A stretch of DNA of 63,925 nt, filler included. It is 5 parts of 5 records of this genome, joined end to end, with 100 filler letters (N's around TTAATTAATTAA, not from the genome) between each part and the next. Parts side by side here need not be neighbours in the genome. Positions count along the whole stretch, not along the records: positions 28,133 to 52,055 come from SRR31147125_43379; 4 more parts are not named here. One strand, written 5' to 3'. Positions 1 through 63,925 of the stretch are shown in pieces. Below the pieces are notes generated by a model, which saw only the letters and a program-made list of their open reading frames with translations, made no database searches and was not told where the DNA came from. Each line of letters begins with the position of its first letter. The first letter of the stretch is position 1. The position numbers were made by a program, and so were the translations under genes.

Positions 1-1
1 C

Positions 2-595
2 GCCTCCATTGGCGGCGCCCCCCAGGATCTGAAATTCCACGGGGAAACCACCTATTTGAAAATAGGAAGCGGTTCCATTATCCGGGAGTTTGTTACCATC
101 AACAAAGGAACGGAATTTGGCGGGGGAATCACGGAAGTCGGGGAAAACAACTATCTGATGGCCTATACCCATATTGCCCACGATTGTAAAACAGGCAAAG
201 GGGTAATTCTGGCCAACAACAGTACCCTGGCCGGACATATAGAAATCGGGGACTTTGCCACCATTGGGGGGCTTGTGGCCATCCACCAATTTGTCAAGGT
301 GGGGGATTACGCCTATATCGGGGGAAAATCCGCCGTGGTCAAGGATATCCCCCCCTATGTCATTGCCGCAGGAGACCGGGCCACCCTCCACGGCCTGAAC
401 AATGTCGGGCTCAAACGCCACAGCTTTGAAAAACACACCATCAGCCAGCTTAAAAAGGCATACCGGATCTTTTTCAGGATCGGCCTCACCGTGGCCCAGG
501 CCCAGGAACGGGCCAAGGCAGAAGTGGAACAAACCCCCGAGGTCAAAAATTTTGCAACCTTTATCAGAGAATCCAACAGGGGTGTCACCCGTTAA
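2..595 (+). CDS. lpxA: UDP-N-acetylglucosamine O-acyltransferase (5' truncated at window edge)
   Basis: Hexapeptide repeats and motifs PQDLKF, IREFVTINKGT, MAYTHIAHDC, AIHQF, KDIPPY. Frame is open from base 2 and lies upstream of lpxI/lpxB. Confidence 0.96.
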   Translation, partial: ASIGGAPQDLKFHGETTYLKIGSGSIIREFVTINKGTEFGGGITEVGENNYLMAYTHIAHDCKTGKGVILANNSTLAGHIEIGDFATIGGLVAIHQFVKVGDYAYIGGKSAVVKDIPPYVIAAGDRATLHGLNNVGLKRHSFEKHTISQLKKAYRIFFRIGLTVAQAQERAKAEVEQTPEVKNFATFIRESNRGVTR

Positions 596-1435
596 AAAAG
601 GGCATATCGGACTCATTGCCGGGGGTGGGCAGTTCCCGGCGCTTTTTGCCCGTAAGGCCGCCAAAGAAGGCTTTCGGGTGATTACTGCTGGATTTCGGTC
701 GGAAACCGATCCCGGTCTGACCGATCATGTCCACCAGTTCAAGTGGCTCTACCTGGGACAGGTCCGTAAACTGGTCAAGTATTTCAAAGAAAACGGCGTC
801 ACCGAAGCGGTGATGTTGGGAAGCATCAACAAGGCCAATATTTTCAAAGATATCCGGCCGGATTTAAAAGCCCTGTCCTTTATTGCCAAAACCGCCTGGA
901 CCCATGACGATTCAGTCCTGACCTCCTTTGCCGATCTCATGGAGAAAGAGGGAATCACCATGCGTTCTTCCACCTTTTTGCTGCCGGAACTCATCAGTCC
1001 TAAAGGGTGCTGGACCAAAAGAGAGCCGGATAAGGCCGATAAAAAGGATATTGCCCAGGGCTGGCACCTGGCCAAAGAAATCGGCCGCCTGGACATTGGT
1101 CAATGCCTGGTCATTTCCAACGGTACTGTCCTGGCTGTGGAAGCCATTGACGGTACCGATGCCACCATTGAGCGGGGAGGGCGTCTTTCCATGGGAAACG
1201 GGGCCGTTGTGATCAAGTTATCCAAACCCAGTCAGGATCTTCGATTTGACCTGCCCTCCACAGGGGCCGCCACCATTGAGACCATGCACCGCTCAGGGGC
1301 AAGTGTTCTGGCCCTTGAGGCGGAAAATCCCTCTCCTTTGACCGGGAGGAAATGATTCGCCTGGCCGATCGGTACAAGATCTGTATTGTGGCCGTGGATT
1401 CACAAACCATGCCGGTGGACCCGGCCGGACCATAA
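582..1435 (+). CDS. lpxI: UDP-2,3-diacylglucosamine pyrophosphatase LpxI; 1-nt frameshift near 1323
   Basis: IGLIAGGGQFP, DIGQCLV, LAVEAIDGTDATIERG and QDLRFDLP motifs. The C-terminus (KSLSFDREEMIRLADRYKICIVAV) continues in another frame to TAA at 1433-1435. Probable GTG start at 582. Confidence 0.9.
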
Positions 1436-1443
1436 TCCAACAC

Positions 1444-2582
1444 ATGCCGGACTATCCCTTTCATATCATGATTTTGACCGGAGAGCCCTCGGGTGATTTC
1501 CATGCAGGACCTTTGATCCGCCAGCTCAAGGCCATGGTGCCCGGGATCAGGGTTACCGGGATCGGCGGCCCGGCAATGGCCGCCCAAGGGGCTGAGCTGT
1601 TCTTTGATATTGACCGACTCTCGGCCATGGGGCTGATCCAGGTGGTAAAACAATTTTCAAGCATTAAGGCGGCGTTTAACACATTTAAACATCGCCTCAG
1701 AACAGACCCGCCGGATCTGGTTATTTTTATTGATTATCCCGGGTTTAACCTCAAGGCGGCCTCCTATCTCAAGTCAAAATACAAAATTCCCAGTCTCTAC
1801 TATATTGCCCCCAAGGTCTGGGCCTGGAACGCTGCAAGACTGAACACAATAAAAGCCTGTATGGATCATGTGGCCCTGATCCTTCCCTTTGAACCCCCCA
1901 TATACAAAAAAAGGGCATTCCAGCCACCTATGTGGGCAATCCCCTGGTGGATGAATACCCTTTTGTGACAGCCAGAACAGGCCAGAATGCTGGCGGCCCC
2001 GGACCTGTTATCGGGCTTTTACCCGGTTCAAGATCCTCTGAAGTGCTCTCCCTGCTGCCGGTGATGCTGGAGACGGCTGCCCGTCTTCGGATCAGCCATC
2101 CCGGGGCGAAATTTCATATTTCCGCGGCCTCGCCGGCAAGGGAGGCTCAAATCCGGCATGTTTTGAACGGTCACCCGGTTAGGGATCATTGTCAGGTGGT
2201 GGCCGGACGTCCCCGGCCGGTGTTTGAAACAGCCGGCATGGTCATTGCCGCCTCCGGCACTGTTACCCTGGAGGCCGCGCTCTGCCAGGTGCCTACGGTG
2301 ATAATTTATAAGCTGTCTGCCCTAAGCTTTGCCCTGGGAAAATTGTTGGTAAAAGTCAAATACGCCGGCCTGGCCAATCTCATTGCCGGCCGTGAGGTCA
2401 TGCCGGAATTGCTCCAGCACGAGGCATCGGCGGAAAATATTCACCGGGCGGCCCAGGACATACTTAAAACACGGGATGTGTATATCCGGAACCTAAAAGA
2501 GGTTCGCAGGCGCTTAGGCGGCCCGGGCGCCCCAACCCGGACGGCTAGGATTGCTCTGGAATTGATCCGTAAAAGAGCTTGA
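1444..2582 (+). CDS. lpxB: Lipid-A-disaccharide synthase; frameshift in A7 run near 1906-1912
   Basis: GEPSGDFH, FIDYPGFN and YIAPKVWAW in ORF 1444-1968. VGNPL, LLPGSRSSE, ASGTVTLE and PELLQ in ORF 1932-2582. Confidence 0.93.
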
Positions 2583-2651
2583 TTTGGCCGGCCCCTGATT
2601 TTAACAGGGGGATTAATTACAGGGAATCAATTTCAGGGAATTAATAGGTAT

Positions 2652-2681
2652 TTGACAAACCATGATAAAAGCGACTACAGT
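2652..2681 (+). promoter_or_regulatory. Putative sigma70 promoter for the hemolysin-family gene
   Basis: TTGACA (2652-2657), 18-bp spacer, TACAGT (2676-2681). Confidence 0.5.
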
Positions 2682-2754
2682 GAAAAGGCCCCGGTGCAAG
2701 GCCATTGCAATATGCAGCCCGGGTTAGCCAATAGCGATTAATATAGGACATTTC

Positions 2755-4008
2755 ATGACATTCGAAATAACTCTGCTGGTTATCTGCCTGTTTTTGTCCG
2801 GCTTTTTTTCCTCGTCAGAGACTGCGCTTTTCTCCATTTCAAAGGTCAAGGCCCTTCACATCGGAAAAGACGGTTCCAGGACCGGTCATCTGATCATGAC
2901 CATGAAAGAAAATTCCCACACCCTTTTAACCACCATACTCATCGGTAACAACCTGGTGAACATTGGGGCCTCTGCCCTGGCCACCTCTCTTGCCATCTCC
3001 TATTTTGCGGACAATGCCGTGGGCATCGCCACCGGAGTCATGACGCTGCTGATCCTGATCTTTGGTGAGATCTTTCCTAAATCCTTTGCCACCCATAACA
3101 ACGTGGTGGTGGCCAGAGTGGTCATTTTACCCCTGTTCTGGCTGTCCAAAATATTTTGGCCTTTGATCATTATTCTCAACGTTATTCCCAGGCTTCACGG
3201 CACCATTGACAATGCCCAGGAAACCGTGACCGAGGATGAGCTCATGACCATGGTTGAAGTGGTGGAAGGGGAGGGGGAGATCAAGGAAGAGGAAAAAGAG
3301 TATATCACCAATATTTTTGAGTTTGACGACACCTCCTGTTCAGAGATCATGACCCCCAGGGCGGATATGTTTGTGGTTGATGTGGCACAGGAACTGGATT
3401 TTCAGGCCCTTTTGGAAACCGGTTATTCCAGGATCCCGGTGATTGAGGACTCCATTGACGATATCATCGGCATCCTCCACGTAAAGGATCTGTTTGCCCG
3501 GTTCATCGACGAGGTCAACGGCGGCACCAAAGGGGTTCATATTGATCTGAAGGCCATCATCAAAAAACCCTACTTCATTCCGGAGTCTAAAAAACTGGAC
3601 TCCCTTCTCCAGGCGTTTAAAAACAAGAAAAGCCATATGGCTGTGGTGGTGGACGAACACGGCGGGGTGGCCGGCATTGTGACCTTAGAGGATGTCATGG
3701 AAGAAATCTTTGGCGAAATCATAGATGAAACCGATCACAACGCCCCGGACATCATCCAGCTCAAGGGCAAAAAATGGCTGGTGGCCGGAAAGATTGATAT
3801 TGATGACCTCAACAAGGGACTGGACATCTGTGTTCCTGAATCCGCCGAATACGATACGGTTTCAGGATTTTTCCTCGAACAGATCGAGCGCATCCCCAAG
3901 CCCGGGGAATTCATCCGCATCAACCATTGGGTGATCACGGTCAAGGAGATGGACGGCAACAGAATCCAGTCCTTTATCCTCAAGTATGAGGACGAGCCGG
4001 GAATCTAA
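2755..4008 (+). CDS. HlyC/CorC (CNNM/DUF21-CBS-CBS-CorC) family Mg2+/Co2+ transporter-associated membrane protein
   Basis: FFSSSETALFS, TILIGNNLVN, FGEIFPKS, IMTPR, YSRIPV, VVDEHGGVAGIVTLED and a C-terminal CorC domain. Confidence 0.93.
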   Translation: MTFEITLLVICLFLSGFFSSSETALFSISKVKALHIGKDGSRTGHLIMTMKENSHTLLTTILIGNNLVNIGASALATSLAISYFADNAVGIATGVMTLLILIFGEIFPKSFATHNNVVVARVVILPLFWLSKIFWPLIIILNVIPRLHGTIDNAQETVTEDELMTMVEVVEGEGEIKEEEKEYITNIFEFDDTSCSEIMTPRADMFVVDVAQELDFQALLETGYSRIPVIEDSIDDIIGILHVKDLFARFIDEVNGGTKGVHIDLKAIIKKPYFIPESKKLDSLLQAFKNKKSHMAVVVDEHGGVAGIVTLEDVMEEIFGEIIDETDHNAPDIIQLKGKKWLVAGKIDIDDLNKGLDICVPESAEYDTVSGFFLEQIERIPKPGEFIRINHWVITVKEMDGNRIQSFILKYEDEPGI

Positions 4009-4028
4009 GAGCTCATTTTTAGGAAATT

Positions 4029-4060
4029 ATCTTTGGCCGGCAGGGCTGCCGGCCAAAGAT
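4029..4060. terminator. Strong inverted repeat between convergent genes (probable bidirectional terminator)
   Basis: ATCTTTGGCCGGCAG-GG-CTGCCGGCCAAAGAT, a perfect 15-bp inverted repeat between stops at 4008 (+) and 4081 (-). Confidence 0.6.
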
Positions 4061-4080
4061 GATGGCAGGTCTTACAAAAA

Positions 4081-5193
4081 TCAGTACCCCTCGCCCTTGC
4101 AGGCCCGGCCAAGGGCGTCGGCAGCCCAGATGGCCGCTTCAACCTTGTCTGGGGTGACTTCAAACCAGGTGGCGTGAATGGTTTCACCCTCAGCGCAGGT
4201 GGCCTCGGCAACCTGTCGAATATCCCGGGCCGTGGGATTGACCACGTTAATATCTTCCAGGCAGACCGGCAGTCCAACGGTCATGCAAAAATCAAGGACC
4301 TCTTCAATGGTATCTGTGGGACGTCCTTCCATGACCATTTGAACCAGGGTGCCAAAGGCGACCTTTTCACCATGATTTTTTGCATGGGTGGCCTCCAAAA
4401 CGGTGAAACCGTTATGGACCGCATGGGCCCCGGCCAGTCCCCCGCTTTCAAATCCAATGCCGCTGAGCAGGGTATTGGCCTCAACCACCGCCTCAACAGC
4501 CGGAGTGCATACATCCTTTTCCACGGCCAGTTTGGCCATATATCCTTGTTCCAGCAAGGTATCGTAACACAGTTTTGCCAATGCCAGGGCGGACAGGGTG
4601 GGCGGGGTGGCACCTGTCAATGCGTTGGGTTTGCAGCTTTTTCTACAGGTGTCAGCCTCCCAATAGGTGGCCAGGGCATCTCCCATACCAGCCACAAGAT
4701 ACGCCACCGGAGCCTTGGCAATAATATCGGTATCAACCAGTACGCAATCAGGATTCTGGGGAAGCACCAGGTAGCGATCAAAAACCCCGGTTTCAGTATA
4801 GATAACCGCCAGGGCAGAGCAGGGGGCATCCGTTGCGGCAATTGTGGGCACCACAATCACGGGCAGCTTGAGTTTATGGGCAACAGCCTTTCCCGTATCA
4901 ATGAGCTTGCCGCCGCCGTCGGCTATGATCCCGGTCACTTTCTGGGATTGGGCCAGCCCGGCCAGCCGATCAATCTCCTTATCGCAGCATTCCCCGTTAA
5001 ATATTTCGGTTACAAGCTGGATATTGTTTCTTTCCATACTTTTTGTAATCTGTTCTTCGGAAACCGAAAGCGCTCTTTTGCCTGCGATAAGAAGCACCTT
5101 GTCAATACTCAGATTGGCTGCCTGGTCACCGATGGTATCCATGGCATGGGCGCCTTGAACGTATCGACAGGGAGCCAGAAACATCATTGTCAT
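4081..5193 (-). CDS. gldA: Glycerol dehydrogenase (iron/zinc-type alcohol dehydrogenase family)
   Basis: APCRYVQG, GGGKLIDTGKA, VPTIAATDAPCSAL, AGMGDALATYWEA, GFESGGLAGAHAVHNG and HGEKVAFG motifs. Confidence 0.92.
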   Translation of the reverse strand: MTMMFLAPCRYVQGAHAMDTIGDQAANLSIDKVLLIAGKRALSVSEEQITKSMERNNIQLVTEIFNGECCDKEIDRLAGLAQSQKVTGIIADGGGKLIDTGKAVAHKLKLPVIVVPTIAATDAPCSALAVIYTETGVFDRYLVLPQNPDCVLVDTDIIAKAPVAYLVAGMGDALATYWEADTCRKSCKPNALTGATPPTLSALALAKLCYDTLLEQGYMAKLAVEKDVCTPAVEAVVEANTLLSGIGFESGGLAGAHAVHNGFTVLEATHAKNHGEKVAFGTLVQMVMEGRPTDTIEEVLDFCMTVGLPVCLEDINVVNPTARDIRQVAEATCAEGETIHATWFEVTPDKVEAAIWAADALGRACKGEGY

Positions 5194-5341
5194 TGTATCA
5201 CCTCATGTTTTTTTATTTACAGCTTTCCATCCCTACTCCATATAGAAAAAGTCAGTGAGGCTGCAATAAGGTGATGACCTTATTTTTAACTGCGGTGGTA
5301 TGGGGGAATGTCCAGGGATGGAACCGGGGTAAAAAATTGTC

Positions 5342-5370
5342 TTGACATCTTTTCACGGGCTGTATAAGGT
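5342..5370 (+). promoter_or_regulatory. Putative sigma70 promoter of the pheA leader
   Basis: TTGACA (5342-5347), 17-bp spacer, TAAGGT (5365-5370). Confidence 0.6.
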
Positions 5371-5404
5371 TTTAAAAATTTTTAACCCCATGGGTGGAAT
5401 CCAA

Positions 5405-5476
5405 ATGAACAATTTTGCAGACAGCTTTTTTTATTTTTTTAGGACCTATTATAAGGTCCTGACCTGTCTGCGGTGA
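5405..5476 (+). CDS. Phe/Tyr-rich attenuator leader peptide (PheL-like), MNNFADSFFYFFRTYYKVLTCLR
   Basis: 23-codon ORF with 5 Phe and 3 Tyr codons, preceded by GGTGGA. It lies between a promoter and an intrinsic terminator upstream of a chorismate mutase gene. Confidence 0.8.
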   Translation: MNNFADSFFYFFRTYYKVLTCLR

Positions 5477-5509
5477 ATCCAACCTAAACCCCACGCCCAA
5501 ATTAAGATC

Positions 5510-5543
5510 AAACCGCACAGGCCAAAGCCTGATGCGGTTTTTT
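5510..5543 (+). terminator. Attenuator intrinsic terminator
   Basis: AAACCGCACAGGC-CAAA-GCCTG(A)TGCGG followed by TTTTTT. Its 5' arm can alternatively pair with CCTGTCTGCGGT (5463-5474). Confidence 0.8.
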
Positions 5544-5571
5544 GCTTTTAGGGGCATTGAACAAAAGGCCA

Positions 5572-5833
5572 ATGCTTATGGAAAAAGACAAGAAAGACAC
5601 GGGCAATCCCCTGATCCCCCTGCGGGAGGAAATCGACCGCATTGACGCCAGAATCCTGGATCTGATTAATGCGCGTTTGAAAATCGGTGAAAAGGTCGGT
5701 GCCGTTAAAAAACAAGAGGGAAGCCAGGTTTTGGACAGGACCCGGGAGCGGATGGTCATTGAAAATCTATTCCGCATCAACCAGGGCCCTGCGGACAAGG
5801 AGCTGATCCAGTATATTTTCAATGTGATTATCA
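5572..5833 (+). CDS. pheA: Chorismate mutase (AroQ) domain, probably the N-terminus of P-protein; truncated by contig end
   Basis: LREEIDRIDARILDLINARL...VGAVKK...LDRTRE is the AroQ signature. Start is at 5572 or 5578. Downstream domains are not visible. Confidence 0.75.
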
Positions 5834-5933
5834 NNNNNNNNNNNNNNNNNNNNNNNNNNNNNNNNNNNNNNNNNNNNTTAATTAATTAANNNNNNNNNNN
5901 NNNNNNNNNNNNNNNNNNNNNNNNNNNNNNNNN
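5834..5933. other. Artificial contig linker (N44-TTAATTAATTAA-N44)
   Basis: Six-frame stop spacer flanked by Ns. Genes are cut on both sides. Confidence 0.98.
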
Positions 5934-6498
5934 GCCTGCCGTTTTTCAGCCGCGTGTCATAGCAGAAGATGCATTTCATGACCCGGGGCTCAAACGCGCT
6001 CCCGTACTTGAACGCCGGTATCGAAAACGGGCAGGCGATCATGCAGGTCCGGCACCCGACGCACACATCAGGGTTGTAGATGACCGCCCCTTCCGGCGTC
6101 TTCGTGTAGGCATTGACGAAACAGGCGGTCAGGCAGGCCGGTTCAAGACAGTGGTTGCACTGGATCTTCCTGAACAGCGGGTGCTCCCAGAGCGGTGAAT
6201 CATACTTGTTGACCACCGTGTAGTGAGCATCATCGGGCCGTCTTGGGTGCTCGTCCTCGAACACGCGCTCGTCAGCGAAAGGAATGTCCGGAGCCGGCAA
6301 GCCCTGCTCCCTGTTGCAGGCAGCCTCACAACTCCGGCACCCGACGCACCGACCGAGATCAACCAGAACCCCGTAGTTGGTATCGTACCCGGTGAAGTCA
6401 TGGGCCGACGCGTTTTTCCAGGGCCGCAGCAGCCCGACGGACGCGGCCGTTGAAACGATCGCCTTCAGGAGCGTGCGCCGGTTCAGCCTGTGTTTCAT
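5934..6498 (-). CDS. Tat-exported 4Fe-4S dicluster electron-transfer subunit (HmcB/HybA/NrfC family); 3' truncated
   Basis: Twin-arginine signal RRTLLK and cluster motifs CVGCRSCEAAC, CNHCLEPACLTAC, CVGCRTCMIACPF and KCIFC. Confidence 0.9.
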
Positions 6499-6555
6499 GG
6501 TCTCCCCCTCGATTGGCTGGTAGCATCGCTTTGTTTCATCGTCCGGTCTCCCTGT

Positions 6556-7021
6556 TCATTTCTTCACGGCGTGGCAGGACTCGCAGCCGACCGGGCCCGT
6601 ACCGATTACCCGGTGGCAGGAAATGCAGTTCAGATGGTAGGCACCGATAAGACCGGGCACATCATTGTGGAAGAACGACTCCTCCCCCCGGAGAGCTGAG
6701 ATCGGGAGCGTAACGATCCGCGAGGTGGCAGCTCGCGCAGCCGACCGCCGCCTGCTGTCTCGAATCACTGTGGCACGGCAGGCAAAACGGATCGGACGGC
6801 GGTTCCCCGGTCACGTGGTGATGACATTCCACACAGGACGCATATGAGTCGTGCAACGCGTGATCGAAATATACCGGATCGTATATCTCAGCAAGCGTGT
6901 CGATGACGACACGTTCAGGCGGCTGTGCAACGCCGGCTGCACCTCCCCGGCAGACCGTCACCGCGATCACAAGAATTATTCCAGGCAGAATCCCGCATTT
7001 CCTCAGCTTAGTTGAAACCAT
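6556..7021 (-). CDS. Periplasmic cytochrome c3-family protein with 5 CxxCH heme motifs; 1-nt frameshift, probably in the C6 run 6684-6689
   Basis: Signal peptide from ATG 7021 with a GGAGG RBS. FDHALH, CVECH, CLPCH and CASCH lie in one frame; GAYHLNCISCH and GPVGCESCH lie in the next frame. Confidence 0.85.
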
Positions 7022-8855
7022 CTTTCTCCTCCCCTTCTGTTCCGCCGGACGGCTTCCGCCGTTTGCCGGAAAGACGATTTTCGCGGAAACACCGATAGAC
7101 GATATCGGCCTCCTCCCCGTCCAGCGTTTCATGGGCCAGCAATGACTCCGCGATCATGTGCAGAAATTCCCCGTTGGCCTCGATCAGCTCCCTGGTCTCC
7201 CGATACGCACTTGCGATGAGCGAACGGATCTCCATATCGATTTCGCGACACGTCTGTTCACTCTGCCGCCAGACCCCGGGTATGGGTTCACCCTGCTGCA
7301 TGGAAACGTCTCCGAGACAGACAACCGGCCCGAGTTCGCGCCCCATACCGAACTCGCAGACCAGGCGGTGGGCGAGATCAGTGGCACCGCGCAGGTCGTT
7401 GCTCGCTCCGGTGGTCATGCGCCCGAAGATGAACTCTTCGGCAACCCTGCCCCCGAGCAGGATCTTTATCCGGTTGACCAGATAGTCCTGCGAATAGGTG
7501 ATGTGATCGTCCAGGGGAAGCTGCAGGGTCTGGCCGAGCGAATGCCCCCGTGGAATGATGGTGATCTTGTGTAGCGGGTCGGTATCCGGAAGCAGTTTTG
7601 CGGCAACCGCGTGGCCTGCTTCATGGTAGGCGGTAAGCCGGCGGGCATCTTCGCTGATTACCGCATTCTTGCGCTCGAGCCCCATCATGATTTTGTCACG
7701 GGCCTCGTCGAAGTCCACCTGCTCGATGGCCTCCTTTCCGTTTCTGGCCGCGAGCAGCGCAGCCTCGTTGACCAGGTTGGCAATTTCCGCCCCGGTGAAT
7801 CCCGGTGTGAAGCGGGCTACCGCAACCAGGTCGACGGCGGGGCTGAGAAACGTTTCCGCCGTGTGTACCTGGAGGATTTTCGTCCGCCCCTTGATATCGG
7901 GCAGGTTCAGCGTGATCCTCCGGTCGAACCTGCCCGGCCGGAGCAGCGCCTCGTCGAGAATGTCGGAGCGGTTTGTCGCGGCGACAACGATAATCGTCTC
8001 ACCGGTCGCGAACCCGTCCATCTCGACCAGCAGCGCATTAAGGGTCTGCTCCCGCTCATCGCTTGAACCACTGCGGAAATCGGCCGACGAACGTTTCCCG
8101 CCGATCGCATCGATCTCGTCGATGAAAATGATGCACGGAGCCTCTTTTTTCGCATCCTCGAACAATTTCCTGACCCGCGATGCACCAAGACCGGCGAACA
8201 TCTCCACAAAGTCCGAGCCCCCGATCGAGAAAAACGGGACCGACGCCTCTCCGGCTATCGCACGGGCGAGTAGAGTCTTGCCGGTACCCGGCGGGCCTTC
8301 CAGAAGTACGCCTTTGGGAATCCGCCCACCAAGCCGGCTGAACTTTTCAGGAGTCTTCAGGAAATCGCACAGCTCCCGCAACTCCTCGAGCGCTTCGGCG
8401 ATACCCGCGACATCGTTGAAGGTCACAGCCTGCGCGCTATCTTTCGCGCGGTGCCGGTATTTTCCGGAGGAAAGATTCGTCGAGGTCTGACTTCTGCTCC
8501 GGCTGAGAATCATCCAGCCGCACATCAGCACGATGATGATCAGCATGTCCCTGAACAGTGGTGCCAGCACATGATCAGGTTTCGTCCGGATGACAACCTC
8601 TTCCGACTCCAGTAGCGGAATCAGCCCGGGCACATCCGGAGAGAACGTCGTATAGCAAAATCCGAACGCATCGGTAACCGTCACCACCCCGGATTTGATC
8701 ATCACCTCCGTGACTTCGCCCTCTCCGACAGCGGTAATGAACGTGCTGTACGGACGTTCGGGGAGCCGGTTGCCAACCTGGTAGAACAGATACCCTGCAC
8801 CAATGATCAGCACGATCACCACACCATAGATCATCGTCAATCTATCGAGTTTCAT
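7008..8855 (-). CDS. ftsH: ATP-dependent zinc metalloprotease FtsH (paralog embedded in a redox operon)
   Basis: Two N-terminal TM segments, Walker A GPPGTGKT, Walker [32 protein letters not shown] and GASND. Confidence 0.95.
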
Positions 8856-9733
8856 CCTTCTCCTCCCTGCGGACCGTATTCGATAGCCCCCATCAGCACC
8901 CGGTCAAACAGCTCCTCCTTGTTCCGGCAGAGCAGAACCGTCCTTGTGAAACAGAACTCGTCGAGCTGCCCCTGCATACGGTGCCGGCTGAACGGCTGAT
9001 ATTTCCGGCGCCCGTACCATCTGTAAAAATGCTCCAGCACCTCCCGGAAAACGAGAGCATTGCTGTTGGCATCATTGGCTATGTAGATATAGCAATCCAT
9101 CTCGACCGGTGGTGTGAACGGTTCCCGATCCGGCACCACCACAACAGAACCCGGTAGGACATATCCCCTGATGAAGCCGGACACGGCGCCGGCTTCCACC
9201 GAGCCTACGGCGGCCATCCGTACCGCACCGCTGAGGCGTCCTCCCGCAACGGACTCCACCGCCACGAGAAAGTGATAGAGGCGCTGATCCCGGCGTCCGC
9301 CAGGCAGTTCTCCAGACCCAACCACCACCGTGCCGGAAATCCGCTCTTCTACCAGTTCCCGAAGTGCGGACCTGAGCTTGCCCATCCAGGTCCAGGCCGT
9401 CTGGTAACCGGCAAACCCCAGTTCACGCTGCAGGTCCCTGGTGGTTGCATCCGCAGCATTGCAGATCAGCCACCAGATTGCCCGGAACCAGCAGTTGAGT
9501 TCCTTCTTACTGCCGTGCAGCAGCGTTCCTGCCGTGACCGTACTCATCCGCCCGCAACGCCGGCAGACAACCTGCCGGACCGGTAGCTGCCCCGGGGGCC
9601 GGTATCCGCAGAAGGGACAGACAAACCCCTCCGGCCATCTCAGGGCGAACAGGTGGGAGACACACCACTGCTCATCCGTCAACAGGTGGCTCATGTCACC
9701 GTCGCACTCGGCTGACACCGGTTCTGGTTTCAT
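8852..9733 (-). CDS. IS1595-family transposase-derived protein with degenerate DDE catalytic motifs (intact ORF)
   Basis: LRWPEGFVCPFC...CRRC Zn ribbon, TAGTLLH, LQRELG..YQTAWTWMGKLR HTH region and LDEFCF. The expected VEVDETY reads VVVGSGE and the expected TDGW reads VPDRE. No terminal inverted repeats were seen. Confidence 0.82.
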   Translation of the reverse strand: MKPEPVSAECDGDMSHLLTDEQWCVSHLFALRWPEGFVCPFCGYRPPGQLPVRQVVCRRCGRMSTVTAGTLLHGSKKELNCWFRAIWWLICNAADATTRDLQRELGFAGYQTAWTWMGKLRSALRELVEERISGTVVVGSGELPGGRRDQRLYHFLVAVESVAGGRLSGAVRMAAVGSVEAGAVSGFIRGYVLPGSVVVVPDREPFTPPVEMDCYIYIANDANSNALVFREVLEHFYRWYGRRKYQPFSRHRMQGQLDEFCFTRTVLLCRNKEELFDRVLMGAIEYGPQGGEG

Positions 9734-9783
9734 CGCGACACCTCCGTGCTACAGGGTTGTTCACGTGTCTCTGCCAATGAAAT

Positions 9784-9799
9784 TGCACATATGATGCCC
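9784..9799 (-). promoter_or_regulatory. Sigma54 (-24/-12) promoter for the transposase-like/ftsH/cytochrome operon
   Basis: Minus strand GGGCATCATATGTGCA has GG-N10-GC spacing. GGAGG RBS at 9741-9745 precedes ATG 9733. Confidence 0.65.
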
Positions 9800-10009
9800 G
9801 GTAACCCCACTATTGCACGAGTAGCTACGGCCTGACAGCCAGGGAGACTTGGGAAAGGCTCTCTATCTCACGAGCGAAGAATCATGCTGGGGCAGGCTGT
9901 CCCAGTGGGATATGGAGAGACGAAACTCCCCCGGTCAATCTGGCAGACTTGCGCCGGATCCAATTAAACGGGAGGGCGTAGAGCCCTGATTACGGAGCAG
10001 GCCGGGGAC

Positions 10010-10057
10010 GCAACAGAAATGAGGTATGCGGCAGAAGTGTTGCAACAGAAGTGTAGG
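10010..10057. promoter_or_regulatory. Three putative enhancer-binding-protein sites (GCAACA-N4-TGTTGC-like)
   Basis: GCAACA-GAAA-TGAGGT (10010), GCGGCA-GAAG-TGTTGC (10028) and GCAACA-GAAG-TGTAGG (10042), about 210-260 bp upstream of the sigma54 promoter. Confidence 0.5.
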
Positions 10058-10070
10058 ACCGACGGGAGAG

Positions 10071-11892
10071 CTACTCCAACTCGATGGCGGAGAGATCGAG
10101 GTCAAATTCCCTGATCTTTCGGTAGAGTGTTGACCGGTCGATACCGAGCAGCCGGGCCGCCTTGGCCTTGTTGCCGCCGCACTTGACTAGCGTCTCCACT
10201 ATCCGGGCAGCCTGCCGGTTCCGGTCGTTTCCCGCATCATCATCGCGAGGTATCGACAGCGACGGCTGCAGGTCTGGAGATGAGACCGAATCGGCGGGTA
10301 CCGGAACATCGGCTGTCCCTTTAAGAGCGACGAGTTCGCCGGGAAGATCAGCGGTCGTGATGGTTGATCCCTGGCACAACACAACCGCACGCTCGACAAG
10401 ATGTTCGAGTTCACGGACATTGCCCGGCCACGGGTAGCGCTCGAGCGCCCACACCGCGTTGTCGGATATCCCGATAATCGGCTTTTGCAGCTGCTCTCCG
10501 AATTTTTTTGCGAAAAACCAGGCAATCACTCCGATATCCCCCCCGCTCACGAAGGGGCGGCAGGGTGATATCAATCACTTTCAGACGGAAGTAGAGATCC
10601 TCTCTGAACGTTCCTTCCCGCACCTTTGCACCGAGGTCGACGTTGGTCGCCGTGATCACCCGTGTATCGACACTGATAGGTGCATCGCTGCCGACCGGGT
10701 AGAACGTCCGTTCCTGTAGAAAACGCAACAGCCGCAGCTGGGTCATCGGGGAGATTTCCCCGATCTCATCGAGAAACAACGTGCCGCCGTCCGCCTGCAG
10801 CAGCAACCCCTTGCGGTCCTTGTTGGCACCGGTGAACGAGCCTCTTTTGTGCCCAAACAACTCGCTCTCCAGAAGGTTCTCCGGTATCGCCGTACAGTCG
10901 ACCTTGATCAGCGGCTTGTCGCGGCGCGGCGATTCCCGGTGCAGCGCCTCTGCGCACAGCTCTTTGCCGGTACCGGACTCGCCCGTGACCAGCACGGTCG
11001 TATCGACCCGCCCGACGTTTTCTATCAGCGTGTAGATCTTCTGCATCGGGTCGCTGGAGCCAATAAAGCGGTGGAAACGCGATTTCCTCGAAGCGGCGCT
11101 TTCCGCAGGCGCAGACATGTCCCTGATGATGATAACCGCTCCACCCAGTGCCCCGTCTTCACCTTTCAGCGGTGATGCACAGACACTCAACACCTTGACG
11201 TCGGGTTCCGCAGCACGACACTCGAAGCGGTGCTCGCTGACGTCTTCTCCGGTCTGCAGCGCCTGCAGTAGATCGGCTCGCAGCGGTGAGAACCCGGCCC
11301 CGCAGATCTCCGAGCCAAGGTATTGATCCACTTCAACATCCGGCAGAAGAGCCTTGAACATGGTCTGCGCGGAACCGTTGAACTTCAGGATCCGGAGCTC
11401 GTCATCGACAATGATAATCGCATCGGCGGCGCTCTTGAATACGGTATCGAGCAGCACCCGGTACCGTTCCCGCTCCTGCTCCGCCGTGCGACGCTGGAAC
11501 TCGAGGTTGCGCTGCATCATGGCCAGGTGGACCGATCTCAGCAGCGGCGCTTTCTCAACCGGTTTGACAATGTAATCAAACGCGCCGTAGCGAAGCGATT
11601 CGGCGGCATTTTCGATGTCCGGGTAGCCGGTAATCAGGATGAACGGACAATCCAGGCCGATCTTCCGTGCGTGCTTGAGGATATCGATGCCGGTCGACAC
11701 GTCCAGCACGATATCGGAAATCACCAGGTCGATCGGCTCGGAGGACAGCAGGTCGACCGCCTCCCCATACCCCGACGCGGTGAACACGGGCTCATACCCC
11801 GCCCGGCTCAGAAAGAAATGAAACGTTTCTCTGAGACTCGCTTCATCATCTATGACCAGTATTGACCCCTTTTTCCGTACACCGTCATACAT
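10071..11892 (-). CDS. Sigma54-dependent response regulator (REC-PAS-AAA+-Fis HTH); frameshift at G7 run near 10538-10544
   Basis: ILVIDDE receiver, GESGTGKE, ESELFGHKRGSFTGA, LFLDEIGE and FREDLYFRL. WPGNVRELEH and NKAKAARLLGIDRSTLYRK are in the second frame. Confidence 0.92.
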
Positions 11893-11941
11893 GTCTCTCC
11901 CCCTTGCTTGCAGACATCGTTCTCACCGGCCCGGCAGCCAT

Positions 11942-13987
11942 TCATCCTCCGTTCTCCACCGGCCCCGCCGCCGGTAGATCAATAGTTATCGTCGTATAAC
12001 TGTTGTACAGGCTGTTGATACGCATGAACCCGCGGTTATCCCTGATCAGCCCATAGCTGATACTGAGCCCCAGCCCGGTCCCCTCACCGTTGGGCTTGGT
12101 GGAAAAAAACGGGTCGAATACGCGATCAAGGAGCTGATGTTCGATCCCGGACCCGAAATCGGTGACCGAAAATCGGATAAACGGGGTGTCCCCCTGGTAG
12201 ACCAGCGAACTGTTGATGACCAGCTTCTTCTTCGGGTCGGCCGTTTCATAGCGCTCGTTAAGTGCATACCGGGCATTGGAGATCACATTGAGAAACACCT
12301 GCTGGATCTGGGACGGGTTGCAGTAAACCAGCGGCAGATCGTCCTTCAGGAACAACTCGAGAACGATATTGTCCTTCGTGAGCTGGTGGATCACCAGTTC
12401 CAGGCAGTCGTTGAGCAATTCGGCGCAGTCGACCGGCACCGGTTCCTCCACCGTGTGCCGGGAGAAGTGGAGTAGGTTGCGCACGATTTTGGTGATACGC
12501 TTCCCCTCGGCGGAAATTCTTTCGACAATCTCGGACCCCTGCACATCGAGGTTCAGGTCGCTGAGCATCTGGGCATAGTTGAGGATCCCGTTGACCGGGT
12601 TGTTGATCTCGTGGGCGACCCCGGCCGCGAGTTCGCCGATCGACGCGAGCTGGGCTGCCCGAATTGCCTCCGCCTTGTGTCGTTCCTCCTCGGTCATATC
12701 GCGGGCGACCAGCAGGGTTGCCTCCACGGTACCGGCGATGCTCTTGAGCGGGCTGATCGTCAGCAGGTACTCGCCGTGCAGTCCCCCCAGCTCGGTGTTG
12801 AGAATTCGGCTCTTACCTGATTTGATCAAGGTTTCGAGCGGACAGGAGCTTTCCGTCTTTTTCCCGCCGTGCAGGATGTCGCACACCGACTTGCCGATCA
12901 CCTCCGCCCTGGGCCTGCGCGCGGCGGTAAACGTTGCGTGGTTGGCGTCGATGATTATCCCGTCGCGGGTCGCGATCAGGGCCGGATCCTGGATGGCATC
13001 GTAGATGTTTTCCCATTTGGCGACGGCACTGTCGTAGCGCTGGTCGGCTTCAAGCCGGTCGGTGATGTCAAGACCGAACAGCACCATGCCGACAATTCCC
13101 TGATCGATATCCTGCTTGATTGAGCTGTGCCAGTCGATTGTCCGCACATCACCATCCCTGGTCTGCAGCGCCGCCCTGAAACTCGGGTGCTTTGCGTCAC
13201 TTTTCAGCAGCTTGGAGATCATGTTCTGGTAATGCAGGCGATAGTCAGGGGCGAGCAGTACATCGACCCAGTAGCAGTCGAGCACCTCCCAGCGACGGTA
13301 CCCGGTTACCCGCTCCGCCTCGGAGTTGAAATAGACGATTTTACCGCACGGGGTAATCGAGATCATCAGCGCCTGGATGGTATCGATGATCTCCTTGTTA
13401 AAATCCATCTCGAACTGAAGCTGGACGGCCACGTCGTGTGTGTAGAGAAGCAGGGACAGGTCGGCGACGGTGGTATCGAGCAGGTCGATCTCCGCCTCGG
13501 GAAATCCATCCGCCAGATCGGAGAAAACGAGAAGAACGCCGAAGACGGCTTCGTGGTGGATGAGCGGCCAGATCCCATACGACCGGTGGCTGCTCTTGTG
13601 CGGCAACGGGGAGATACTCACCGGCGGATCAACAGCCCGCCTGATAACCGGGTGGCGACCTGCGATCGCCTGATCGACCTGGGTGCTGAGGGTGGGATCG
13701 AGCAGGATCTGCTTCTCGTCGAAGCGCCTCACGCCCCCCGGCCCCTCCTCCGGGTGCAGGTAGTTTAACGGAGTCACCAGGGCCGTATCGGGGAGATACC
13801 TGCCGACCCAGATACCATCGAATGCGCTGAACCAAAGGATGATCTCAGCACAGGCGCCGAGCAGTTCGTTTCTGCTCCGGTCTGCCAGCTTATCACCCGT
13901 CAGCCGGTTAATCGCGTGCAGTATTCCGGTTCGCCTGATCAGTGCGTCCTTTGACGCATGATTGATGGTTCCCGCTACAATAGACAT
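11942..13987 (-). CDS. Cytoplasmic sensor histidine kinase (GAF-like, two PAS, HisKA, HATPase)
   Basis: H-box AGVAHEINNP, QVFLNVISNA, DFGSGI and FDPFFSTKPNGEGTGLGL. Probable start MSIVAG at 13987. Confidence 0.92.
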   Translation of the reverse strand: MSIVAGTINHASKDALIRRTGILHAINRLTGDKLADRSRNELLGACAEIILWFSAFDGIWVGRYLPDTALVTPLNYLHPEEGPGGVRRFDEKQILLDPTLSTQVDQAIAGRHPVIRRAVDPPVSISPLPHKSSHRSYGIWPLIHHEAVFGVLLVFSDLADGFPEAEIDLLDTTVADLSLLLYTHDVAVQLQFEMDFNKEIIDTIQALMISITPCGKIVYFNSEAERVTGYRRWEVLDCYWVDVLLAPDYRLHYQNMISKLLKSDAKHPSFRAALQTRDGDVRTIDWHSSIKQDIDQGIVGMVLFGLDITDRLEADQRYDSAVAKWENIYDAIQDPALIATRDGIIIDANHATFTAARRPRAEVIGKSVCDILHGGKKTESSCPLETLIKSGKSRILNTELGGLHGEYLLTISPLKSIAGTVEATLLVARDMTEEERHKAEAIRAAQLASIGELAAGVAHEINNPVNGILNYAQMLSDLNLDVQGSEIVERISAEGKRITKIVRNLLHFSRHTVEEPVPVDCAELLNDCLELVIHQLTKDNIVLELFLKDDLPLVYCNPSQIQQVFLNVISNARYALNERYETADPKKKLVINSSLVYQGDTPFIRFSVTDFGSGIEHQLLDRVFDPFFSTKPNGEGTGLGLSISYGLIRDNRGFMRINSLYNSYTTITIDLPAAGPVENGG

Positions 13988-14019
13988 TGATGGCACCCCG
14001 GTGGAATTCAGGCCGCCAT

Positions 14020-14078
14020 GCCACAGTTGTGCAGCATGCACTTACCGGTTCCCTTCTACTATACCACACAACTGTTGC
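14020..14078. promoter_or_regulatory. Two further copies of the GCNRCA-N4-TGYNGC motif upstream of the kinase
   Basis: GCCACA-GTTG-TGCAGC (14020-14035) and ACCACA-CAAC-TGTTGC (14063-14078). Confidence 0.45.
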
Positions 14079-14191
14079 AGAACGGCACCACTATTCCTTT
14101 ACCGGTTTCTTTGCAACTTCCGCACCAGCTTTAACGAATGGATACGTCCACCAGGTGGGGCCGTGCCCCACCCAAACGCCAAGGTGACAGA

Positions 14192-14815
14192 TCAGGAGGG
14201 AAGAACACCAAGCAGTTGCAGCCCGTCGTGAAACAGTAACAGGGCGAGGATACACAGGGCTGCCCCGAGTGCGCGCATGATGAGCCGGTATGCCCGGCCG
14301 GTCAGAAACGCCCTCGATCTGCCGACCAGTATGGCGAGCAGCACTTTGGAGCCGATCAGACACACATAGAATCCACAGATAAACGCAGCCGCCGCCGTCC
14401 AGCCCGTATCCTTCGCCCGGGTCATGATCGGGGCACCGACAGTGAACCAGAACAGATACGGGTGGAGGCTCAACGCATTTGCCAGAACACCCTTGAGGAG
14501 AGACCTGGGTAGCGGATCTGCCTCCGTGACATCGACCGGCTTCGGGTTCATACTTCCCCAGCCCATGGAGAAAACAACAATGCCACCGAGCAACGAGATT
14601 CCCCCGAGAACACTCTGGAAACCCGATAGCTGTGAAAGCACCACCAGGGTCAGAACAACGATCGGCAGATCGGTCAGGATAGGGGAGAGCGCAACCAAAA
14701 CACCCGCACCGACTCCATGCCGGATCGTTTCAGCGATAACGAGCGCCAGCAGCGGACCTGGTGCGAATCCTGCCGAAATACCGAGCACCACCCCGATGGT
14801 CACAAATTCAAGCAA
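14192..14815 (-). CDS. LysE/RhtB family amino-acid exporter
   Basis: GFAPGP N-terminal motif, KGVLANALSLHP and multiple hydrophobic helices. Confidence 0.88.
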   Translation of the reverse strand: MLEFVTIGVVLGISAGFAPGPLLALVIAETIRHGVGAGVLVALSPILTDLPIVVLTLVVLSQLSGFQSVLGGISLLGGIVVFSMGWGSMNPKPVDVTEADPLPRSLLKGVLANALSLHPYLFWFTVGAPIMTRAKDTGWTAAAAFICGFYVCLIGSKVLLAILVGRSRAFLTGRAYRLIMRALGAALCILALLLFHDGLQLLGVLPS

Positions 14816-14967
14816 TTCTCAGTTCCGACCTGATCGAGGTTCTTGCTCAACAGGCTGAAACGAAGGAAGGTAATGGGGAAAACCGCGCAATCTGTTCTGC
14901 CATAGAAGCTCTCCAGTCCCCCACTGAAGAACCGGACCGGAGTGCACCGGATTTTGATCCCCGGTAC

Positions 14968-15345
14968 TCAATCGCAGATATGGCCATGGCCATCCTCTTC
15001 TTCAGCCATCCCTCCCAGCCCTTCCATCATCGGCATTGTGCCGGTCACCATATCGGAGCATTTTTTCATTTCCACCATAACCGGGAGCGACTCGATCTCC
15101 TTGGCGAACTTCATCGCCAGCTTCTGTGCCTTGTCACGCTTTCCTGCTGCACAAAGTTGGTCTATCTCGCCCCCCATCTGTTCGGACCTGGTCTCCATCT
15201 GCTGCAACTGGGACATATCTATCTGCTCCATGCACTCCTGGACCTTCTGCATCGCCTGCATCATGTCTTGTTGTGCTGGCGTCGGGCCGGCGGCCATCAG
15301 ACCGGCAGGGGTCGCAAGCATCGCGAGCATTACAAGTGTTTTCAT
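14968..15345 (-). CDS. Secreted Met/Gln-rich helical hypothetical protein
   Basis: Signal-peptide-like N-terminus, GGGAG RBS, 4 Cys and a C-terminal HGHICD. Confidence 0.75.
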   Translation of the reverse strand: MKTLVMLAMLATPAGLMAAGPTPAQQDMMQAMQKVQECMEQIDMSQLQQMETRSEQMGGEIDQLCAAGKRDKAQKLAMKFAKEIESLPVMVEMKKCSDMVTGTMPMMEGLGGMAEEEDGHGHICD

Positions 15346-15503
15346 TCAAAGCTCCCATGATATGTGTCAATTGTTGTGATTAAGACCGAATGCTGTCATC
15401 ACTCCGGCCGAAATCGGGCCACTCACAGTCAGGCTGATTTACTCCGCGTCAGGAAATAAGTAAATGGTGAAGGCTCCTGCCGGTCCGATCCGCGGCAGCA
15501 GTA

Positions 15504-16043
15504 TCAGTCGATGGCCACATCCACATGGAGCTCGTCGCCGATTGCACCGAGTCCGTCCTCGACCCGGGAGATCGGGAGACTGGTAGGGATCTCGACCACG
15601 ATTGTCATTTCATAGAGGGTCTCACCGCTTCCCGGAGCCAGCTTGACCTCCGAACTGAGCGTTTTGATATTGATGCCCGAGTCGGCGAGATATCTGCTCA
15701 CCTTGTAGACAATGCCGCTCTGGTCCTGTCCCTCGACGGAGACGGTTCGCACCTGCACGTCTTTTGCGGCAACCGGCTTACTCCCCGTCGCAGGACTGAC
15801 GAATGCGATGATCTTCTTTTCCCGCTCGAGCCTTCTGCACTCAGACGAGAGCACCTCCACCGCCTCCCGGCCTTTCCCGTTCGGCGGCAATGCAATCTGA
15901 AGCATCATTGCGAATTCCCCGCCGAGATAGGTCATCGAAGAGTCCTCGAGATTGAACCCGTTCTCGAATATCACCTGCGAAATATCGGCGACGATCCCCG
16001 GCCGGTCCGGGCTGAATGCGGTCAAAATGTATTTCTGTGACAT
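15504..16043 (-). CDS. Tandem ACT-domain protein (GcvR-like)
   Basis: Two ACT motifs, DRPGIVADIS and GQDQSGIVYKVS. Confidence 0.88.
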   Translation of the reverse strand: MSQKYILTAFSPDRPGIVADISQVIFENGFNLEDSSMTYLGGEFAMMLQIALPPNGKGREAVEVLSSECRRLEREKKIIAFVSPATGSKPVAAKDVQVRTVSVEGQDQSGIVYKVSRYLADSGINIKTLSSEVKLAPGSGETLYEMTIVVEIPTSLPISRVEDGLGAIGDELHVDVAID

Positions 16044-16401
16044 GGTCTGTTTCCACCTGTTGAGAGGATCAGGCGGATTACCACCGCCCGTTGTCTACAG
16101 GATACACCGGTCGCTGCAAGCTTTCAAACAGGATCCTGATTATTTTTGGAAACGGGGAATCACACCTATCCTGATACTGCAAGACTGCCTGGAGCAAAAA
16201 ACAGGTTAAAAATGCGGTCGACCCGTTTATTTCGTATCGCGTTACCGAAAAATATCCGTTGTAATTCCCCTTTCTCTCAGGATTTTCATATTTTGTTTGT
16301 ACTGGAATTGAATATCATTTAAAATTGTTTGAAACGTTAGTCGCACCAATGCTCCGGTAACCACATCATCCACCAGCCTGCCCGGAAACAAGGAAGACAC
16401 T

Positions 16402-19400
16402 GTGCAGAACCTTCGAAGGATATACCCACGCCGCAATGTTCATCCTGCCTGCACGATCCTCTGTTTCGTAGTAGCCTTCTTTGCAATGACCTGGCTTCAG
16501 GGCGAAGGGACGGCTTACTCGCAGACCGGAAACCGACCGAAGATCCTCATTCTCAACTCATACCACCTGGAACTCGTCTGGACAAGCTCCCAGGTTTCCG
16601 CCGCCCGGGAGGTTCTGACCGAACGCCTCGGGGAGGTTGAGTTCTTCATCGAGTTCATGGATACGAAACGGATTTACAACCAATCGTATCTGGACCATCT
16701 CTCCCGGCTGTACCAAATGAAATACGCTCAGGTGCAGTTTGATGCCGTCATCACCACCGACGACAATGCGTTGTGGTTTGTAGAACAGCATCACCAGGCA
16801 ATTTTCAGGAATGCCCCCGTCTTTTTCAGCGGAATCAACAATCACCGGAAAATTACCATCCTTGAAAACCGGAGGTTCAGGGGGCTGATCGAGGTCCTGG
16901 ATATCAAACCGACCATAGACCTGGCAACCAGGCTGCACCCTGGAACCCGGAACATCGTTGTGATCGTCGACAATACACCCACCGGGGACGCTCAGAAAGC
17001 CGCGATAAAGAAAGCGGAAAAACATTACGACGATCTCTCGTTCACTTATCTCAGTGCGGATACCCATTCCCATGAGAGCCTGCTGGAATCCCTCCGCTCC
17101 CTGCAACCGGACAGCATCGTCCTGCTTGCAGTCTGGCTCAGGGATAAACACGGGATATTCATCTCCCCGGGAATAGCAGGCCAGACAATATCTGATAATG
17201 CTTCGGCACCGGTCTACGGACTCGTCGACATGTATCACGGAACCGGGATCGTTGGCGGCAAACTCCTCTCCAGCCAGGCCCAGGGCCGCATGATCGCTGA
17301 AGAAGCCGCCCGCGTTCTGCAAGGAGGGAGACCGGGGAACCACACGGTCATCTCCCACAGCGCCAACCCCTACCTGTTCGATGACCGACAGCTCAAACGC
17401 TGGCAGATCGACCTGATCGACCTGCCCAAAGGCAGTATCGTTGACTACAGGACAGCCACGTTCTTCGAGCAGAACAGGCGGGTAATCCTGATCGTCTCCG
17501 CTGTATTCGCCACCCTCCTGACGATGGTGCTCTTCATGAGCATAAACATCGTGTACAGGAGAAAGGCAGAGCGGAAACTGGCGAAAAGCGAAGAAAAACT
17601 GCGGCTCGTATTCGAATTCTCCCCCATCGGCATCTGTACGATTGACCTTGACGGCAGGTTCGTGACCACAAACCCCGCCTACGAAAAAATGGTCGGGTAC
17701 ACAGGCGATGAACTCACGGACATGTCTTTTCTGGACGTTACCCACCCCGACTATCACGAGGAAAACGAGAGACATTACCAGAAAATGTTCGCGGCCGGTT
17801 CACGTTTCACATTGGAAAAGAAATGCATTCGCAAAGACGGCACCGAAATCGACGTCATCGCCCACGCCGCGCCGGTTATCGGCACTATGGGCAACATCCG
17901 TTTCGGAACGGTATTCGTGGAGGAAACAACCGAACGGGTTAAGGCACAGCAGGATCTGGTGCATTCGAAGCAACTCATGGACAGCGTACTCAACGCGGTT
18001 GTCGAACCGATGTTCGTCAAGGACCGTAAACACCGCTGGATCATGCTCAACGACGCATTCTGCAAATTTCTCGGGCGCAGGTACGAGGAGCTGATTTATA
18101 AATCCGACTACGATTTCTTTGCAGAACACGACGCGGCAAGCAACTGGGAACGCGACGACATCGTCTTCGCGTCGGACAAGGCATCCATAAACGAGTTGTA
18201 TGTCACCAATTACGGAACGACCCGAACCTTCTCCACATCCAAGACATCGTTTACAAATCCGATAACCGGAGAACGGAACCTCGTCGGCATTATCCGGGAT
18301 ATCACCGAGGCAAGGAACATCGAGGATCAACTCCAGCAGGCCCAGAAGATGGAATCCGTCGGCAGGCTCGCAGGTGGCGTTGCGCACGACTACAACAACA
18401 TATCGAGCATCATCATCGGTTATTCCGAACTCGCTCTGGAACAGGTCGGATCGGACAGCCCTATCTACAATGACCTTGTCGAGATCCATACGGCGGCGAA
18501 ACGATCAACGGCCATTACCCGCCAGCTTCTTGCCTTCGCACGCAAGCAGACCATCGCCCCCCGCGTGCTGGACCTGAACGATACGGTCGCCGTCATGCTG
18601 AAGATGCTCCAGAGACTTATCGGGGAAAACATTCATCTTACATGGCAACCGGGCGTGGAGGTGTGGTCGGTAAAGCTCGACCCCTCCCAGATTGATCAGA
18701 TTCTGGCAAATCTTTGTGTAAATGCGAGGGACGCTATTACCGATGTGGGAAAAATCATAATTCAAACGGAGAATGTCCACATCGATGACACCTATTGCTC
18801 AATCCATACCGATTTTGTCTCCGGCGATTATGTGCTTCTCGCAGTAAGCGACAACGGCAGCGGTATGGAAGCGAACATCCAGGCAAAGATTTTCGAGCCC
18901 TTTTTCACCACCAAAGATATGGGCAAAGGATCGGGGCTCGGGCTGGCGACCGTATACGGTATCGTGAGACAGAATAACGGTGTGATCGATGTAGACAGTG
19001 AACCGCAGGAAGGGACCACGATAAAGATCTATCTCCCACGCTATAAGGGCAAAGGCGACCGCAAGCAAGAGAAGGAAGAGACAATTATTCCGACAGGCAA
19101 CGGTGAATCTATCCTGCTGGTCGAAGATGACGAGGCGATTCTCAAGCTCGCCCGGAAAATGATCGAAGACCTCCGGTACCGGGTGACGGCGACATCGAGC
19201 CCGAATGAGGCCATCCTGCTCGCCCGGGATTCCGGCAACAAATTTGACCTGCTACTCACCGATGTGGTGATGCCGGAGATGAACGGACGCGATCTTGCAC
19301 AAGAGCTTCTCACAGTCTCCCCGGACTTAAAGTCCTCTATACTTCGGGCTACACCGCCGATGTCATAGCCAATCGGGGCGTGCTGGATGATGGAGTCACG

Positions 19401-19469
19401 TTCCTCCATAAACCGTTCACCAAGGAAACGGTCGCCGGTAAAATCAAGAAAGTACTGAACGGCGGTTAA
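16402..19469 (+). CDS. Membrane hybrid histidine kinase (periplasmic ABC-SBP-like, TM, 2 PAS, HisKA, HATPase, REC); frameshift near 19330
   Basis: ILILNSYH sensor, QAQKMESVGRLAGGVAHDYNN, NLCVNARDA, GSGLGL and LLTDVVMPEMNG. The C-terminus VLYTSGY...KPF continues in a shifted frame to TAA at 19469. Confidence 0.9.
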
Positions 19470-19783
19470 ACCGCTGGAGTGGAGTATCGGCAACGGACAA
19501 TTATTTTCATTTGCTCAGGTAACATTTCGACAAAGCGCAGAGCGGCCCAATGTCCCGTTCGCGACATTTCTGCAATCAACTGATTACATTGTCACACAAT
19601 TGTCCGGAAAAAATATCCCCCGCTGATGTCTGGATTTCCGCTCACTGGCTCACCGGCTGTCCAGAACGGATCGGAGCAGGCTACCGCGCGACTTCTCGCC
19701 CCCTCCCTGAGGCTGGTAACAGCTACCTTGAGCGGTTGTTGATACCGTACAGATGCCTGTATAAAAACATTCCAACCACACAA

Positions 19784-19799
19784 TGGCGCGAAATTTGCT
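19784..19799 (+). promoter_or_regulatory. Sigma54 (-24/-12) promoter
   Basis: TGGCGCGAAATTTGCT, a near-consensus match to TGGCAC-N5-TTGC. Confidence 0.75.
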
Positions 19800-19870
19800 A
19801 ATATCGATCGAAGCCGGTAGACTCATGACCTGGCGACACTGAGTCCCCCCCTACGTCAAGGATGGATACA

Positions 19871-20671
19871 ATGCTTACGTTCAAAAATTACCGCACAGAT
19901 GGCTATTACGACGAACTGTTCGATGAAAACGGCTCCCCCCGCCAGGGAGTGCAGCTGCTGATAGACAGGATCAAGTCCCTTCCAGAAGGCGAGATCCTGA
20001 TGCGGCAGCACAAGGCGGAGTCCCTGCTGCTCAAAATGGGAATCACCTTCAACGTTTACGGCCAGGATGAAGGAACCGAGAAGATATTCCCGTTCGACAT
20101 CATTCCGCGGATCATTCAGGCCGCAGACTGGGAGCAGATCAAAAGCGGGCTCGAACAGCGGATTTTCGCGCTTAACGAGTTCCTCCAGGATATCTATAAC
20201 GACAGGAAAATACTCAGGGACAAGGTCGTCCCCGAGGACCTCATACTGAGTTCGGAAAGCCCGGCCCCTGAAACGACCCCGGGCTGGGAAGAGACCGCGG
20301 GGCTGCTGAGAAGCGTGAGCCTATCGGAGAGCGAACTCGATGCGGTGCGATTCGTGTTCGAGAGCCCCTTCTGCGTGAACAACAGGGATGTCAAGGACTA
20401 CGGGGGCCACTCATTCGCACCGGGCACCCCGATCCTGGCCGGCGCGCTGGATCTAATGACCCGGATCCACGAAGAATTCGCCAATGACAAGGAGGCGAGT
20501 ACGGTGGACTCCACCGTTGAGCACGTGCTCGCCACCCGCAAGGGTGTATGCCAGGATTTCGCCCACCTCGCCATCAGCTGCCTCCGCTCCCTCGGCCTCG
20601 CCGCCCGCTATGTGAGCGGCTACCTCGAGACCCTGCCGCTCCTGCTTGAGCAGAAAACAAAAAATGTATGA
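19871..20671 (+). pseudogene. In-frame chimera: N-terminal fragment of a circularly permuted type 2 ATP-grasp protein fused to an internal transglutaminase fragment
   Basis: YDELFD...GITFNVY...FPFDIIPRII...GLEQRIFALNEFLQDIY breaks at about LILSS. It then runs into RKGVCQDFAH...ARYVSGYLET and ends before the His/Asp (ASHAW, D-P-T-N) part of the triad. Confidence 0.75.
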
Positions 20672-20897
20672 TCCAACGCGAGTCCCTCGCTGCTGAAACA
20701 ACGGGATTCTGTTTACCGCTTGTAAAGCGGATCGAGTTTGTAGTACGCTTCGTGCTGGGAGGCCTTACCCTGTCATCCCAAGCTGGCGGAATCAACGAGA
20801 GGTGTTTGGTTCCGCCCATGTTATTTTTACATTATCCGAGTCGGACGGAGCAGCGCGCACGAAACCGGCAATCGAGAAATTATCAATGAGGTAACGA

Positions 20898-23627
20898 ATG
20901 AGCGACAAAAAATGGGTGTATCTGTTCGAAGAGTTGGATGCTGCCGAGGCGTATGTCGGCGGTGACTGGGAAGACATCCGCGGGCTGTTTGGCGGGAAAG
21001 GGGCCAACCTTGCGGAGATGATCCGCATCGGCGTTCCGGTTCCTCCCGGTTTTACGGTGACCACGGAGGCATGCAACGGCTATCTCGAGGCAGGCGGCAT
21101 ATTTCCCGACGGTATGTGGGACCAGGCACTGCATGCGCTGCTGGCGGTTGAAGAGAAGATCGGGAAAACCCTCGGCGATCCCGACCGGCCGCTGCTCGTT
21201 TCGTGCCGTTCCGGTGCCAAGTTTTCCATGCCGGGCATGATGGACACGGTCCTCAATATCGGCCTCAACGACGAGACCGCGGAAGGAATGGTCAAACTCA
21301 CCGGCGACGCCCGCTTTGTCTACGATGCCTATCGCCGGCTCATCCAGATGTTCGGTTCGGTGGTCATGGGCGTCCCTGACGACGTATTCGAACACGTGAT
21401 CGAGGCGACACGCAAACGCGTGGGAGTCGACCAGGATACCGACTTGAATGCCGAACACTGGCAGGAGGTGACCACCAAGTTCAAAACCATTTTCCGCTCA
21501 CATACCCAGGTGGATTTCCCGCAGGACCCGGTCGAACAGCTCCACATGGCAACCGAGGCGGTATTCAAGAGCTGGAACGGGAAGCGCGCGGTCGATTACC
21601 GGAACGCGGCGAACATCGCCCACGACCTCGGCACCGCCGTCAACATCCAGACCATGGTGTTCGGCAACATGGGTAATGACTGCTCAACCGGTGTGGCTAT
21701 GACCCGGCACGGTTCGACCGGCGAACCGGGCCTGGAGGGCGACTTTCTGATCAACGCCCAGGGCGAGGACGTCGTGGCCGGTACCCGTATCACCCAGAGA
21801 ATCGAGGAAATGGAAACCTCGTTCCCGCAGGCCTTCAATGAATTGAAGACGATCGCGGTAAATCTCGAGCAGCACTACCGCGAGATGCAGGACATGGAGT
21901 TCACTGTCGAGCGTGACAAGCTGTGGATGCTGCAGACCCGTGACGGTAAGCGAACGGCCCAGGCGGCTGTGCGCATCGCGGTTGATATGGTTGACGAGGG
22001 CTTGATTTCAAAGGAAGAGGCGGTGACACGGATTACCCCGGAGAACATCGATTTCTTCCTGCATCCCCAGTTCGACCCGAGAGGACTCGAAGTCGCACGG
22101 GACGAAGGCCGTATGGTGGCTGAAGGGCTCAATGTATCTCCGGGTGCCGCCTGCGGTATCGTGGTCTTCGACGCCGACCACGCCGAGACCTGGGCGAAGG
22201 ACGAGGGCAAGCAGGTGATCATGGTCCGGCCGGAGACCAAACCGGACGACGTGCACGGGATGCTGGCGGCCGAGGGCGTACTCACCAGCCGCGGCGGCCG
22301 CACGAGCCATGCGGCCCTGGTGGCGCGTCAGTTCGGCAAGCCCGCCGTCGTCGGCGTGACGAATCTCGACATCGACCTCATCGGCCGGGTCATGACGGTC
22401 GGCGATGAAGTGATCCGGGAAGGTGACGTGATCTCCATCGACGGCAACACCGGCGAGGTATTTCTCGGTGAGCTGCTGAAGATGGTCCCCGACATCAAGG
22501 ACCCGTGGCTGCTCAAGCTGCTCTCCTGGGCCGACGAGTACCGGACGCTCGGCGTCTGGGCCAACGCGGACTACCCGGACGATGCATCGCGTGCCCGGGA
22601 GTACGGAGCCGAAGGTATCGGACTGTGCCGCTCCGAACACATGTTCTTCGAGACGGACCGGCTGCCGCTCTTCCAGAAGATGATCATGGCCGACCTCGCC
22701 GCCGACCAGCGCGATGCACTCGACGAGCTGCTCGAGTTCCAGCGTGACGATTTCGCCGGTCTGTTCCGGGTCATGGCCGGCCTGCCCGTCATCATCCGGC
22801 TCATCGACCCGCCGCTGCACGAGTTCCTTCCGGACGTGATGGAGCTGATGGTGGAACTCTCCGACATGAAGCTGCGGATTCGCGATACATCAACCCTCAC
22901 CCAGATTGACGAGCTGCTCACCCAGATCAAGGTCAAGGAAGGCATCCGCGAACGCGCCTCCAAGCTCCAGGAACAGAACCCGATGCTCGGCATGCGCGGC
23001 GTCCGGCTCGGCATCCACATCCCGGATCTCACCAAGATGCAGGTGCGGGCGATCTTCGAGGCGGCCTGCCTGGTGACCAGAGAGGGACACACGGTACTGC
23101 CGAAGATCATGATCCCGCTGGTCTCCCACGCCAACGAGCTGAAAATACAGCTCTCAACCCTGGAGAAGGAAGCCCGGGCGGTCATGGATGAACAGAATGT
23201 CGAGGTCGAGTACAAATTCGGAACCATGATCGAGCTGCCGCGGGCGGCGCTCACCGCCGACCAGGTGGCCGAGTACGCCCAGTTCTTCTCGTTCGGAACC
23301 AACGACCTGACCCAGACCACCTACGGTATCTCCCGCGACGACGCGGAGTCCGGGTTCCTCGTCGAATATGTCGGCAAATCGATCCTGCCGGACAACCCGT
23401 TCTCCACCCTCGACACAGACGGTGTCGGCAGCCTGCTGGAGATCGGCATCGAAAAGGGACGCGGTACACGCCCCGACCTCGAGTGCGGTATCTGCGGTGA
23501 ACACGGTGGCGATCCTCAGTCGATCGCCTTCTGTCATAAACTGGGGATGTCCTATGTCTCCTGCTCACCCTTCAGGGTACCGATCGCGCGACTGGCGGCT
23601 GCTCACGCGGCGCTGAACGAACGCTAA
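20898..23627 (+). CDS. ppdK: Pyruvate, phosphate dikinase
   Basis: GGKGANLAEM, RSGAKFSMPGMMDTVLN, NAQGEDVVAG, GGRTSHAA (phospho-His), SFGTNDLTQ, GICGEHGG and SCSPFRVP. Confidence 0.97.
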   Translation: MSDKKWVYLFEELDAAEAYVGGDWEDIRGLFGGKGANLAEMIRIGVPVPPGFTVTTEACNGYLEAGGIFPDGMWDQALHALLAVEEKIGKTLGDPDRPLLVSCRSGAKFSMPGMMDTVLNIGLNDETAEGMVKLTGDARFVYDAYRRLIQMFGSVVMGVPDDVFEHVIEATRKRVGVDQDTDLNAEHWQEVTTKFKTIFRSHTQVDFPQDPVEQLHMATEAVFKSWNGKRAVDYRNAANIAHDLGTAVNIQTMVFGNMGNDCSTGVAMTRHGSTGEPGLEGDFLINAQGEDVVAGTRITQRIEEMETSFPQAFNELKTIAVNLEQHYREMQDMEFTVERDKLWMLQTRDGKRTAQAAVRIAVDMVDEGLISKEEAVTRITPENIDFFLHPQFDPRGLEVARDEGRMVAEGLNVSPGAACGIVVFDADHAETWAKDEGKQVIMVRPETKPDDVHGMLAAEGVLTSRGGRTSHAALVARQFGKPAVVGVTNLDIDLIGRVMTVGDEVIREGDVISIDGNTGEVFLGELLKMVPDIKDPWLLKLLSWADEYRTLGVWANADYPDDASRAREYGAEGIGLCRSEHMFFETDRLPLFQKMIMADLAADQRDALDELLEFQRDDFAGLFRVMAGLPVIIRLIDPPLHEFLPDVMELMVELSDMKLRIRDTSTLTQIDELLTQIKVKEGIRERASKLQEQNPMLGMRGVRLGIHIPDLTKMQVRAIFEAACLVTREGHTVLPKIMIPLVSHANELKIQLSTLEKEARAVMDEQNVEVEYKFGTMIELPRAALTADQVAEYAQFFSFGTNDLTQTTYGISRDDAESGFLVEYVGKSILPDNPFSTLDTDGVGSLLEIGIEKGRGTRPDLECGICGEHGGDPQSIAFCHKLGMSYVSCSPFRVPIARLAAAHAALNER

Positions 23628-23638
23628 GCTCGGCAGAC

Positions 23639-23670
23639 AGGCCGGCCCCTCCATTTCGCGGGGCCGGCCT
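23639..23670 (+). terminator. GC-rich hairpin after ppdK
   Basis: AGGCCGGCCCC-N10-GGGGCCGGCCT followed by a pyrimidine-rich, weak U tract. Confidence 0.5.
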
Positions 23671-23799
23671 CTTCCCCTTATCTTCCGCCCGGCGCAGCTC
23701 TCTCTACCGGATTTCACCCCTATTCAAACCACTTTTCCCATTTCGTGCTTATCGTCTGCGAGCAGATAGAATCAGCGACAATTCCTGAAAAGGAGCATA

Positions 23800-24486
23800 A
23801 TGGCATCACCGATCCTGAGAGCCGAGAACATATCCAAGACCTATACCATCGGGGAGCGGTCCGCCGTGATCCTCGACGATATCAGCCTGACCCTTGATAC
23901 GGGGGCGTTCACGGTGTTGTCCGGATCCAGCGGCAGCGGCAAGACCACGCTGCTCACGATCCTCTCCGGGCTGGACAAACCCACCCGCGGGAACGTATGG
24001 CTGGCCGACCAGGAGATCACCGTACTGGACGAGAACGGTCTCGCGCCGCTCCGCAACCGGCTGATCGGCTTCGTCTTCCAGGCCTTCCACCTGGTTCCCT
24101 CACTCACCTCTCTGGAAAACGTGATGTTTCCGGCAGAACTCAACCGGGACCGCCGGGCACGTGACAAGGCAGCGGAACTGCTGAACCGCGTCGGCCTGTG
24201 GGAGCGCCGCCACAACCGCCCGGAACAGCTCTCCGGCGGCGAGAAGCAGCGCGTGGCGATATGCCGCGCACTGATTAACAAGCCACAGCTGGTATTCGCC
24301 GATGAGCCGACCGGCAACCTCGATTCTGAAAACAGCCGGGACGTGGTCGAGCTGCTAGTCGAGCTGCAGCGAGAGTACTCCACGACGCTGCTGATGGCCA
24401 CGCACAGCCGCGAGATCGCAGATTCCGCGGACCGCATCCTGCAGCTTCACGACGGCCGTATGGTACAGGGCGACAGCCGGCCATGA
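23800..24486 (+). CDS. ABC transporter ATP-binding protein (YbbA/LolD-like)
   Basis: GSSGSGKT, LSGGEKQR, FADEPTGNLD and ATH motifs. Confidence 0.93.
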   Translation: MASPILRAENISKTYTIGERSAVILDDISLTLDTGAFTVLSGSSGSGKTTLLTILSGLDKPTRGNVWLADQEITVLDENGLAPLRNRLIGFVFQAFHLVPSLTSLENVMFPAELNRDRRARDKAAELLNRVGLWERRHNRPEQLSGGEKQRVAICRALINKPQLVFADEPTGNLDSENSRDVVELLVELQREYSTTLLMATHSREIADSADRILQLHDGRMVQGDSRP

Positions 24487-26993
24487 TCATCCATTTCCGC
24501 TTCCTCATCGAAGAGCTCCGCCACGGAGGCACCCAGGCGGTCATGTTCGCGATCTGCGTGGCACTCTCCATCGCGACGCTGACCGCACTCAACAGTTTCC
24601 GACGGGACGTGCATGGAACGCTGATCAACGAGGCCCGCGCACTGCAGGGCGGCGACATCATCGTCAGTTCCCGGCAACCGATTTCGCAAGAGTTGCAGAA
24701 CGCGATCGACAAGCTGGTCCTCGACGAGCGGATAGCCGTGCAGAACACCCACGGATTCAACACGGTCGCGAGATCAGAACAATCGCAGCGCTCCCTCCTG
24801 GCAAGCATCAAAGGCGTTGAAACCGGGTACCCGTTTTTCGGGGAGGTGACGCTCGAATCGGGACGGGATTTCGGCGAGACCCTCGCACCCGGCAGTGTCG
24901 TTGTAGCTCCCGAGGTACTCGACCGGCTCGACGTGGCGGTGGGGGGAGAGATCATCATCGGAACGCTGACGTTCGAAGTCGGCGGCGTCGTGGCATTCGA
25001 GTCGATGCGGCCGGTCTCGTTTCTCTCCTTCGGTCCGCGCATCTTCCTGGAGCTCGAAGATGTCGACGCTCTCGGCCTCACGGGCCGCGGCAGCCGGGCC
25101 AGGTTCGAAACACTGATTAAAGCCGCTGACCCGTCCGAGGCAGCAGAGCTGGCCACGTTGCTGAACACGCATACCGAACCGAAGGTGGAGCGAGTCGAAA
25201 CGGCGGCTGAATCCCGTTCCCGGGTCAAGGTCTTCTTCGACAACATGCTCTTTTTCCTCTCCTGCATCTCGATTCTGACCCTGCTGCTGTGCGGCATCGG
25301 TATGCAGGGCGCGCTGTCCGCCATCCTGCTGCAGAAGCGGAAAACCATCGCCGCCGTCAAGTCGGTGGGCGCTGCCAACCGGTTTCTGGTCAGGCAGTAC
25401 CTCGCCATGGTTCTGTTCATGGGGGGCTGCGGAAGCCTGCTTGGCGTCGGCCTGGGTTATATAATCAAGCGATTTCTCCCGCCGGTTTTCAGGGATCTCG
25501 TCCCGGCCGACATCGGCTATTCGTTCCACTTCACCGACACGCTTGAAGGGGTTATCCTGGGAATGCTGGTCGTCTGCGTGTTCACGATCCTGCCGCTCTA
25601 CCGTCTCGGCGAGATAAAACCGGTGATGATCTTCAGGCACGAGACAACCACGTCTCGCGGGAGCAGGAGAGCATCGCTGCTCACCGGACTGGTCGGCGCC
25701 TGCTTCCTGCTGGTGCTCGTCGTACGCCAGCTCGACGATATAAAAACCGGCATCTATTTCGTTCTCGGCCTGATCGCGCTGATCGGGGTTACCACGCTGA
25801 TCACGCAGCTCGGCCTGAGACTGCTCAAACGCACCGCTCTTCCAACACTCGCACTGCGCCAGGCCGCAAAAAGCCTGTATCGCCCCGGTAACGCGACCCG
25901 CTCGATCGTCACCACCCTGACCTCGGCAATCACCGTCCTGCTCGCGATCTACCTGCTGAAACTCAACCTGTTCGCCTCCTACATCGAATCCTACCCGACA
26001 GACGCGCCCAACCTCTTCTGCATCGATATCCAGAAGGGGCAGGAAGCGCTCTTCGAGTCGGTGGTCGGCGAACCGGTCACGCTCTTTCCGGTGATCCGCG
26101 CGCGGCTGTTGTCGATCAACGCTGAACCGATCGATCAGGAGGTGGAACGCAAACGCAGGAGTGACAACCTCGGTCGCGAGTTCAACCTTACCTATCGCGA
26201 CACCCTGCTCGACGACGAGATCATTGCAACCGGTGACACGCTTTTCGGCTCCGCCCCGCTGCCGCAGGGTGTGGTTGCCGTTTCGGTGCTCGACTATATC
26301 GCCGGGATCGGCGATATCTCACTCAACGACCAGCTGCGTTTCACTATCCAGGGGGTGGAGATAGATGCACAGGTGACGAGCATCAGGACGCGGACCAAGT
26401 CGCGCCTCTATCCTTTTTTCTATTTCGTTTTCGAACCCCCTACCCTCGAACCTGCTCCCCAGACATTTTTCGCGGCTCTTCATCTTCCGCGGGACCGGAT
26501 CGCGCCGACGATGACCGACGTCGTCCGCGAACTGCCCAACATATCGGCAATCAACGTCGCGCAGATGACGGAGAGGCTCGGGCGGCTGATGGAGCGGCTG
26601 TCGATGATCGTTACCTTCTTCGCGGCCTTTTCGATCGCGGCCGGCTGCCTCATTCTGGTCAGTTCCATCTTCGCGACCCGGCTCGACCGCATCCGGGAGA
26701 CCGTCTATTACAAGGTGCTCGGCGCAAACAGCGGTTTCGTGATGCGGGTCCTCACCTGGGAGCACACCATCCTGGCACTCCTGAGTTCGATCATCGCGAC
26801 CGGATTCGCCGAACTCGCGGCCTGGCTGATCTGCACGAACGTGTTCGAGATCGTCTACCGCCCGTACCTCCCGGTTACCCTGCTCACGATGCTGTTGTCG
26901 GTGCTCCTCGTTGCAACGGTCGGCATCATCAGCTCGGCGGGTATCATCAGGCAGAAGCCGGCCGCCTTCCTGCAACAACAGAACGGGGTATGA
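24483..26993 (+). CDS. ABC transporter permease (YbbP-like, duplicated FtsX/MacB)
   Basis: ATGA overlap with the ATPase gene. Contains LQGGD, GYPFFG, APNLFCIDIQ and REFNLTY, with two TM clusters. Confidence 0.9.
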   Translation: MIIHFRFLIEELRHGGTQAVMFAICVALSIATLTALNSFRRDVHGTLINEARALQGGDIIVSSRQPISQELQNAIDKLVLDERIAVQNTHGFNTVARSEQSQRSLLASIKGVETGYPFFGEVTLESGRDFGETLAPGSVVVAPEVLDRLDVAVGGEIIIGTLTFEVGGVVAFESMRPVSFLSFGPRIFLELEDVDALGLTGRGSRARFETLIKAADPSEAAELATLLNTHTEPKVERVETAAESRSRVKVFFDNMLFFLSCISILTLLLCGIGMQGALSAILLQKRKTIAAVKSVGAANRFLVRQYLAMVLFMGGCGSLLGVGLGYIIKRFLPPVFRDLVPADIGYSFHFTDTLEGVILGMLVVCVFTILPLYRLGEIKPVMIFRHETTTSRGSRRASLLTGLVGACFLLVLVVRQLDDIKTGIYFVLGLIALIGVTTLITQLGLRLLKRTALPTLALRQAAKSLYRPGNATRSIVTTLTSAITVLLAIYLLKLNLFASYIESYPTDAPNLFCIDIQKGQEALFESVVGEPVTLFPVIRARLLSINAEPIDQEVERKRRSDNLGREFNLTYRDTLLDDEIIATGDTLFGSAPLPQGVVAVSVLDYIAGIGDISLNDQLRFTIQGVEIDAQVTSIRTRTKSRLYPFFYFVFEPPTLEPAPQTFFAALHLPRDRIAPTMTDVVRELPNISAINVAQMTERLGRLMERLSMIVTFFAAFSIAAGCLILVSSIFATRLDRIRETVYYKVLGANSGFVMRVLTWEHTILALLSSIIATGFAELAAWLICTNVFEIVYRPYLPVTLLTMLLSVLLVATVGIISSAGIIRQKPAAFLQQQNGV

Positions 26994-26997
26994 GGGC

Positions 26998-27756
26998 ATG
27001 AGGAAACAGGGTATGGGCGCAGCGCATCGATTTGGCAGCAGAACAGACACAGCAGGCACGTTAATCCGGTCGGCCGCACTCCTGCTTGGAATGCTGATCC
27101 TCACACTCGTTTCGGCGTGCGATTCTCCCCAACCCCGGCAGGCGGAGACGGAAAAGCAGGAGGCTGCGACGCCCCAGCCAATTCATTCAGACCAGCCCGG
27201 AAAGATCATCGTTGCGATGGGGGACAGCCTCACCGCTGGTCTCGGCCTGCCGGAGTCGGAATCCTACCCGACCCTGCTCGAGAGACTGCTCGCCGACAGA
27301 GGGCACTCTTATCGGGTAGTAAACGCAGGAATCAGCGGTGAGACCAGCAGCGGCGCCCGGGCGCGCGTCAACTGGATATTGAAACTCGAGCCCGAGATCG
27401 TCATCCTCGAGACCGGCGCCAACGACGGTCTGCGAGGGATCGACCCTGAGCTGGTCGAACAAAACATCGATGCGATCATCGCCAAGTTCACACAGGAAGG
27501 CGTAACGGTGGTCCTGGCCGGTATGCAGATGGTGACCAACCTCGGCCCGGACTATGTGTCCGCGTTCAACCGGATCTACCCGGAACTCGCGAAACGGCAC
27601 CACATCGTGTTCATACCATTCTTTCTTGAAGGAGTGGCCACTGAAGCCTCCCTGAACCAGGAGGACGGAATACACCCCAACGCCGGGGGGTACGAAGTCA
27701 TCGCGGCGAACCTGCTGCCGTATGTCGTGGAAGCGATTGCCAAACGCACGCCCTGA
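26998..27756 (+). CDS. tesA: Arylesterase / acyl-CoA thioesterase I (TesA-like GDSL hydrolase), probable lipoprotein
   Basis: GDSLTAG, NAGISGETS, GANDGLRG and QEDGIHPN motifs; lipobox-like LVSAC. Start is uncertain. Confidence 0.85.
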   Translation: MRKQGMGAAHRFGSRTDTAGTLIRSAALLLGMLILTLVSACDSPQPRQAETEKQEAATPQPIHSDQPGKIIVAMGDSLTAGLGLPESESYPTLLERLLADRGHSYRVVNAGISGETSSGARARVNWILKLEPEIVILETGANDGLRGIDPELVEQNIDAIIAKFTQEGVTVVLAGMQMVTNLGPDYVSAFNRIYPELAKRHHIVFIPFFLEGVATEASLNQEDGIHPNAGGYEVIAANLLPYVVEAIAKRTP

Positions 27757-28032
27757 CCAGCCAGTGCTCCGCCAGAACAGCCCCCCAGTCCTCTCCACTA
27801 ACTGAAGGAACGCGCATCGTTCCCCGCCGTAACCAGCCACCCAGCACTCTCATCTCTGATAGGCGTTTGTTATTCCCGTCTGTTCAATGCCAGCCACTGG
27901 GTCTACTGCGGTATTCTGTTGTGTGGTCTCATCAAGACAAAACTGGATTTAAATACCCCTGATGCTCAGCTTTCAACAGTAACGAACGGGCTGATTCTAT
28001 TTTGCTTGTAACTCGGGGACAGAATGATTTTC

Positions 28033-28132
28033 NNNNNNNNNNNNNNNNNNNNNNNNNNNNNNNNNNNNNNNNNNNNTTAATTAATTAANNNNNNNNNNNN
28101 NNNNNNNNNNNNNNNNNNNNNNNNNNNNNNNN
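28033..28132. other. Artificial contig linker
   Basis: N44-TTAATTAATTAA-N44. Confidence 0.98.
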
Positions 28133-31100
28133 TGGTGCCAGAAGGGTTGCTGGGGCAACTGGACTTGCGTGAGCAGTCACAGATTCCGCGTCAGGAAGAT
28201 TAAGAAGAGTTGCAACATCATTGTCACACTCGACACTCTCGATAGAACGGCGAAGAGTAATCGAAGGCCCCTCTACATTAATGATGACTCCCTTGGTCGT
28301 TGCAGCGGGTACATCAATTTGGATACGCCCGGGAGTGGCCACGAGGTCCGCCGACAGGTTGAAGACATACACATCGAGCGGGTTCCCAAGGTCGGCAACG
28401 CCCAGCACCAGCACCAACGGATCTGTTGAATCGATACGAACATTGGAAGATATCAATTCCGTCGACTTGACAGAAAGATCCTCCAGACGCCTTCGTGTGA
28501 AATCAAAGTCAACAGGCTCCCCGCATAGCACCATTCCGGTATGAAGATTGACAGCACTCCCCACGTTGCAATGCTCGAAGCTGCAATCACCACACACAAT
28601 ATCACCACCGCGTTTGCTTTCACCACTCAGGAACTGGAGCTCGCCCTTCACAACAAGATCATTTCGTCTCCAGTCCTCCTGCACAGTGGGCAGTCCCTCT
28701 GCAATATTCAAACCTTCCTCGAATGTTGCATCTCCTCCAACGGCCATGCGTCCTGCAATCTGACGCAAGCCGTTTACATTCTCAAAGAAGAAGGCATTGA
28801 AAGGCGCAGCATCCCCAAAGTCGAATAATTGTGAGGGAGAGAAGTCAGTAACCAGCGTCGCACAGTGGTCGTCCGTATAGGCAGGGGTACATTGACACTC
28901 ACCGAGGGTCGTACAGACACCATGACCATTGCACGTTTCTGTCGACTCACAGAAGATATCACAGTGCTTCCCATACCAGTGGAGACCACACTGACATCCG
29001 CCAAGCCCGGTGCACTGACCATGACCCGAGCATGTTGTGTCGGCCCTGCAAAAAACGGCACAATCCTCACCATAATAATCGGTTTCACAGGTGCAGGACT
29101 CCATGTCGGTGATCTCTTCACACTCGCGACAATTCTCAGCGCCAATCTGCCAATCGTAACAAACGCTAGATGTTTCTGTGTTTCCTGAGTACAACATGCA
29201 AGATTGAGTGGTATGACACCAGCCACACGAGGGACGCAGGGTGCAATTGTAGCAGTCGTGGAATCCGTAACAGTCAATGTTGCACACGTACTGACCCGGC
29301 AGTGAACGCCAGTCCTCATCGCATATGCAGGTTCCGTTATCGCACATTCCGTGAAGGATGTCTATGCACGCCGTCACGGTACCACCCAGCACGACCGGGT
29401 TCCAGAAGAAGTCGGCTGTGCTCGCATCAATACACGGGGCATCATCCGTGAGCTGTGTGATCACACCGGGTTCCGTTATGGAGAATCGTTGTGTGATGAC
29501 GAAGAGACCGTCAACAATGATGTCGCCACCAGTGCTATCAATTGAATTGATACGGCTTGTAGTGTTCATGGCCATAGCAGCGGGATCCGCCATGATCGTG
29601 AACAGCCCTTCTTCCATTTCGTATGTATTGCACGGTGCGTTGTCCACAACAGCACCAGGCCACATGTTAACAGTAGAGTTCGAGTACTGCACAATGCGTG
29701 AGCGTTCACCGCACGAGAGGTCAAGTGTTCCGTAGAGGTCGACAACGCCTCCGTGCCAATGTACACTGCCCAATCCATCGATGGTACCGTTTATGCTATG
29801 CTCGCCTTCACGGATGATCAACGCTGCTCCCGCTCCCAGTGTTAGAGTGCTGCTGGGCCCAGTGGTTCCGTTCCCGAAGACCTCCAGTACACAGTTGTCT
29901 TCAACGATCAGGTGCCCATTATTCTCCCACGACGGCATCGTAAGTGCATGACTCTCCCCAACGATCATGGTTCCGTCATTGATGAGGACTCCCGAACGAG
30001 TGCCACCATCCTCGAAGGAGAGGAAGTCGCCTCCTGCATTGCGGATTGTAAACGTACCATTATCGGCGTTCTGCAGTACGGTATTGTGACACAGAAGGAG
30101 ATCCCCGTCGTTTATCCACTGCAAATCTCCGTGATTCATGAGCGTCCATCCACAGATGGCACACTCCTCCCCAGAGATCACCAAAGTTGCGTCGTGATTC
30201 ACAGTGATGGTCCCTGAAGTCTCGGCACTGCCCCAAACTCCACCGCTATAGTCTGCCTCGCCCGTGATAACCACATCACCGGTACCCACGAGCAGACCAT
30301 CGGTAGCACTGAAGGAGTGCACGTTGAGTCGTCCGTCCACTGTCACGATGCTGCTATTGCCACCCAAGTAGAAGGTATCTTGTACGCCAACATAGCCAGA
30401 AGTGGAAACCGAAAGCAAACCACCCTGGAAATCAAGATGATCACAGTTGAGAGTTCCGCCCGACGTAACCACGGACAGAGGTGTTGTGGTTTGGAGGTCG
30501 TGAACAGCAGCATGGCCACCCTGCTCCACGATGAGTGTGCCTTGGGTAATCTCAACGGATTGAGAGAAGAGTACGTCTCCGGAAGAAGAGGGCACACGAA
30601 GAGTACCACCGTCGACGATCTCCACGTGGGCAACATCACACTCCACTTGATACGCGTTCAGAACTCCTCCCTCATCAATGAGAACAAGACCGGCACCATT
30701 GATTACAGTATCGCCTTCAAGATCCACGGAGCCCTTCACCTCCACAACGGCATCAGAGGTGGTCAGAGCAATGCTTGCATCACTGAAATGTGTGCTTTGT
30801 TCTCCGTCCAACACCATCGTGCCGGCTACACGAGTTTCTCCCCCTTGGAAGACAAAATCGTCATCGTTCGGGGCAATCACCAGACCTGCGGATGAGGTAA
30901 CCTCCAAGAGACCAGTGCTCACTCCCGAATGCAGCAAGGTAACCGTGGTCCCATTCAACACATTGAGCACTCCTGCATTGGTGATAGAAATGGGAAGATC
31001 CATTTCACCCCCCGCCTCGTTGGCGTCAACAAATTGAAGGGTTCCTTCATTCAAGAAGGTTGCATCCTCGTCCATTACGACAAGAGAAGATGGAGATGCT

Positions 31101-34100
31101 GCGTCGCCCACGATCACGTCGAACAAGGCACCAGGACGATTGATTATGTGACAACCAATTCCACACTCCATCTCACCGCTTTCCCATGTCATGCTACCTG
31201 CATTCTCGAGAGTCCACTCCAGTGGCATAGCAGTGACACCGCCTTCTTCCCCGGAGGTGATGGATGCAGTAGCCTCCGGGCTGATAAAGAGGTGCCCACC
31301 TCCCAGACCCGGGAGAGAGACGATTCGAGCCGTACGTACGAAACTAGCACGTCCATTGTTCACGTTATAGAGACCAGGACCTGCCAAGGAACCCGTCCAC
31401 AAGCTGTCCTCAGAGGATGAAAGGAAGAGCTTCCCACCATAATGGCCACTTCGGTTTCGGGTTCCGTTGTGATCGGTCCCGTGGAAACGTGGGTGTTCGG
31501 ACACACAATGCTCATCCGTGCGTCCTCTCGAAGTGTGATCGCGGAAACGGAAATGTCTTCTCCTCCGCTCGTACTACAGAAGGATAGCTCACTTCCCGAT
31601 TCAACAATCACACCAGCACCACCGGAAATGACAGCTGGATCGGTGATATTCATGTGTGATCCGCTACACAGAGTCACAGAGGCATTACTGGCAGGGTCCA
31701 GTGCAATGGTCCCGGAAACCGTGACGCTGGTATGATTGAAGATGAAGTCACCAGCCCCGGTTAGGATCGAAGTGGGATCGAGGATTACGTGATCCTCAGT
31801 GTCTTCCGATGCAAATGTCACAGAACTTCCACGGGCCGTCTCAAGAGTACCATTCAATATCACGTCCGATGTTAGCGTCAGGTCACCCTCCACCACGGAA
31901 ACGATTCCACCTCCCGTGTTCACAAACGGTACGTCGATGGAAACGCTTGTTCCATTGACCACATAAATCCTACCCGAGTTAAAAATGCCTCCGCTTCCCG
32001 TCATCTGAACAGGAGTCTCGCTTGTTATTGTTAGACGTCCTGTGGGCGTCACAATCACTCTTCCACCAAGAACGATATCCGCATCCGTCCAAGTGACATC
32101 ACCGTCGATAATCAGATCAGACAAGAGATAGAGTTTCCTTTCCTCCTCCTCATCCTCATCGTCCCCGCCGCCAATCGTTACTGTACCATTCGTGGTTACA
32201 TTAATACTTGTCACAGACACATTTCCGCCCGTCCATGTCATGTTTCCGGTCACAACAACCTCACCCGGTCCCGTGATCTCTCCACCCGTCAGAGTATACT
32301 CTCCGCCCGTTGTTAGCGTTGAATTGGTGTCCCATGTTCCACCGCCTTGCTCCACTGTTGATGTGGCGTTCACAGGTCCATCCTGTGTCACATTTGCTCC
32401 CGGATGAACAACTACGGGTACGTCGATCGATGTTGGTATATCGGACGAGGGGAATATCAGACCACCCCGTATGTCGATCTCTCCTCCCTCATCCACGAAT
32501 GCGGTTCCAGGAATTACGGTGATCTCACCACTCGGATCTATTGTCCACGGGCCTGTGATGGGTTGATCCTTCGGTCCAACAATAATAGGGCTTGCTATGA
32601 TCATCCCACCGTCTCCTTCAATCAATCCTCGATTGATAAGCGTGCCGCCACACGTATTGAGGAAGGCACCCTCTTCTACGGTAATCACTCCAATATTCTC
32701 TCTTCCGTTCAGCAAGCACACGACCCCACTGAAGATGTGGAAGAAGTCATAATTTGTCAGTGCCCACGGGGTAAAGATCCCCGTTCCGTGGTATTCAAGG
32801 GTACCCTCGTTCTCAAACTCGCGCATTCCACTTCCAGTCACTTCCATCGTTTTGTTGTCCCATCCGACAATATCCATCAAACTTCCGGGCAGAACGCGGA
32901 TTGTGCACGATGTTCCGTCATCGCATGTCATATCGCCCTGAAGCCATTTCAAGGAGGTAGCCACAGTTAAGGTCGTTCCTCCCATTACCAGAGGAGATGT
33001 AGTCGGTCCACTAATCACGGAATCTGTACCGCCACCAATCCATAGAGTGCTAGCAAGACCAAGGTGGCCGCTGTGGATCCACTCAAACTGAGAGGTGACG
33101 TTCACACGGCCCGTTCCGGTTATGTCGCCACCTGTCAGTGCCAAATGGCCTACAAGCACATCTCCAACAAAGGTACACGTCCCGGTTTCACTGATGGCCA
33201 AACTGGGCACGTCATATGCTCGAGAAGACGAAGAAAACAGTACCGTACCACCACCACTCACAGCCAGAGTCTGGGATGGTGCAATCCAGGTACCGTCCTC
33301 TGCCGTTAGCAGACCAGATGTTACCCGGAAGGACCCTTCGTGCCTGAATACGCTGCTTGTCGTTACAGATGCACCACAAACGGTCACATTACCAGATCCG
33401 TCGAATGTCGTTGTCACGGTACACATTCCACTTGCAAACTCGATGCCACTGGAGGGGTCCATCAGCCGAACGTTTCCGGCAAGTACACACGATGACGATG
33501 GTTCCAATACGAGAAGTCCTGAATTGCATTGAAGAACCCCTGTGGAGAAGACGGATGCCGAAAGACGCACAGAGGACTGATTCAATTGAATTAGTCCTGT
33601 GTTGCGAAGATCAACGGGCAGAATGAACGGCTCTGCACCACCACCACCAGATCGGTCAACAAATACAAGACTTCCTTCGTTGAGTATCGAGGAATCCGAG
33701 TCCGTAGAAAGCAGCTCGTATGTGTCCAAGGAGATCTCGAAAGTAGCATTCAAATGGTTGATGAAGTTGCATCCCGTTCCGCATTCGACTCCCACATTCT
33801 CCCACTTCACATCACCCTCATTGTCAAGGGTCCATTCAAGCAAGATTGGATCCGTACGAGTCGCTGATATGTCAAGAATCACATGAGCACCGTCCTGCAC
33901 ACTGAGGCGGCCACCCGCAAGCAGACTTGAACCTGCTCTCAGAATCCCCGTGTCTGCTACTACAAGAGTACCTTCTCCTTCCAGAGCACCGCTGTGATCA
34001 AGAAGGGTGCTAACGACCATACTCGATGCACTGGAGATGGAAACCGTAGAACCCGTGTCGGTTGTTAGAGTGTGTATTTCCACTTGTGTGCCGATGCACA

Positions 34101-37100
34101 TGGCTTGCACGCTTCCTGTATCCCTCACCGTAATGTAAGACACGGGAATGGAGCCAGAAGACGAGCACAGTTGAAGTACGCTGTTCGATTCGACCGTGAT
34201 ACCCTGCCCGCCAAGGATCGCACCCGTTCCCGTTACACTCATGAGACAGCTGTTCTTGAGTAGAACACTTCCCGCATCGGGTGTAAGGAACTCAAATTTG
34301 CCGTGAAGCGTCGCCGAGGCCGTATCAAAGATATATTGCCCCACACCACGTGCCACCGCAGAGGCTTCAAACACCGCTGTGTTGGTGAATGTTAGGACAT
34401 CCGTTCCGTCTGTAGTCTCCATACGGCCGACTGAGGTCACAGGGGCCGAGAACAGCAGCGATCCATGGGTGACAGTTATGTTTCCGTCGTTCACCATGAC
34501 CGCACCTATCGATACTGAAGACGTACAGCTATCGCCGCAGTCTGCAGCAACAAGGAACGATCCCCTATTGGTGAAGCATTGGAGATTTTCCATCGCCACA
34601 ACACTTCCGCTCACAGAAAGAAGTCCACCCATCTCGTTCACAAGGACGGACGTCCCTGTACCAGAGAGTGTTCCCGATAGCCATGTCCACATACCAAAGT
34701 TATGAAGCGAGGGTCCATACAAGGCCCTCATCGAAGAATCACTCAGAAGTAGCTGTGCATCACTTCCGATCCTCAGTTGCCCCGTTGTATCGCCTTCCAC
34801 AGCCGTTTCCAACCATTCAACCGTTCCTGCTTCTACACGGAGCGAAGCTTCACCCTGCAGATGGAGTGTACCATTCTCCAGTCGGGCCTCCCCTGTTGTG
34901 CGAAGTACCGAGTCCTTCACTGCCACGATGCCTGTCCCGTTGACGACAAGTTCTTCAGTTACTTGCAGTTCGCCGTATACTTCGACAGTTCCCCCAGAAA
35001 CTTGAAGCGAGTCAACAGCATAGACGTGACTTCCCGGCCGAACGAAGATGACCTTTTCATAAACGATAATCGGCGCACCTGGGTTGATGATCATTGCAGG
35101 AGGATAGAAGATAAGGGTACAGTACACCTCATAAGGTGCAGACAGTGCCAGAACATTTCGAATTTCAAGAACACCCGAAATACATCGGCCACCTGACATG
35201 CCGAGATAGCCACCCTTATTCTCAAAGGTACTACCGCACATGTCAAATTCTCCCGCGGCACCAACAATGATATTTCCCCAGTTCACTCCTCCTCCGGCAA
35301 CACAGAAGCGTCCCAGAGTTACGTACAATGTTCCATTGTTCACGAATCTAGCCCATGTCACCAATACACCTATATCTTCTTGCTGTGAATCCAGGGGGAG
35401 AATCGTGGATGTCAAGTTACCCATGTTGATGAGCGTTCCCAAGTAACTTTCTTCTCCCAGATGGGGGCTTGTACCATTGATGAACAGATCTCCTTCGTTC
35501 ACAAGTGAGCACGAGCGGCAGAGGACGTCCACCGTCTCCCAGTATCCAATACACGAAGGTTCCAGGATGATCTGGAAATCATCCGTAAGCTCAACCGGAG
35601 TTTCGTGGGTACCGGCTACAAGGAGCGACTCAGAGACGTGCAGAACACCCGATCGAAGGATACTGTCGCTCAACACACGAGCATTCTCCGTATAGACGAT
35701 TCCGCCCTCAAGGGTACCTCCTTCCTGGAAAAGTGTAGGCACGTCGAGAGTTACTGCCTCAGCAATCGCTATGGATCCACCTGTCTGGACCAGATCTGCC
35801 ATAGAAAGGGGAGCTTGTACAATTACCGAGCCACCCTCAACGTGCAAATTCTCGATCTCATGAAAACCGGCCAGTGGAGGGGGCGACGCAAAGGTGAGCG
35901 ATCCATTCTCTGCCACTGTTACGAGATCAGAAGCGAGATGGGCTGTTTCGGACACAATCAAGGATCCGCATTCCCGAACGTCAACATCTCCCGACAGTTC
36001 ACCTTGGATCGTTACGGTGCCCGAGCCCGCTACAGACACAGGACCTCCTCCACTCACCGGGACCGTGACGATGCAGGCACTATCGGCAGCACCCTGGAAT
36101 ACAACTGCCCCCTCGGGCCCCACAACAACTTCCCCACCCAACGAACATTGAGCCATGTCGATAACGAGAGTGCCTCTCTCCACAATCAAGCTGCCAGAAT
36201 TGATAAGATCAGCACCCTGAAGAACCACTTGCGTCGAAGGGTCGGCCATGTTGATCAACAGGCTGCCGTTATTCTCCAAGGTACCTTGTCCCAGAAGGGC
36301 GACATCTTGTGTGCCCTCAACGGCCAGAATACCCTGGTTCACGATCGTCGTTCCGCTTGTGAGACTCATATCACCAGAGGTCCATTCGTTGGCGGATCCA
36401 ACAGCTGTTGTAAGTGTTGTGCCGTCCATATTGAATGCACCATGGATTTCCAGTGTCGAAACTGCAATGTCCACGGGCCCCGACACACTCCCTTCGGCTA
36501 CTGTCATCGTATCCGATACAATCAGGCTTCCGTTACCGTATACAGATCCACCCGATCCCAATGCAATGTAGGGAGTTGTTAGTGAGTCACGGAAGTTGAG
36601 TGTTCCGCTTCCTTCAATAGAAAGCTCACTCGAGACCCCCAGTCCGCTGAATGCCCTCACGGTTCCATCAGGAACTTGAAGAGAATCAATAGTGTAGGCG
36701 TGTTGTTCGTCCGTCGCTGTGAACTTCACCTCGCTGTGTACAATAAGAGGTGCGCCCGGGTTCGTAACTGTTGCAGGAGGGTAGAAAACGAGCGAACAAT
36801 AGGCATCGAAGGGCTCGACAAGCGTGAGAGGGCCATAGATCTCAAGAGTACCAGACGAGCACTCTCCGAGCGGGTCACGGGTGTAGTTGGAACCTGCCCC
36901 AAACGTGAATGTACTTCCACAATTGTCAAACGTTCCTTCAGCACCGACTTCAATCAAGCCCGTGCTCGTCCCTCCTCCAGCAGCACAGAATACTCCCCGA
37001 TTCACAAGGAGTGATCCCCGATTGGTGAGTGTTGCCCAGGTTGTGAACACCGATGTTGAATCTTTCATTGTCGTATGCAGTGTTCCCCTGTTCAGAAGGG

Positions 37101-40100
37101 TCCCGGATGCAATATCAGCCCCAAGTGTATGACTGTCATCCACAATTCGTAGTGTCCCGAAGTTCTCAACACTACACTGCGTGCACACAACATCAGACGC
37201 CGCCCAACTGCCATTCCCACCCGAAACAAGTTCAAGAATAAATGAATCCAGCGTCAAGGAGGTGTTGGATGCTACGACAAGTTCCGACAGAACACGCAAA
37301 CGACCCCCTGGGCCAAGAAGTCCACCGTGCAAGGTAGCTCGATCCGCAGTCACCACACCACTACCAGAACGACTGCCGCCTTCGTGGAGCAGAACTCCGA
37401 TATCTACAGCAGCGGTGTTGATGGCTATGTGTCCGTCCTCGTGTGTCAGAGTATCCAGATGTACGGGACCCTCCATGATCACCATTCCAGCCGAATCCAA
37501 AACAGAGAGGTCTCGTACATAGTAGTGTTCTGTACTCCCAGGTGTGAAGGTTACAGTACCATCCAGGACAGTGAGTGTAGCAGTAACAGGGGAACCTTCT
37601 TCAAGGTCCAGAGAACCCGATTCCTTCACATCAAGCGAACCATCCTCTGTGAGAGTGACAGGGCTTGCATGAAGGAGGACGGAACCCGTTGAGACGTGAA
37701 CAGAACCACTACCTGTCACAGAACTATTGTTCACAAGGACACTCTGTCCACTCATTACGGACAGACAGCCGCCCGAGGCAATATGGATCGTTGTTGACTG
37801 GAACTGACTCGACGATACATTTGCCCCCGCTGCCCCTTGAAGGGTGAGACAACCACTCGAATCAATGGTAACGTCGCCATCATTCACAGAGAAGGATGTC
37901 TCAAAGGTGGTTGGGGTGGAGACAACAACACGGCCCGAGGGATTCGTCACAATCTGCCCAAGAGAACCCGCTGCGCTGGACATTGAAGCATTCGCAGTTG
38001 TAGGTGCAGCAACAAACACACTCCCAGATGTCGTTCGAAGAATACATGAGGCACAATCAATGCTTGAGCGTGTCCAGGAAACCTCGTGATCATTCAGAAC
38101 AGTCATTCCGCGCCACAAGAGAGTCTCCGAATCAGATCCGGCGATCGTCATGTGGGCGTTCTCGTCTATTTCAATGGTTCCTGTACTGGAGGTACTCGCA
38201 CCCAGCGCCCCACCACTCCACACAGCGGAAGATGTCACCACTACAAGACCTCCCTCCGGAGATGTCAACGTTCCACCAGAAAGTGAGTAGTCCGCGGTTG
38301 TCAGTGTCCCACTTGCAATTAGCATACCGTCAGTCTGTTCGATGGCGGCTGTGACATTGAGACTCTTCCCCGATACAACTTCGACAAGGGCACCCGAGCC
38401 ACTCACGGACAGAAGATCCATAGAACTATCCGAAATGCTCAAGTGAGAACTGTCTGAAACCTCCACCGCTGTGTCCGGATTCGTGATCGTCGTGTCCAAA
38501 AGGGTCACTGTACTCATTCCCTCAAAGTGCACCGATCCGGTGCCTTCAACACTCACATGACATCCGCCGTCACTCAGCAGAGAAGATGACCCTGTCACAG
38601 AAAGCAAACCACCAGATTGCACGTGAAGTGTGGTTGCATTCGAGAGATGAGAGCTTCCCGATGCCAGAGCAAGAGAGCCATCTGGGCCAACGTCACACAG
38701 GCCACCACCCGTCATGACAAGCCCGCGTTCAGCAATCGTCAGCTCGCCTTCAACTACAAGAGTTCCTGCGTCATTCACAGTGGAAACGCCCAGGGTTACA
38801 GAACTCGAGGATTCTACAGTCATGCTAGCACGATTCGTCAGCATACCGTCAAGGCCCGTTAAGGAAACAGCAGAGGGTGATGATACAACAATACTACCCG
38901 CCTCCTCATTCACAATACGACCACCCAACGTACAAGCATGATCACCACCTTCCCAGTTCCAGATTCCACCTGAGCCAATCGATATCTCGCCTCCGTTGGT
39001 GAGGACGTGTGTACTGTTGTCTCCCCCACCGTCCTCGCTCCGCCATACACCCGACACACTGAGCGTGGTTGCGTCAATTGTGCCACCAAGCCAAGAAAAT
39101 TCCCCGGCAATCGTCACATGACCCGCGCCGCTCAATTCCAATCCAGACATTTTGTACAAAGATCCAGGTGGAATTGTCAAATCACCGAGGCTTTCCACTT
39201 GAATACGCCCCTGTCCACTCTGATCGAGTCGTTGGGTAACAGAGAGATGAGCACCCGTCTCCACGGTTACATCGCCACCCGAAACGTCCAGTTCGTCGAT
39301 CTCGTACACCCGTGCAGAATCTGTCGCAGTGGGTGATGTGTGGAAAACAACGGAACCACCATAGGCAACCACAATTGGAGCGCCAACGTTCTCAACACTC
39401 GCATTGGGATAGAGGTGAAGTTCACCCGCAACCGTCAACGGACCGTCCAGCTGCAAGACGTCGTCGATGATGAGGACAGCGCCTTCTCGAATGGTCCTGT
39501 TTCCTCCTCCCTCGGTTACACCTGACTCGTCCATGCGGAAGACACCACCACACCAACCGAATTCACCTCCGGGAGAGACACGAATCATCCCAAGGTTTAC
39601 TCCTCCTCCACTTGCGCACACGGAACCAGCCTCAACTTGTGTCTCCCCACCGGCATCGTTTGTGAACCAGGATTCAATGGTGCTATTCTCGTTTCCGGAG
39701 ATAAAGGTCAACTGGCCCCTGTTGAGAAGATGTCCGCCCGCAGTCTCGTTTACAGCGGGCTCCGTTTCGTTCTGCAGCCGTACCGATCCATCAACAACGA
39801 TCTCCGCACCAGCTTTGTTAAGAACAGTGCATCCATTCGTGCACATGACATCACCGCTATGCCACTCAACAGTCTGCTGGTTCACAATCGTGAACTCAGA
39901 CACAACGCGGGAGTCGCTCAGTGTTTCGGACTGGATTGTCAGGGTACCCTCATTCACAAGAGAGCCTGGGCCTTCAAAGGTTCCACCTGTCCACAAGCAC
40001 GACTGTTCTGCAATGATTCTTCCAGCACCCGTCATGACTCCACTTCCAGACATGTGAACGTCTTGTGTCTGTACTGCACCATCAAGATGGGTGATTCCAC

Positions 40101-43100
40101 CGCTTTGGCTCAAAGAGGCGGCCACAGAGACATTTCCTAGAATATGAAGAGCTCCTCCCTCAATGCTGAGCTTGGTAACAGGGAACGTGTATGTATCCAA
40201 TGCAGGGAATGTCACTTCACCGTCCGCAACAGTGAGTGGTTGATCCGTGGCAATCACCGACAAGGCTTCGAACGTCATATGTCCCCCACGGACAAGTGTG
40301 CCCTTTTCTTGTTCAAAGACGGCGGCGTGCGATGTGACAAGCCCACGGCTTTCAATGGCTCCACCGCCGTATACGTGTGCCGTTACATTACAATCAGCAG
40401 AACTGTCGAATACGAGCGTTGCTTCACTGTCAAGAACCACAGTTCCGCCCAGGGAACACTGTCCATTCAACCGAAGAATACCCCGGTGAATATGCAAGGT
40501 TCCGTGATTGATAAGTTCAGGTTCAAGAGTCACTTCATCATCGGCTGTCATTCCGGTGTATTCCAGCAGCCCATCATTGATGAATACGCCTGCACCATTC
40601 TGACCCTTGAACAAGGTCCGAGGAGTGTCACCACCCGATCCACTTATGTCGAAGGTGCCACTGTTCTGAACAACACAATCCAGGCCGCATGTCCACGAAC
40701 CAGATGTCCACGAAGATGTTCCGTCAAGTTGAAGAGTCGTGCCGTATACTTCACTCCCACTGTCATCGCTTTGGATAAGGAGGTCCTTCTCCACAACGAT
40801 ACGGGTGTTTCCATCACCATTGAAAATCCCGGCATACCACTTCAAGGACTCGTGTACAGTCATTTCTCGTGATCCCATAACGGAACCGTACGGGGCGGCC
40901 ATTGTGAAGTCATCGGTGAAGATATGATCATTCAGAGACAGTTTCCCACCTTGTTGAATGATAGTTGTCACTTCGGCTGGATCATTGACATTGACGTCCT
41001 CACATACAAGGAGCAAGGATGCCATGAAAATCTGCGGATCTCGTTTCGAAGGACGTTCGAGATTCAGCGTCCCGCACGAGACATCCAGGGGCGATTCCCG
41101 ATTGAGTATGGTGGCATTGGTGAGCAAGTTGAGTACAGCCCCTTCCTGGAGCACGAATTCACCTCCTGTGAGGTTTCCAAGCCCCGCAAAGTCGACCACA
41201 TCACCAAAGATTCCCACGGTTCCGAGGCCCATAAGCCGGGCATCCTTTGTGAATTCGTAGATACCCTCGTGGATCTTCAATCCTCCATCCACGGAAACCC
41301 AAATGGTTCCCGTAACACGGCCAGAGGCGTGCAAATTGACATCTCCGGCATCGATTTGGAGGAATCCACGGTTCACGAAGAAGGTATCTATCGTAGTGGA
41401 ACCAATCCCTCGGTCGAGCATGTATCCCTGGTTCTCGAAGCGACTCTCGCCGTCGTCCTCTCCTGTCATCATAAGCGAGGACCCGGTTATTTCGAAGCTT
41501 GAACCTGCAGGGTTGGTAAGAACAGCACCATCGCTCAGTACGAGTTCTCCAGACGCCCATGTGGTTGTGTGTCCCAGGTGAATTTGCACAGCTGACACGG
41601 GTAGTTCGTGTATGCCGCCACTGATAACAAGATCGGATGCGGGTCCGGTGGTAAAGGTGCCATTCCCGTGCAAGGACGTCTCCGTCCACAGAATGTCCTG
41701 ATTCGCGACAACGGTTCCCGTGACATCCACAAGACCGCCAAACATGTTGTAGGTTTCATCAACGAGCAGACTCGAGGGCACATGGATGGTGCTGCTTCCT
41801 GATTGTTCCAGTTTCTCCGTGATTCGGGTCGGGGTGCGGACATAGACCTCCCCACAAAGAACCTTCAAGTTATCGATCAACACTTCGTCACTCACACCCT
41901 CCTCTGCCAAGAAGGTCACTGTGCCACAATCTACAACAATGGGAGAATTCAAATTGGACACAGATGTTTCAGGTACGAGGGTCAGGGTTGCCATGTCCGC
42001 CACGCGCATTCCATCCGCTGGTTGATTTGTGAGACTTATCATACCAGAACTCCTCAACTCCCCTGAATCCAAAAGGATAAACCCTTCAGAGGCCAGTGTA
42101 CAATCTGAACCCAATTCGTGTACTCCACCAGAAAAGGTCAGTTGGGTACCAGAAGAAACCGTCGTTGTGCAACTGCCCGCGAATGAGCTGGATGAACCAA
42201 GAACAAGATCTCCACTACTGCTGGCAAGATCAACGGAATTTGTTGTCTCAAAGCGAACATGTACAGCAAGCGGTGCCGCTACTTCCATGTGTCCGTTGTT
42301 CACGAGTGTACCAACGGGGGATGACTCAGCCGCTCCATTGAGGAGGGCCACACTCGTTCCGGACACGTCCATGATATTCTCATTCACCACAGAACATTCA
42401 CTGGAACACGAAATATCGCCAGACAGCCATGCCATCTCTCCTTCATTTCTAATGGACCAGCCATCAAGTGTAAGCACAGCAGGTGCGGGCGCATCAATTG
42501 TGATTGTTCCCGTTGTCTGTGTTTCCAGTGTTCCGCTCCCGTAGATGGCACCATCACTCCACTCAAAGGCTCCCGTCGTCATCACGAACGCAGAGGAGCC
42601 CTGAAGCACTCCACCCGTGAAGTCATAGAGTGTTGCAACACTTGTCTCTGCATCCACTCTCAATTGGCCACCCGACTGAATAATCTCATTTGCGGCTACA
42701 GGTCCATAAATATTCACTTCGCCACACGGAATCTCGATTCGCGATACAGGATACACCCAATCCGAGGTCGCTTCGAAGTTGACCGTTCCACACAAGACCT
42801 TGATGGTAGCATTCGCGAGAGAGGCCTCGGGACAGAATGTCACACTCCCCACGACGAGGAAATCATCATGAATTGTCCCACAAATTCTCACATTTGGTCC
42901 CTCCGGAATCACTACTTTACCGTAGTTCACAATTTGTGTATTCGGCCCGAGCTCAAAGTCTCCATCGCAGAAGTCCAGAGTTCCATACTCCCCAATAAGG
43001 AAGAGACTGTCACTGTAGGCTCCACCGGCCAGACAGATTCGTCCAACATCCGCCCACAAGATGGCAGGATCACCCGTGTTATTGAGGAATAGATAGATCG

Positions 43101-46100
43101 TTAGGCTTGCCTCAGAGGAAGGACCTGTGTACCGGAATGTGCCTGGGTTGGTAAGTAGTCTACTGTCGCAGCCGTCTGCGTGCAGCAGGTAGATATCAGA
43201 CGACGATGCAGGCATCACCGTGACATTTCCGTGGTTTGTTAGGGTACAGGCCTCGATATCCCCTTCTGTCCACAGAACACTACCGTACACAGCAAGTTCC
43301 CACTCAATGTGTTTCAGTTGCGGATCTTCAATGGTGAAAGTTGTTCCCTCATCCACCGTGACAACACCCGGACCAACCAGTCGAGACCCTGTCCACGTCT
43401 GATCGCTCTTGACATTGAGGGCACCCGTTCCCCTGATCTCACCGCTCTCCAGGGATCCGTTCTGCAGGAGAGAGACGGAGCCGCTGATATCCAGTGTGCC
43501 GTCGTACAAGGCCAGCAGTGAGGTGATTCGTACATCTCCGCGAACGATAACCGAGCTTGTTGCTTCCTCGACGAGCAAGGCAGCCACATTCGTGAATGTG
43601 TCGTTGTCGGGAGGAAGGGCCGCCTCGAAACTAACTTCCCCATCCTGAACACGAAGCGGCCGAGATGCATCACGGAACTCCACACCCGATTCGACGACTA
43701 CGTGGCTCGCAAGCGTAACCGCAACGAATCCATCTGTACCCAGGACCGTTGCGCCGGATTTCATCACAACGGTCGAACCTTCAAACAGGACAATTCCCTC
43801 TCCCATTGCCTGGGCTGTTCCAGCAAACTCTGCTGTGTGATCACGGAAACGTGCAAGACCACCCGCTTCTGGAGCCAGGATACCACGGATGGTAAGAGGA
43901 GCTTCAAGAATAAGCTCTCCCGGTGTAACAACCAACGTTCCTGTCTCAATCACACTTGTGGGTGCGTACACATGTGTAGTCGTGCCGGCAAACGTGCGAA
44001 CTTCACCTCCAATCTCGAACAGAACTGCACTCTCGTCACTCCACACAAGATCAAGGCCATCTACAGATCCGATTTCCCATATACTTCCTAGATCTTGTTG
44101 AATTGTACCTGTACCACCAAGGGCAATGCTTCCCTCTGTCCAGGTTGCTTGTGATGTTTCGCTGAGGTGAAGAAGGCGTTGATGGATGGATTTCTCGGCC
44201 GAACTGTTGAAGGACACCACACCGTGGGCCTCAGTCGACCCAGTGCCGTCCATGATTCCGCCACTCCACACAGTTTCCCCGAGAATCTTCAACAGACCAG
44301 GTCCATCCAGACGTCCCCCTTGCTGACTATACAAGGCCGACGTCAAAACATGCATCCGCTCGTTGAGAGTCAGTACCGCTGTTTGAACCATCTCGTACGA
44401 CCCCACAACATCCAGGCATTCGTTCACAACAACATCACCGCCACTGTGCACAACCACGTCGAGGGTAACACACGCGGCAGATGTACTTGTGAGGGTGACG
44501 ATCGGTGCCTCGGTCACAACAACCAAGCTGCCACGCGTATCGACTCCAGATTGCAGGGACACCGTACCCGCATCCATCAGAATCGTGCTACTGGAGATGC
44601 GAGTTCCTTGTAGTTCTGCATTCGCACCGTGAAAGTGAACCAAACCTGTACCCATGATCTCGGCGGTGGCCCTGATCACGTGAGACCCTTCCCAGAAACG
44701 GATCGTTCCGTTTGTTTCGGTGAGGATCGGTCCACCAAGCGACCCCGTGCCCGCAAGGGCAAGAATGCTGTTCGCAGCTCGCACAATGCCATCGGAATTC
44801 ACATGAACACGAATGATGCTGGTATCACCCGTATTCTTGTTGAGCTCGCCATCAACTCGAAGCTCACAGGAACTGCTGCCCAGCTCTTGGATCATGCTCG
44901 CACTTCCTTTCACTTCCATGGTACCGGAACTTGTGATCATCACGGTAGAATCGTCGAATAGACGCAGATCACCATCGTCCTGCCACACACACGTCCCTTC
45001 AACAGCAACATTGTGCACTCCTATGTTCTTGGTAGCACTTCCCTGCAAGAATACGTCGTGTTGGAGACGGAACGTTCCTTCTCCGGCCCAGGTCCCCGCT
45101 TCGAATGTTCCAAGAGTACGCGAAATCGCTTCTTGATCTGCGGCAACTGTCACGCTTCCACCAGTCTGGGAGAACGATGTATTGAATATTGCTGTTGCCT
45201 CCACAGAGAAGTCACCCCCGCGAAGCGCCGTCTGATCGAGGACAGATGTATCCAAAACGCGCACCAATCCCCCTTCTTGTACCAGAATGGGGATGTGGTA
45301 TTCGTCCACTACATCTGTGGGAGTAAGGTGAAGTTCACCTCCCAGAACATGGACGGGAGACAGTTCACTCAGAACAGACACGTAGTTCGAGAAGCGCACA
45401 GCACGGGTTGAATTGGCTGCAACGCTTGCCACAGTAATGGATCCGCCCGTCAGGGCGAATGTTGCTTCCACATCTGCCTCGGCATCGGTGAAGAGAACGG
45501 TTCCCTCGCCCACAGTCGTAAGAGTGTGCGTCAAGTTGTGTGGGCCCTCCATAAACTCAAGCTGCGATCCAAGCTCAAGGATAATGGAATTGTCGAACAA
45601 ACTGGACGTAGCAAGATCCAACTCACGATTCGTCTCCAGAGTAAGCTTTCCGTGATCCTCCCACTGTGCAAAGACTGTTGTCACATTACCGGATGTTTTC
45701 TTCACTTCACCCGCCACAGTGTTGTCGAAGAGACAACTCTCCCCACCGAGAAGAGAGTTCCCCCCTGTAACCGTCAGAAGATCACGATTCTCGATCCGTC
45801 CGGCATGACATTCAATGTTTCCATCCTCCCATGTTGTAGGACACAGGAAAATTATACCGCGATCTTCAATCGCCTTCACGCCGGGGGAAGCTAGTGTGAG
45901 AGCTGAGAAGAAGGGTACCCCAAATTCAACGTCCAATCCAGGACCTGCAATCACTCCCTGTCTCCAATCAAATGTACCGTCTGTACCGAGTTGGATCGAT
46001 CCGGCTCCATGGATCAGACCGCCGTCGAACAGATCACCGCCCTTGTCCACAAGACCCCGGGTGATGAGACCACCCTCAACAGTCATGATCGCACGTGTCT

Positions 46101-49100
46101 CCCCTCCATTCCCCCCACCTAACAGATCAAAGCATGCTCGTACCGTGAGGGTAGCGCAGTCCGCAACCACAACCTCGCCTTCTTGGATTGTCAAGTAGGG
46201 CCACAAGTAGTCTACGGGTCTGGTAACGTCACAATCCGTGAATTGGACAGTTCCTCCGTCCTCTACAGAAAGGTGCGGGAGTGCATCACGTCCCATTGTT
46301 ATGGAATAGTCAGCCCACCCAGCCGGGTTGGCTGTTTCCATCATCGTCACAACGGCATCATTGCTCACGATAACGGTTGTCCCCTTTTTGAAGAGAGCAC
46401 TACTTGTGATCAGGCCACCACTTAGAATCAGATTTCCGGCTTTGTTGTCATCAAAGGCAGTGGGTCCAAAGACCGCTCCGTCGGCCAGGTCGAAGAACGT
46501 GTCGCCCGTTCCCGTAAGTTCCAGAGTCGAGCCCTTTCGTATTTCAACAGGATATCCACCCAACGGGCACGTACTCTGGGCACGGCAATACGTCCCAAAC
46601 ATACCACCGCTCCCACGAAGTGTCATGTGCCCACCGTCTCCTTCCGTTCCCGACTGCTCGGTTCCAATGTACAACTTACCCAGTTGGTGGAAACGACCAC
46701 CAAACTGGACGTGGGCATCGCCGACCTTTGTGAGCTCTCCACGATTAGCAAAGACACTCGCATCGGATTGTGTCAGACCTGTCGTCTCGAAACGCATACG
46801 ATCTCCGGTGGAGTTGCTGGTTCCATTGATCTTGAACTTGGCACCCAAATCAATATGAATTCCGGCACCGTTGTGACCCCACACGGTTCCATCATCCCAG
46901 TGACCTCGGGCACCTGCGTGAAGTCTGATAGAATAGCGATCAAAGTGTTTCTCGTCGGGATCCGTGATGCAGAAGTAGTCGAATACATCAACAGTACCCA
47001 AACCGAATTTGTCGGACAACAAGCCAGAATGCCAGCAGAACGTGCCTGTTGCATTGATGATGCCGGGACCCGTAAGATTGCCTCCCTGAACCAAGAATTC
47101 ACCGGGTGCATTGATGCCACCACGCGCCGACACGTGAAGTTCTCCGCCATCGACATGGAGTGTGTTCGAAATAACGATAGGCGCATCGACAACCATCCGT
47201 CCCTGACCGAACCGATCGAGTACAATGGCAGGTATCTCAATTCCTGCTTGTTCGTAGACAACTTCGCCACCCGTGATGGTCTGTGGGATGGCAACATTAG
47301 TAACCCTCATGCCAGGCTTGAACTTGGCCTTCATGCCCGACATCTTCCACTCTGCCTCGCCTTCCAGATCCACACCACAGCCAACGTCTCCATTTCCACC
47401 CTCAAAGTTCAGGCCACCCTTGCCCCGGAGCCATCCACTCGATCCAAAGAAGAAGGATCCAGAGAAGAAGCTTGCCGAAGCCTTACAGCCCGCGGGATCA
47501 ATAGAGCACTTGCTTTGCATCTGAGGGAGATTATGGGCCGTGGTAAGGTTGCCATTAACAACACCGCCTCGTGAAAACTGGAATTTGCCAAAGTTGAGTT
47601 TGAATTCGGGCTTCCCCTCGGACATTGTGAAGAATGCTCCAAACTTTGTATCCTTCAATGAGGAAGTCAAAAGGGTACCACCATTTCGGAACTCAGGCGG
47701 AGCTCTCCCCTCATCGGGATCGTAGAATTGTCCACCACACATGGTGCCGTCGTCTGCCAGTTCACTAATATCCATGTCAAACTCACCACCGTTCTCAAAT
47801 ACACATGTCACCCCCTGGAAATCACCGGCGACAATATCGCCACCAGTCCAATGGACGGCCGATGTCGAATACTTCACCTGGAATGTGCGACCCATACAAT
47901 GCTTGTCCCGACAGGTTGTAACATTCATGTGACTCTCCACGGCTGTTGTGCCCGGACCCACATGATAGCCACCTGCCCATGTAAACAAATCCATAACGGT
48001 CAGGTCTCCTGGCCCCTGGACCGTGCCGGAGGAATGGTCAAAGGACTGTTCCATGACAACATCGCCGTTGATGCTGAGCGTTCCGGCGTTCATAATGTAA
48101 TCACCCTTCACAAGCAGCGTGACACCCGACCCGACATCAATCAACCCGTCCCCTTCAAACATTCTCGTTTGAATAACATTTCCAACCGACACATCATACA
48201 AGAAGGGCATGGACTGGAGGTAGAGAGAGCCAATAACATCCATTTCTGTAGTGGGATTGCTGGGATCGGTAACACCGGCACCGAAACTCAGTCGCAGTAC
48301 ACTGTTATAATCAATACGGATGCGTGGTACATCAAACTTACTGGCAAGATTAACCACAGCATGTCCTGGATCCCCATTAATGAAATCGTGTACGGGATCG
48401 TCAATGTACCATAGGGGATCCACGAAATACTCGCCGCGACAGTACACAGATCCTGAGCCTGTAATAACAGATCCCGTCCGGAGGGTATGCTCTCCAGAAC
48501 GGAAATCAAGCATGGAATCTTCCAGGAGCGTGAATGTGCCCTCACTACTTCCGCCGTTAAGCAGGCGCAGACGGCCAGCAATTCGCGTTTCGCCGTTGTT
48601 GTTGAAACGTACCCAGAACTGAATGTCATCGTATATGCTTGTCACGGACATGATCAGGGTTCCTTCATTGACAAAGGTGGCTTGGTCGGATGCAGGGGTC
48701 TGGAACGGAGCTTGCAGGAACTGTACGCCCCGAACCATCGTCATTGTTCTATGGCTTGTCATCACAGCTGCGTTCTGACCCGTAATGGTATCTCCAGGCG
48801 TGAGCCAGTCCACGTCTCCGTGAAGATTAAGTGCTCGGCTGTCTAAAACCTTGTCCGTACTACCAGGAACAATGAAAAGATCCCCATACACATCCGTTGT
48901 TCCCGATCCGCCCATGACTCCGCCGCTCCATGTGAAGTTGCCATTGACAATCAGCTGCCCCGATCCTTGTATCTCTCCACCCGTGAAAACGAAACAACCG
49001 TCCACTGTCAGTTTTCCATCAATAACAAGGTTGCCTGCATCCATCAGGTAGCAGTGGGGAGCCGGAATTTCCACTTCTCCACTCACAATGACACTACTGG

Positions 49101-52053
49101 GAACGGTACACGAACCACGAGGAACCTGATCCCGGGAAGAGGGAGGAAGAGCCATTCGTGTTTGTGGAACATTCAATCCGACCTGATTCACACCTGGAAC
49201 CACAAAAATGTAGTTGAACAGATTGAATGTAACGGTTGCACCACAGTACACCGTGATGGGGTACATGTCGTCGCTAAAGGTATTGGTTGGCTCGAAATTC
49301 AACTCAGCGGGGCCAACTTGGAAGGCATCTTCCATGGTAAGGTCATAGGTTCCGCGAGACCTGGTCCGAGCTCCCGTGAAGGCAACCGTTCCTCCGCCAA
49401 GAATCTGTACAGACTCGCGAAGAGTGTGGACTACGTCCGTTCCACCAAAGTCCAGGAACCCTGTGCCACTCGGCTCCACAATGAATGTCCCGAAACTCAG
49501 CCCACCCCCTTCCAGGGCAATGTGCCCCCCAAGACTCTCAAACGTTCCATCATTCTCCAGAGATGCGGTGACTGTAAATGTGTAGTCAGCACTGGGCGGC
49601 ACCAAAGATCGAGTCAGGGTGGCTCCACTGTCAATACGCAAGATGGATCGACGTCCGGCAACGGGGCTGTAAAGGAAGGCAACATCCTTTCCAGAAACCG
49701 CAACGTCCAAATGACCTCGGTCACGGAGCATGGAGCCCCGTGACGCCATGATACTTCCGTCTGTCCATGTGGCAACACACTGTGGCTCCACTTCAATTGT
49801 AACGCCATCATCGAGCAGCTTGTTGTATTCTTGCTCGATGGACAGTTCTCTGCTAACACTCAGCACTCCGCCACCGGAAATTTCGCCAGCACACCACCGA
49901 ACATGGCTGACATGCACAATTCCATCCAGACGGAAGACAGTGTCCTGTCCCATCGCGGCCTCGCAGCCGATTTCGAGTTGGCTCAGTGTCATTGCGAAAC
50001 AATTCAATAATACAGTTGCGCCCTTGAAAGCGAACTGTGTGAGGTTGGATCGGATGTCAGCTTCTCGCTTGAAATCGACTGTACCTCCCAGAAGGAAGAT
50101 GGTGCCTTCAATGTCAATTGTCGACTGAATGTACGAGTACGTTGGTGTGGCTGTATCGGCAATGTTAAACTCAAGACGTCCTATTCCCTCCAGAACCGAT
50201 GTCTCTGTTAGGAAATGAATCCCATCACGAATATCAAGAACCCCGTCTGGACCCAGGTACATGCGTCCGCCGTGTGTACCGCCTCCCGTAAGCTGCAAGG
50301 TTCCCGATGTGACAGAAAGCACGGAGTCGGATGTACTTTCCAGAACACCTGCCAGGATGGATTCACCGGCACTGGCCTTCACAAGCGTCCCTGAATTGCT
50401 AAGATCTGCATTGAAGAGGGTTGCCCCCTCGCCCACCTCGAACCGTCCCGTGCTCACAAACTTCGCTCCGTTGGTTCCGGTGATTTCTCCACCCGTCCAC
50501 TGGGTTTCATTCATGATAACCTGTCGCTGGGACAAGGCCACAGGGCCATGCAGCACAGCGACATCCTCCACATTCAGGATTCCAAACCCAGACATCGATC
50601 CACCGGTCCACGTCAAACTCGTCAGAGAGACCAGGCCCGTTCCCTTCAACTCACCCTTCTCGAGCACCAGTGTGTTCACGGTAGGATTGTAGCACTGTGC
50701 ATCAATGACACCACCAGATCCATCGCTCGAAAGCTTCAAATGAGCCGAGGACGGAATGGCCTCTGACATGTACAACGTTCCTGCCCAGATATCAAGCGGC
50801 TCGCTCAGATCATACACCATACCGTCCACAGCCATCTCACCACCCGACAACCGAACAGTTCCATCACCCGACAGCGTGGAGGTACCACGGAGCACCACAA
50901 CACCATTGGCGAAATTGAGAATAGACGGAGCAGCAACACTGAAAACAGCGTCCTCACTTTCCGTTCCCTGTTCCAGACGAAGTTCTCCATATCCAGATGC
51001 CACATTCACGGCACTGTTTGCATGGTTCTCGATACGCCACGAAAGGCTCACGGACCGTGCGGATTCGCCCGTTAAGGGTGGCAAGAAGTCAATGGAACCC
51101 TTGTTAATGAGGCGTGGCTTGCGAACAAGGTTGCTCATATCATCGTGGCTCGCATCAATCTTGGCCCCACGGAAGTCAATGATAAATTGGGATGAACTTT
51201 CGCTCAATTCGAGAACAGGCGCATTCAAGAGATCAATCGGACCCGATGTCCATGTCATGACTCCCCGGTTGATAAGGGTCCGATCACTCCATTGCCGTCT
51301 GCCGGCCAGATTGCGAATCTCAGCATCCGTGAGAATTCGGTCATAAACAGACATATCATCGATCATCCCCCGCCACGGAGTCTGGGCATACTTCACATCT
51401 CGTGAACCGTCCGCGTTGTCACTGGCATACAGGTATCCTCCGCCCAGTGTTGTGACGAACAAATCAGATTCATGACCCTCAGTATCAAGGCGTTGGATTG
51501 AGCCCTTCAGAGGGACAGTGTTCTTGTACTTGCCATCGATATAGAAGGCTGTGGAACTTCCCGATGCCACAGCAGCTAGATGATGCCAACCACCGTCCGC
51601 GGGAAGCGACACACCTGAGGAATGGAAAGTACAGTCGTGCACACGTCTGTTCGCGGGGAAGCTCCGATGCACGCAGTTCTGCACAACAAGACGCCCGCTG
51701 CTGTCCAGAGCCACTGCGGAAACGAAGCGATAGATTGGGGCAATCTCGTTACTAACTTTGCCTCCTACTACGATTTCGTATCGCTCCGAGTTGTCCACCC
51801 ACAATCCACCGAACAGAATGTTCTTGACAGAAGAATCACTGGAATAGGGATAGGGATATGCAGTGGGAGTTGTGGGAAGTCCACCAGTCGGCACAAAGAT
51901 CCATGCTGCGACCGAATAGGACGACTCAAAAGCAAAGTAGGCATTCACCTCGAGCAGCATCTTGGCTTCGGACGAGGCGTCCAGGGACCATCCACACAAA
52001 GCATCGGGATTGAAGGCGGGTGTGCCAACAACAGGCGACTCAATCCAATTCGG
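28133..52053 (-). CDS. Giant (>=7,970 aa) secreted or surface protein: LamG-like domain, very long beta-solenoid repeat region, EGF/PSI Cys-rich modules and choice-of-anchor A domain. Open at both contig ends, 1-nt frameshift near 31440
   Basis: ORF 31360-51999 extends in frame to 52053 (PNWIESPVVGTPAFNPDAL). ORF 28085-31504 continues the same repeat pattern. LamG: WHHLAAV..FYIDGK..GMIDDMSVYDRILT. PSI: CYNCTLRPSCGWC. EGF: CSGHGQC..CQC..WYGKHC. Choice-of-anchor A: FNAFFF..GRMAVGGDA..VIINVEG. Confidence 0.85.
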
Positions 52054-52055
52054 AC

Positions 52056-52155
52056 NNNNNNNNNNNNNNNNNNNNNNNNNNNNNNNNNNNNNNNNNNNNT
52101 TAATTAATTAANNNNNNNNNNNNNNNNNNNNNNNNNNNNNNNNNNNNNNNNNNNN
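52056..52155. other. Artificial contig linker
   Basis: N44-TTAATTAATTAA-N44. Confidence 0.98.
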
Positions 52156-52596
52156 CCTCCGGGAAGTATGGGGTATGACGCAACAGGATGGGTTGAGTAT
52201 GTCGGTTATGTAAATAACAGAAATGCCGGGTATAGGCTGGTAAAGGGCGGCGAGGTTATTTATCTGCTCAGGTCTCTCTATTATGATCTTGATGAGTTCG
52301 TCGGGAAGCATATCCGTGTGAGTGGTAAGATTATCAATGATCAGACCTCGAACTATAATATTCTTGAGGTGAAAAAGTTGAGTATGTATAACGGGACTTA
52401 CATCAGGCCTAATACTGCAGTTGCTCCTGATACTCAGACAACACGAGGTTTTGTTGACTATGAAGTCCGTGAGAGTGTTGAGATCGGAAGTGGAGAAGCA
52501 ATTCAGCCAATGATGATTCAGGAAGAGTTTGATGAGGAGAGGCGTATTATACCAGGTGATGAATTTGACGTTACTGGGTTGATTATAGAAGAATAA
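52156..52596 (+). CDS. Hypothetical protein, C-terminal part (5' truncated)
   Basis: Frame is open from the contig start. OB-fold-like segment (LDEFVGKHIRVSGKI) followed by a terminator. Confidence 0.65.
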   Translation, partial: PPGSMGYDATGWVEYVGYVNNRNAGYRLVKGGEVIYLLRSLYYDLDEFVGKHIRVSGKIINDQTSNYNILEVKKLSMYNGTYIRPNTAVAPDTQTTRGFVDYEVRESVEIGSGEAIQPMMIQEEFDEERRIIPGDEFDVTGLIIEE

Positions 52597-52632
52597 TTTC
52601 AGTTTGAGACGAAATGCCTTTTGTCGATATTG

Positions 52633-52666
52633 AAAGAACCTGCTTTTTTTAGCAGGTTCTTTTTTT
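52633..52666 (+). terminator. Intrinsic terminator (possibly bidirectional)
   Basis: AAAGAACCTGCT-N6-AGCAGGTTCTTTTTTT between convergent genes. Confidence 0.8.
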
Positions 52667-52695
52667 GTGGTTTGTATGATTTTACCTATGTTGGG

Positions 52696-53398
52696 CTAGG
52701 TGCTGTATATACCATAGAGCATGTGTTTCTTTTTGCCGAAGCCGGCAACCTTCTCTATTTCAAAATTATTTTGCTGCAGACCCTCTCTGACTGCTCTGGC
52801 GCAGGAATAGGTGGTTACAGTAGTCTCCTGCGGGATAGAGTTTGCTGACATGCTTTTAAATAGAGTTTCTGACCACATCTGAGGGTTCTTGCTCGGGCTG
52901 AAACCATCGAGATACCATGCATTTACTTTATGTTTGAATTCTTGTATAGTATCGTTGATATCACCGGTCAGGATTATCAGTTTCGTGTTATACTCCGGTA
53001 GGGATATCTTCAGCTTTTTCAGCTTTGAGGTTATGCTCTGTATACCTGCTTAGAAATAATTCAGCAACATCGGTGAGGTTTTGCCACTCTTTATAGATCT
53101 GCTCAAGTATATCAGTGGGCAGAGGGGTTTTCTCAAAAGCATAATAGGTGAGTTCTTTTTTCTGATTAAAGTGTTGCTGCCAGAGTCTTAAAGTCTGCAG
53201 AAAGTTGAGTCCTGTACCAAAACCTGCTTCTGCAACGGTAAAATCTGTATTGCTACTGAAACGCTCCGGCAGTCTGCTGGTATTGATGAATACATGTTTT
53301 GACTCCTCTTCTGCTCCGGAGTTGGAGAAATAGACATCGTCAAAGCGTTCAGATTTCAGCTGTCCGTCTGTATTGAAAAAGTATTCTTTATTTTTCAT
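52696..53398 (-). CDS. mnmD: Stand-alone tRNA mnm5s2U34 methyltransferase (MnmC N-terminal domain / MnmD); frameshift near 53015
   Basis: SERFDDVYFS, EESKHVF, EAGFGTGLNF and FEK in the first frame. AWYLDGFSPSKNPQMW, TYSCARAVR and GFGKKKHML in the shifted frame. Confidence 0.88.
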
Positions 53399-53422
53399 AG
53401 TATATTTCTGCAGTTATAACGA

Positions 53423-53449
53423 AGGCCGAGCATAGAGTATGCTCGACCT
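53423..53449 (-). terminator. Hairpin downstream of HU/IHF gene
   Basis: AGGCCGAGCATA-GAG-TATGCTCGACCT, with one G-U pair on the minus-strand RNA. Confidence 0.45.
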
Positions 53450-53477
53450 GTATAAATTTATATTTAAATGATTTTGC

Positions 53478-53768
53478 TTACTTGTCAGCAGAATTACCCT
53501 GTACGCGTTCTTCCATCATCTTGCCGGGCTTGAAGGTGACAACCTTTCTTTCCGGTACCATTACTTCATCACCAGTGCGTGGATTTCTTGCTTTACGTGG
53601 TTTGCGAGTGCGGACTTCAAAAACACCGAAGTTACGAAGTTCCAGACGGCTTTCACTCTCCAGTACGTCAACAATGCCATCAAGAGTCATTTGCACAATG
53701 CGCTTAATATCAGTCTGGCGCATATCCATTTCTTTCGCTATTCGCAGAACCATGTCATTCTTTGTCAC
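53478..53768 (-). CDS. HU/IHF family nucleoid protein (IHF-beta-like)
   Basis: MTKNDMV...LELRNFGVFEVRTRKPRKARNPRTG...VVTFKPGK. Probable GTG start after AAGGGG. Confidence 0.93.
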   Translation of the reverse strand: MTKNDMVLRIAKEMDMRQTDIKRIVQMTLDGIVDVLESESRLELRNFGVFEVRTRKPRKARNPRTGDEVMVPERKVVTFKPGKMMEERVQGNSADK

Positions 53769-54075
53769 AGGTACTACCCCCTTATCATTTAACAAATTAC
53801 TAATGTTTATAAAGTTAATAATACTTCCTATATTAAGATAAAAACCAATATTCCAAAATACTTGGTAACATACGGTTATAAGATTTTATGATATTTGATA
53901 TGAGAAAAAGGTCAAGCAAATATTCACAAAATTCGAAAAAAGTTGAGTAATATTTGTTCGATTTATGTTGAAATATCGCTTTTTACCCTATATTTTCTAG
54001 AAAATGCCGTTATAATGTTGAGGTGATGTAAAAAGTTGATAATTTTTATTTTTCAGTTAAAATCAGGTTGTAAGT

Positions 54076-55338
54076 ATGAGTGTAGCACCGGGATCTACTC
54101 TTGGGAAGTTTGTTTTGGAGAGCCAGCTTGGCGGAGGAGGCATGGGGTCTGTCTATAAAGCCAGAGACCGTAAACTCAATCGTACTGTTGCTATCAAGAT
54201 TCTCAATTCCCAGCTGGAGTTTGATCTGGAGAATATTGAACGTTTTGAAAGAGAAGCAAAGATAATAGCTTCTTTGCAGCACCCGAACCTGATGCATGTC
54301 TATGATGTTGGTATTGAAGATGGCATGCATTACTTTGCAATGGAGTATATCGAAGGTGAATCTCTTCATGATATCATCGAAGATGATCATAGAGATCTGA
54401 CTCAGGAAGAAGCACTCAGGATTGTTATTGAGATCATGGCAGGTCTGCAGAAGGTGCACAGCTGCGGTATTATTCACCGTGATATCAAGCCAGCCAATAT
54501 TATGATAGAAAACGCTGAAGGCAGGGCAATACTTGTTGATTTCGGGCTTTCCAAGTCGGCAGATGATTCTGAGCTGACTTCGGCGGGTTCAGTTTTAGGT
54601 ACGCCGGACTATATATCACCTGAGCAGATTGAGGGAAGCGAGGCAGGAGCGTATTCAGATATATATTCCTTAGGTGTTGTTTTTTATGAAATGCTTAGTC
54701 GGAGCAATCCTTTCAGTAGAGGGAGTGCGATAAAGACAATTCGTGCGCACTGTGATTTTGTGCCGCAGCCACTCTATAAGCTGGTGCATGGTCTGCCGCG
54801 GAAGCTTTCTAATATTGTCGAAACAATGATCCAGCCTGATCCGGAGGAGAGGTATGGCTCTATAGAGCATATTGCTAAAGATCTGCTTGAGGTATGTGAG
54901 CATCCTGTATTGACTAAGTTGAGTGAGGCTGGGGCGACTGCACATATGGCGCCGAAAATGACTCCTGCTCACGGAGGCAGGAAGTCGTCTGTAAAGCTTA
55001 AACCGCATAAAATATCAAGTTCGCTCAGTCTCGAGGTAGACAGTCCACTCTGGCGTTATTTGGTTCTTATTCTAGCCGGTTTTATTGCAGTATACTTTTT
55101 GTTTTTCAATAGTTCGACATCAGATAACGAAGTTCTTGAGAGTATTCAGAGTTATAATCTGCCTATTGTGACTTATTATCCTGAAGGTGTGACTGCAGAG
55201 CCTGATGGGGTGATGAACCCGAGTGTAGTACTGCGCCTGAAGACAGGTGAGCGTGTCTGGGGGAGGCTGCTGGATATTATGTATAATGATAAGATAGCAG
55301 TCGGGCTCTTTCAAGAGGGAGTGCAGAGTTTCCGTTGA
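54076..55338 (+). CDS. Membrane-anchored Hanks-type Ser/Thr protein kinase (C-terminus probably frameshifted; may extend to 55469)
   Basis: LGGGGMGSVY, VAIK, HRDIKPAN, DFG, GTPDYISPE, SDIYSLG and a TM helix LVLILAGFIAVYFLFF. An alternative frame stays open to TAA 55469, just before a terminator. Confidence 0.92.
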   Translation: MSVAPGSTLGKFVLESQLGGGGMGSVYKARDRKLNRTVAIKILNSQLEFDLENIERFEREAKIIASLQHPNLMHVYDVGIEDGMHYFAMEYIEGESLHDIIEDDHRDLTQEEALRIVIEIMAGLQKVHSCGIIHRDIKPANIMIENAEGRAILVDFGLSKSADDSELTSAGSVLGTPDYISPEQIEGSEAGAYSDIYSLGVVFYEMLSRSNPFSRGSAIKTIRAHCDFVPQPLYKLVHGLPRKLSNIVETMIQPDPEERYGSIEHIAKDLLEVCEHPVLTKLSEAGATAHMAPKMTPAHGGRKSSVKLKPHKISSSLSLEVDSPLWRYLVLILAGFIAVYFLFFNSSTSDNEVLESIQSYNLPIVTYYPEGVTAEPDGVMNPSVVLRLKTGERVWGRLLDIMYNDKIAVGLFQEGVQSFR

Positions 55339-55471
55339 GTGATATTCATTCAATTATAGTGCCTGACTCTGACGCACTTGCTGATAAAATACCGCCGGCA
55401 GATGAGTTGATCAAGAATCGTTACCCTGACCTGACTCATTCAGATACTTTGCATGACGATAATTTTTAAAG

Positions 55472-55507
55472 AAAAAGAGCTGCCTGTTTTAAGGGCTGCT
55501 CTTTTTT
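55472..55507. terminator. Bidirectional intrinsic terminator
   Basis: AAAAAGAGCTGCC...GGCTGCTCTTTTTT between convergent genes. Confidence 0.6.
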
Positions 55508-55525
55508 ATATGATTGTTGTGAATA

Positions 55526-56272
55526 TTATTTTCCGCCTTTAAATTGGATGTTTAAAGCATTCTTCGGGCAATTATCAACACAAGCCATGCATTTTTTGCA
55601 TTCAATATCCTTTATCTCTCCCTTGCTTATTTCGGTAGATACTTCAATCGAATTCGGGCAGATAGTATCACATATCTTACAGTTTGTGCAGGAATCTTTA
55701 TCTGTCATTATGCGGAGTCTTGGTAGCCTGATAAAACGTGATATCGCTTCACCAATGACCATCGTGGGAGCCATCATGCAGAGCATATTACAGGCAGCAC
55801 CCCGTCCAAATATGAGTGCCAGTCCTGATATAATCAAAAGTACAGTATAGTAAGTAAAAAATATTTTCGGGGAGGATACACTGACTCCGTTTACGGTATT
55901 GAAGAAGAAATCAATTTGGAGAAATTTGTCTGTTGAATAAAGCAGGATAAATATTCCTGAGAACCAGAAAACATAAATGACATATTTTATATGGCGCAGC
56001 CATTTGATGCTTATTCTTTTTGGTTGAATTGTAGCGCAGATTGCCTGCGTGCCTCCACCAGAACAGAGCCAGCCACACCATGCTCTGCCTAAAAACAAAG
56101 AACTGATAAATAATATACTGAAAATAATGAGACTGCCATTGATTATTCCTTTACTGGCAGCTATAAAAGGAATTGCAGGTGAAAAATAAAAGAAAATTAC
56201 AGGAAATAATGAGAGGCTAAACATCAATAACAATAACCTGACACGCTGTCTCTTACTAGAGTTTGAGTTCAT
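55526..56272 (-). CDS. Membrane 4Fe-4S binding protein (NapH/MauN-like)
   Basis: GRAWCGWLC, GRGAACNMLC, CTNCKICDTICP and CKKCMACVDNCP motifs with TM helices. Confidence 0.88.
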   Translation of the reverse strand: MNSNSSKRQRVRLLLLMFSLSLFPVIFFYFSPAIPFIAASKGIINGSLIIFSILFISSLFLGRAWCGWLCSGGGTQAICATIQPKRISIKWLRHIKYVIYVFWFSGIFILLYSTDKFLQIDFFFNTVNGVSVSSPKIFFTYYTVLLIISGLALIFGRGAACNMLCMMAPTMVIGEAISRFIRLPRLRIMTDKDSCTNCKICDTICPNSIEVSTEISKGEIKDIECKKCMACVDNCPKNALNIQFKGGK

Positions 56273-56339
56273 TTTTTCTCCTTCATTTAAGATTACTGTA
56301 GTTTTGTCTGAATTGATAGTACGCAGATTTTATTATAAG

Positions 56340-56370
56340 AGAGAGCAGCTTTTTCAGCAAGCTGCTCTCT
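56340..56370 (-). terminator. Hairpin downstream of acnB
   Basis: AGAGAGCAGCTT-N7-AAGCTGCTCTCT. Confidence 0.6.
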
Positions 56371-56405
56371 AGTATAAATGATTGTTGTCGTTTTTACATT
56401 TTTAC

Positions 56406-58484
56406 TTATTTATATTCATCCATGCTGCTGAAATCGAGGTATTGATAGATGCTTTGCTGGGCAGGGGCAATGTTTTCTTTGTAAGTAGCAAAATATTCAT
56501 CAGGTGTTGGCAGTTTACCGGTAAGGGCGATAACTGCAGCAAGTTCAGCACTGCCTAGGAATACCTGTGCGCCTGCTCCCATGCGGTTATCAAAGTTACG
56601 GGTACTTGAGGAGAAGACTGTGACATTGTCATCGACTCTGGCCTGATTACCCATACAGAGGCTACAGCCAGGTATCTCAATTCTGGCTCCGGCTGCTTCA
56701 AGAATATCTAGTACACCTTCTTTTTCCAGCTGAGCTTTATCCATACGTGTTGGCGGAGTAATCCAGAGGCGTTTTACACCAATTTTTTTGTCTTTGAGTA
56801 TTTTTGCTGCTGCTCTGAAATGCGCAATATTGGTCATGCAAGAGCCGATAAAGACTTCGTCGATCTCTTTGCCTGAGTATTCTGAAAGCCAGCCGACTTT
56901 GTCTGGGTTGTTCGGCAGGGCAAGAGCTGGTTCGGCAATTTCATTGACATCAAGCTCGATAGTTGAAGCGAACTCTGCATTGTCATCACGGCGGAGCAGT
57001 ACAGGTTCTGCAAGCCATGCCTCTGCTTCGGTAATGCGCTGCTCCAGAGCTGCACTGTCCTGATAGCCGTCACGAACCATACTCTTCATCAAGGCGACAT
57101 TACTTCTGACATATTCTGCAACCTTCTCTTTGCTGAGGTCTACAGTGCAGGCGGCAGCACTTCTCTCTGCGGCTGCGCAGGAGAGTTCGAAGGCCTGCTC
57201 GACCGAGAGGTCTTTGGTAATGCCTTCGATCTCGAGGATGCGGCTGTTGAAGATATTCTTACTGCCTTTGCCGAACTCTGACTGGAGGCCAAGCTTGATA
57301 GCCATAATCGGAATATAGTTTACTGCGTCACGCAGGGTAATGCCTTCTTTGAATTTGCCTTTGAGTTTTACTAAAACAGATTCCGGCATATCAAGGGGCA
57401 TACAGCCGAGGGCTGAAGCGAAGGCAACCAGACCAGAACCTGCAGGGAAGGAGATACCGATTGGGAAGCGGGTATGGCTGTCACCGCCGGTGCCGACTGT
57501 GTCAGGCAGGAGGAGGCGGTTGAGCCAGCTGTGGATAATACCATCGCCCGGTTTGAGAGCAACACCACCACGGCTGGAGATAAAGTCTGGTAGGGTTTTA
57601 TGCATCAGCAGGTCACGGTCTTTCGGGTAGGCTGCTGTATGGCAGAAACTCTGCATGGTAAGCGGAGCCTGGAAGTTCAGACATGCCAGTTCTGTCATTT
57701 CATCACGGGTCATTGGGCCTGTTGTGTCCTGAGAGCCGACAGTAGTCATGGTTGGTTCACAGGTCTCTCCCGGGATTACTCCGGCTTTGTCGCAGGCCTT
57801 GCCGACAAGTTTCTGTGCTAGTGAGTATCCCTGATCTGTACCAAGTTTTGGAGTGTCTGGTTTGATAAAGATAGTATCAGGTTCGAGGTTGAGTGCTGCT
57901 CTTGCCTGTGCGGTCAGCTTTCTGCCGATGATAAGCGGTACGCGTCCGCCGGCACGGTATTCGTCTGGGAGGGTTTTTGGACTCAACTCAAAGGTTGAGA
58001 TAACAGAGTCGTCTTCTGCTCTGATTTCACATTTTACTGTATCTATAGTGATTACCTGTCCACTGGCAATTTCTTGCACATCGCAACGTATTGGCAGACC
58101 GCCTGAGTCTTCGAAGGTATTGAAGAAGATCGGGGCAATCGCACTACCGAGAACGACACCGCCACGGCGCTTGTTCGGGACACAAGGGATATCTTCACCA
58201 ATTGCCCAGATAAGAGAGTTGGTCGCAGATTTACGTGAGCTGCCTGTGCCGACAGTATCACCGACAAAAGCAACCTCAAAGCCTTCTTCTTTGAATCCGG
58301 CTATTGTCGCGTTGCCATCAGGGAATCTGGTCTCACCCATCGCTTTTGCATGGAGGGGGATGTCAGGTCTGGTGGGAGCGTGTGATGCTGGTGAAAGGTC
58401 GTCTGTGTTGATCTCACCTTCAACTTTATAAACTTTCTTTTTGAGTATGGCTGGGAGTTCTGCTTTACTGGTAAACCACTCTGC
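56406..58484 (-). CDS. acnB: Aconitate hydratase B (5' truncated)
   Basis: AEWFT...GEINTDDLSPA...RPDIPLHA, VGTGSSRKSA, SQDTTGPMT, SFCHTAAYPK, GGDSHTRF, GSCMTN, GCSLCMGNQ and STRNFDNR. Confidence 0.96.
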   Translation of the reverse strand, partial: AEWFTSKAELPAILKKKVYKVEGEINTDDLSPASHAPTRPDIPLHAKAMGETRFPDGNATIAGFKEEGFEVAFVGDTVGTGSSRKSATNSLIWAIGEDIPCVPNKRRGGVVLGSAIAPIFFNTFEDSGGLPIRCDVQEIASGQVITIDTVKCEIRAEDDSVISTFELSPKTLPDEYRAGGRVPLIIGRKLTAQARAALNLEPDTIFIKPDTPKLGTDQGYSLAQKLVGKACDKAGVIPGETCEPTMTTVGSQDTTGPMTRDEMTELACLNFQAPLTMQSFCHTAAYPKDRDLLMHKTLPDFISSRGGVALKPGDGIIHSWLNRLLLPDTVGTGGDSHTRFPIGISFPAGSGLVAFASALGCMPLDMPESVLVKLKGKFKEGITLRDAVNYIPIMAIKLGLQSEFGKGSKNIFNSRILEIEGITKDLSVEQAFELSCAAAERSAAACTVDLSKEKVAEYVRSNVALMKSMVRDGYQDSAALEQRITEAEAWLAEPVLLRRDDNAEFASTIELDVNEIAEPALALPNNPDKVGWLSEYSGKEIDEVFIGSCMTNIAHFRAAAKILKDKKIGVKRLWITPPTRMDKAQLEKEGVLDILEAAGARIEIPGCSLCMGNQARVDDNVTVFSSSTRNFDNRMGAGAQVFLGSAELAAVIALTGKLPTPDEYFATYKENIAPAQQSIYQYLDFSSMDEYK

Positions 58485-58486
58485 AG

Positions 58487-58586
58487 NNNNNNNNNNNNNN
58501 NNNNNNNNNNNNNNNNNNNNNNNNNNNNNNTTAATTAATTAANNNNNNNNNNNNNNNNNNNNNNNNNNNNNNNNNNNNNNNNNNNN
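58487..58586. other. Artificial contig linker
   Basis: N44-TTAATTAATTAA-N44. Confidence 0.98.
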
Positions 58587-58830
58587 TTTCATCCCCAAGT
58601 TGTCCTCCAGGATAAACCTCAATAATAATCTTTCCATTTGTTCTTTCTTTTACTAATCTTGCAAACTCTTTGTCTGCCATAATTGTAGGGTAACCTTCGT
58701 TATGCACATCTGCTAATCTTAATACAATTGGTTTGTCAGTTTTCTTTTTCTTCTTATTGAACCAACCTCCAAATGCTGTTGATGATAAAGCAAGGCATAA
58801 TAATAACGTCAACGATAAAATCTTTTTCAT
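58587..58830 (-). CDS. dctP: TRAP transporter substrate-binding protein DctP family (3' truncated)
   Basis: Signal peptide, LRLADVHNEGYPT, FARLVKERTNGKIIIEVYPGGQLGDE and an AGGAGG RBS. Confidence 0.88.
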
Positions 58831-58964
58831 AAAAACAATTCCTCCTTTTTAATATTTTGTTTTTTAAGCGTCCGATTTGTTCTGATATAATTATATACTG
58901 TCCTGCTTTTTATCACCATGGACTAATTTGGCATCATCTTACATTTTTTGTCAAATAGCATTTT

Positions 58965-60488
58965 TTACATTTTCGAATATTTCGTTGCAGATATACCCAT
59001 ATACTTCTTAAACGCTCTACTAAAGTAGTTTGGATCAGCATATCCAAGCTCAAAAGCAGTTTCTTTAATTGATTTCTGCTCATCTCTAAGCATCTTCTTC
59101 GCCTTCTCCATTTTTACTCTTATTACATAATCTTTGAAATTTACCTTCTCAACTTTTTTAAAGAGTTTACTTAGATAATATGAGCTTAAATCAATTTTTT
59201 CAGCTACATCATCCAGTGAGATATTCTGTTTATAGTTTTCATTAATATACTTTTTCACTTCATCTATTACCACTGTATTTTTATCTCTTTTGTTAGTTGA
59301 GATATTCAAAACTATCTCATTTAGCACATTTTTAATATACTCCCCTATTTTAGCAAGCTCAGATATATCATTAATTTTGTTTCTAACACTCTCAAGGTTA
59401 AAAGCTTGGAAATCCTCTCCCCAAAACTCCATTATATTTCTATTAAGTATCAACAAAAATTCATCCAAATGTTGCCTTGTATCCTGCTCATTTGATGCAC
59501 CTGATATGATCCCAGCAAATATCTTCTCAAATACATTTATAGTAGCATCACTATTCTCATTTATTATCATTTTGAAGAGTTTCTGCTCCTCTCTATAATC
59601 ATATTTAAGACTTTGTTGCTTAGTGAGATTAGTTATATTTAGAGATTTTGCCTCTTCATACGCCACATGCATCTTATCCGAATACTTATAAACCCCACTA
59701 ATACTTACATTTATTTCATGAGAAAATTCTGATTTGAGATAGTTTTTCAACCTCTCTATAGCATCGTCCAGCCTTTTATTTTCTTGTTTCTCTTCTAATT
59801 TTTTATCAAATAAAACAAATATAAATTCATCAATATATATACCTGATATCATATAAAATATATCAAACGATAGCTGAGTTTTTATCTTTCGTAATAAGTT
59901 CTCCTTTGGCGATGATAGATTATCAAACTTGACAATCATACAGCTATACTCAGCTATATTTACATCTAACATCTTGAGATACTCTGCATATTCACCTACA
60001 TCTTGTGAGCCGTAAATCACCTTCATTATTAGTTCCCTCTCTAGGAAGGGTAACAGTTTTCTTTGTTTGTTAGTAAGCTCTTTTATTTTGTGTTTCTGTT
60101 TATTTCTCTCATCAATTTTCTGAATAATTTTAGACACTGCTTCCTCAAATTCATCATTGGATGTTGGTTTTAGGAGATAATCATTAATCCCTAACTTTAT
60201 AGCTTCTTTGGCATATTCAAAATAACTATATGCAGTTAGTATTATTATCTCAACATCCTCACCTAGCTCATTTTTTATCTCAGCTGATGCTTTCAGCCCA
60301 TCTTTCTCCGGCATATTGATATCCATCAAAATAATATCTGGTTTATGAAGCCTTGCTTTTTTTACTGCTTCCTCACCATTAGCTGCTTCACAAATCACCT
60401 CTAATTTATTCTCGAAGAATTTGTTACACAGAAAATTAAGCGCTTTTCTCTCTAAAGGTTCATCCTCTGCAATCATCACTCTATACAT
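58965..60488 (-). CDS. Response regulator with C-terminal AraC HTH (YesN-like)
   Basis: VMIAEDE, DINMPEKDG, YLLKP, ISLDDVAE..LSSYYLSKLFK and GYADPNYFSRAFKK. Confidence 0.93.
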   Translation of the reverse strand: MYRVMIAEDEPLERKALNFLCNKFFENKLEVICEAANGEEAVKKARLHKPDIILMDINMPEKDGLKASAEIKNELGEDVEIIILTAYSYFEYAKEAIKLGINDYLLKPTSNDEFEEAVSKIIQKIDERNKQKHKIKELTNKQRKLLPFLERELIMKVIYGSQDVGEYAEYLKMLDVNIAEYSCMIVKFDNLSSPKENLLRKIKTQLSFDIFYMISGIYIDEFIFVLFDKKLEEKQENKRLDDAIERLKNYLKSEFSHEINVSISGVYKYSDKMHVAYEEAKSLNITNLTKQQSLKYDYREEQKLFKMIINENSDATINVFEKIFAGIISGASNEQDTRQHLDEFLLILNRNIMEFWGEDFQAFNLESVRNKINDISELAKIGEYIKNVLNEIVLNISTNKRDKNTVVIDEVKKYINENYKQNISLDDVAEKIDLSSYYLSKLFKKVEKVNFKDYVIRVKMEKAKKMLRDEQKSIKETAFELGYADPNYFSRAFKKYMGISATKYSKM

Positions 60489-61977
60489 TCTCTACACCTC
60501 CAGATTGTTCTTCCATTGGAATAACTATTGTCACTTTAGTTCCCTTGTCTAACTCACTCTCCAAATGTAGCAGATCCTCTCTATCAAAATAGAACGCAAG
60601 CATCTTTCGTATATTATTTAGACCTATTCTCGTTGAACTCTCATCTTTTGATTTTTTTCGCAACTCATTAAATATCACAGAAAGCTCATTTTCACTTATG
60701 CCTTTACCGTTATCAGAAACCTCAATTTTTAAAAACTCTCCATCTCGTATAACCTTTACACATATTTCGCCTTGTCTCTCTTCATTTTGAAATCCATGTA
60801 TAACGGAATTTTCAACCAAGGGCTGGATTAACATTGGAGGGATTATCACATTTAAAATCTCCTCTTCAAATTCAAATTTAAAACTAATACGCGACTGAAA
60901 CCTCGTCTCCTGAATAACAGCATAAGCTTTTAGCACAGACATCTCTTCACCTAATGTAACTGTTTTACCCATATGTTCCAGATTAAATCTGAGTATCTTC
61001 GATATTGATTCTATTAACTTTACAGATGTATCGGCATTTTCAAACATCGCCACACGACTAATAATATTAAGTGTATTAAATAAAAAATGTGGATCCATCT
61101 GCGCCTGAAGTGTTTGAAGTTGTGACTCTTTTAGAAGTTTATCTTTCTGGATATTATTCATGCGAGCTTGATTTAGATTTTTTTCAAGTTCAGCTTTTTG
61201 TTGCAACTCTTCGATAAAAGCTTTAATATTAACCTTCATCTTATTAAATGCAAAAGCAAGTGTATTCAGCTCTTGGTAGTAACCTTTTTCAATATCTGGT
61301 ATCTCCCAATGTGCATCTGAGAGAAGTTTTGCTGATTCACTCAGGTTATCTACAGTTGATAATATATCATTTAACCTTTTTATAGCTATTCCAAATACCA
61401 GTAGCGAAAATACCACAAAGAAGGTATATAGATTATTCTCTGTTTTCTTATAATCCTCCAGTAATTTGGAATATCTCTTACTACTGTAATCTAGGTAAGC
61501 TACAGATAAAAGTTGAAAGTGCCTATTCATATAGCTAAATAGGGTTTTAATTTCAGTAATCTTGCTATATGTAGCTTCATTCAGACTTCTATCAGCTATG
61601 ATTCGATTAGCTAGTTTAGATTGATAGTCATACATGTTATTTAGATTCCTCATGAAGATTAAACTCTGATTATCATAAAGCTCCTCATCTAGTTGAGCTA
61701 GAGCTAACTCTATTTCCCCTCTGGCTTCTATATACTCCTCATAAGTTTCATTATCTCTTCCTCTGATATACCTATCAAAAAGAACTGCATAGTTATTCAC
61801 ATCGTATGATAATCTACTAATCATCATACTGGTTTGCATAGATTTATCATATTCACTTACTATGACTTTCTTCATAAAAAAAGAAGTCAAAAACATAATT
61901 ATCATTACAGAAAAAATTATCGAAAATATATAGCGACTACTTTTTTTTATTGATTTTACTTGATTTTTCCTATTCAT
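60481..61977 (-). CDS. Sensor histidine kinase (YesM/LytS-type His_kinase)
   Basis: Two TM helices, HAMP, LQAQMDPHFLFNTLN, QPLVENSVIHG, SDNGKG and IGLNN. Start MNRKNQ follows AGGAGA. Confidence 0.92.
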   Translation of the reverse strand: MNRKNQVKSIKKSSRYIFSIIFSVMIIMFLTSFFMKKVIVSEYDKSMQTSMMISRLSYDVNNYAVLFDRYIRGRDNETYEEYIEARGEIELALAQLDEELYDNQSLIFMRNLNNMYDYQSKLANRIIADRSLNEATYSKITEIKTLFSYMNRHFQLLSVAYLDYSSKRYSKLLEDYKKTENNLYTFFVVFSLLVFGIAIKRLNDILSTVDNLSESAKLLSDAHWEIPDIEKGYYQELNTLAFAFNKMKVNIKAFIEELQQKAELEKNLNQARMNNIQKDKLLKESQLQTLQAQMDPHFLFNTLNIISRVAMFENADTSVKLIESISKILRFNLEHMGKTVTLGEEMSVLKAYAVIQETRFQSRISFKFEFEEEILNVIIPPMLIQPLVENSVIHGFQNEERQGEICVKVIRDGEFLKIEVSDNGKGISENELSVIFNELRKKSKDESSTRIGLNNIRKMLAFYFDREDLLHLESELDKGTKVTIVIPMEEQSGGVENV

Positions 61978-62132
61978 TTTATTTCTCCTATAGTTAATAC
62001 TATGATATTTTTTAGACAAAATTAACAAATCAGACTTAACTAAAGGATACATTTATTGAAAGCAAAATTCAAGCTGTTTTAATTTTCTTTTTTTATTTGT
62101 TATACTGATTAATCTATTTTTTACAAAAATCT

Positions 62133-62185
62133 AGCTGACTAAAAACTCTTCATTCTTTTAACAAATTCAGTGTTTTTAGTCAGCT
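62133..62185. terminator. 14-bp inverted repeat downstream of the dehydrogenase gene
   Basis: AGCTGACTAAAAAC-N25-GTTTTTAGTCAGCT. Confidence 0.5.
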
Positions 62186-62206
62186 TATTTAGATTATTAT
62201 TATTTT

Positions 62207-63820
62207 CTATAAATATTTTCGAAGAGTATTTCTAATTGCAGATTTGCCTGCGATAAACTCCTTGAAGTAACCCTCTATATCTTTACCTAAACCGACAGCG
62301 TACATGTCGCTTCCAAATATACTCTCATTCGACAATATCTCTTTTAAAGAGTTCCCAACTGATTCAGGCTCTCCTAGTTTGATATTTTCAAAATAAGGTT
62401 TAAGTGTATCAATCATAGGGTCAGGGCTAAGTGTAAACTCTTCGCCATTATCATCAATAGCCATTAGGTATCTTAACCATCCTGCTAATGTAAGCGGGAT
62501 ATATTTTAGAGATTTTGGATCAAGATCATCTCTGTCACCATAAGCCTTGATCGTTTCACCAAATCTGATTCCCAATTTCTGAGATGTATCTGTTGCAATT
62601 CTCTGAGGTGTGTCAGGTATAAATGGATTTGGAAATCTTTCCTCAAGGACTTCCTTTATGAAGTCTTCTGGATTAAGTATTCCAGGATTTACAACAACTG
62701 GTAATCCTTCTACGTAACCTATTTTTTCTACTAAACTCTTTAACTCTGTATCTTTCATCTCATCTGCAACTAGATTATGTCCTAATAAACATCCAAATAC
62801 AGCCAGTGCAGTATGCAGAGGATTAAGGCAAGTACAAACCTTCATTTTTTCTACTTTATTTACTGTTTCTCTATCTGTAAACATTACTCCTACATCTTCT
62901 AAACTCGTTCTACCGTTAGGGAATTTATCCTCTATTATCAGGTATTCTGGCCCTTCAGCATTTACATATGATGCTGTAAATGTATTTTTCTTTGTCTGAA
63001 TTATATCTGCGTCGGCGATACCAAGTTCTTTTAGTTTATCGCTAACAAATTCTGATGGTCTAGGAGTAATCTTGTCTATCATTGACCAAGGGAAACTCAC
63101 TTTGCTTTCATCACATATATAGTCAAGGAACTCTTTTTCTACATGACCATTTTCTACCCATTTTTCTACAATGGTTCTCACTGCATTATGCAGTTTTTCT
63201 CCGTTGTGTGAGCAGTTATCCATACTAACAAATGCTAGTGGATAAGCACCAGCTTTGTATCTAATGTAAGCAAGAGAAGCTATCTTCGCCATAGTATTTT
63301 TAGGATCTGCAACACCATTCTCCATATCTACAACTACATCATCAAAGAACTCTCCTGACATTTTATTTAGGTTATAACCCTTCTCTGTTATTGTAAAACT
63401 ACATATTTGTAATGAAGGATTAGCAAACACATCCTCTAATCTAGCCCAGTTATCAGCTCTAGATTTATCAGCTATAAGGCTCTCTGTCACACTTGCAAGC
63501 ACTGTTTTATCTAAGCTTCCATCAGGCTTCATAATTACAAGCATACTTAAATTATCAAAAGGAGCGTATGCTCTATCAACTACTTCAAAGTCAAATGTTT
63601 CAGCAGCGATAATACCAGTATCATCTTTACCTGTTTCTAACATCTTTTGTTGAAGTGCGCATACGAAACCTCTAAATATATTTCCTGCACCAAAATGAAT
63701 CCATTTCGGATTAGTTTTTGTATTCGCTATTACTTTATCTACATCTAAATCTGGCAAATTAACACCTGTATTTTGCCAGCTCGCTTTATCTTTTATACTT
63801 TCAAGGTTTAATTTTAACAA
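62207..63820 (-). CDS. uxuB: Mannitol dehydrogenase family protein (probable D-mannonate oxidoreductase/fructuronate reductase)
   Basis: WIHFGAGNIFRG, TITEKGY, SMDNCSHNG, MIDKITP, KVCTCLNPLH and RIATDTSQK. TTG start after AGAGGAGG. Confidence 0.8.
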   Translation of the reverse strand: MLKLNLESIKDKASWQNTGVNLPDLDVDKVIANTKTNPKWIHFGAGNIFRGFVCALQQKMLETGKDDTGIIAAETFDFEVVDRAYAPFDNLSMLVIMKPDGSLDKTVLASVTESLIADKSRADNWARLEDVFANPSLQICSFTITEKGYNLNKMSGEFFDDVVVDMENGVADPKNTMAKIASLAYIRYKAGAYPLAFVSMDNCSHNGEKLHNAVRTIVEKWVENGHVEKEFLDYICDESKVSFPWSMIDKITPRPSEFVSDKLKELGIADADIIQTKKNTFTASYVNAEGPEYLIIEDKFPNGRTSLEDVGVMFTDRETVNKVEKMKVCTCLNPLHTALAVFGCLLGHNLVADEMKDTELKSLVEKIGYVEGLPVVVNPGILNPEDFIKEVLEERFPNPFIPDTPQRIATDTSQKLGIRFGETIKAYGDRDDLDPKSLKYIPLTLAGWLRYLMAIDDNGEEFTLSPDPMIDTLKPYFENIKLGEPESVGNSLKEILSNESIFGSDMYAVGLGKDIEGYFKEFIAGKSAIRNTLRKYL

Positions 63821-63872
63821 TGTCTAGTTTCCTCCTCTAATTTAATAATTCTTTTTAATTTCAATTATTCTT

Positions 63873-63899
63873 GTAGGGACGTATTGATATACGTCCAAC
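63873..63899 (+). repeat. GTAG-type REP-like palindrome
   Basis: GTAG-GGACGTAT-TGAT-ATACGTCC-AAC, a perfect 8-bp stem after GTAG. Only one copy is in the window. Confidence 0.5.
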
Positions 63900-63925
63900 A
63901 TTACAATAGGAATATTACTCTGGGC

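Follow-up and report, generated by a model that had tools for sequence, protein, structure and literature searches.

Evidence for a domesticated, catalytically dead IS1595 transposase gene leading a sigma54 operon with ftsH and Hmc-like genes in Desulfobulbales

Comparison of related loci shows that, in an ancestor within the Desulfobulbales, a transposase gene of the IS1595 family was fixed at a site with a sigma54 promoter on one side and an accessory ftsH gene on the other. The gene lost its terminal repeats, its mobility and the second catalytic aspartate; the first aspartate is lost too in most lineages, including that of the window, i.e. the whole stretch of 63,925 nucleotides analysed here. 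Descent since then has been vertical and under purifying selection, with the gene leading the operon as its first cistron, beside genes for a histidine kinase and a sigma54 activator. The original prediction of a domesticated, catalytically dead transposase is strongly supported by what is found at this locus: an orthologous single-copy gene across species with conserved synteny and promoter, lost mobility features in a clade devoid of D-D-E, and purifying selection. Domestication is thereby close to certain, and each of the outcomes named beforehand as refuting it (several copies with inverted repeats, absence from this locus in relatives, neutral evolution, DDE residues present) was looked for and not seen. 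The features of the window are listed in Table 1, in which the IS1595-derived gene is called Tnp-like.

Table 1. Features in and around the operon, in positions of the window
Feature	Position	Strand	Basis or remark
Sensor histidine kinase, cytoplasmic (GAF-PAS-PAS-HisKA-HATPase)	11942..14041	-	Pfam; first of conserved regulatory gene pair
Sigma54 enhancer-binding response regulator (REC-PAS-AAA+-HTH_8)	10071..11892	-	Pfam and sequence
Sigma54 -24/-12 promoter GGGCATCATATGTGCA	9784..9799	-	66 nt before Tnp-like ATG
Shine-Dalgarno GGAGG of Tnp-like gene	9741..9745	-	sequence
IS1595-derived Tnp-like gene, 293 aa, domesticated	8852..9733	-	Pfam, NCBIfam, alignment, structure model, tree
ATGA overlap, Tnp-like stop/ftsH start (translational coupling)	8852..8855	-	sequence
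ftsH, accessory paralog, 615 aa	7008..8855	-	TIGR01241
Periplasmic pentaheme c-type cytochrome (c3/c7-like)	6556..7021	-	sequence; frame broken by artefact
HmcB-like 4Fe-4S protein, Tat-exported	5934..6498	-	NF045715; 3' end lost at contig end
Artificial spacer, N runs around TTAATTAATTAA, non-biological	5834..5933	.	joins two contigs

The Tnp-like ORF reads as intact over its predicted 293 aa and, together with ftsH, is letter-identical between the window and an independent Logan contig of X1, the probable source run. Its product comprises a Zn ribbon (residues 20-62, with C39, C42, C57 and C60), a three-helix HTH region (approximately residues 79-128) and an RNase-H-like core (approximately residues 135-285) that is catalytically dead. 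The sole Pfam match is Zn_ribbon_IS1595 (PF12760, 32 bits, cut-off 25.4); DDE_Tnp_IS1595 (PF12762) gives no Pfam match, and the NCBIfam model transpos_IS1595 (NF033547) reaches 45.7 bits, below its cut-off of 75. On alignment with DDE-intact IS1595 transposases, VVVGS lies under VEVDE, with D changed to G, and VVPDRE under ITDGW. The active-site columns hold G at D1 and P at D2, with E259 retained; a D one column behind this P is not conserved among the family. Two of the three catalytic acids are gone, as the predicted replacement of the acidic motifs implies. Across 43 family sequences, in which the D1 and D2 columns vary, all four cysteines of the Zn ribbon and the residues of the HTH, also predicted to be kept, are invariant. 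A structure model (pLDDT 86.6) has an integrase-like fold; retroviral integrases are its best structural matches, the ISCth4 transposase ranks second, and TnsB and IstA follow lower.

With IS1595 DDE transposases (PF12760 plus PF12762; NF033547) the protein shares the N-terminal Zn ribbon CxxC...CxxC, the HTH motif SYQTAWTW..KLR, an RNase-H-like core of equal length and element order, the third acid in an LDEF motif, and approximately 30% identity to active members. Unlike these, all members of the Tnp-like family lack D2 and most lack D1, the GxRGRG loop behind D1 is deleted, and the gene has no inverted repeats and sits at a constant site, with a single strong copy in each genome and under purifying selection. 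The family forms one clade of 65 tips (support 1.0); not one of the 65 retains D2 or the D-D-E triad, which is kept in 103 of the 106 sequences outside the clade. Neutral evolution is contradicted by dN/dS values of 0.04-0.30 for the Tnp-like gene (FtsH: 0.03-0.16).

The gene order Tnp-like, FtsH, five-heme cytochrome, HmcB-like and HmcC-like on one strand recurs in 49 further loci (42 of the 42 fetched first and seven of 16 lower-scoring ones), with the Tnp-like gene at the same place in every one of them. All named genomes among these loci belong to Desulfobulbales, the order in which such synteny was to be sought, and the family is present in the cultured Desulfofustis glycolicus DSM 9705, Desulfobulbus rhabdoformis DSM 8777 and D. 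elongatus DSM 2908. Each of 49 among 301 genomes of the order contains one match of at least 205 bits; G001 and G002 hold one strong copy each, and in run X1 a single contig covers the gene, the copy number for the window's own gene being that seen in relatives and in the contigs of this run. No terminal inverted repeats flank the ORF, as the original prediction had stated: the best pair in the flanks, 23 nt long and 78% complementary, lies inside neighbouring coding regions. In contrast, genuine IS1595 elements of this order occur in several copies, have the D-D-E triad and possess inverted repeats of 24-30 nt, with 8-bp target duplications, read by eye, at the copies in G267. Scanning metagenome contigs with the family alignment gave nothing beyond ordinary IS1595 transposases (27-41% identity), mostly on short contigs.

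The cytochrome/HmcBC core is present in 165 of the 301 genomes. Where a genome gives no strong Tnp-like match, the core loci sampled (20 of 20) lack the Tnp-like gene, which makes it a lineage-specific add-on; the respiratory core works without it in many relatives, so the role of its product is accessory.

A GG-N10-GC site precedes the Tnp-like start by 51-82 nt in 39 of 43 loci and is present at some upstream distance in 42 of 43; the five lowest-scoring of 50 loci yielded no promoter ahead of the Tnp-like gene. In the window, GGGCATCATATGTGCA is followed by the gene's own ribosome-binding site, in the arrangement originally proposed. The gene of the sigma54 enhancer-binding protein (EBP) adjoins the operon directly upstream in 38 of 42 related loci, and a histidine kinase ortholog lies upstream in most. 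With the -24 GG, the -12 GC, their spacing and a cognate EBP gene all in place, a sigma54-dependent promoter, and with it the predicted sigma54 operon, is strongly supported on sequence grounds.

Two genes of the window are broken as written. The activator is split into ORFs 10411-11892 and 10071-10574 by a frameshift in a G7 run near 10537, and the cytochrome falls into the overlapping frames 6662-7132 (three CXXCH) and 6556-6768 (two CXXCH). The Logan contig of run X1 reads an additional CC at 10537 and another at 6683; the latter restores a single five-heme ORF, and three other metagenome runs agree. Activator orthologs are single ORFs of 605-606 aa, and the cytochrome is a single ORF with five CXXCH in 42 of 42 relatives. 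Judged by the Logan contig, both frameshifts are homopolymer artefacts of the assembly, and pseudogenisation of cytochrome and activator is rejected. The predicted five-heme cytochrome stands after this correction, not in the window as written.

FtsH of the operon scores 693 bits with TIGR01241 (cut-off 600) and has the full architecture of the family: two N-terminal TM segments, read from the sequence, and intact Walker A (GPPGTGKT), Walker B (DEID) and HEAGH motifs, the ATPase and protease motifs being invariant in 42 orthologs. Five single-contig relatives hold 3-5 FtsH genes per genome, with the operon copy scoring under the best one, and the predicted dedicated extra FtsH is strongly supported. 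Known partners and substrates of FtsH include HflKC, sigma32 and lambda CII, and labile regulators degraded by FtsH are textbook precedents. Unlike in the known systems, this accessory paralog sits inside a respiratory operon, is coupled to a transposase-derived gene and has no known partner family. At 27 of 43 loci ftsH starts within the end of the Tnp-like gene, with 1, 4 or 8 nt shared, as in the anticipated ATGA coupling of the window; at 15 the two are separated by 3-40 nt. For the junction in L198 the script value is +51, yet the printed junction reads ATGA. A 301-aa protein behind a second FtsH paralog in L333 proved unrelated to the Tnp-like family (hhalign probability 0.09). A complex prediction of the Tnp-like protein with FtsH residues 125-615, run without alignments, scored 0.00 and speaks neither for nor against an interaction.

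Counted from the cytochrome ATG at 7021, the start used in the original prediction, ftsH (end at 7008) and the cytochrome gene overlap by 14 bp, and the Tat Fe-S gene follows 57 nt behind the cytochrome (6556 to 6498), both as described before. The N-terminus of the Fe-S protein, MKHRLNRRTLLK, carries a twin-arginine signal. The contig join cuts this gene at its 3' end and leaves the window without an HmcC/NrfD gene. The HmcB-like fragment scores 233.8 bits with NF045715. Full-length orthologs remain under the equivalog cut-offs (HmcB NF045715, 359 vs 420; HmcC NF045714, 344 vs 550), but HmcB and HmcC are nevertheless the best-matching NCBIfam families for the Fe-S and membrane proteins of the operon.

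Like the Hmc, Nhc and Ohc complexes of sulfate reducers, the operon brings together a multiheme cytochrome of the periplasm, an HmcB-like Fe-S protein exported by Tat and an HmcC/NrfD-like protein of the membrane. There is a precedent for control by a cognate sigma54 EBP: ohcBAC of Desulfovibrio vulgaris is under the sigma54 activator DVU3142 (PMC4641369). Unlike in these complexes, the cytochrome has only five hemes and approximately 175 aa, genes for HmcD, E and F are absent behind, and genes for a protease and a transposase-derived protein stand in front. The original statement that Hmc-type operons include neither a protease nor a transposase needs a qualifier as regards the protease, since FtsH paralogs repeatedly precede cytochrome/Fe-S/NrfD-type modules in this order, also without a Tnp-like gene.

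The leader of the operon frequently contains a further motif. Of 50 Tnp-like loci, 30 carry the 12-mer AAGTGGATARGT at 12-14 nt past the -12 element, in most cases 31-45 nt before the ATG; in L204 and L209 its distance to the promoter is kept and that to the start codon is not. Five single-contig genomes contain it 1-2 times each, one copy being at the locus, and a control pattern likewise occurs 1-2 times. None of 20 related operons that lack the Tnp-like gene has it at this place in the leader, which may reflect one deletion removing both motif and gene. It is also missing from the subclade of the window (window, L001, L002, L197-L200, L202, L206, L225 and L236), where no replacement leader motif was found. 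Its reverse complement, TTATCCAC, agrees in 8 of 9 positions with the DnaA-box consensus; AAGTGGATARGT could, from its letters, be a DnaA box, or it could be a 5'-UTR element. The idea of a relic inverted repeat finds little support in its letters: it bears no convincing likeness to the ends of three active IS1595 relatives, which begin CTGGGCTATGCACTTG, ATGGGGTATTTAGTTGAC and TAGGGGTATTCCGTTGGC; position alone fits, the left inverted repeat of the active relatives being at about the same place.

The roles originally proposed for the Tnp-like protein, DNA-binding regulator, Zn/redox sensor and protease adaptor, are all conceivable, the first being the most likely. Our best explanation of the whole, in which belief and doubt are about evenly balanced, is that after domestication it became an operon-specific DNA-binding regulator coupled to FtsH. 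Beside the conserved synteny, promoter and residues, the leader motif speaks for this; against it stand the lack of the motif in the subclade of the window, the other readings of the motif, and the many relatives whose respiratory core works without the gene. The protein would still bind DNA via its invariant Zn ribbon and HTH, and its simplest seat would be in the leader, immediately behind the -12 element of the promoter that drives its gene. Autorepression of this type, at a promoter in the left end of the element, is common among transposases. The tight translational coupling would hold the Tnp-like protein and FtsH at a fixed ratio and may make the former a short-lived regulator removed by FtsH proteolysis. 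For the FtsH paralog, the most likely task is to oversee how the quinone-linked complex of cytochrome, Fe-S and membrane proteins encoded behind it is assembled or turned over. A bolder version, which we consider rather unlikely, has both halves of the insertion sequence co-opted, the dead transposase as transcription factor and AAGTGGATARGT, a putative left-end relic near the expected transcription start, as its operator, with the co-translated FtsH degrading the factor; if true, a protease-gated feedback loop would set the level of the quinone-linked pentaheme complex in Desulfobulbales.

The main rival to a regulator, possible yet doubtful in our judgement, is that the protein contacts protein instead of DNA. 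In the cytoplasm it would be an adaptor for the FtsH paralog translated with it, an inhibitor of that protease or its dedicated substrate; reusing its old DNA-binding surface, it would steer the protease towards or away from the Hmc-like subunits. In favour of this, ftsH invariably comes right after the Tnp-like gene, in most cases with stop and start overlapping, and in related operons small membrane proteins fill the slot of the Tnp-like gene, which fits a 'modulator' position. Every FtsH behind a Tnp-like gene falls into one clade (support 0.865), and pairwise identities of the Tnp-like protein track those of FtsH (r = 0.94, 903 pairs), but shared descent suffices to explain this correlation. 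The FtsH proteins of L334, L335 and L337, moreover, are nested among the Tnp-associated ones and do without a Tnp-like protein; in their promoter-to-ftsH gaps no Tnp-like remnants were found at E <= 1 beyond noise. Finally, conservation is strongest in the Zn ribbon and HTH, which active transposases have too, and this is what retained DNA binding would predict.

Far less probable is that the ORF is kept merely as a leader, providing ribosome-binding site and translational coupling for ftsH, with a protein that has no role. The ftsH ribosome-binding site does lie inside the 3' end of the Tnp-like ORF, and stop and start overlap in most loci, but a leader could do without 300 codons and without invariance of the Zn cysteines and HTH residues; the low dN/dS extends over the whole length, which indicates constraint at the protein level, and the predicted fold is well formed. 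A still-mobile or recently decayed IS1595 element, here by chance, is hardly credible: close relatives carry the label 'transposase' in source databases and Pfam recognises a Zn ribbon of the IS1595 type, but synteny, copy number, absence of repeats, loss of D2 and dN/dS all contradict it.

Domesticated transposases and nucleases serve as regulators in eukaryotes and, in bacteria, as the TnpB-derived TldR repressors; IS1595/Merlin-type domestication has been reported from ciliates. The Tnp-like gene resembles these cases in lost catalysis, a fixed single-copy locus and purifying selection, kept nucleic-acid binding being a property of theirs. Unlike them, it is a bacterial gene derived from a DDE-type IS1595 transposase and leads a sigma54 operon with a protease. 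A literature search found nothing on the Tnp-like protein, the operon or a comparable bacterial IS1595 domestication.

Eukaryotes offer many clear examples of DDE transposases that became host genes; to our knowledge, few are documented in bacteria. The Tnp-like gene adds an old, order-wide, selected bacterial case with a defined set of genomic partners. The label 'transposase' in databases conceals a conserved part of an operon and leads to overcounting of mobile elements. The locus also points to a recurring, apparently undescribed link between accessory FtsH and sigma54-controlled cytochrome/Fe-S/NrfD-type modules in sulfur-cycling Desulfobulbales, and its presence in cultured strains offers a tractable system for the reuse of a transposase fold.

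By sequence, the protein encoded by the IS1595-like ORF (Tnp-like protein) is a transposase lacking its chemistry. The IS1595 Zn ribbon is its sole Pfam match, and it reaches 45.7 bits with the NCBIfam IS1595 model, below the cut-off of 75. Alignment with DDE-intact relatives (~30% identity) bears out the replacement of the catalytic motifs claimed in the original prediction: VVVGS stands for VEVDE and VVPDRE for ITDGW, with P in the column of the second acidic position (D2). The glycine/arginine-rich loop behind the first position (D1) is also missing, and the third acid, E of LDEF, is retained. AlphaFold, run on an alignment of 43 family sequences, gave a confident model (pLDDT 86.6, pTM 0.81) with a Zn ribbon, a three-helix region and an alpha/beta core. 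In the PDB this model matches retroviral integrases best, followed by the ISCth4 transposase in second rank and, lower, TnsB and IstA. Inverted repeats flanking the ORF were looked for and not found.

All genes under study lie on the minus strand of a single contig, 5934-28032. The three junctions predicted originally are exact, i.e. the ATGA overlap of the Tnp-like gene and ftsH (8852-8855), the 14-bp overlap of ftsH and the cytochrome gene (cytochrome start at 7021) and the 57-nt spacing ahead of the Tat-signal Fe-S gene. The window consists of five contigs linked by N spacers carrying TTAATTAATTAA, so gene neighbourhoods across the four spacers are not real.

Features of the Tnp-like locus and contig joins in the window
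Feature	Position	Strand	Remark
Cytoplasmic GAF-PAS-PAS histidine kinase	11942-14041	-	most upstream gene of the set
REC-PAS-AAA+-HTH_8 sigma54 activator	10071-11892	-	after the kinase
Intergenic region, 337 nt			between activator and IS1595-like ORF
Promoter-like GGGCATCATATGTGCA	9784-9799	-	66 nt upstream of the Tnp-like ATG
GGAGG	9741-9745		ahead of the Tnp-like ATG
IS1595-like (Tnp-like) ORF, 293 aa	8852-9733	-	
ftsH	7008-8855	-	downstream of the Tnp-like ORF
c-type cytochrome	6556-7021	-	downstream of ftsH
HmcB-like Fe-S protein	5934-6498	-	cut by contig end
N spacers around TTAATTAATTAA	5834-5933, 28033-28132, 52056-52155, 58487-58586		contig joins

Kinase and activator are only 49 nt apart in the window (11892-11942), at a place where relatives, including the closest (locus L197), carry a separate gene for a PAS-domain protein; the window contains no match to that protein. 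The window cytochrome consists of two overlapping frames with three and two CXXCH motifs, and the sigma54 activator is likewise split into two ORFs, both breaks sitting in coding-strand G runs. These frameshifts are artefacts from homopolymer runs collapsed in the window record. The Logan contig of metagenome run X1, the probable source, spans 5934-11537 and differs from the window only at 6683 (+CC), 10537 (+CC) and 6503 (+C), the addition at 6683 being seen also in three other metagenome runs. Each +2 correction gives a single frame, of 193 codons for the cytochrome and 608 for the activator, and a single five-heme cytochrome ORF is found in all 42 relatives compared. The Tnp-like gene and ftsH are identical in the Logan contig and the window. 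Similar homopolymer errors may affect other genes of the same assembly.

The Tnp-like gene is domesticated as a conserved host gene. A search with a profile of its closest homologs covered 301 genomes of the order to which the genome of the first related locus (L001) belongs, and at least 205 bits are reached in 49 of them, with one such match apiece. Forty loci fetched from these genomes were compared together with L001 and the second related locus, L002. The proposed synteny of Tnp-like gene, ftsH, cytochrome, hmcB (Fe-S subunit) and hmcC (membrane subunit) is conserved on one strand in 42 of 42 loci, with the sigma54 activator immediately upstream in 38. Matches below 205 bits are ordinary insertion sequences, apart from further members among the 16 checked. 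Seven of these 16 possess the complete operon; another eight, in which VEVDET and TDGW are present, are true IS1595 copies (three share one genome and carry inverted repeats), and one is a degenerate member without ftsH. The latter, L330 (G221:C48), follows a kinase and an activator, has no ftsH or cytochrome genes within 8 kb and may be a broken-up locus.

A tree of 171 sequences groups the family as a single clade of 65 tips (support 1.0). The complete D-D-E set occurs in none of these 65, all of which have lost D2, and in 103 of the 106 sequences outside the clade. Purifying selection is evident from dN/dS values of 0.04-0.30 (Nei-Gojobori, related pairs with dS < 1.5), those of the neighbouring ftsH being 0.03-0.16, and pairwise identities of Tnp-like protein and FtsH are correlated (r = 0.94, 903 pairs). 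A prokaryote-wide scan with family-specific peptide patterns (one genome per species) yielded 115 relatives. Among the best 80, examined by record title, the informative titles above the last few belong to Desulfobulbales only (Desulfocapsa, Desulfofustis, Desulfobulbus, Desulforhopalus, Desulfotalea and Ca. Desulfatifera); others read uncultured delta proteobacterium, Proteobacteria or similar. In sediment and seawater metagenomes (runs X3 and X4), contigs spanning the Tnp-like/ftsH junction (window 8715-9602) show 47 differences in 888 nt, and close relatives of the window organism thus occur in other samples.

Thirty-nine of 43 loci have a -24/-12 element of the TGGCAY-N6-TGCA type 51-82 nt ahead of the start, and 42 have one at some upstream position. 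According to our script, 27 of 43 loci show the Tnp-like stop overlapping the ftsH start by 1, 4 or 8 nt, and in 15 the two are separated by 3-40 nt; for L198 the script value is +51, yet the printed junction is ATGA. The operon FtsH (TIGR01241, 693 bits; Walker A/B and HEAGH invariant) is complete and appears active. It is an accessory paralog: the number of FtsH genes is 3 and 4 in two MAGs and 3-5 in five single-contig genomes, the operon copy scoring 717-739 bits versus 867-878 for the best copy. HmcB and HmcC are the closest families of the Fe-S and the membrane subunit, respectively, with scores under the equivalog cut-offs. Sigma54 control of an Hmc-family complex has precedent in ohcBAC, according to a passage in PMC4641369. 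At L227 (13682-15106) and similar sites in many Desulfocapsa-type loci, hmcC is followed on its own strand by a gene of 474 aa that matches HisKA weakly, a candidate sixth gene of the operon.

The Tnp-like gene is an add-on to this operon. The pentaheme cytochrome occurs in 165 of the 301 genomes. Twenty loci were fetched from genomes lacking a strong Tnp-like match; cytochrome-HmcB-HmcC is present in every one of them and the Tnp-like gene in none (0/20). An ftsH precedes the core in 12 of them, a short FtsH-like fragment is all that one (L336) has, and ftsH is missing from seven. In many, two genes for small membrane proteins occupy the slot after the sigma54 promoter instead. Such hydrophobic proteins are encoded between the activator gene and the ftsH or cytochrome gene in L342-L347, L349, L350 and L353, the first about 71-84 aa long with the C-terminal end ..WLTAxTGM, the second about 102-113 aa with the motif DFYTHIKGVEY; the pair occurs twice in L346. 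In the FtsH tree, operon copies form one clade (0.999), in which eight copies from small-protein operons branch first and every Tnp-associated copy falls within the next clade (0.865). Nested inside the latter are the Tnp-less copies of L334, L335 and L337, which suggests later loss of the Tnp-like gene, the deeper nodes there being weak; remnants of the gene were looked for at these three loci and none is left.

The word AAGTGGATARGT lies 12-14 nt downstream of the -12 element in 30 of 50 Tnp-like loci, e.g. in L203-L235 leaders (L227, about 7966-7977); the five lowest-scoring of the 50 show no promoter ahead of the Tnp-like gene. L204 and L209 have leaders 70-100 nt longer, and there the spacing of the word is fixed to the promoter, not the start codon; L204 carries it as one arm of the perfect inverted pair CTTATCCAC-N6-GTGGATAAG. 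None of the 20 Tnp-less operons has it at the corresponding position, and five single-contig genomes contain 1-2 copies each, one at the Tnp-like locus. The left inverted repeat of active relatives lies ~50 nt ahead of the ATG, so that by position the word could be a relic of this repeat, but the sequences show no clear match. The reverse complement also resembles the DnaA box consensus. AAGTGGATARGT is a possible operator; it does not occur in the window's own subclade, so its support for this window is only indirect.

Residues kept invariant belong to the DNA-binding part common to active transposases, and continued DNA binding is therefore the simplest reading of the Tnp-like protein; an operon-specific regulatory role would follow from the gene position. 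Alternatively, the protein could be a partner or substrate of the FtsH coupled to it. Full-text literature searches, sigma54 papers included, yielded no description of this protein or operon. At L333 (G069:C1:3352000-3366000) a parallel module lies directly upstream of the Tnp-like operon, comprising cytochrome c7, NrfD, a PAS kinase, a sigma54 activator, four tandem small ORFs (68-74 aa), a second FtsH paralog, a 301-aa protein without match in Pfam, a multiheme cytochrome, NrfD and an Fe-S protein. This second FtsH, with another sigma54 activator and cytochrome/NrfD/Fe-S set in one genome, points to a general link of FtsH with such respiratory modules and to a link of the Tnp-like protein with one lineage of them.

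Follow-up and report, generated by a model that had tools for sequence, protein, structure and literature searches.

The window analyzed here (63,925 nt) consists of five contigs joined end to end, with N spacers and 'ttaattaattaa' linkers between them, and we concentrated our efforts on the third of these contigs (positions 28133-52055; 23,923 nt, GC 0.525). The minus strand of this contig is occupied throughout by one gene in which there is neither a start nor a stop codon (Table 1). The initial annotation had proposed that the entire contig is one giant gene encoding at least 7,970 residues, in agreement with the at least 7,974 residues that we find, which correspond to a protein mass of about 0.8 MDa. 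Starting at the N-terminal side, the protein is composed of a Laminin_G_3 domain, ~25 tandem modules, a Cys-rich stretch of EGF, PSI-like and EGF units, and a choice-of-anchor A domain, itself a beta-solenoid. This is the domain order originally annotated, except that PSI itself scores below threshold. Gly (12.8%), Thr (9.7%), Ser (9.5%) and Val (9.5%) figure prominently in the composition. No signal peptide, anchor, promoter or neighboring gene is present on the contig, and scans of metagenomes for a longer copy reaching past the truncation in the choice-of-anchor A domain found none. The other four contigs of the window are all bacterial. They range in GC from 0.32 to 0.58 and show no link to the giant-gene contig, leaving an earlier suggestion that the protein mediates contact with sulfate reducers without any basis.

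Table 1. Features of the giant-gene contig, in window coordinates
Feature	Position	Strand	Basis and remarks
Single ORF	28133..52055	-	At least 7,974 codons, cut by both contig ends; two frames plus a joining extra base
Laminin_G_3 (concanavalin-like lectin) domain	51304..51996	-	PF13385, E 6.8e-11; first half placed by eye
~25 tandem divergent ~280-aa beta-helix modules	29378..51297	-	Partial first copy plus 24 delimited; repeats, predicted fold, bacterial homologs
Frame break	31422/31423	-	The window's contig probably lacks one base here (coding strand CC instead of CCC)
First EGF-like Cys-rich unit (HGMCDNGTCICDEDW...)	29276..29350	-	Alignment with the EGF units of P0003; not matched separately by Pfam
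PSI-like eight-Cys unit with CGWC	29129..29275	-	PF01437 under cut-off
Teneurin/tenascin-type EGF and DSL-like repeats	28853..29116	-	Pfam and P0003 alignment (41% identity)
Choice-of-anchor A / pAdhesive_15 domain	28133..28819	-	Cut by contig end; profile positions 3-221 of 255

The one interruption of the gene lies about 20 nt from the site, near 31440, at which a single-base shift had been annotated. The upper frame (A) is open from the contig end to 31363, and the lower frame (B) from 31573 to 28133. An independently assembled Logan contig of the public run X1 (one contig of depth 2.6, possibly from the same sample as the window) carries an extra G behind plus-strand position 31422, which by frame arithmetic moves frame A into frame B. 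Directly past the break, frame B encodes the first Trp motif of the next module, 279 residues from the previous one. The extra base restores the frame, and the gene thus extends to at least 7,974 codons. The break is probably an assembly error and not biological.

That the contig is a chimera produced by the assembly, or carries a dead gene with a frameshift, is very improbable. Depth in run X1 is about 0-3.4 per bin with 3 of 30 bins uncovered, and the Logan records are short (239-642 nt among those listed), so that the long-range order is without independent support. Nevertheless, all 45 Logan records along the first 20 kb, which cover 27 of the 30 bins, are at least 99% alike and display no joints or loose ends. 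The longest direct DNA repeat in the contig is only 66 nt at 73% identity, making repeat collapse unlikely and leaving no long repeat through which a mis-join could arise. Likewise, one frame and one module period persist throughout the contig, and the sole break is mended by the other assembly.

The module array makes up about 90% of the protein. Every module displays a pair of conserved Trp motifs (WxGG...G.G and W..GD) along with N.G.L ladders, and in many modules a Cys pair follows the second Trp. The repeats are old and divergent (23-53% amino acid identity among tiles by BLAST), and the module is recognized by neither Pfam nor NCBIfam. For a single module AlphaFold predicts a parallel beta-helix of right-handed sense (pLDDT 94.6, pTM 0.91). 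The structural matches to this model, of which the best are the secretion domain of HMW1 (2odl; Z 19.1, rmsd 4.0, 257 of 283 residues aligned), EtpA (8cpk; Z 17.6) and Fap2 (9qe7; Z 15.4), followed by about 40 further beta-helix chains with Z > 13, place the modeled module in the pectate-lyase-like solenoid fold, with Foldseek alone returning no match at E <= 1e-3. Two modules modeled together form one continuous helix with strands running through the junction (pLDDT 87.3, pTM 0.79), and structural matches span this junction, that to Vag8 (7akv) covering residues 161-528 with an rmsd of 3.8.

Relatives of the module were found by profile searches in both directions. An HMM built from the repeats of the bacterial protein P0020 recovers 32 domain rows on the giant protein (23 at i-E <= 1e-4, best 83 bits). 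Reciprocally, profile A1, made from the giant protein's own 24 modules, detects 34 of 176 retrieved proteins at E <= 1e-3, with P0020 scoring 1,292 bits; the family they define is without a curated model. Profile A1 also matched 26 proteins of 631-2000 aa (best 6.9e-102), which include PATR in 7, an autotransporter barrel plus ESPR in 5, RHS in 3, and SLH, a T9SS tail and a dockerin in one each. Among individual relatives, P0020, P0153, P0155 and P0062 have an N-terminus that we take to be of Planctomycete type, the C-terminus of P0154 resembles a PEP-CTERM tail, and a Por_Secre_tail is present in P0100. Of the 301 genomes sampled in each phylum, 6 of the Planctomycetota (the phylum of G001) and 4 of the Myxococcota (the phylum of G002) contain modules, the longest open frame concerned being 6,021 aa. 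The module is clearly homologous to modules of bacterial surface proteins with autotransporter, RHS, SLH, T9SS or PEP-CTERM parts. None of our searches returned a close relative of the giant protein, module identity reaching about 30% at best, and neither EGF nor choice-of-anchor A occurs in any of the 34 retrieved module-bearing proteins.

The rod could be a stalk by which a polymorphic toxin or other effector is delivered, and not primarily an adhesin, with its business end encoded in the missing part of the gene. The contig is indeed a fragment with neither gene end, the RHS proteins P0164, P0171 and P0176 carry the same modules in their N-terminal part, and the 6,021-aa protein of genome G290 joins modules to cadherin, RHS and PT-HINT domains. 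We nevertheless consider such a stalk improbable, given that the visible C-terminal part consists of EGF and choice-of-anchor A, and that RHS, HINT and toxin domains are absent at E <= 0.1 from every tile of a protein whose ends lie off the contig. A giant virus, one of the three owners entertained in the initial annotation alongside a protist and a bacterium, is hardly credible as the source. EGF motifs of the giant protein's type lie on 9 IMG/VR contigs of 30-357 kb, but of 71 IMG/VR pattern matches to the module none was confirmed, and nothing else on the contig is viral.

At the N-terminal side, Laminin_G_3 (PF13385) scores 43 bits against a cut-off of 27.6, with 51316-51621 aligned to profile positions 71-150 of 151, and the domain matches the LamG_3 copies of P0003 by BLASTP (E 2e-05). 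P0003 is also the best match to the EGF region; it contains four LamG_3 domains and has hydrophobic anchors of a prokaryotic kind at both its N- and C-terminus. These features of P0003 would suit an archaeal gene, for example from a DPANN archaeon or a halophile, as would an acidic and very Lys-poor protein (D+E 11.8%, K+R 4.3%, K 1.2%). However, the module relatives bear bacterial secretion parts and include no archaeal protein (archaeal genomes lay outside the direct search), and Cys-rich EGF units are not known to be typical of archaea. We therefore rate an archaeal owner as very doubtful, even though N-terminal Laminin_G_3 is described, in the accessible text of PMC11573180, as present in almost all archaeal huge proteins and as their commonest architecture.

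In the Cys-rich stretch EGF_Teneurin (PF23106) is recognized over three stretches at 40.7 bits (cut-off 24.3) and DSL (PF01414) at a borderline 24.4 bits (cut-off 24.2), while EGF_TEN remains at 27.3 bits against a cut-off of 65. The EGF/DSL repeats match Delta-like (2e-06) and teneurin (1e-03) proteins. The eight Cys and CGWC of the neighboring unit conform to what we take to be the PSI pattern, but PSI (PF01437) scores 20.8 bits against a cut-off of 23.1 (E 5e-4) and we therefore call the unit PSI-like only; no solved PSI chain is among the 24 matches at E <= 1. EGF_Teneurin arrays are present at 34 loci of bacterial genomes, mostly of Myxococcota, and were confirmed in all 13 ORFs scanned, with no modules within 5 kb of these loci.

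The choice-of-anchor A domain is recognized well above the cut-offs by both TIGR04215 (choice_anch_A; 79.9 bits against 29, 2.4e-22) and PF20597 (pAdhesive_15; 84.2 bits against 23.8, 1.8e-23). Its best-scoring relatives are the bacterial-looking P0043 (57.5 bits) and P0081 (52.0 bits); among the other matches P0055, P0065 and P0117 look eukaryotic. As far as the accessible parts of two sources describe them (10.1101/2023.03.06.531300, PMC6541295), choice-of-anchor A proteins of bacteria terminate in a sorting signal (LPXTG, PEP-CTERM or T9SS), the domain usually lying ahead of it, an arrangement that also speaks against the toxin stalk. The same sources place the domain in diatoms, through gene transfer from bacteria, and in Acanthamoeba. 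The contrast between bacterial-type and eukaryote-type modules that had been annotated is softer than was claimed, because EGF arrays exist in bacteria, choice-of-anchor A exists in these eukaryotes and the PSI match is sub-threshold.

These domains raise the question of whether a protist poor in introns, or another microbial eukaryote, could own the gene, its native PSI/EGF units having been joined to bacterially acquired modules and choice-of-anchor A. By visual inspection of the termini of 21 proteins, the best matches to the EGF region mostly resemble type I membrane proteins of eukaryotes, and P0055 has the same order of EGF followed by choice-of-anchor A, with a signal peptide at its start and a C-terminal tail that is hydrophobic. 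Among the bacteria searched PF01437 is rare, being matched in 2 of 301 genomes of Myxococcota and in none of 14 control genomes. The giant protein has 147 Cys residues and 76 NxS/T sequons where 58.8 are expected, and huge proteins abound in Fornicata and Apicomplexa (accessible text of PMC11573180). Conversely, all 34 retrieved module relatives look bacterial, there is no intron in 24 kb, 86% of Arg codons are CGN and CpG is undepleted (0.89). Since the modules that form most of the protein have bacterial-looking relatives alone, a bacterium is a likelier owner than a protist, which we regard as unlikely. The history that this would entail, in which an intron-poor eukaryote gained the module and choice-of-anchor A by transfer, amplified the module ~25-fold and fused its own PSI/EGF to it, is likewise rather improbable. 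If true, it would have produced a near-8,000-aa chimeric surface fiber without counterpart among the retrieved proteins, and would offer a striking example of domains passed between organisms.

We conclude, with a probability of roughly 0.6, that the contig is a real fragment of a gene for one extracellular fiber protein, most likely from an uncultured bacterium. The predicted beta-helices of neighboring modules would run on into one another and together form a stiff rod some 0.1-0.15 µm long, assuming 25 modules of ~11 coils each (a module of 283 aa has 33 strands) and 4.8 Å per coil. Such a rod would keep binding domains at a distance from the cell. The absent C-terminus probably bears an LPXTG, PEP-CTERM or T9SS sorting anchor, because bacterial choice-of-anchor A proteins end in such signals, and a C-terminal anchor would make the LamG end distal. 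With an incomplete gene and a low-abundance source organism we can only infer the biological role, which from the domain types is likely to be attachment to polysaccharide, to surfaces or to other cells. The fold models and domain set support the very long rod-shaped adhesin envisaged in the initial annotation, most likely a bacterial one that stands out chiefly by its size and domain combination. The combination of a bacterial stalk with EGF/PSI-like units and choice-of-anchor A is found in none of the retrieved proteins. The fragment would be a very large, well-modeled addition to the giant beta-helical surface fibers. It also points to a widespread ~280-aa module that forms the stalk of autotransporters, of RHS toxins and of proteins anchored through SLH, T9SS or PEP-CTERM parts. 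With a curated model of this module, many giants labeled 'hypothetical' would receive an annotation.

In size (> 5,000 aa), metagenomic origin and presumed extracellular role, this gene is like the giant genes of Omnitrophota, Planctomycetota and Elusimicrobiota (10.1101/2023.11.21.568195; accessible text of PMC11573180), a likeness for which we claim no homology. Type V and two-partner-secretion adhesins (HMW1, EtpA, FhaB-like, Fap2, Ag43 and UpaB) are built on the same right-handed beta-helix rod as is predicted here (Z 15-19 for the one-module and for the two-module model), and an autotransporter barrel with ESPR is present in several proteins related to the module by sequence. By contrast, the TPS domain, PATR (PF12951) and barrel (PF03797) are absent at E <= 0.1 from six tiles of the giant protein, the ends of which lie off the contig, and its EGF and choice-of-anchor A part is ill-suited to a C-terminal barrel. 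The giant protein shares the choice-of-anchor A domain with bacterial proteins, diatom Trailins and Acanthamoeba Jonah lectins, which are adhesive or cellulose-binding surface proteins as described in the accessible parts of 10.1101/2023.03.06.531300 and PMC6541295, but these are far smaller and have no beta-helix module array. The unit C...TCSGHG.C...G.C.C is common to the giant protein and to the Teneurin/tenascin/Delta-type EGF arrays, including bacterial ones, and P0003, like the giant protein, pairs EGF with LamG_3. Here, however, about three or four units are set in a beta-helix giant, whereas at the bacterial EGF loci examined they lie beside RCC1, collagen or ephrin-receptor-like domains and not these modules. 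The giant Planctomycete-type and other bacterial 'WxGG' proteins (P0020 of 3,461 aa, P0153, and the 3,152-aa and 6,021-aa ORFs of G145 and G290) have homologous tandem modules of ~250-290 aa, similar in period and equally unmatched in Pfam and NCBIfam. Compared with the P0020-like proteins, to which its identity is only ~20-35%, the giant protein has ~25 copies and over twice the length. It is an acidic protein with Cys residues, and its array is flanked by LamG_3 on one side and by EGF/PSI-like/choice-of-anchor A on the other, a setting seen in 0 of the 34 relatives.

The giant frame that the initial annotation had claimed for the third contig is confirmed. It runs on the minus strand from 52055 to 28133 with a one-base break and, when read through, comprises at least 7,974 codons (6,877 + 1 + 1,096), with no start and no stop. 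The first 20 kb of the contig were compared with the Logan contigs of X1, the only public DNA run listed with it (no RNA run is listed, which has no bearing on expression). The 45 records recovered, all at least 99 % alike, show no joints and no loose ends, and cover 27 of the 30 bins of this stretch at a depth of 0-3.4, three bins being without cover. They differ from the window contig at two points, by G>A at 36653 and by an extra G after plus-strand position 31422. By frame arithmetic, one additional base between 31423 and 31422 moves the first frame into the second, and directly past the break the second frame gives '...SSSEDSLWTGSLAGPG', in which the following module shows its first Trp motif, 279 residues beyond the previous one. 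Since the extra base in X1 restores the frame and the motif resumes at this spacing, we take the break to be a base missing from the window's assembly, the insertion being seen in one low-depth contig, maybe of the same sample. The G>A at 36653, the sole substitution, lies 58 nt from the end of a Logan contig and could reflect either strain variation or an error. The contig is unlikely to have undergone repeat collapse or repeat-mediated chimerism, because no direct DNA repeat in it is longer than 66 nt (73 % identity) and protein tiles share only 23-53 % identity with one another; records this short are no proof of long-range order.

The domain order of the protein is Laminin_G_3, about 25 modules, a Cys-rich part of EGF, PSI-like and EGF units, and choice-of-anchor A. 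Six tiles spanning the entire frame were scanned with Pfam and NCBIfam. The four tiles between the domain-bearing ones gave no Pfam or NCBIfam match above chance. The choice-of-anchor A assignment of the initial annotation stands, its profile score exceeding the cut-off, and PSI falls just short. Eight Cys and a CGWC motif lie in the PSI-like stretch, and a sequence search of the Cys-rich part against solved structures returned no PSI chain among 24 matches. The EGF part matches solved chains of Delta-like (2e-06), Jagged and teneurin.

Features of the window, with profile scores and cut-offs in bits
Feature	Position	Strand	Score	Cut-off	Remarks
Contig 1	1-5833				GC 0.52
Contig 2	5934-28032				GC 0.58
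Contig 3	28133-52055				GC 0.53; giant gene
Contig 4	52156-58486				GC 0.44
Contig 5	58587-63925				GC 0.32
First frame	52055 to stop at 31360-31362	minus			open from contig end
Second frame	31573 to 28133	minus			open to other contig end
Modules	29378-51297	minus			predicted beta-helix
Laminin_G_3	near N-terminal end of fragment	minus	43	27.6	
pAdhesive_15	C-terminal end	minus	84.2	23.8	
TIGR04215 choice-of-anchor A		minus	79.9	29	profile positions 3-221 of 255, ended by contig end
EGF_Teneurin	three stretches	minus	40.7	24.3	
DSL		minus	24.4	24.2	borderline
PSI		minus	20.8	23.1	below cut-off
Hanks-type Ser/Thr protein kinase and aconitase 2	54076-58340				kinase PF00069, E 9.5e-57; aconitase with AcnB-type N-terminus

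The repeat body is marked by Trp motifs spaced about 280 residues apart along the protein. An HMM built from the twelve repeats of P0020, a bacterial protein retrieved in our searches, gives 32 domain rows on our protein, 23 of them at i-E <= 1e-4 (best 83 bits). Twenty-four modules and a partial first were delimited; in the alignment of the 24 (A1), the modules are 18-23 % identical to the reference copy and share a single invariant Trp. A1 and a further alignment, A2, diverge too strongly to serve in pattern scans. AlphaFold, given A1, predicts for the module at residues 3438-3720 an all-beta structure of 33 short strands (pLDDT 94.6, pTM 0.91). Foldseek with this model returned weak beta-helix rows only, with nothing at E <= 1e-3 in the PDB. 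VIA-align against 48,161 chains returned right-handed parallel beta-helices throughout, led by the HMW1 secretion domain (Z 19.1, 257 residues, rmsd 4.0) and followed by a phage Andhra tail protein (Z 18.4), EtpA (17.6), UpaB (15.7) and Fap2 (15.4). Strands cross the junction in a model of two modules based on 12 pairs without overlap (alignment A6; pLDDT 87.3, pTM 0.79), and structural matches also run across it (Vag8 over model residues 161-528, rmsd 3.8; VacA p55 over 125-481). The modules are thus predicted to stack as one continuous solenoid. At ~11 coils x 4.8 Å per module, 25 modules would form a rod of ~0.13 µm, or about 0.1-0.15 µm. Many modules carry a Cys pair right after the second conserved Trp (W..GD..C...GC.V.N), which is missing from the bacterial module relatives that we read (P0157 has a Cys pair elsewhere) and may be a lineage-specific disulfide staple.

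The relatives of the module are found in proteins of bacterial appearance. In an exhaustive HMMER search of 1.84 billion representatives with the last 1,102 residues, 272 proteins reached E <= 1e-3, of which 34 reached <= 1e-10 and 2 reached <= 1e-30. Among the best 150 of the 272, eight match the module region at ~30 % identity (P0020, P0022, P0031, P0062, P0070, P0100, P0140 and P0151), about 8 match choice-of-anchor A and the remainder match EGF units. No Pfam or NCBIfam model covers the modules of these eight proteins, and outside the modules these proteins carry bacterial parts (Big_9, cadherin-like and tandem-95 repeats, with a T9SS tail in P0100); P0020 and P0062 share an N-terminal motif that we take to be the Planctomycete N-terminal signal. 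The module profile matches 26 proteins of 631-2,000 residues (best 6.9e-102), with PATR in 7, an autotransporter barrel and ESPR in 5, RHS in 3, SLH, dockerin and a T9SS tail in one each, and no Pfam domain in 12. Four of them were read: the N-termini of P0153 and P0155 are Planctomycete-type, P0154 ends in a PEP-CTERM-like manner, and P0157 contains SLH. In sampled genomes the profile matched at least 6 of 301 in Planctomycetota and at least 4 of 301 in Myxococcota (phyla by record title), lower bounds since a first-look filter scored at most 8 candidates per genome. One match is a 6,021-residue ORF (L058:521-18586, on G290:C5, Planctomycetota) with the same modules first, followed by cadherin, Ig-like and Golvesin_C domains, RHS repeats and PT-HINT; another is a 3,152-residue ORF of almost modules alone. 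The module is thus a widely used stalk element of bacteria, unmatched by curated libraries, and its joining to RHS and PT-HINT in the 6,021-residue ORF indicates that it is also the stalk of a polymorphic-toxin-type protein.

Neither a close relative of the giant gene nor its flanking DNA was found in large-protein, word-index, metagenome and genome contig searches. Scoring 755 candidates of 3,793-12,072 residues as giant relatives of residues 1-1500 gave none at E <= 1e-3, and residues 60-700 of the C-terminal 1,102, used to query a word index, matched none of the 7,999 candidates scored. In metagenome contigs, the C-terminal 456 residues and alignment A4 gave 98 and 219 pattern stretches, none of them confirmed, and hence no longer copy and no neighbour genes; likewise, none of 20 pattern stretches in genome contigs scanned with P0020 was confirmed. 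The ESM Atlas gave no usable match (best score 0.78).

The Cys-rich part has matches of both eukaryotic and bacterial appearance. Most top EGF matches resemble eukaryotic type I membrane proteins, as judged by eye from the termini of 21 proteins carrying no taxon labels; 'eukaryote-like' and 'bacteria-like' here denote a reading of termini and domains. The best match, P0003 (E 1.1e-43, 41 % identity), is a prokaryotic-looking protein of 3,374 residues with four Laminin_G_3, Big_13, an OmpL47-type domain, a PKD domain, long teneurin-type EGF arrays and hydrophobic anchors at both ends. When one genome of each prokaryote species was scanned by pattern, relatives of our EGF stretch turned up at 34 loci with 30-57 % identity, assigned by record title to Myxococcota lineages (22), 'Deltaproteobacteria' (5), Planctomycetota (3), Acidobacteriota (2) and Proteobacteria (2), and EGF_Teneurin exceeded the Pfam cut-off in all 13 ORFs scanned from such loci. 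No modules were found within 5 kb of these loci (860 ORFs of the 34), nor in the five genomes to which L001-L004 and L007 belong. Matches to PF01437 are few, with 2 among 301 Myxococcota genomes and none among 14 control genomes. A further cluster of eukaryote-type Cys-rich modules in Myxococcota is seen in one bacterial ORF of a Myxococcaceae MAG (L010:4740-6800), which has ephrin-receptor-like repeats, NCD3G, Dicty_CTDC and EGF_Teneurin. In IMG/VR, EGF motifs are present on 9 large contigs and no modules were found; these contigs (L045-L053, 30-357 kb, one labelled GVMAG) have teneurin-type EGF units with 32-43 % identity to ours. Our choice-of-anchor A scores best against the bacterial-looking P0043 and P0081, only a few bits above the eukaryote-looking P0117. 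Two sources describe this domain as bacterial in origin, document it in diatom Trailins through gene transfer, and place it in Acanthamoeba Jonah lectins, which bind cellulose (10.1101/2023.03.06.531300, PMC6541295). Of the 176 proteins compared, 34 have modules and 142 have EGF or choice-of-anchor A, and these two sets do not overlap, so that the combination is absent from all those retrieved.

Taken together, we put the chance that the gene has a bacterial owner at roughly three in four. In favor of a bacterium, a module known only from bacterial-looking proteins makes up about 90 % of the protein, there is no intron over 24 kb, 86 % of Arg codons are CGN, CpG is not depleted, and Planctomycetota and Myxococcota have EGF arrays and giant ORFs with modules. 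The protist idea of the initial annotation is not supported and has a low probability; in its favor are the PSI-like unit, the many Cys residues and the fact that most EGF matches look eukaryote-like. The remaining contigs of the window, bacterial though unlinked to the giant gene, were counted on the side of a bacterium; being unlinked to it and of different composition, they are uninformative on its owner. A halophile as the main reading, raised by the low Lys content, was rejected, since D+E amounts to only 11.8 % and a low content of charged residues is general among beta-helix adhesins. An archaeal owner stays as a small option because archaeal giant proteins, as described in PMC11573180, typically have one N-terminal Laminin_G_3.

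The five contigs are separate, joined by N runs around a 'ttaattaattaa' linker with stops in all frames. The window is therefore not one locus, and genes of adjacent contigs are no context for each other. In the other four contigs, the ORFs of larger size encode ordinary bacterial products: LpxI, a CNNM/CorC transporter, Fe-ADH, FtsH, an IS1595-type transposase, a sigma-54 activator, PAS histidine kinases, PPDK, a MacB-type permease, a Ser/Thr kinase, aconitase 2, an AraC-type response regulator and mannitol dehydrogenase. Contig 2 is bacterial, with FtsH, the transposase zinc ribbon, PPDK, the permease (MacB/FtsX-type), a hybrid PAS kinase, and a sigma-54 response regulator adjoining a PAS histidine kinase; its GC3 is 0.68-0.80 versus 0.52 in the giant gene. 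Since these contigs are unlinked to the gene and differ in composition, the suggested contact with sulfate reducers is not supported.

The domain set and the predicted continuous stacking of beta-helix modules support the rod-shaped adhesin of the initial annotation, and we assign a probability of about 0.6 to the joint reading of a bacterial giant fibre with an adhesin role. The protein would be a secreted, disulfide-stabilised fibre of ~0.8 MDa, in which the rod would hold a lectin-type LamG and an adhesive end of EGF units and choice-of-anchor A ~0.1-0.15 µm apart. Bacterial choice-of-anchor A domains come before LPXTG, PEP-CTERM or T9SS signals (10.1101/2023.03.06.531300, PMC6541295), and by this analogy the C-terminus, absent from the contig, probably anchors the protein to the cell, with the LamG end distal. 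With both gene ends missing, the rod could possibly be the stalk of a toxin or enzyme, as the same module serves RHS proteins. The protein belongs to a known class, that of giant beta-helical surface fibres, as a variant with an unreported domain combination and an uncurated module.
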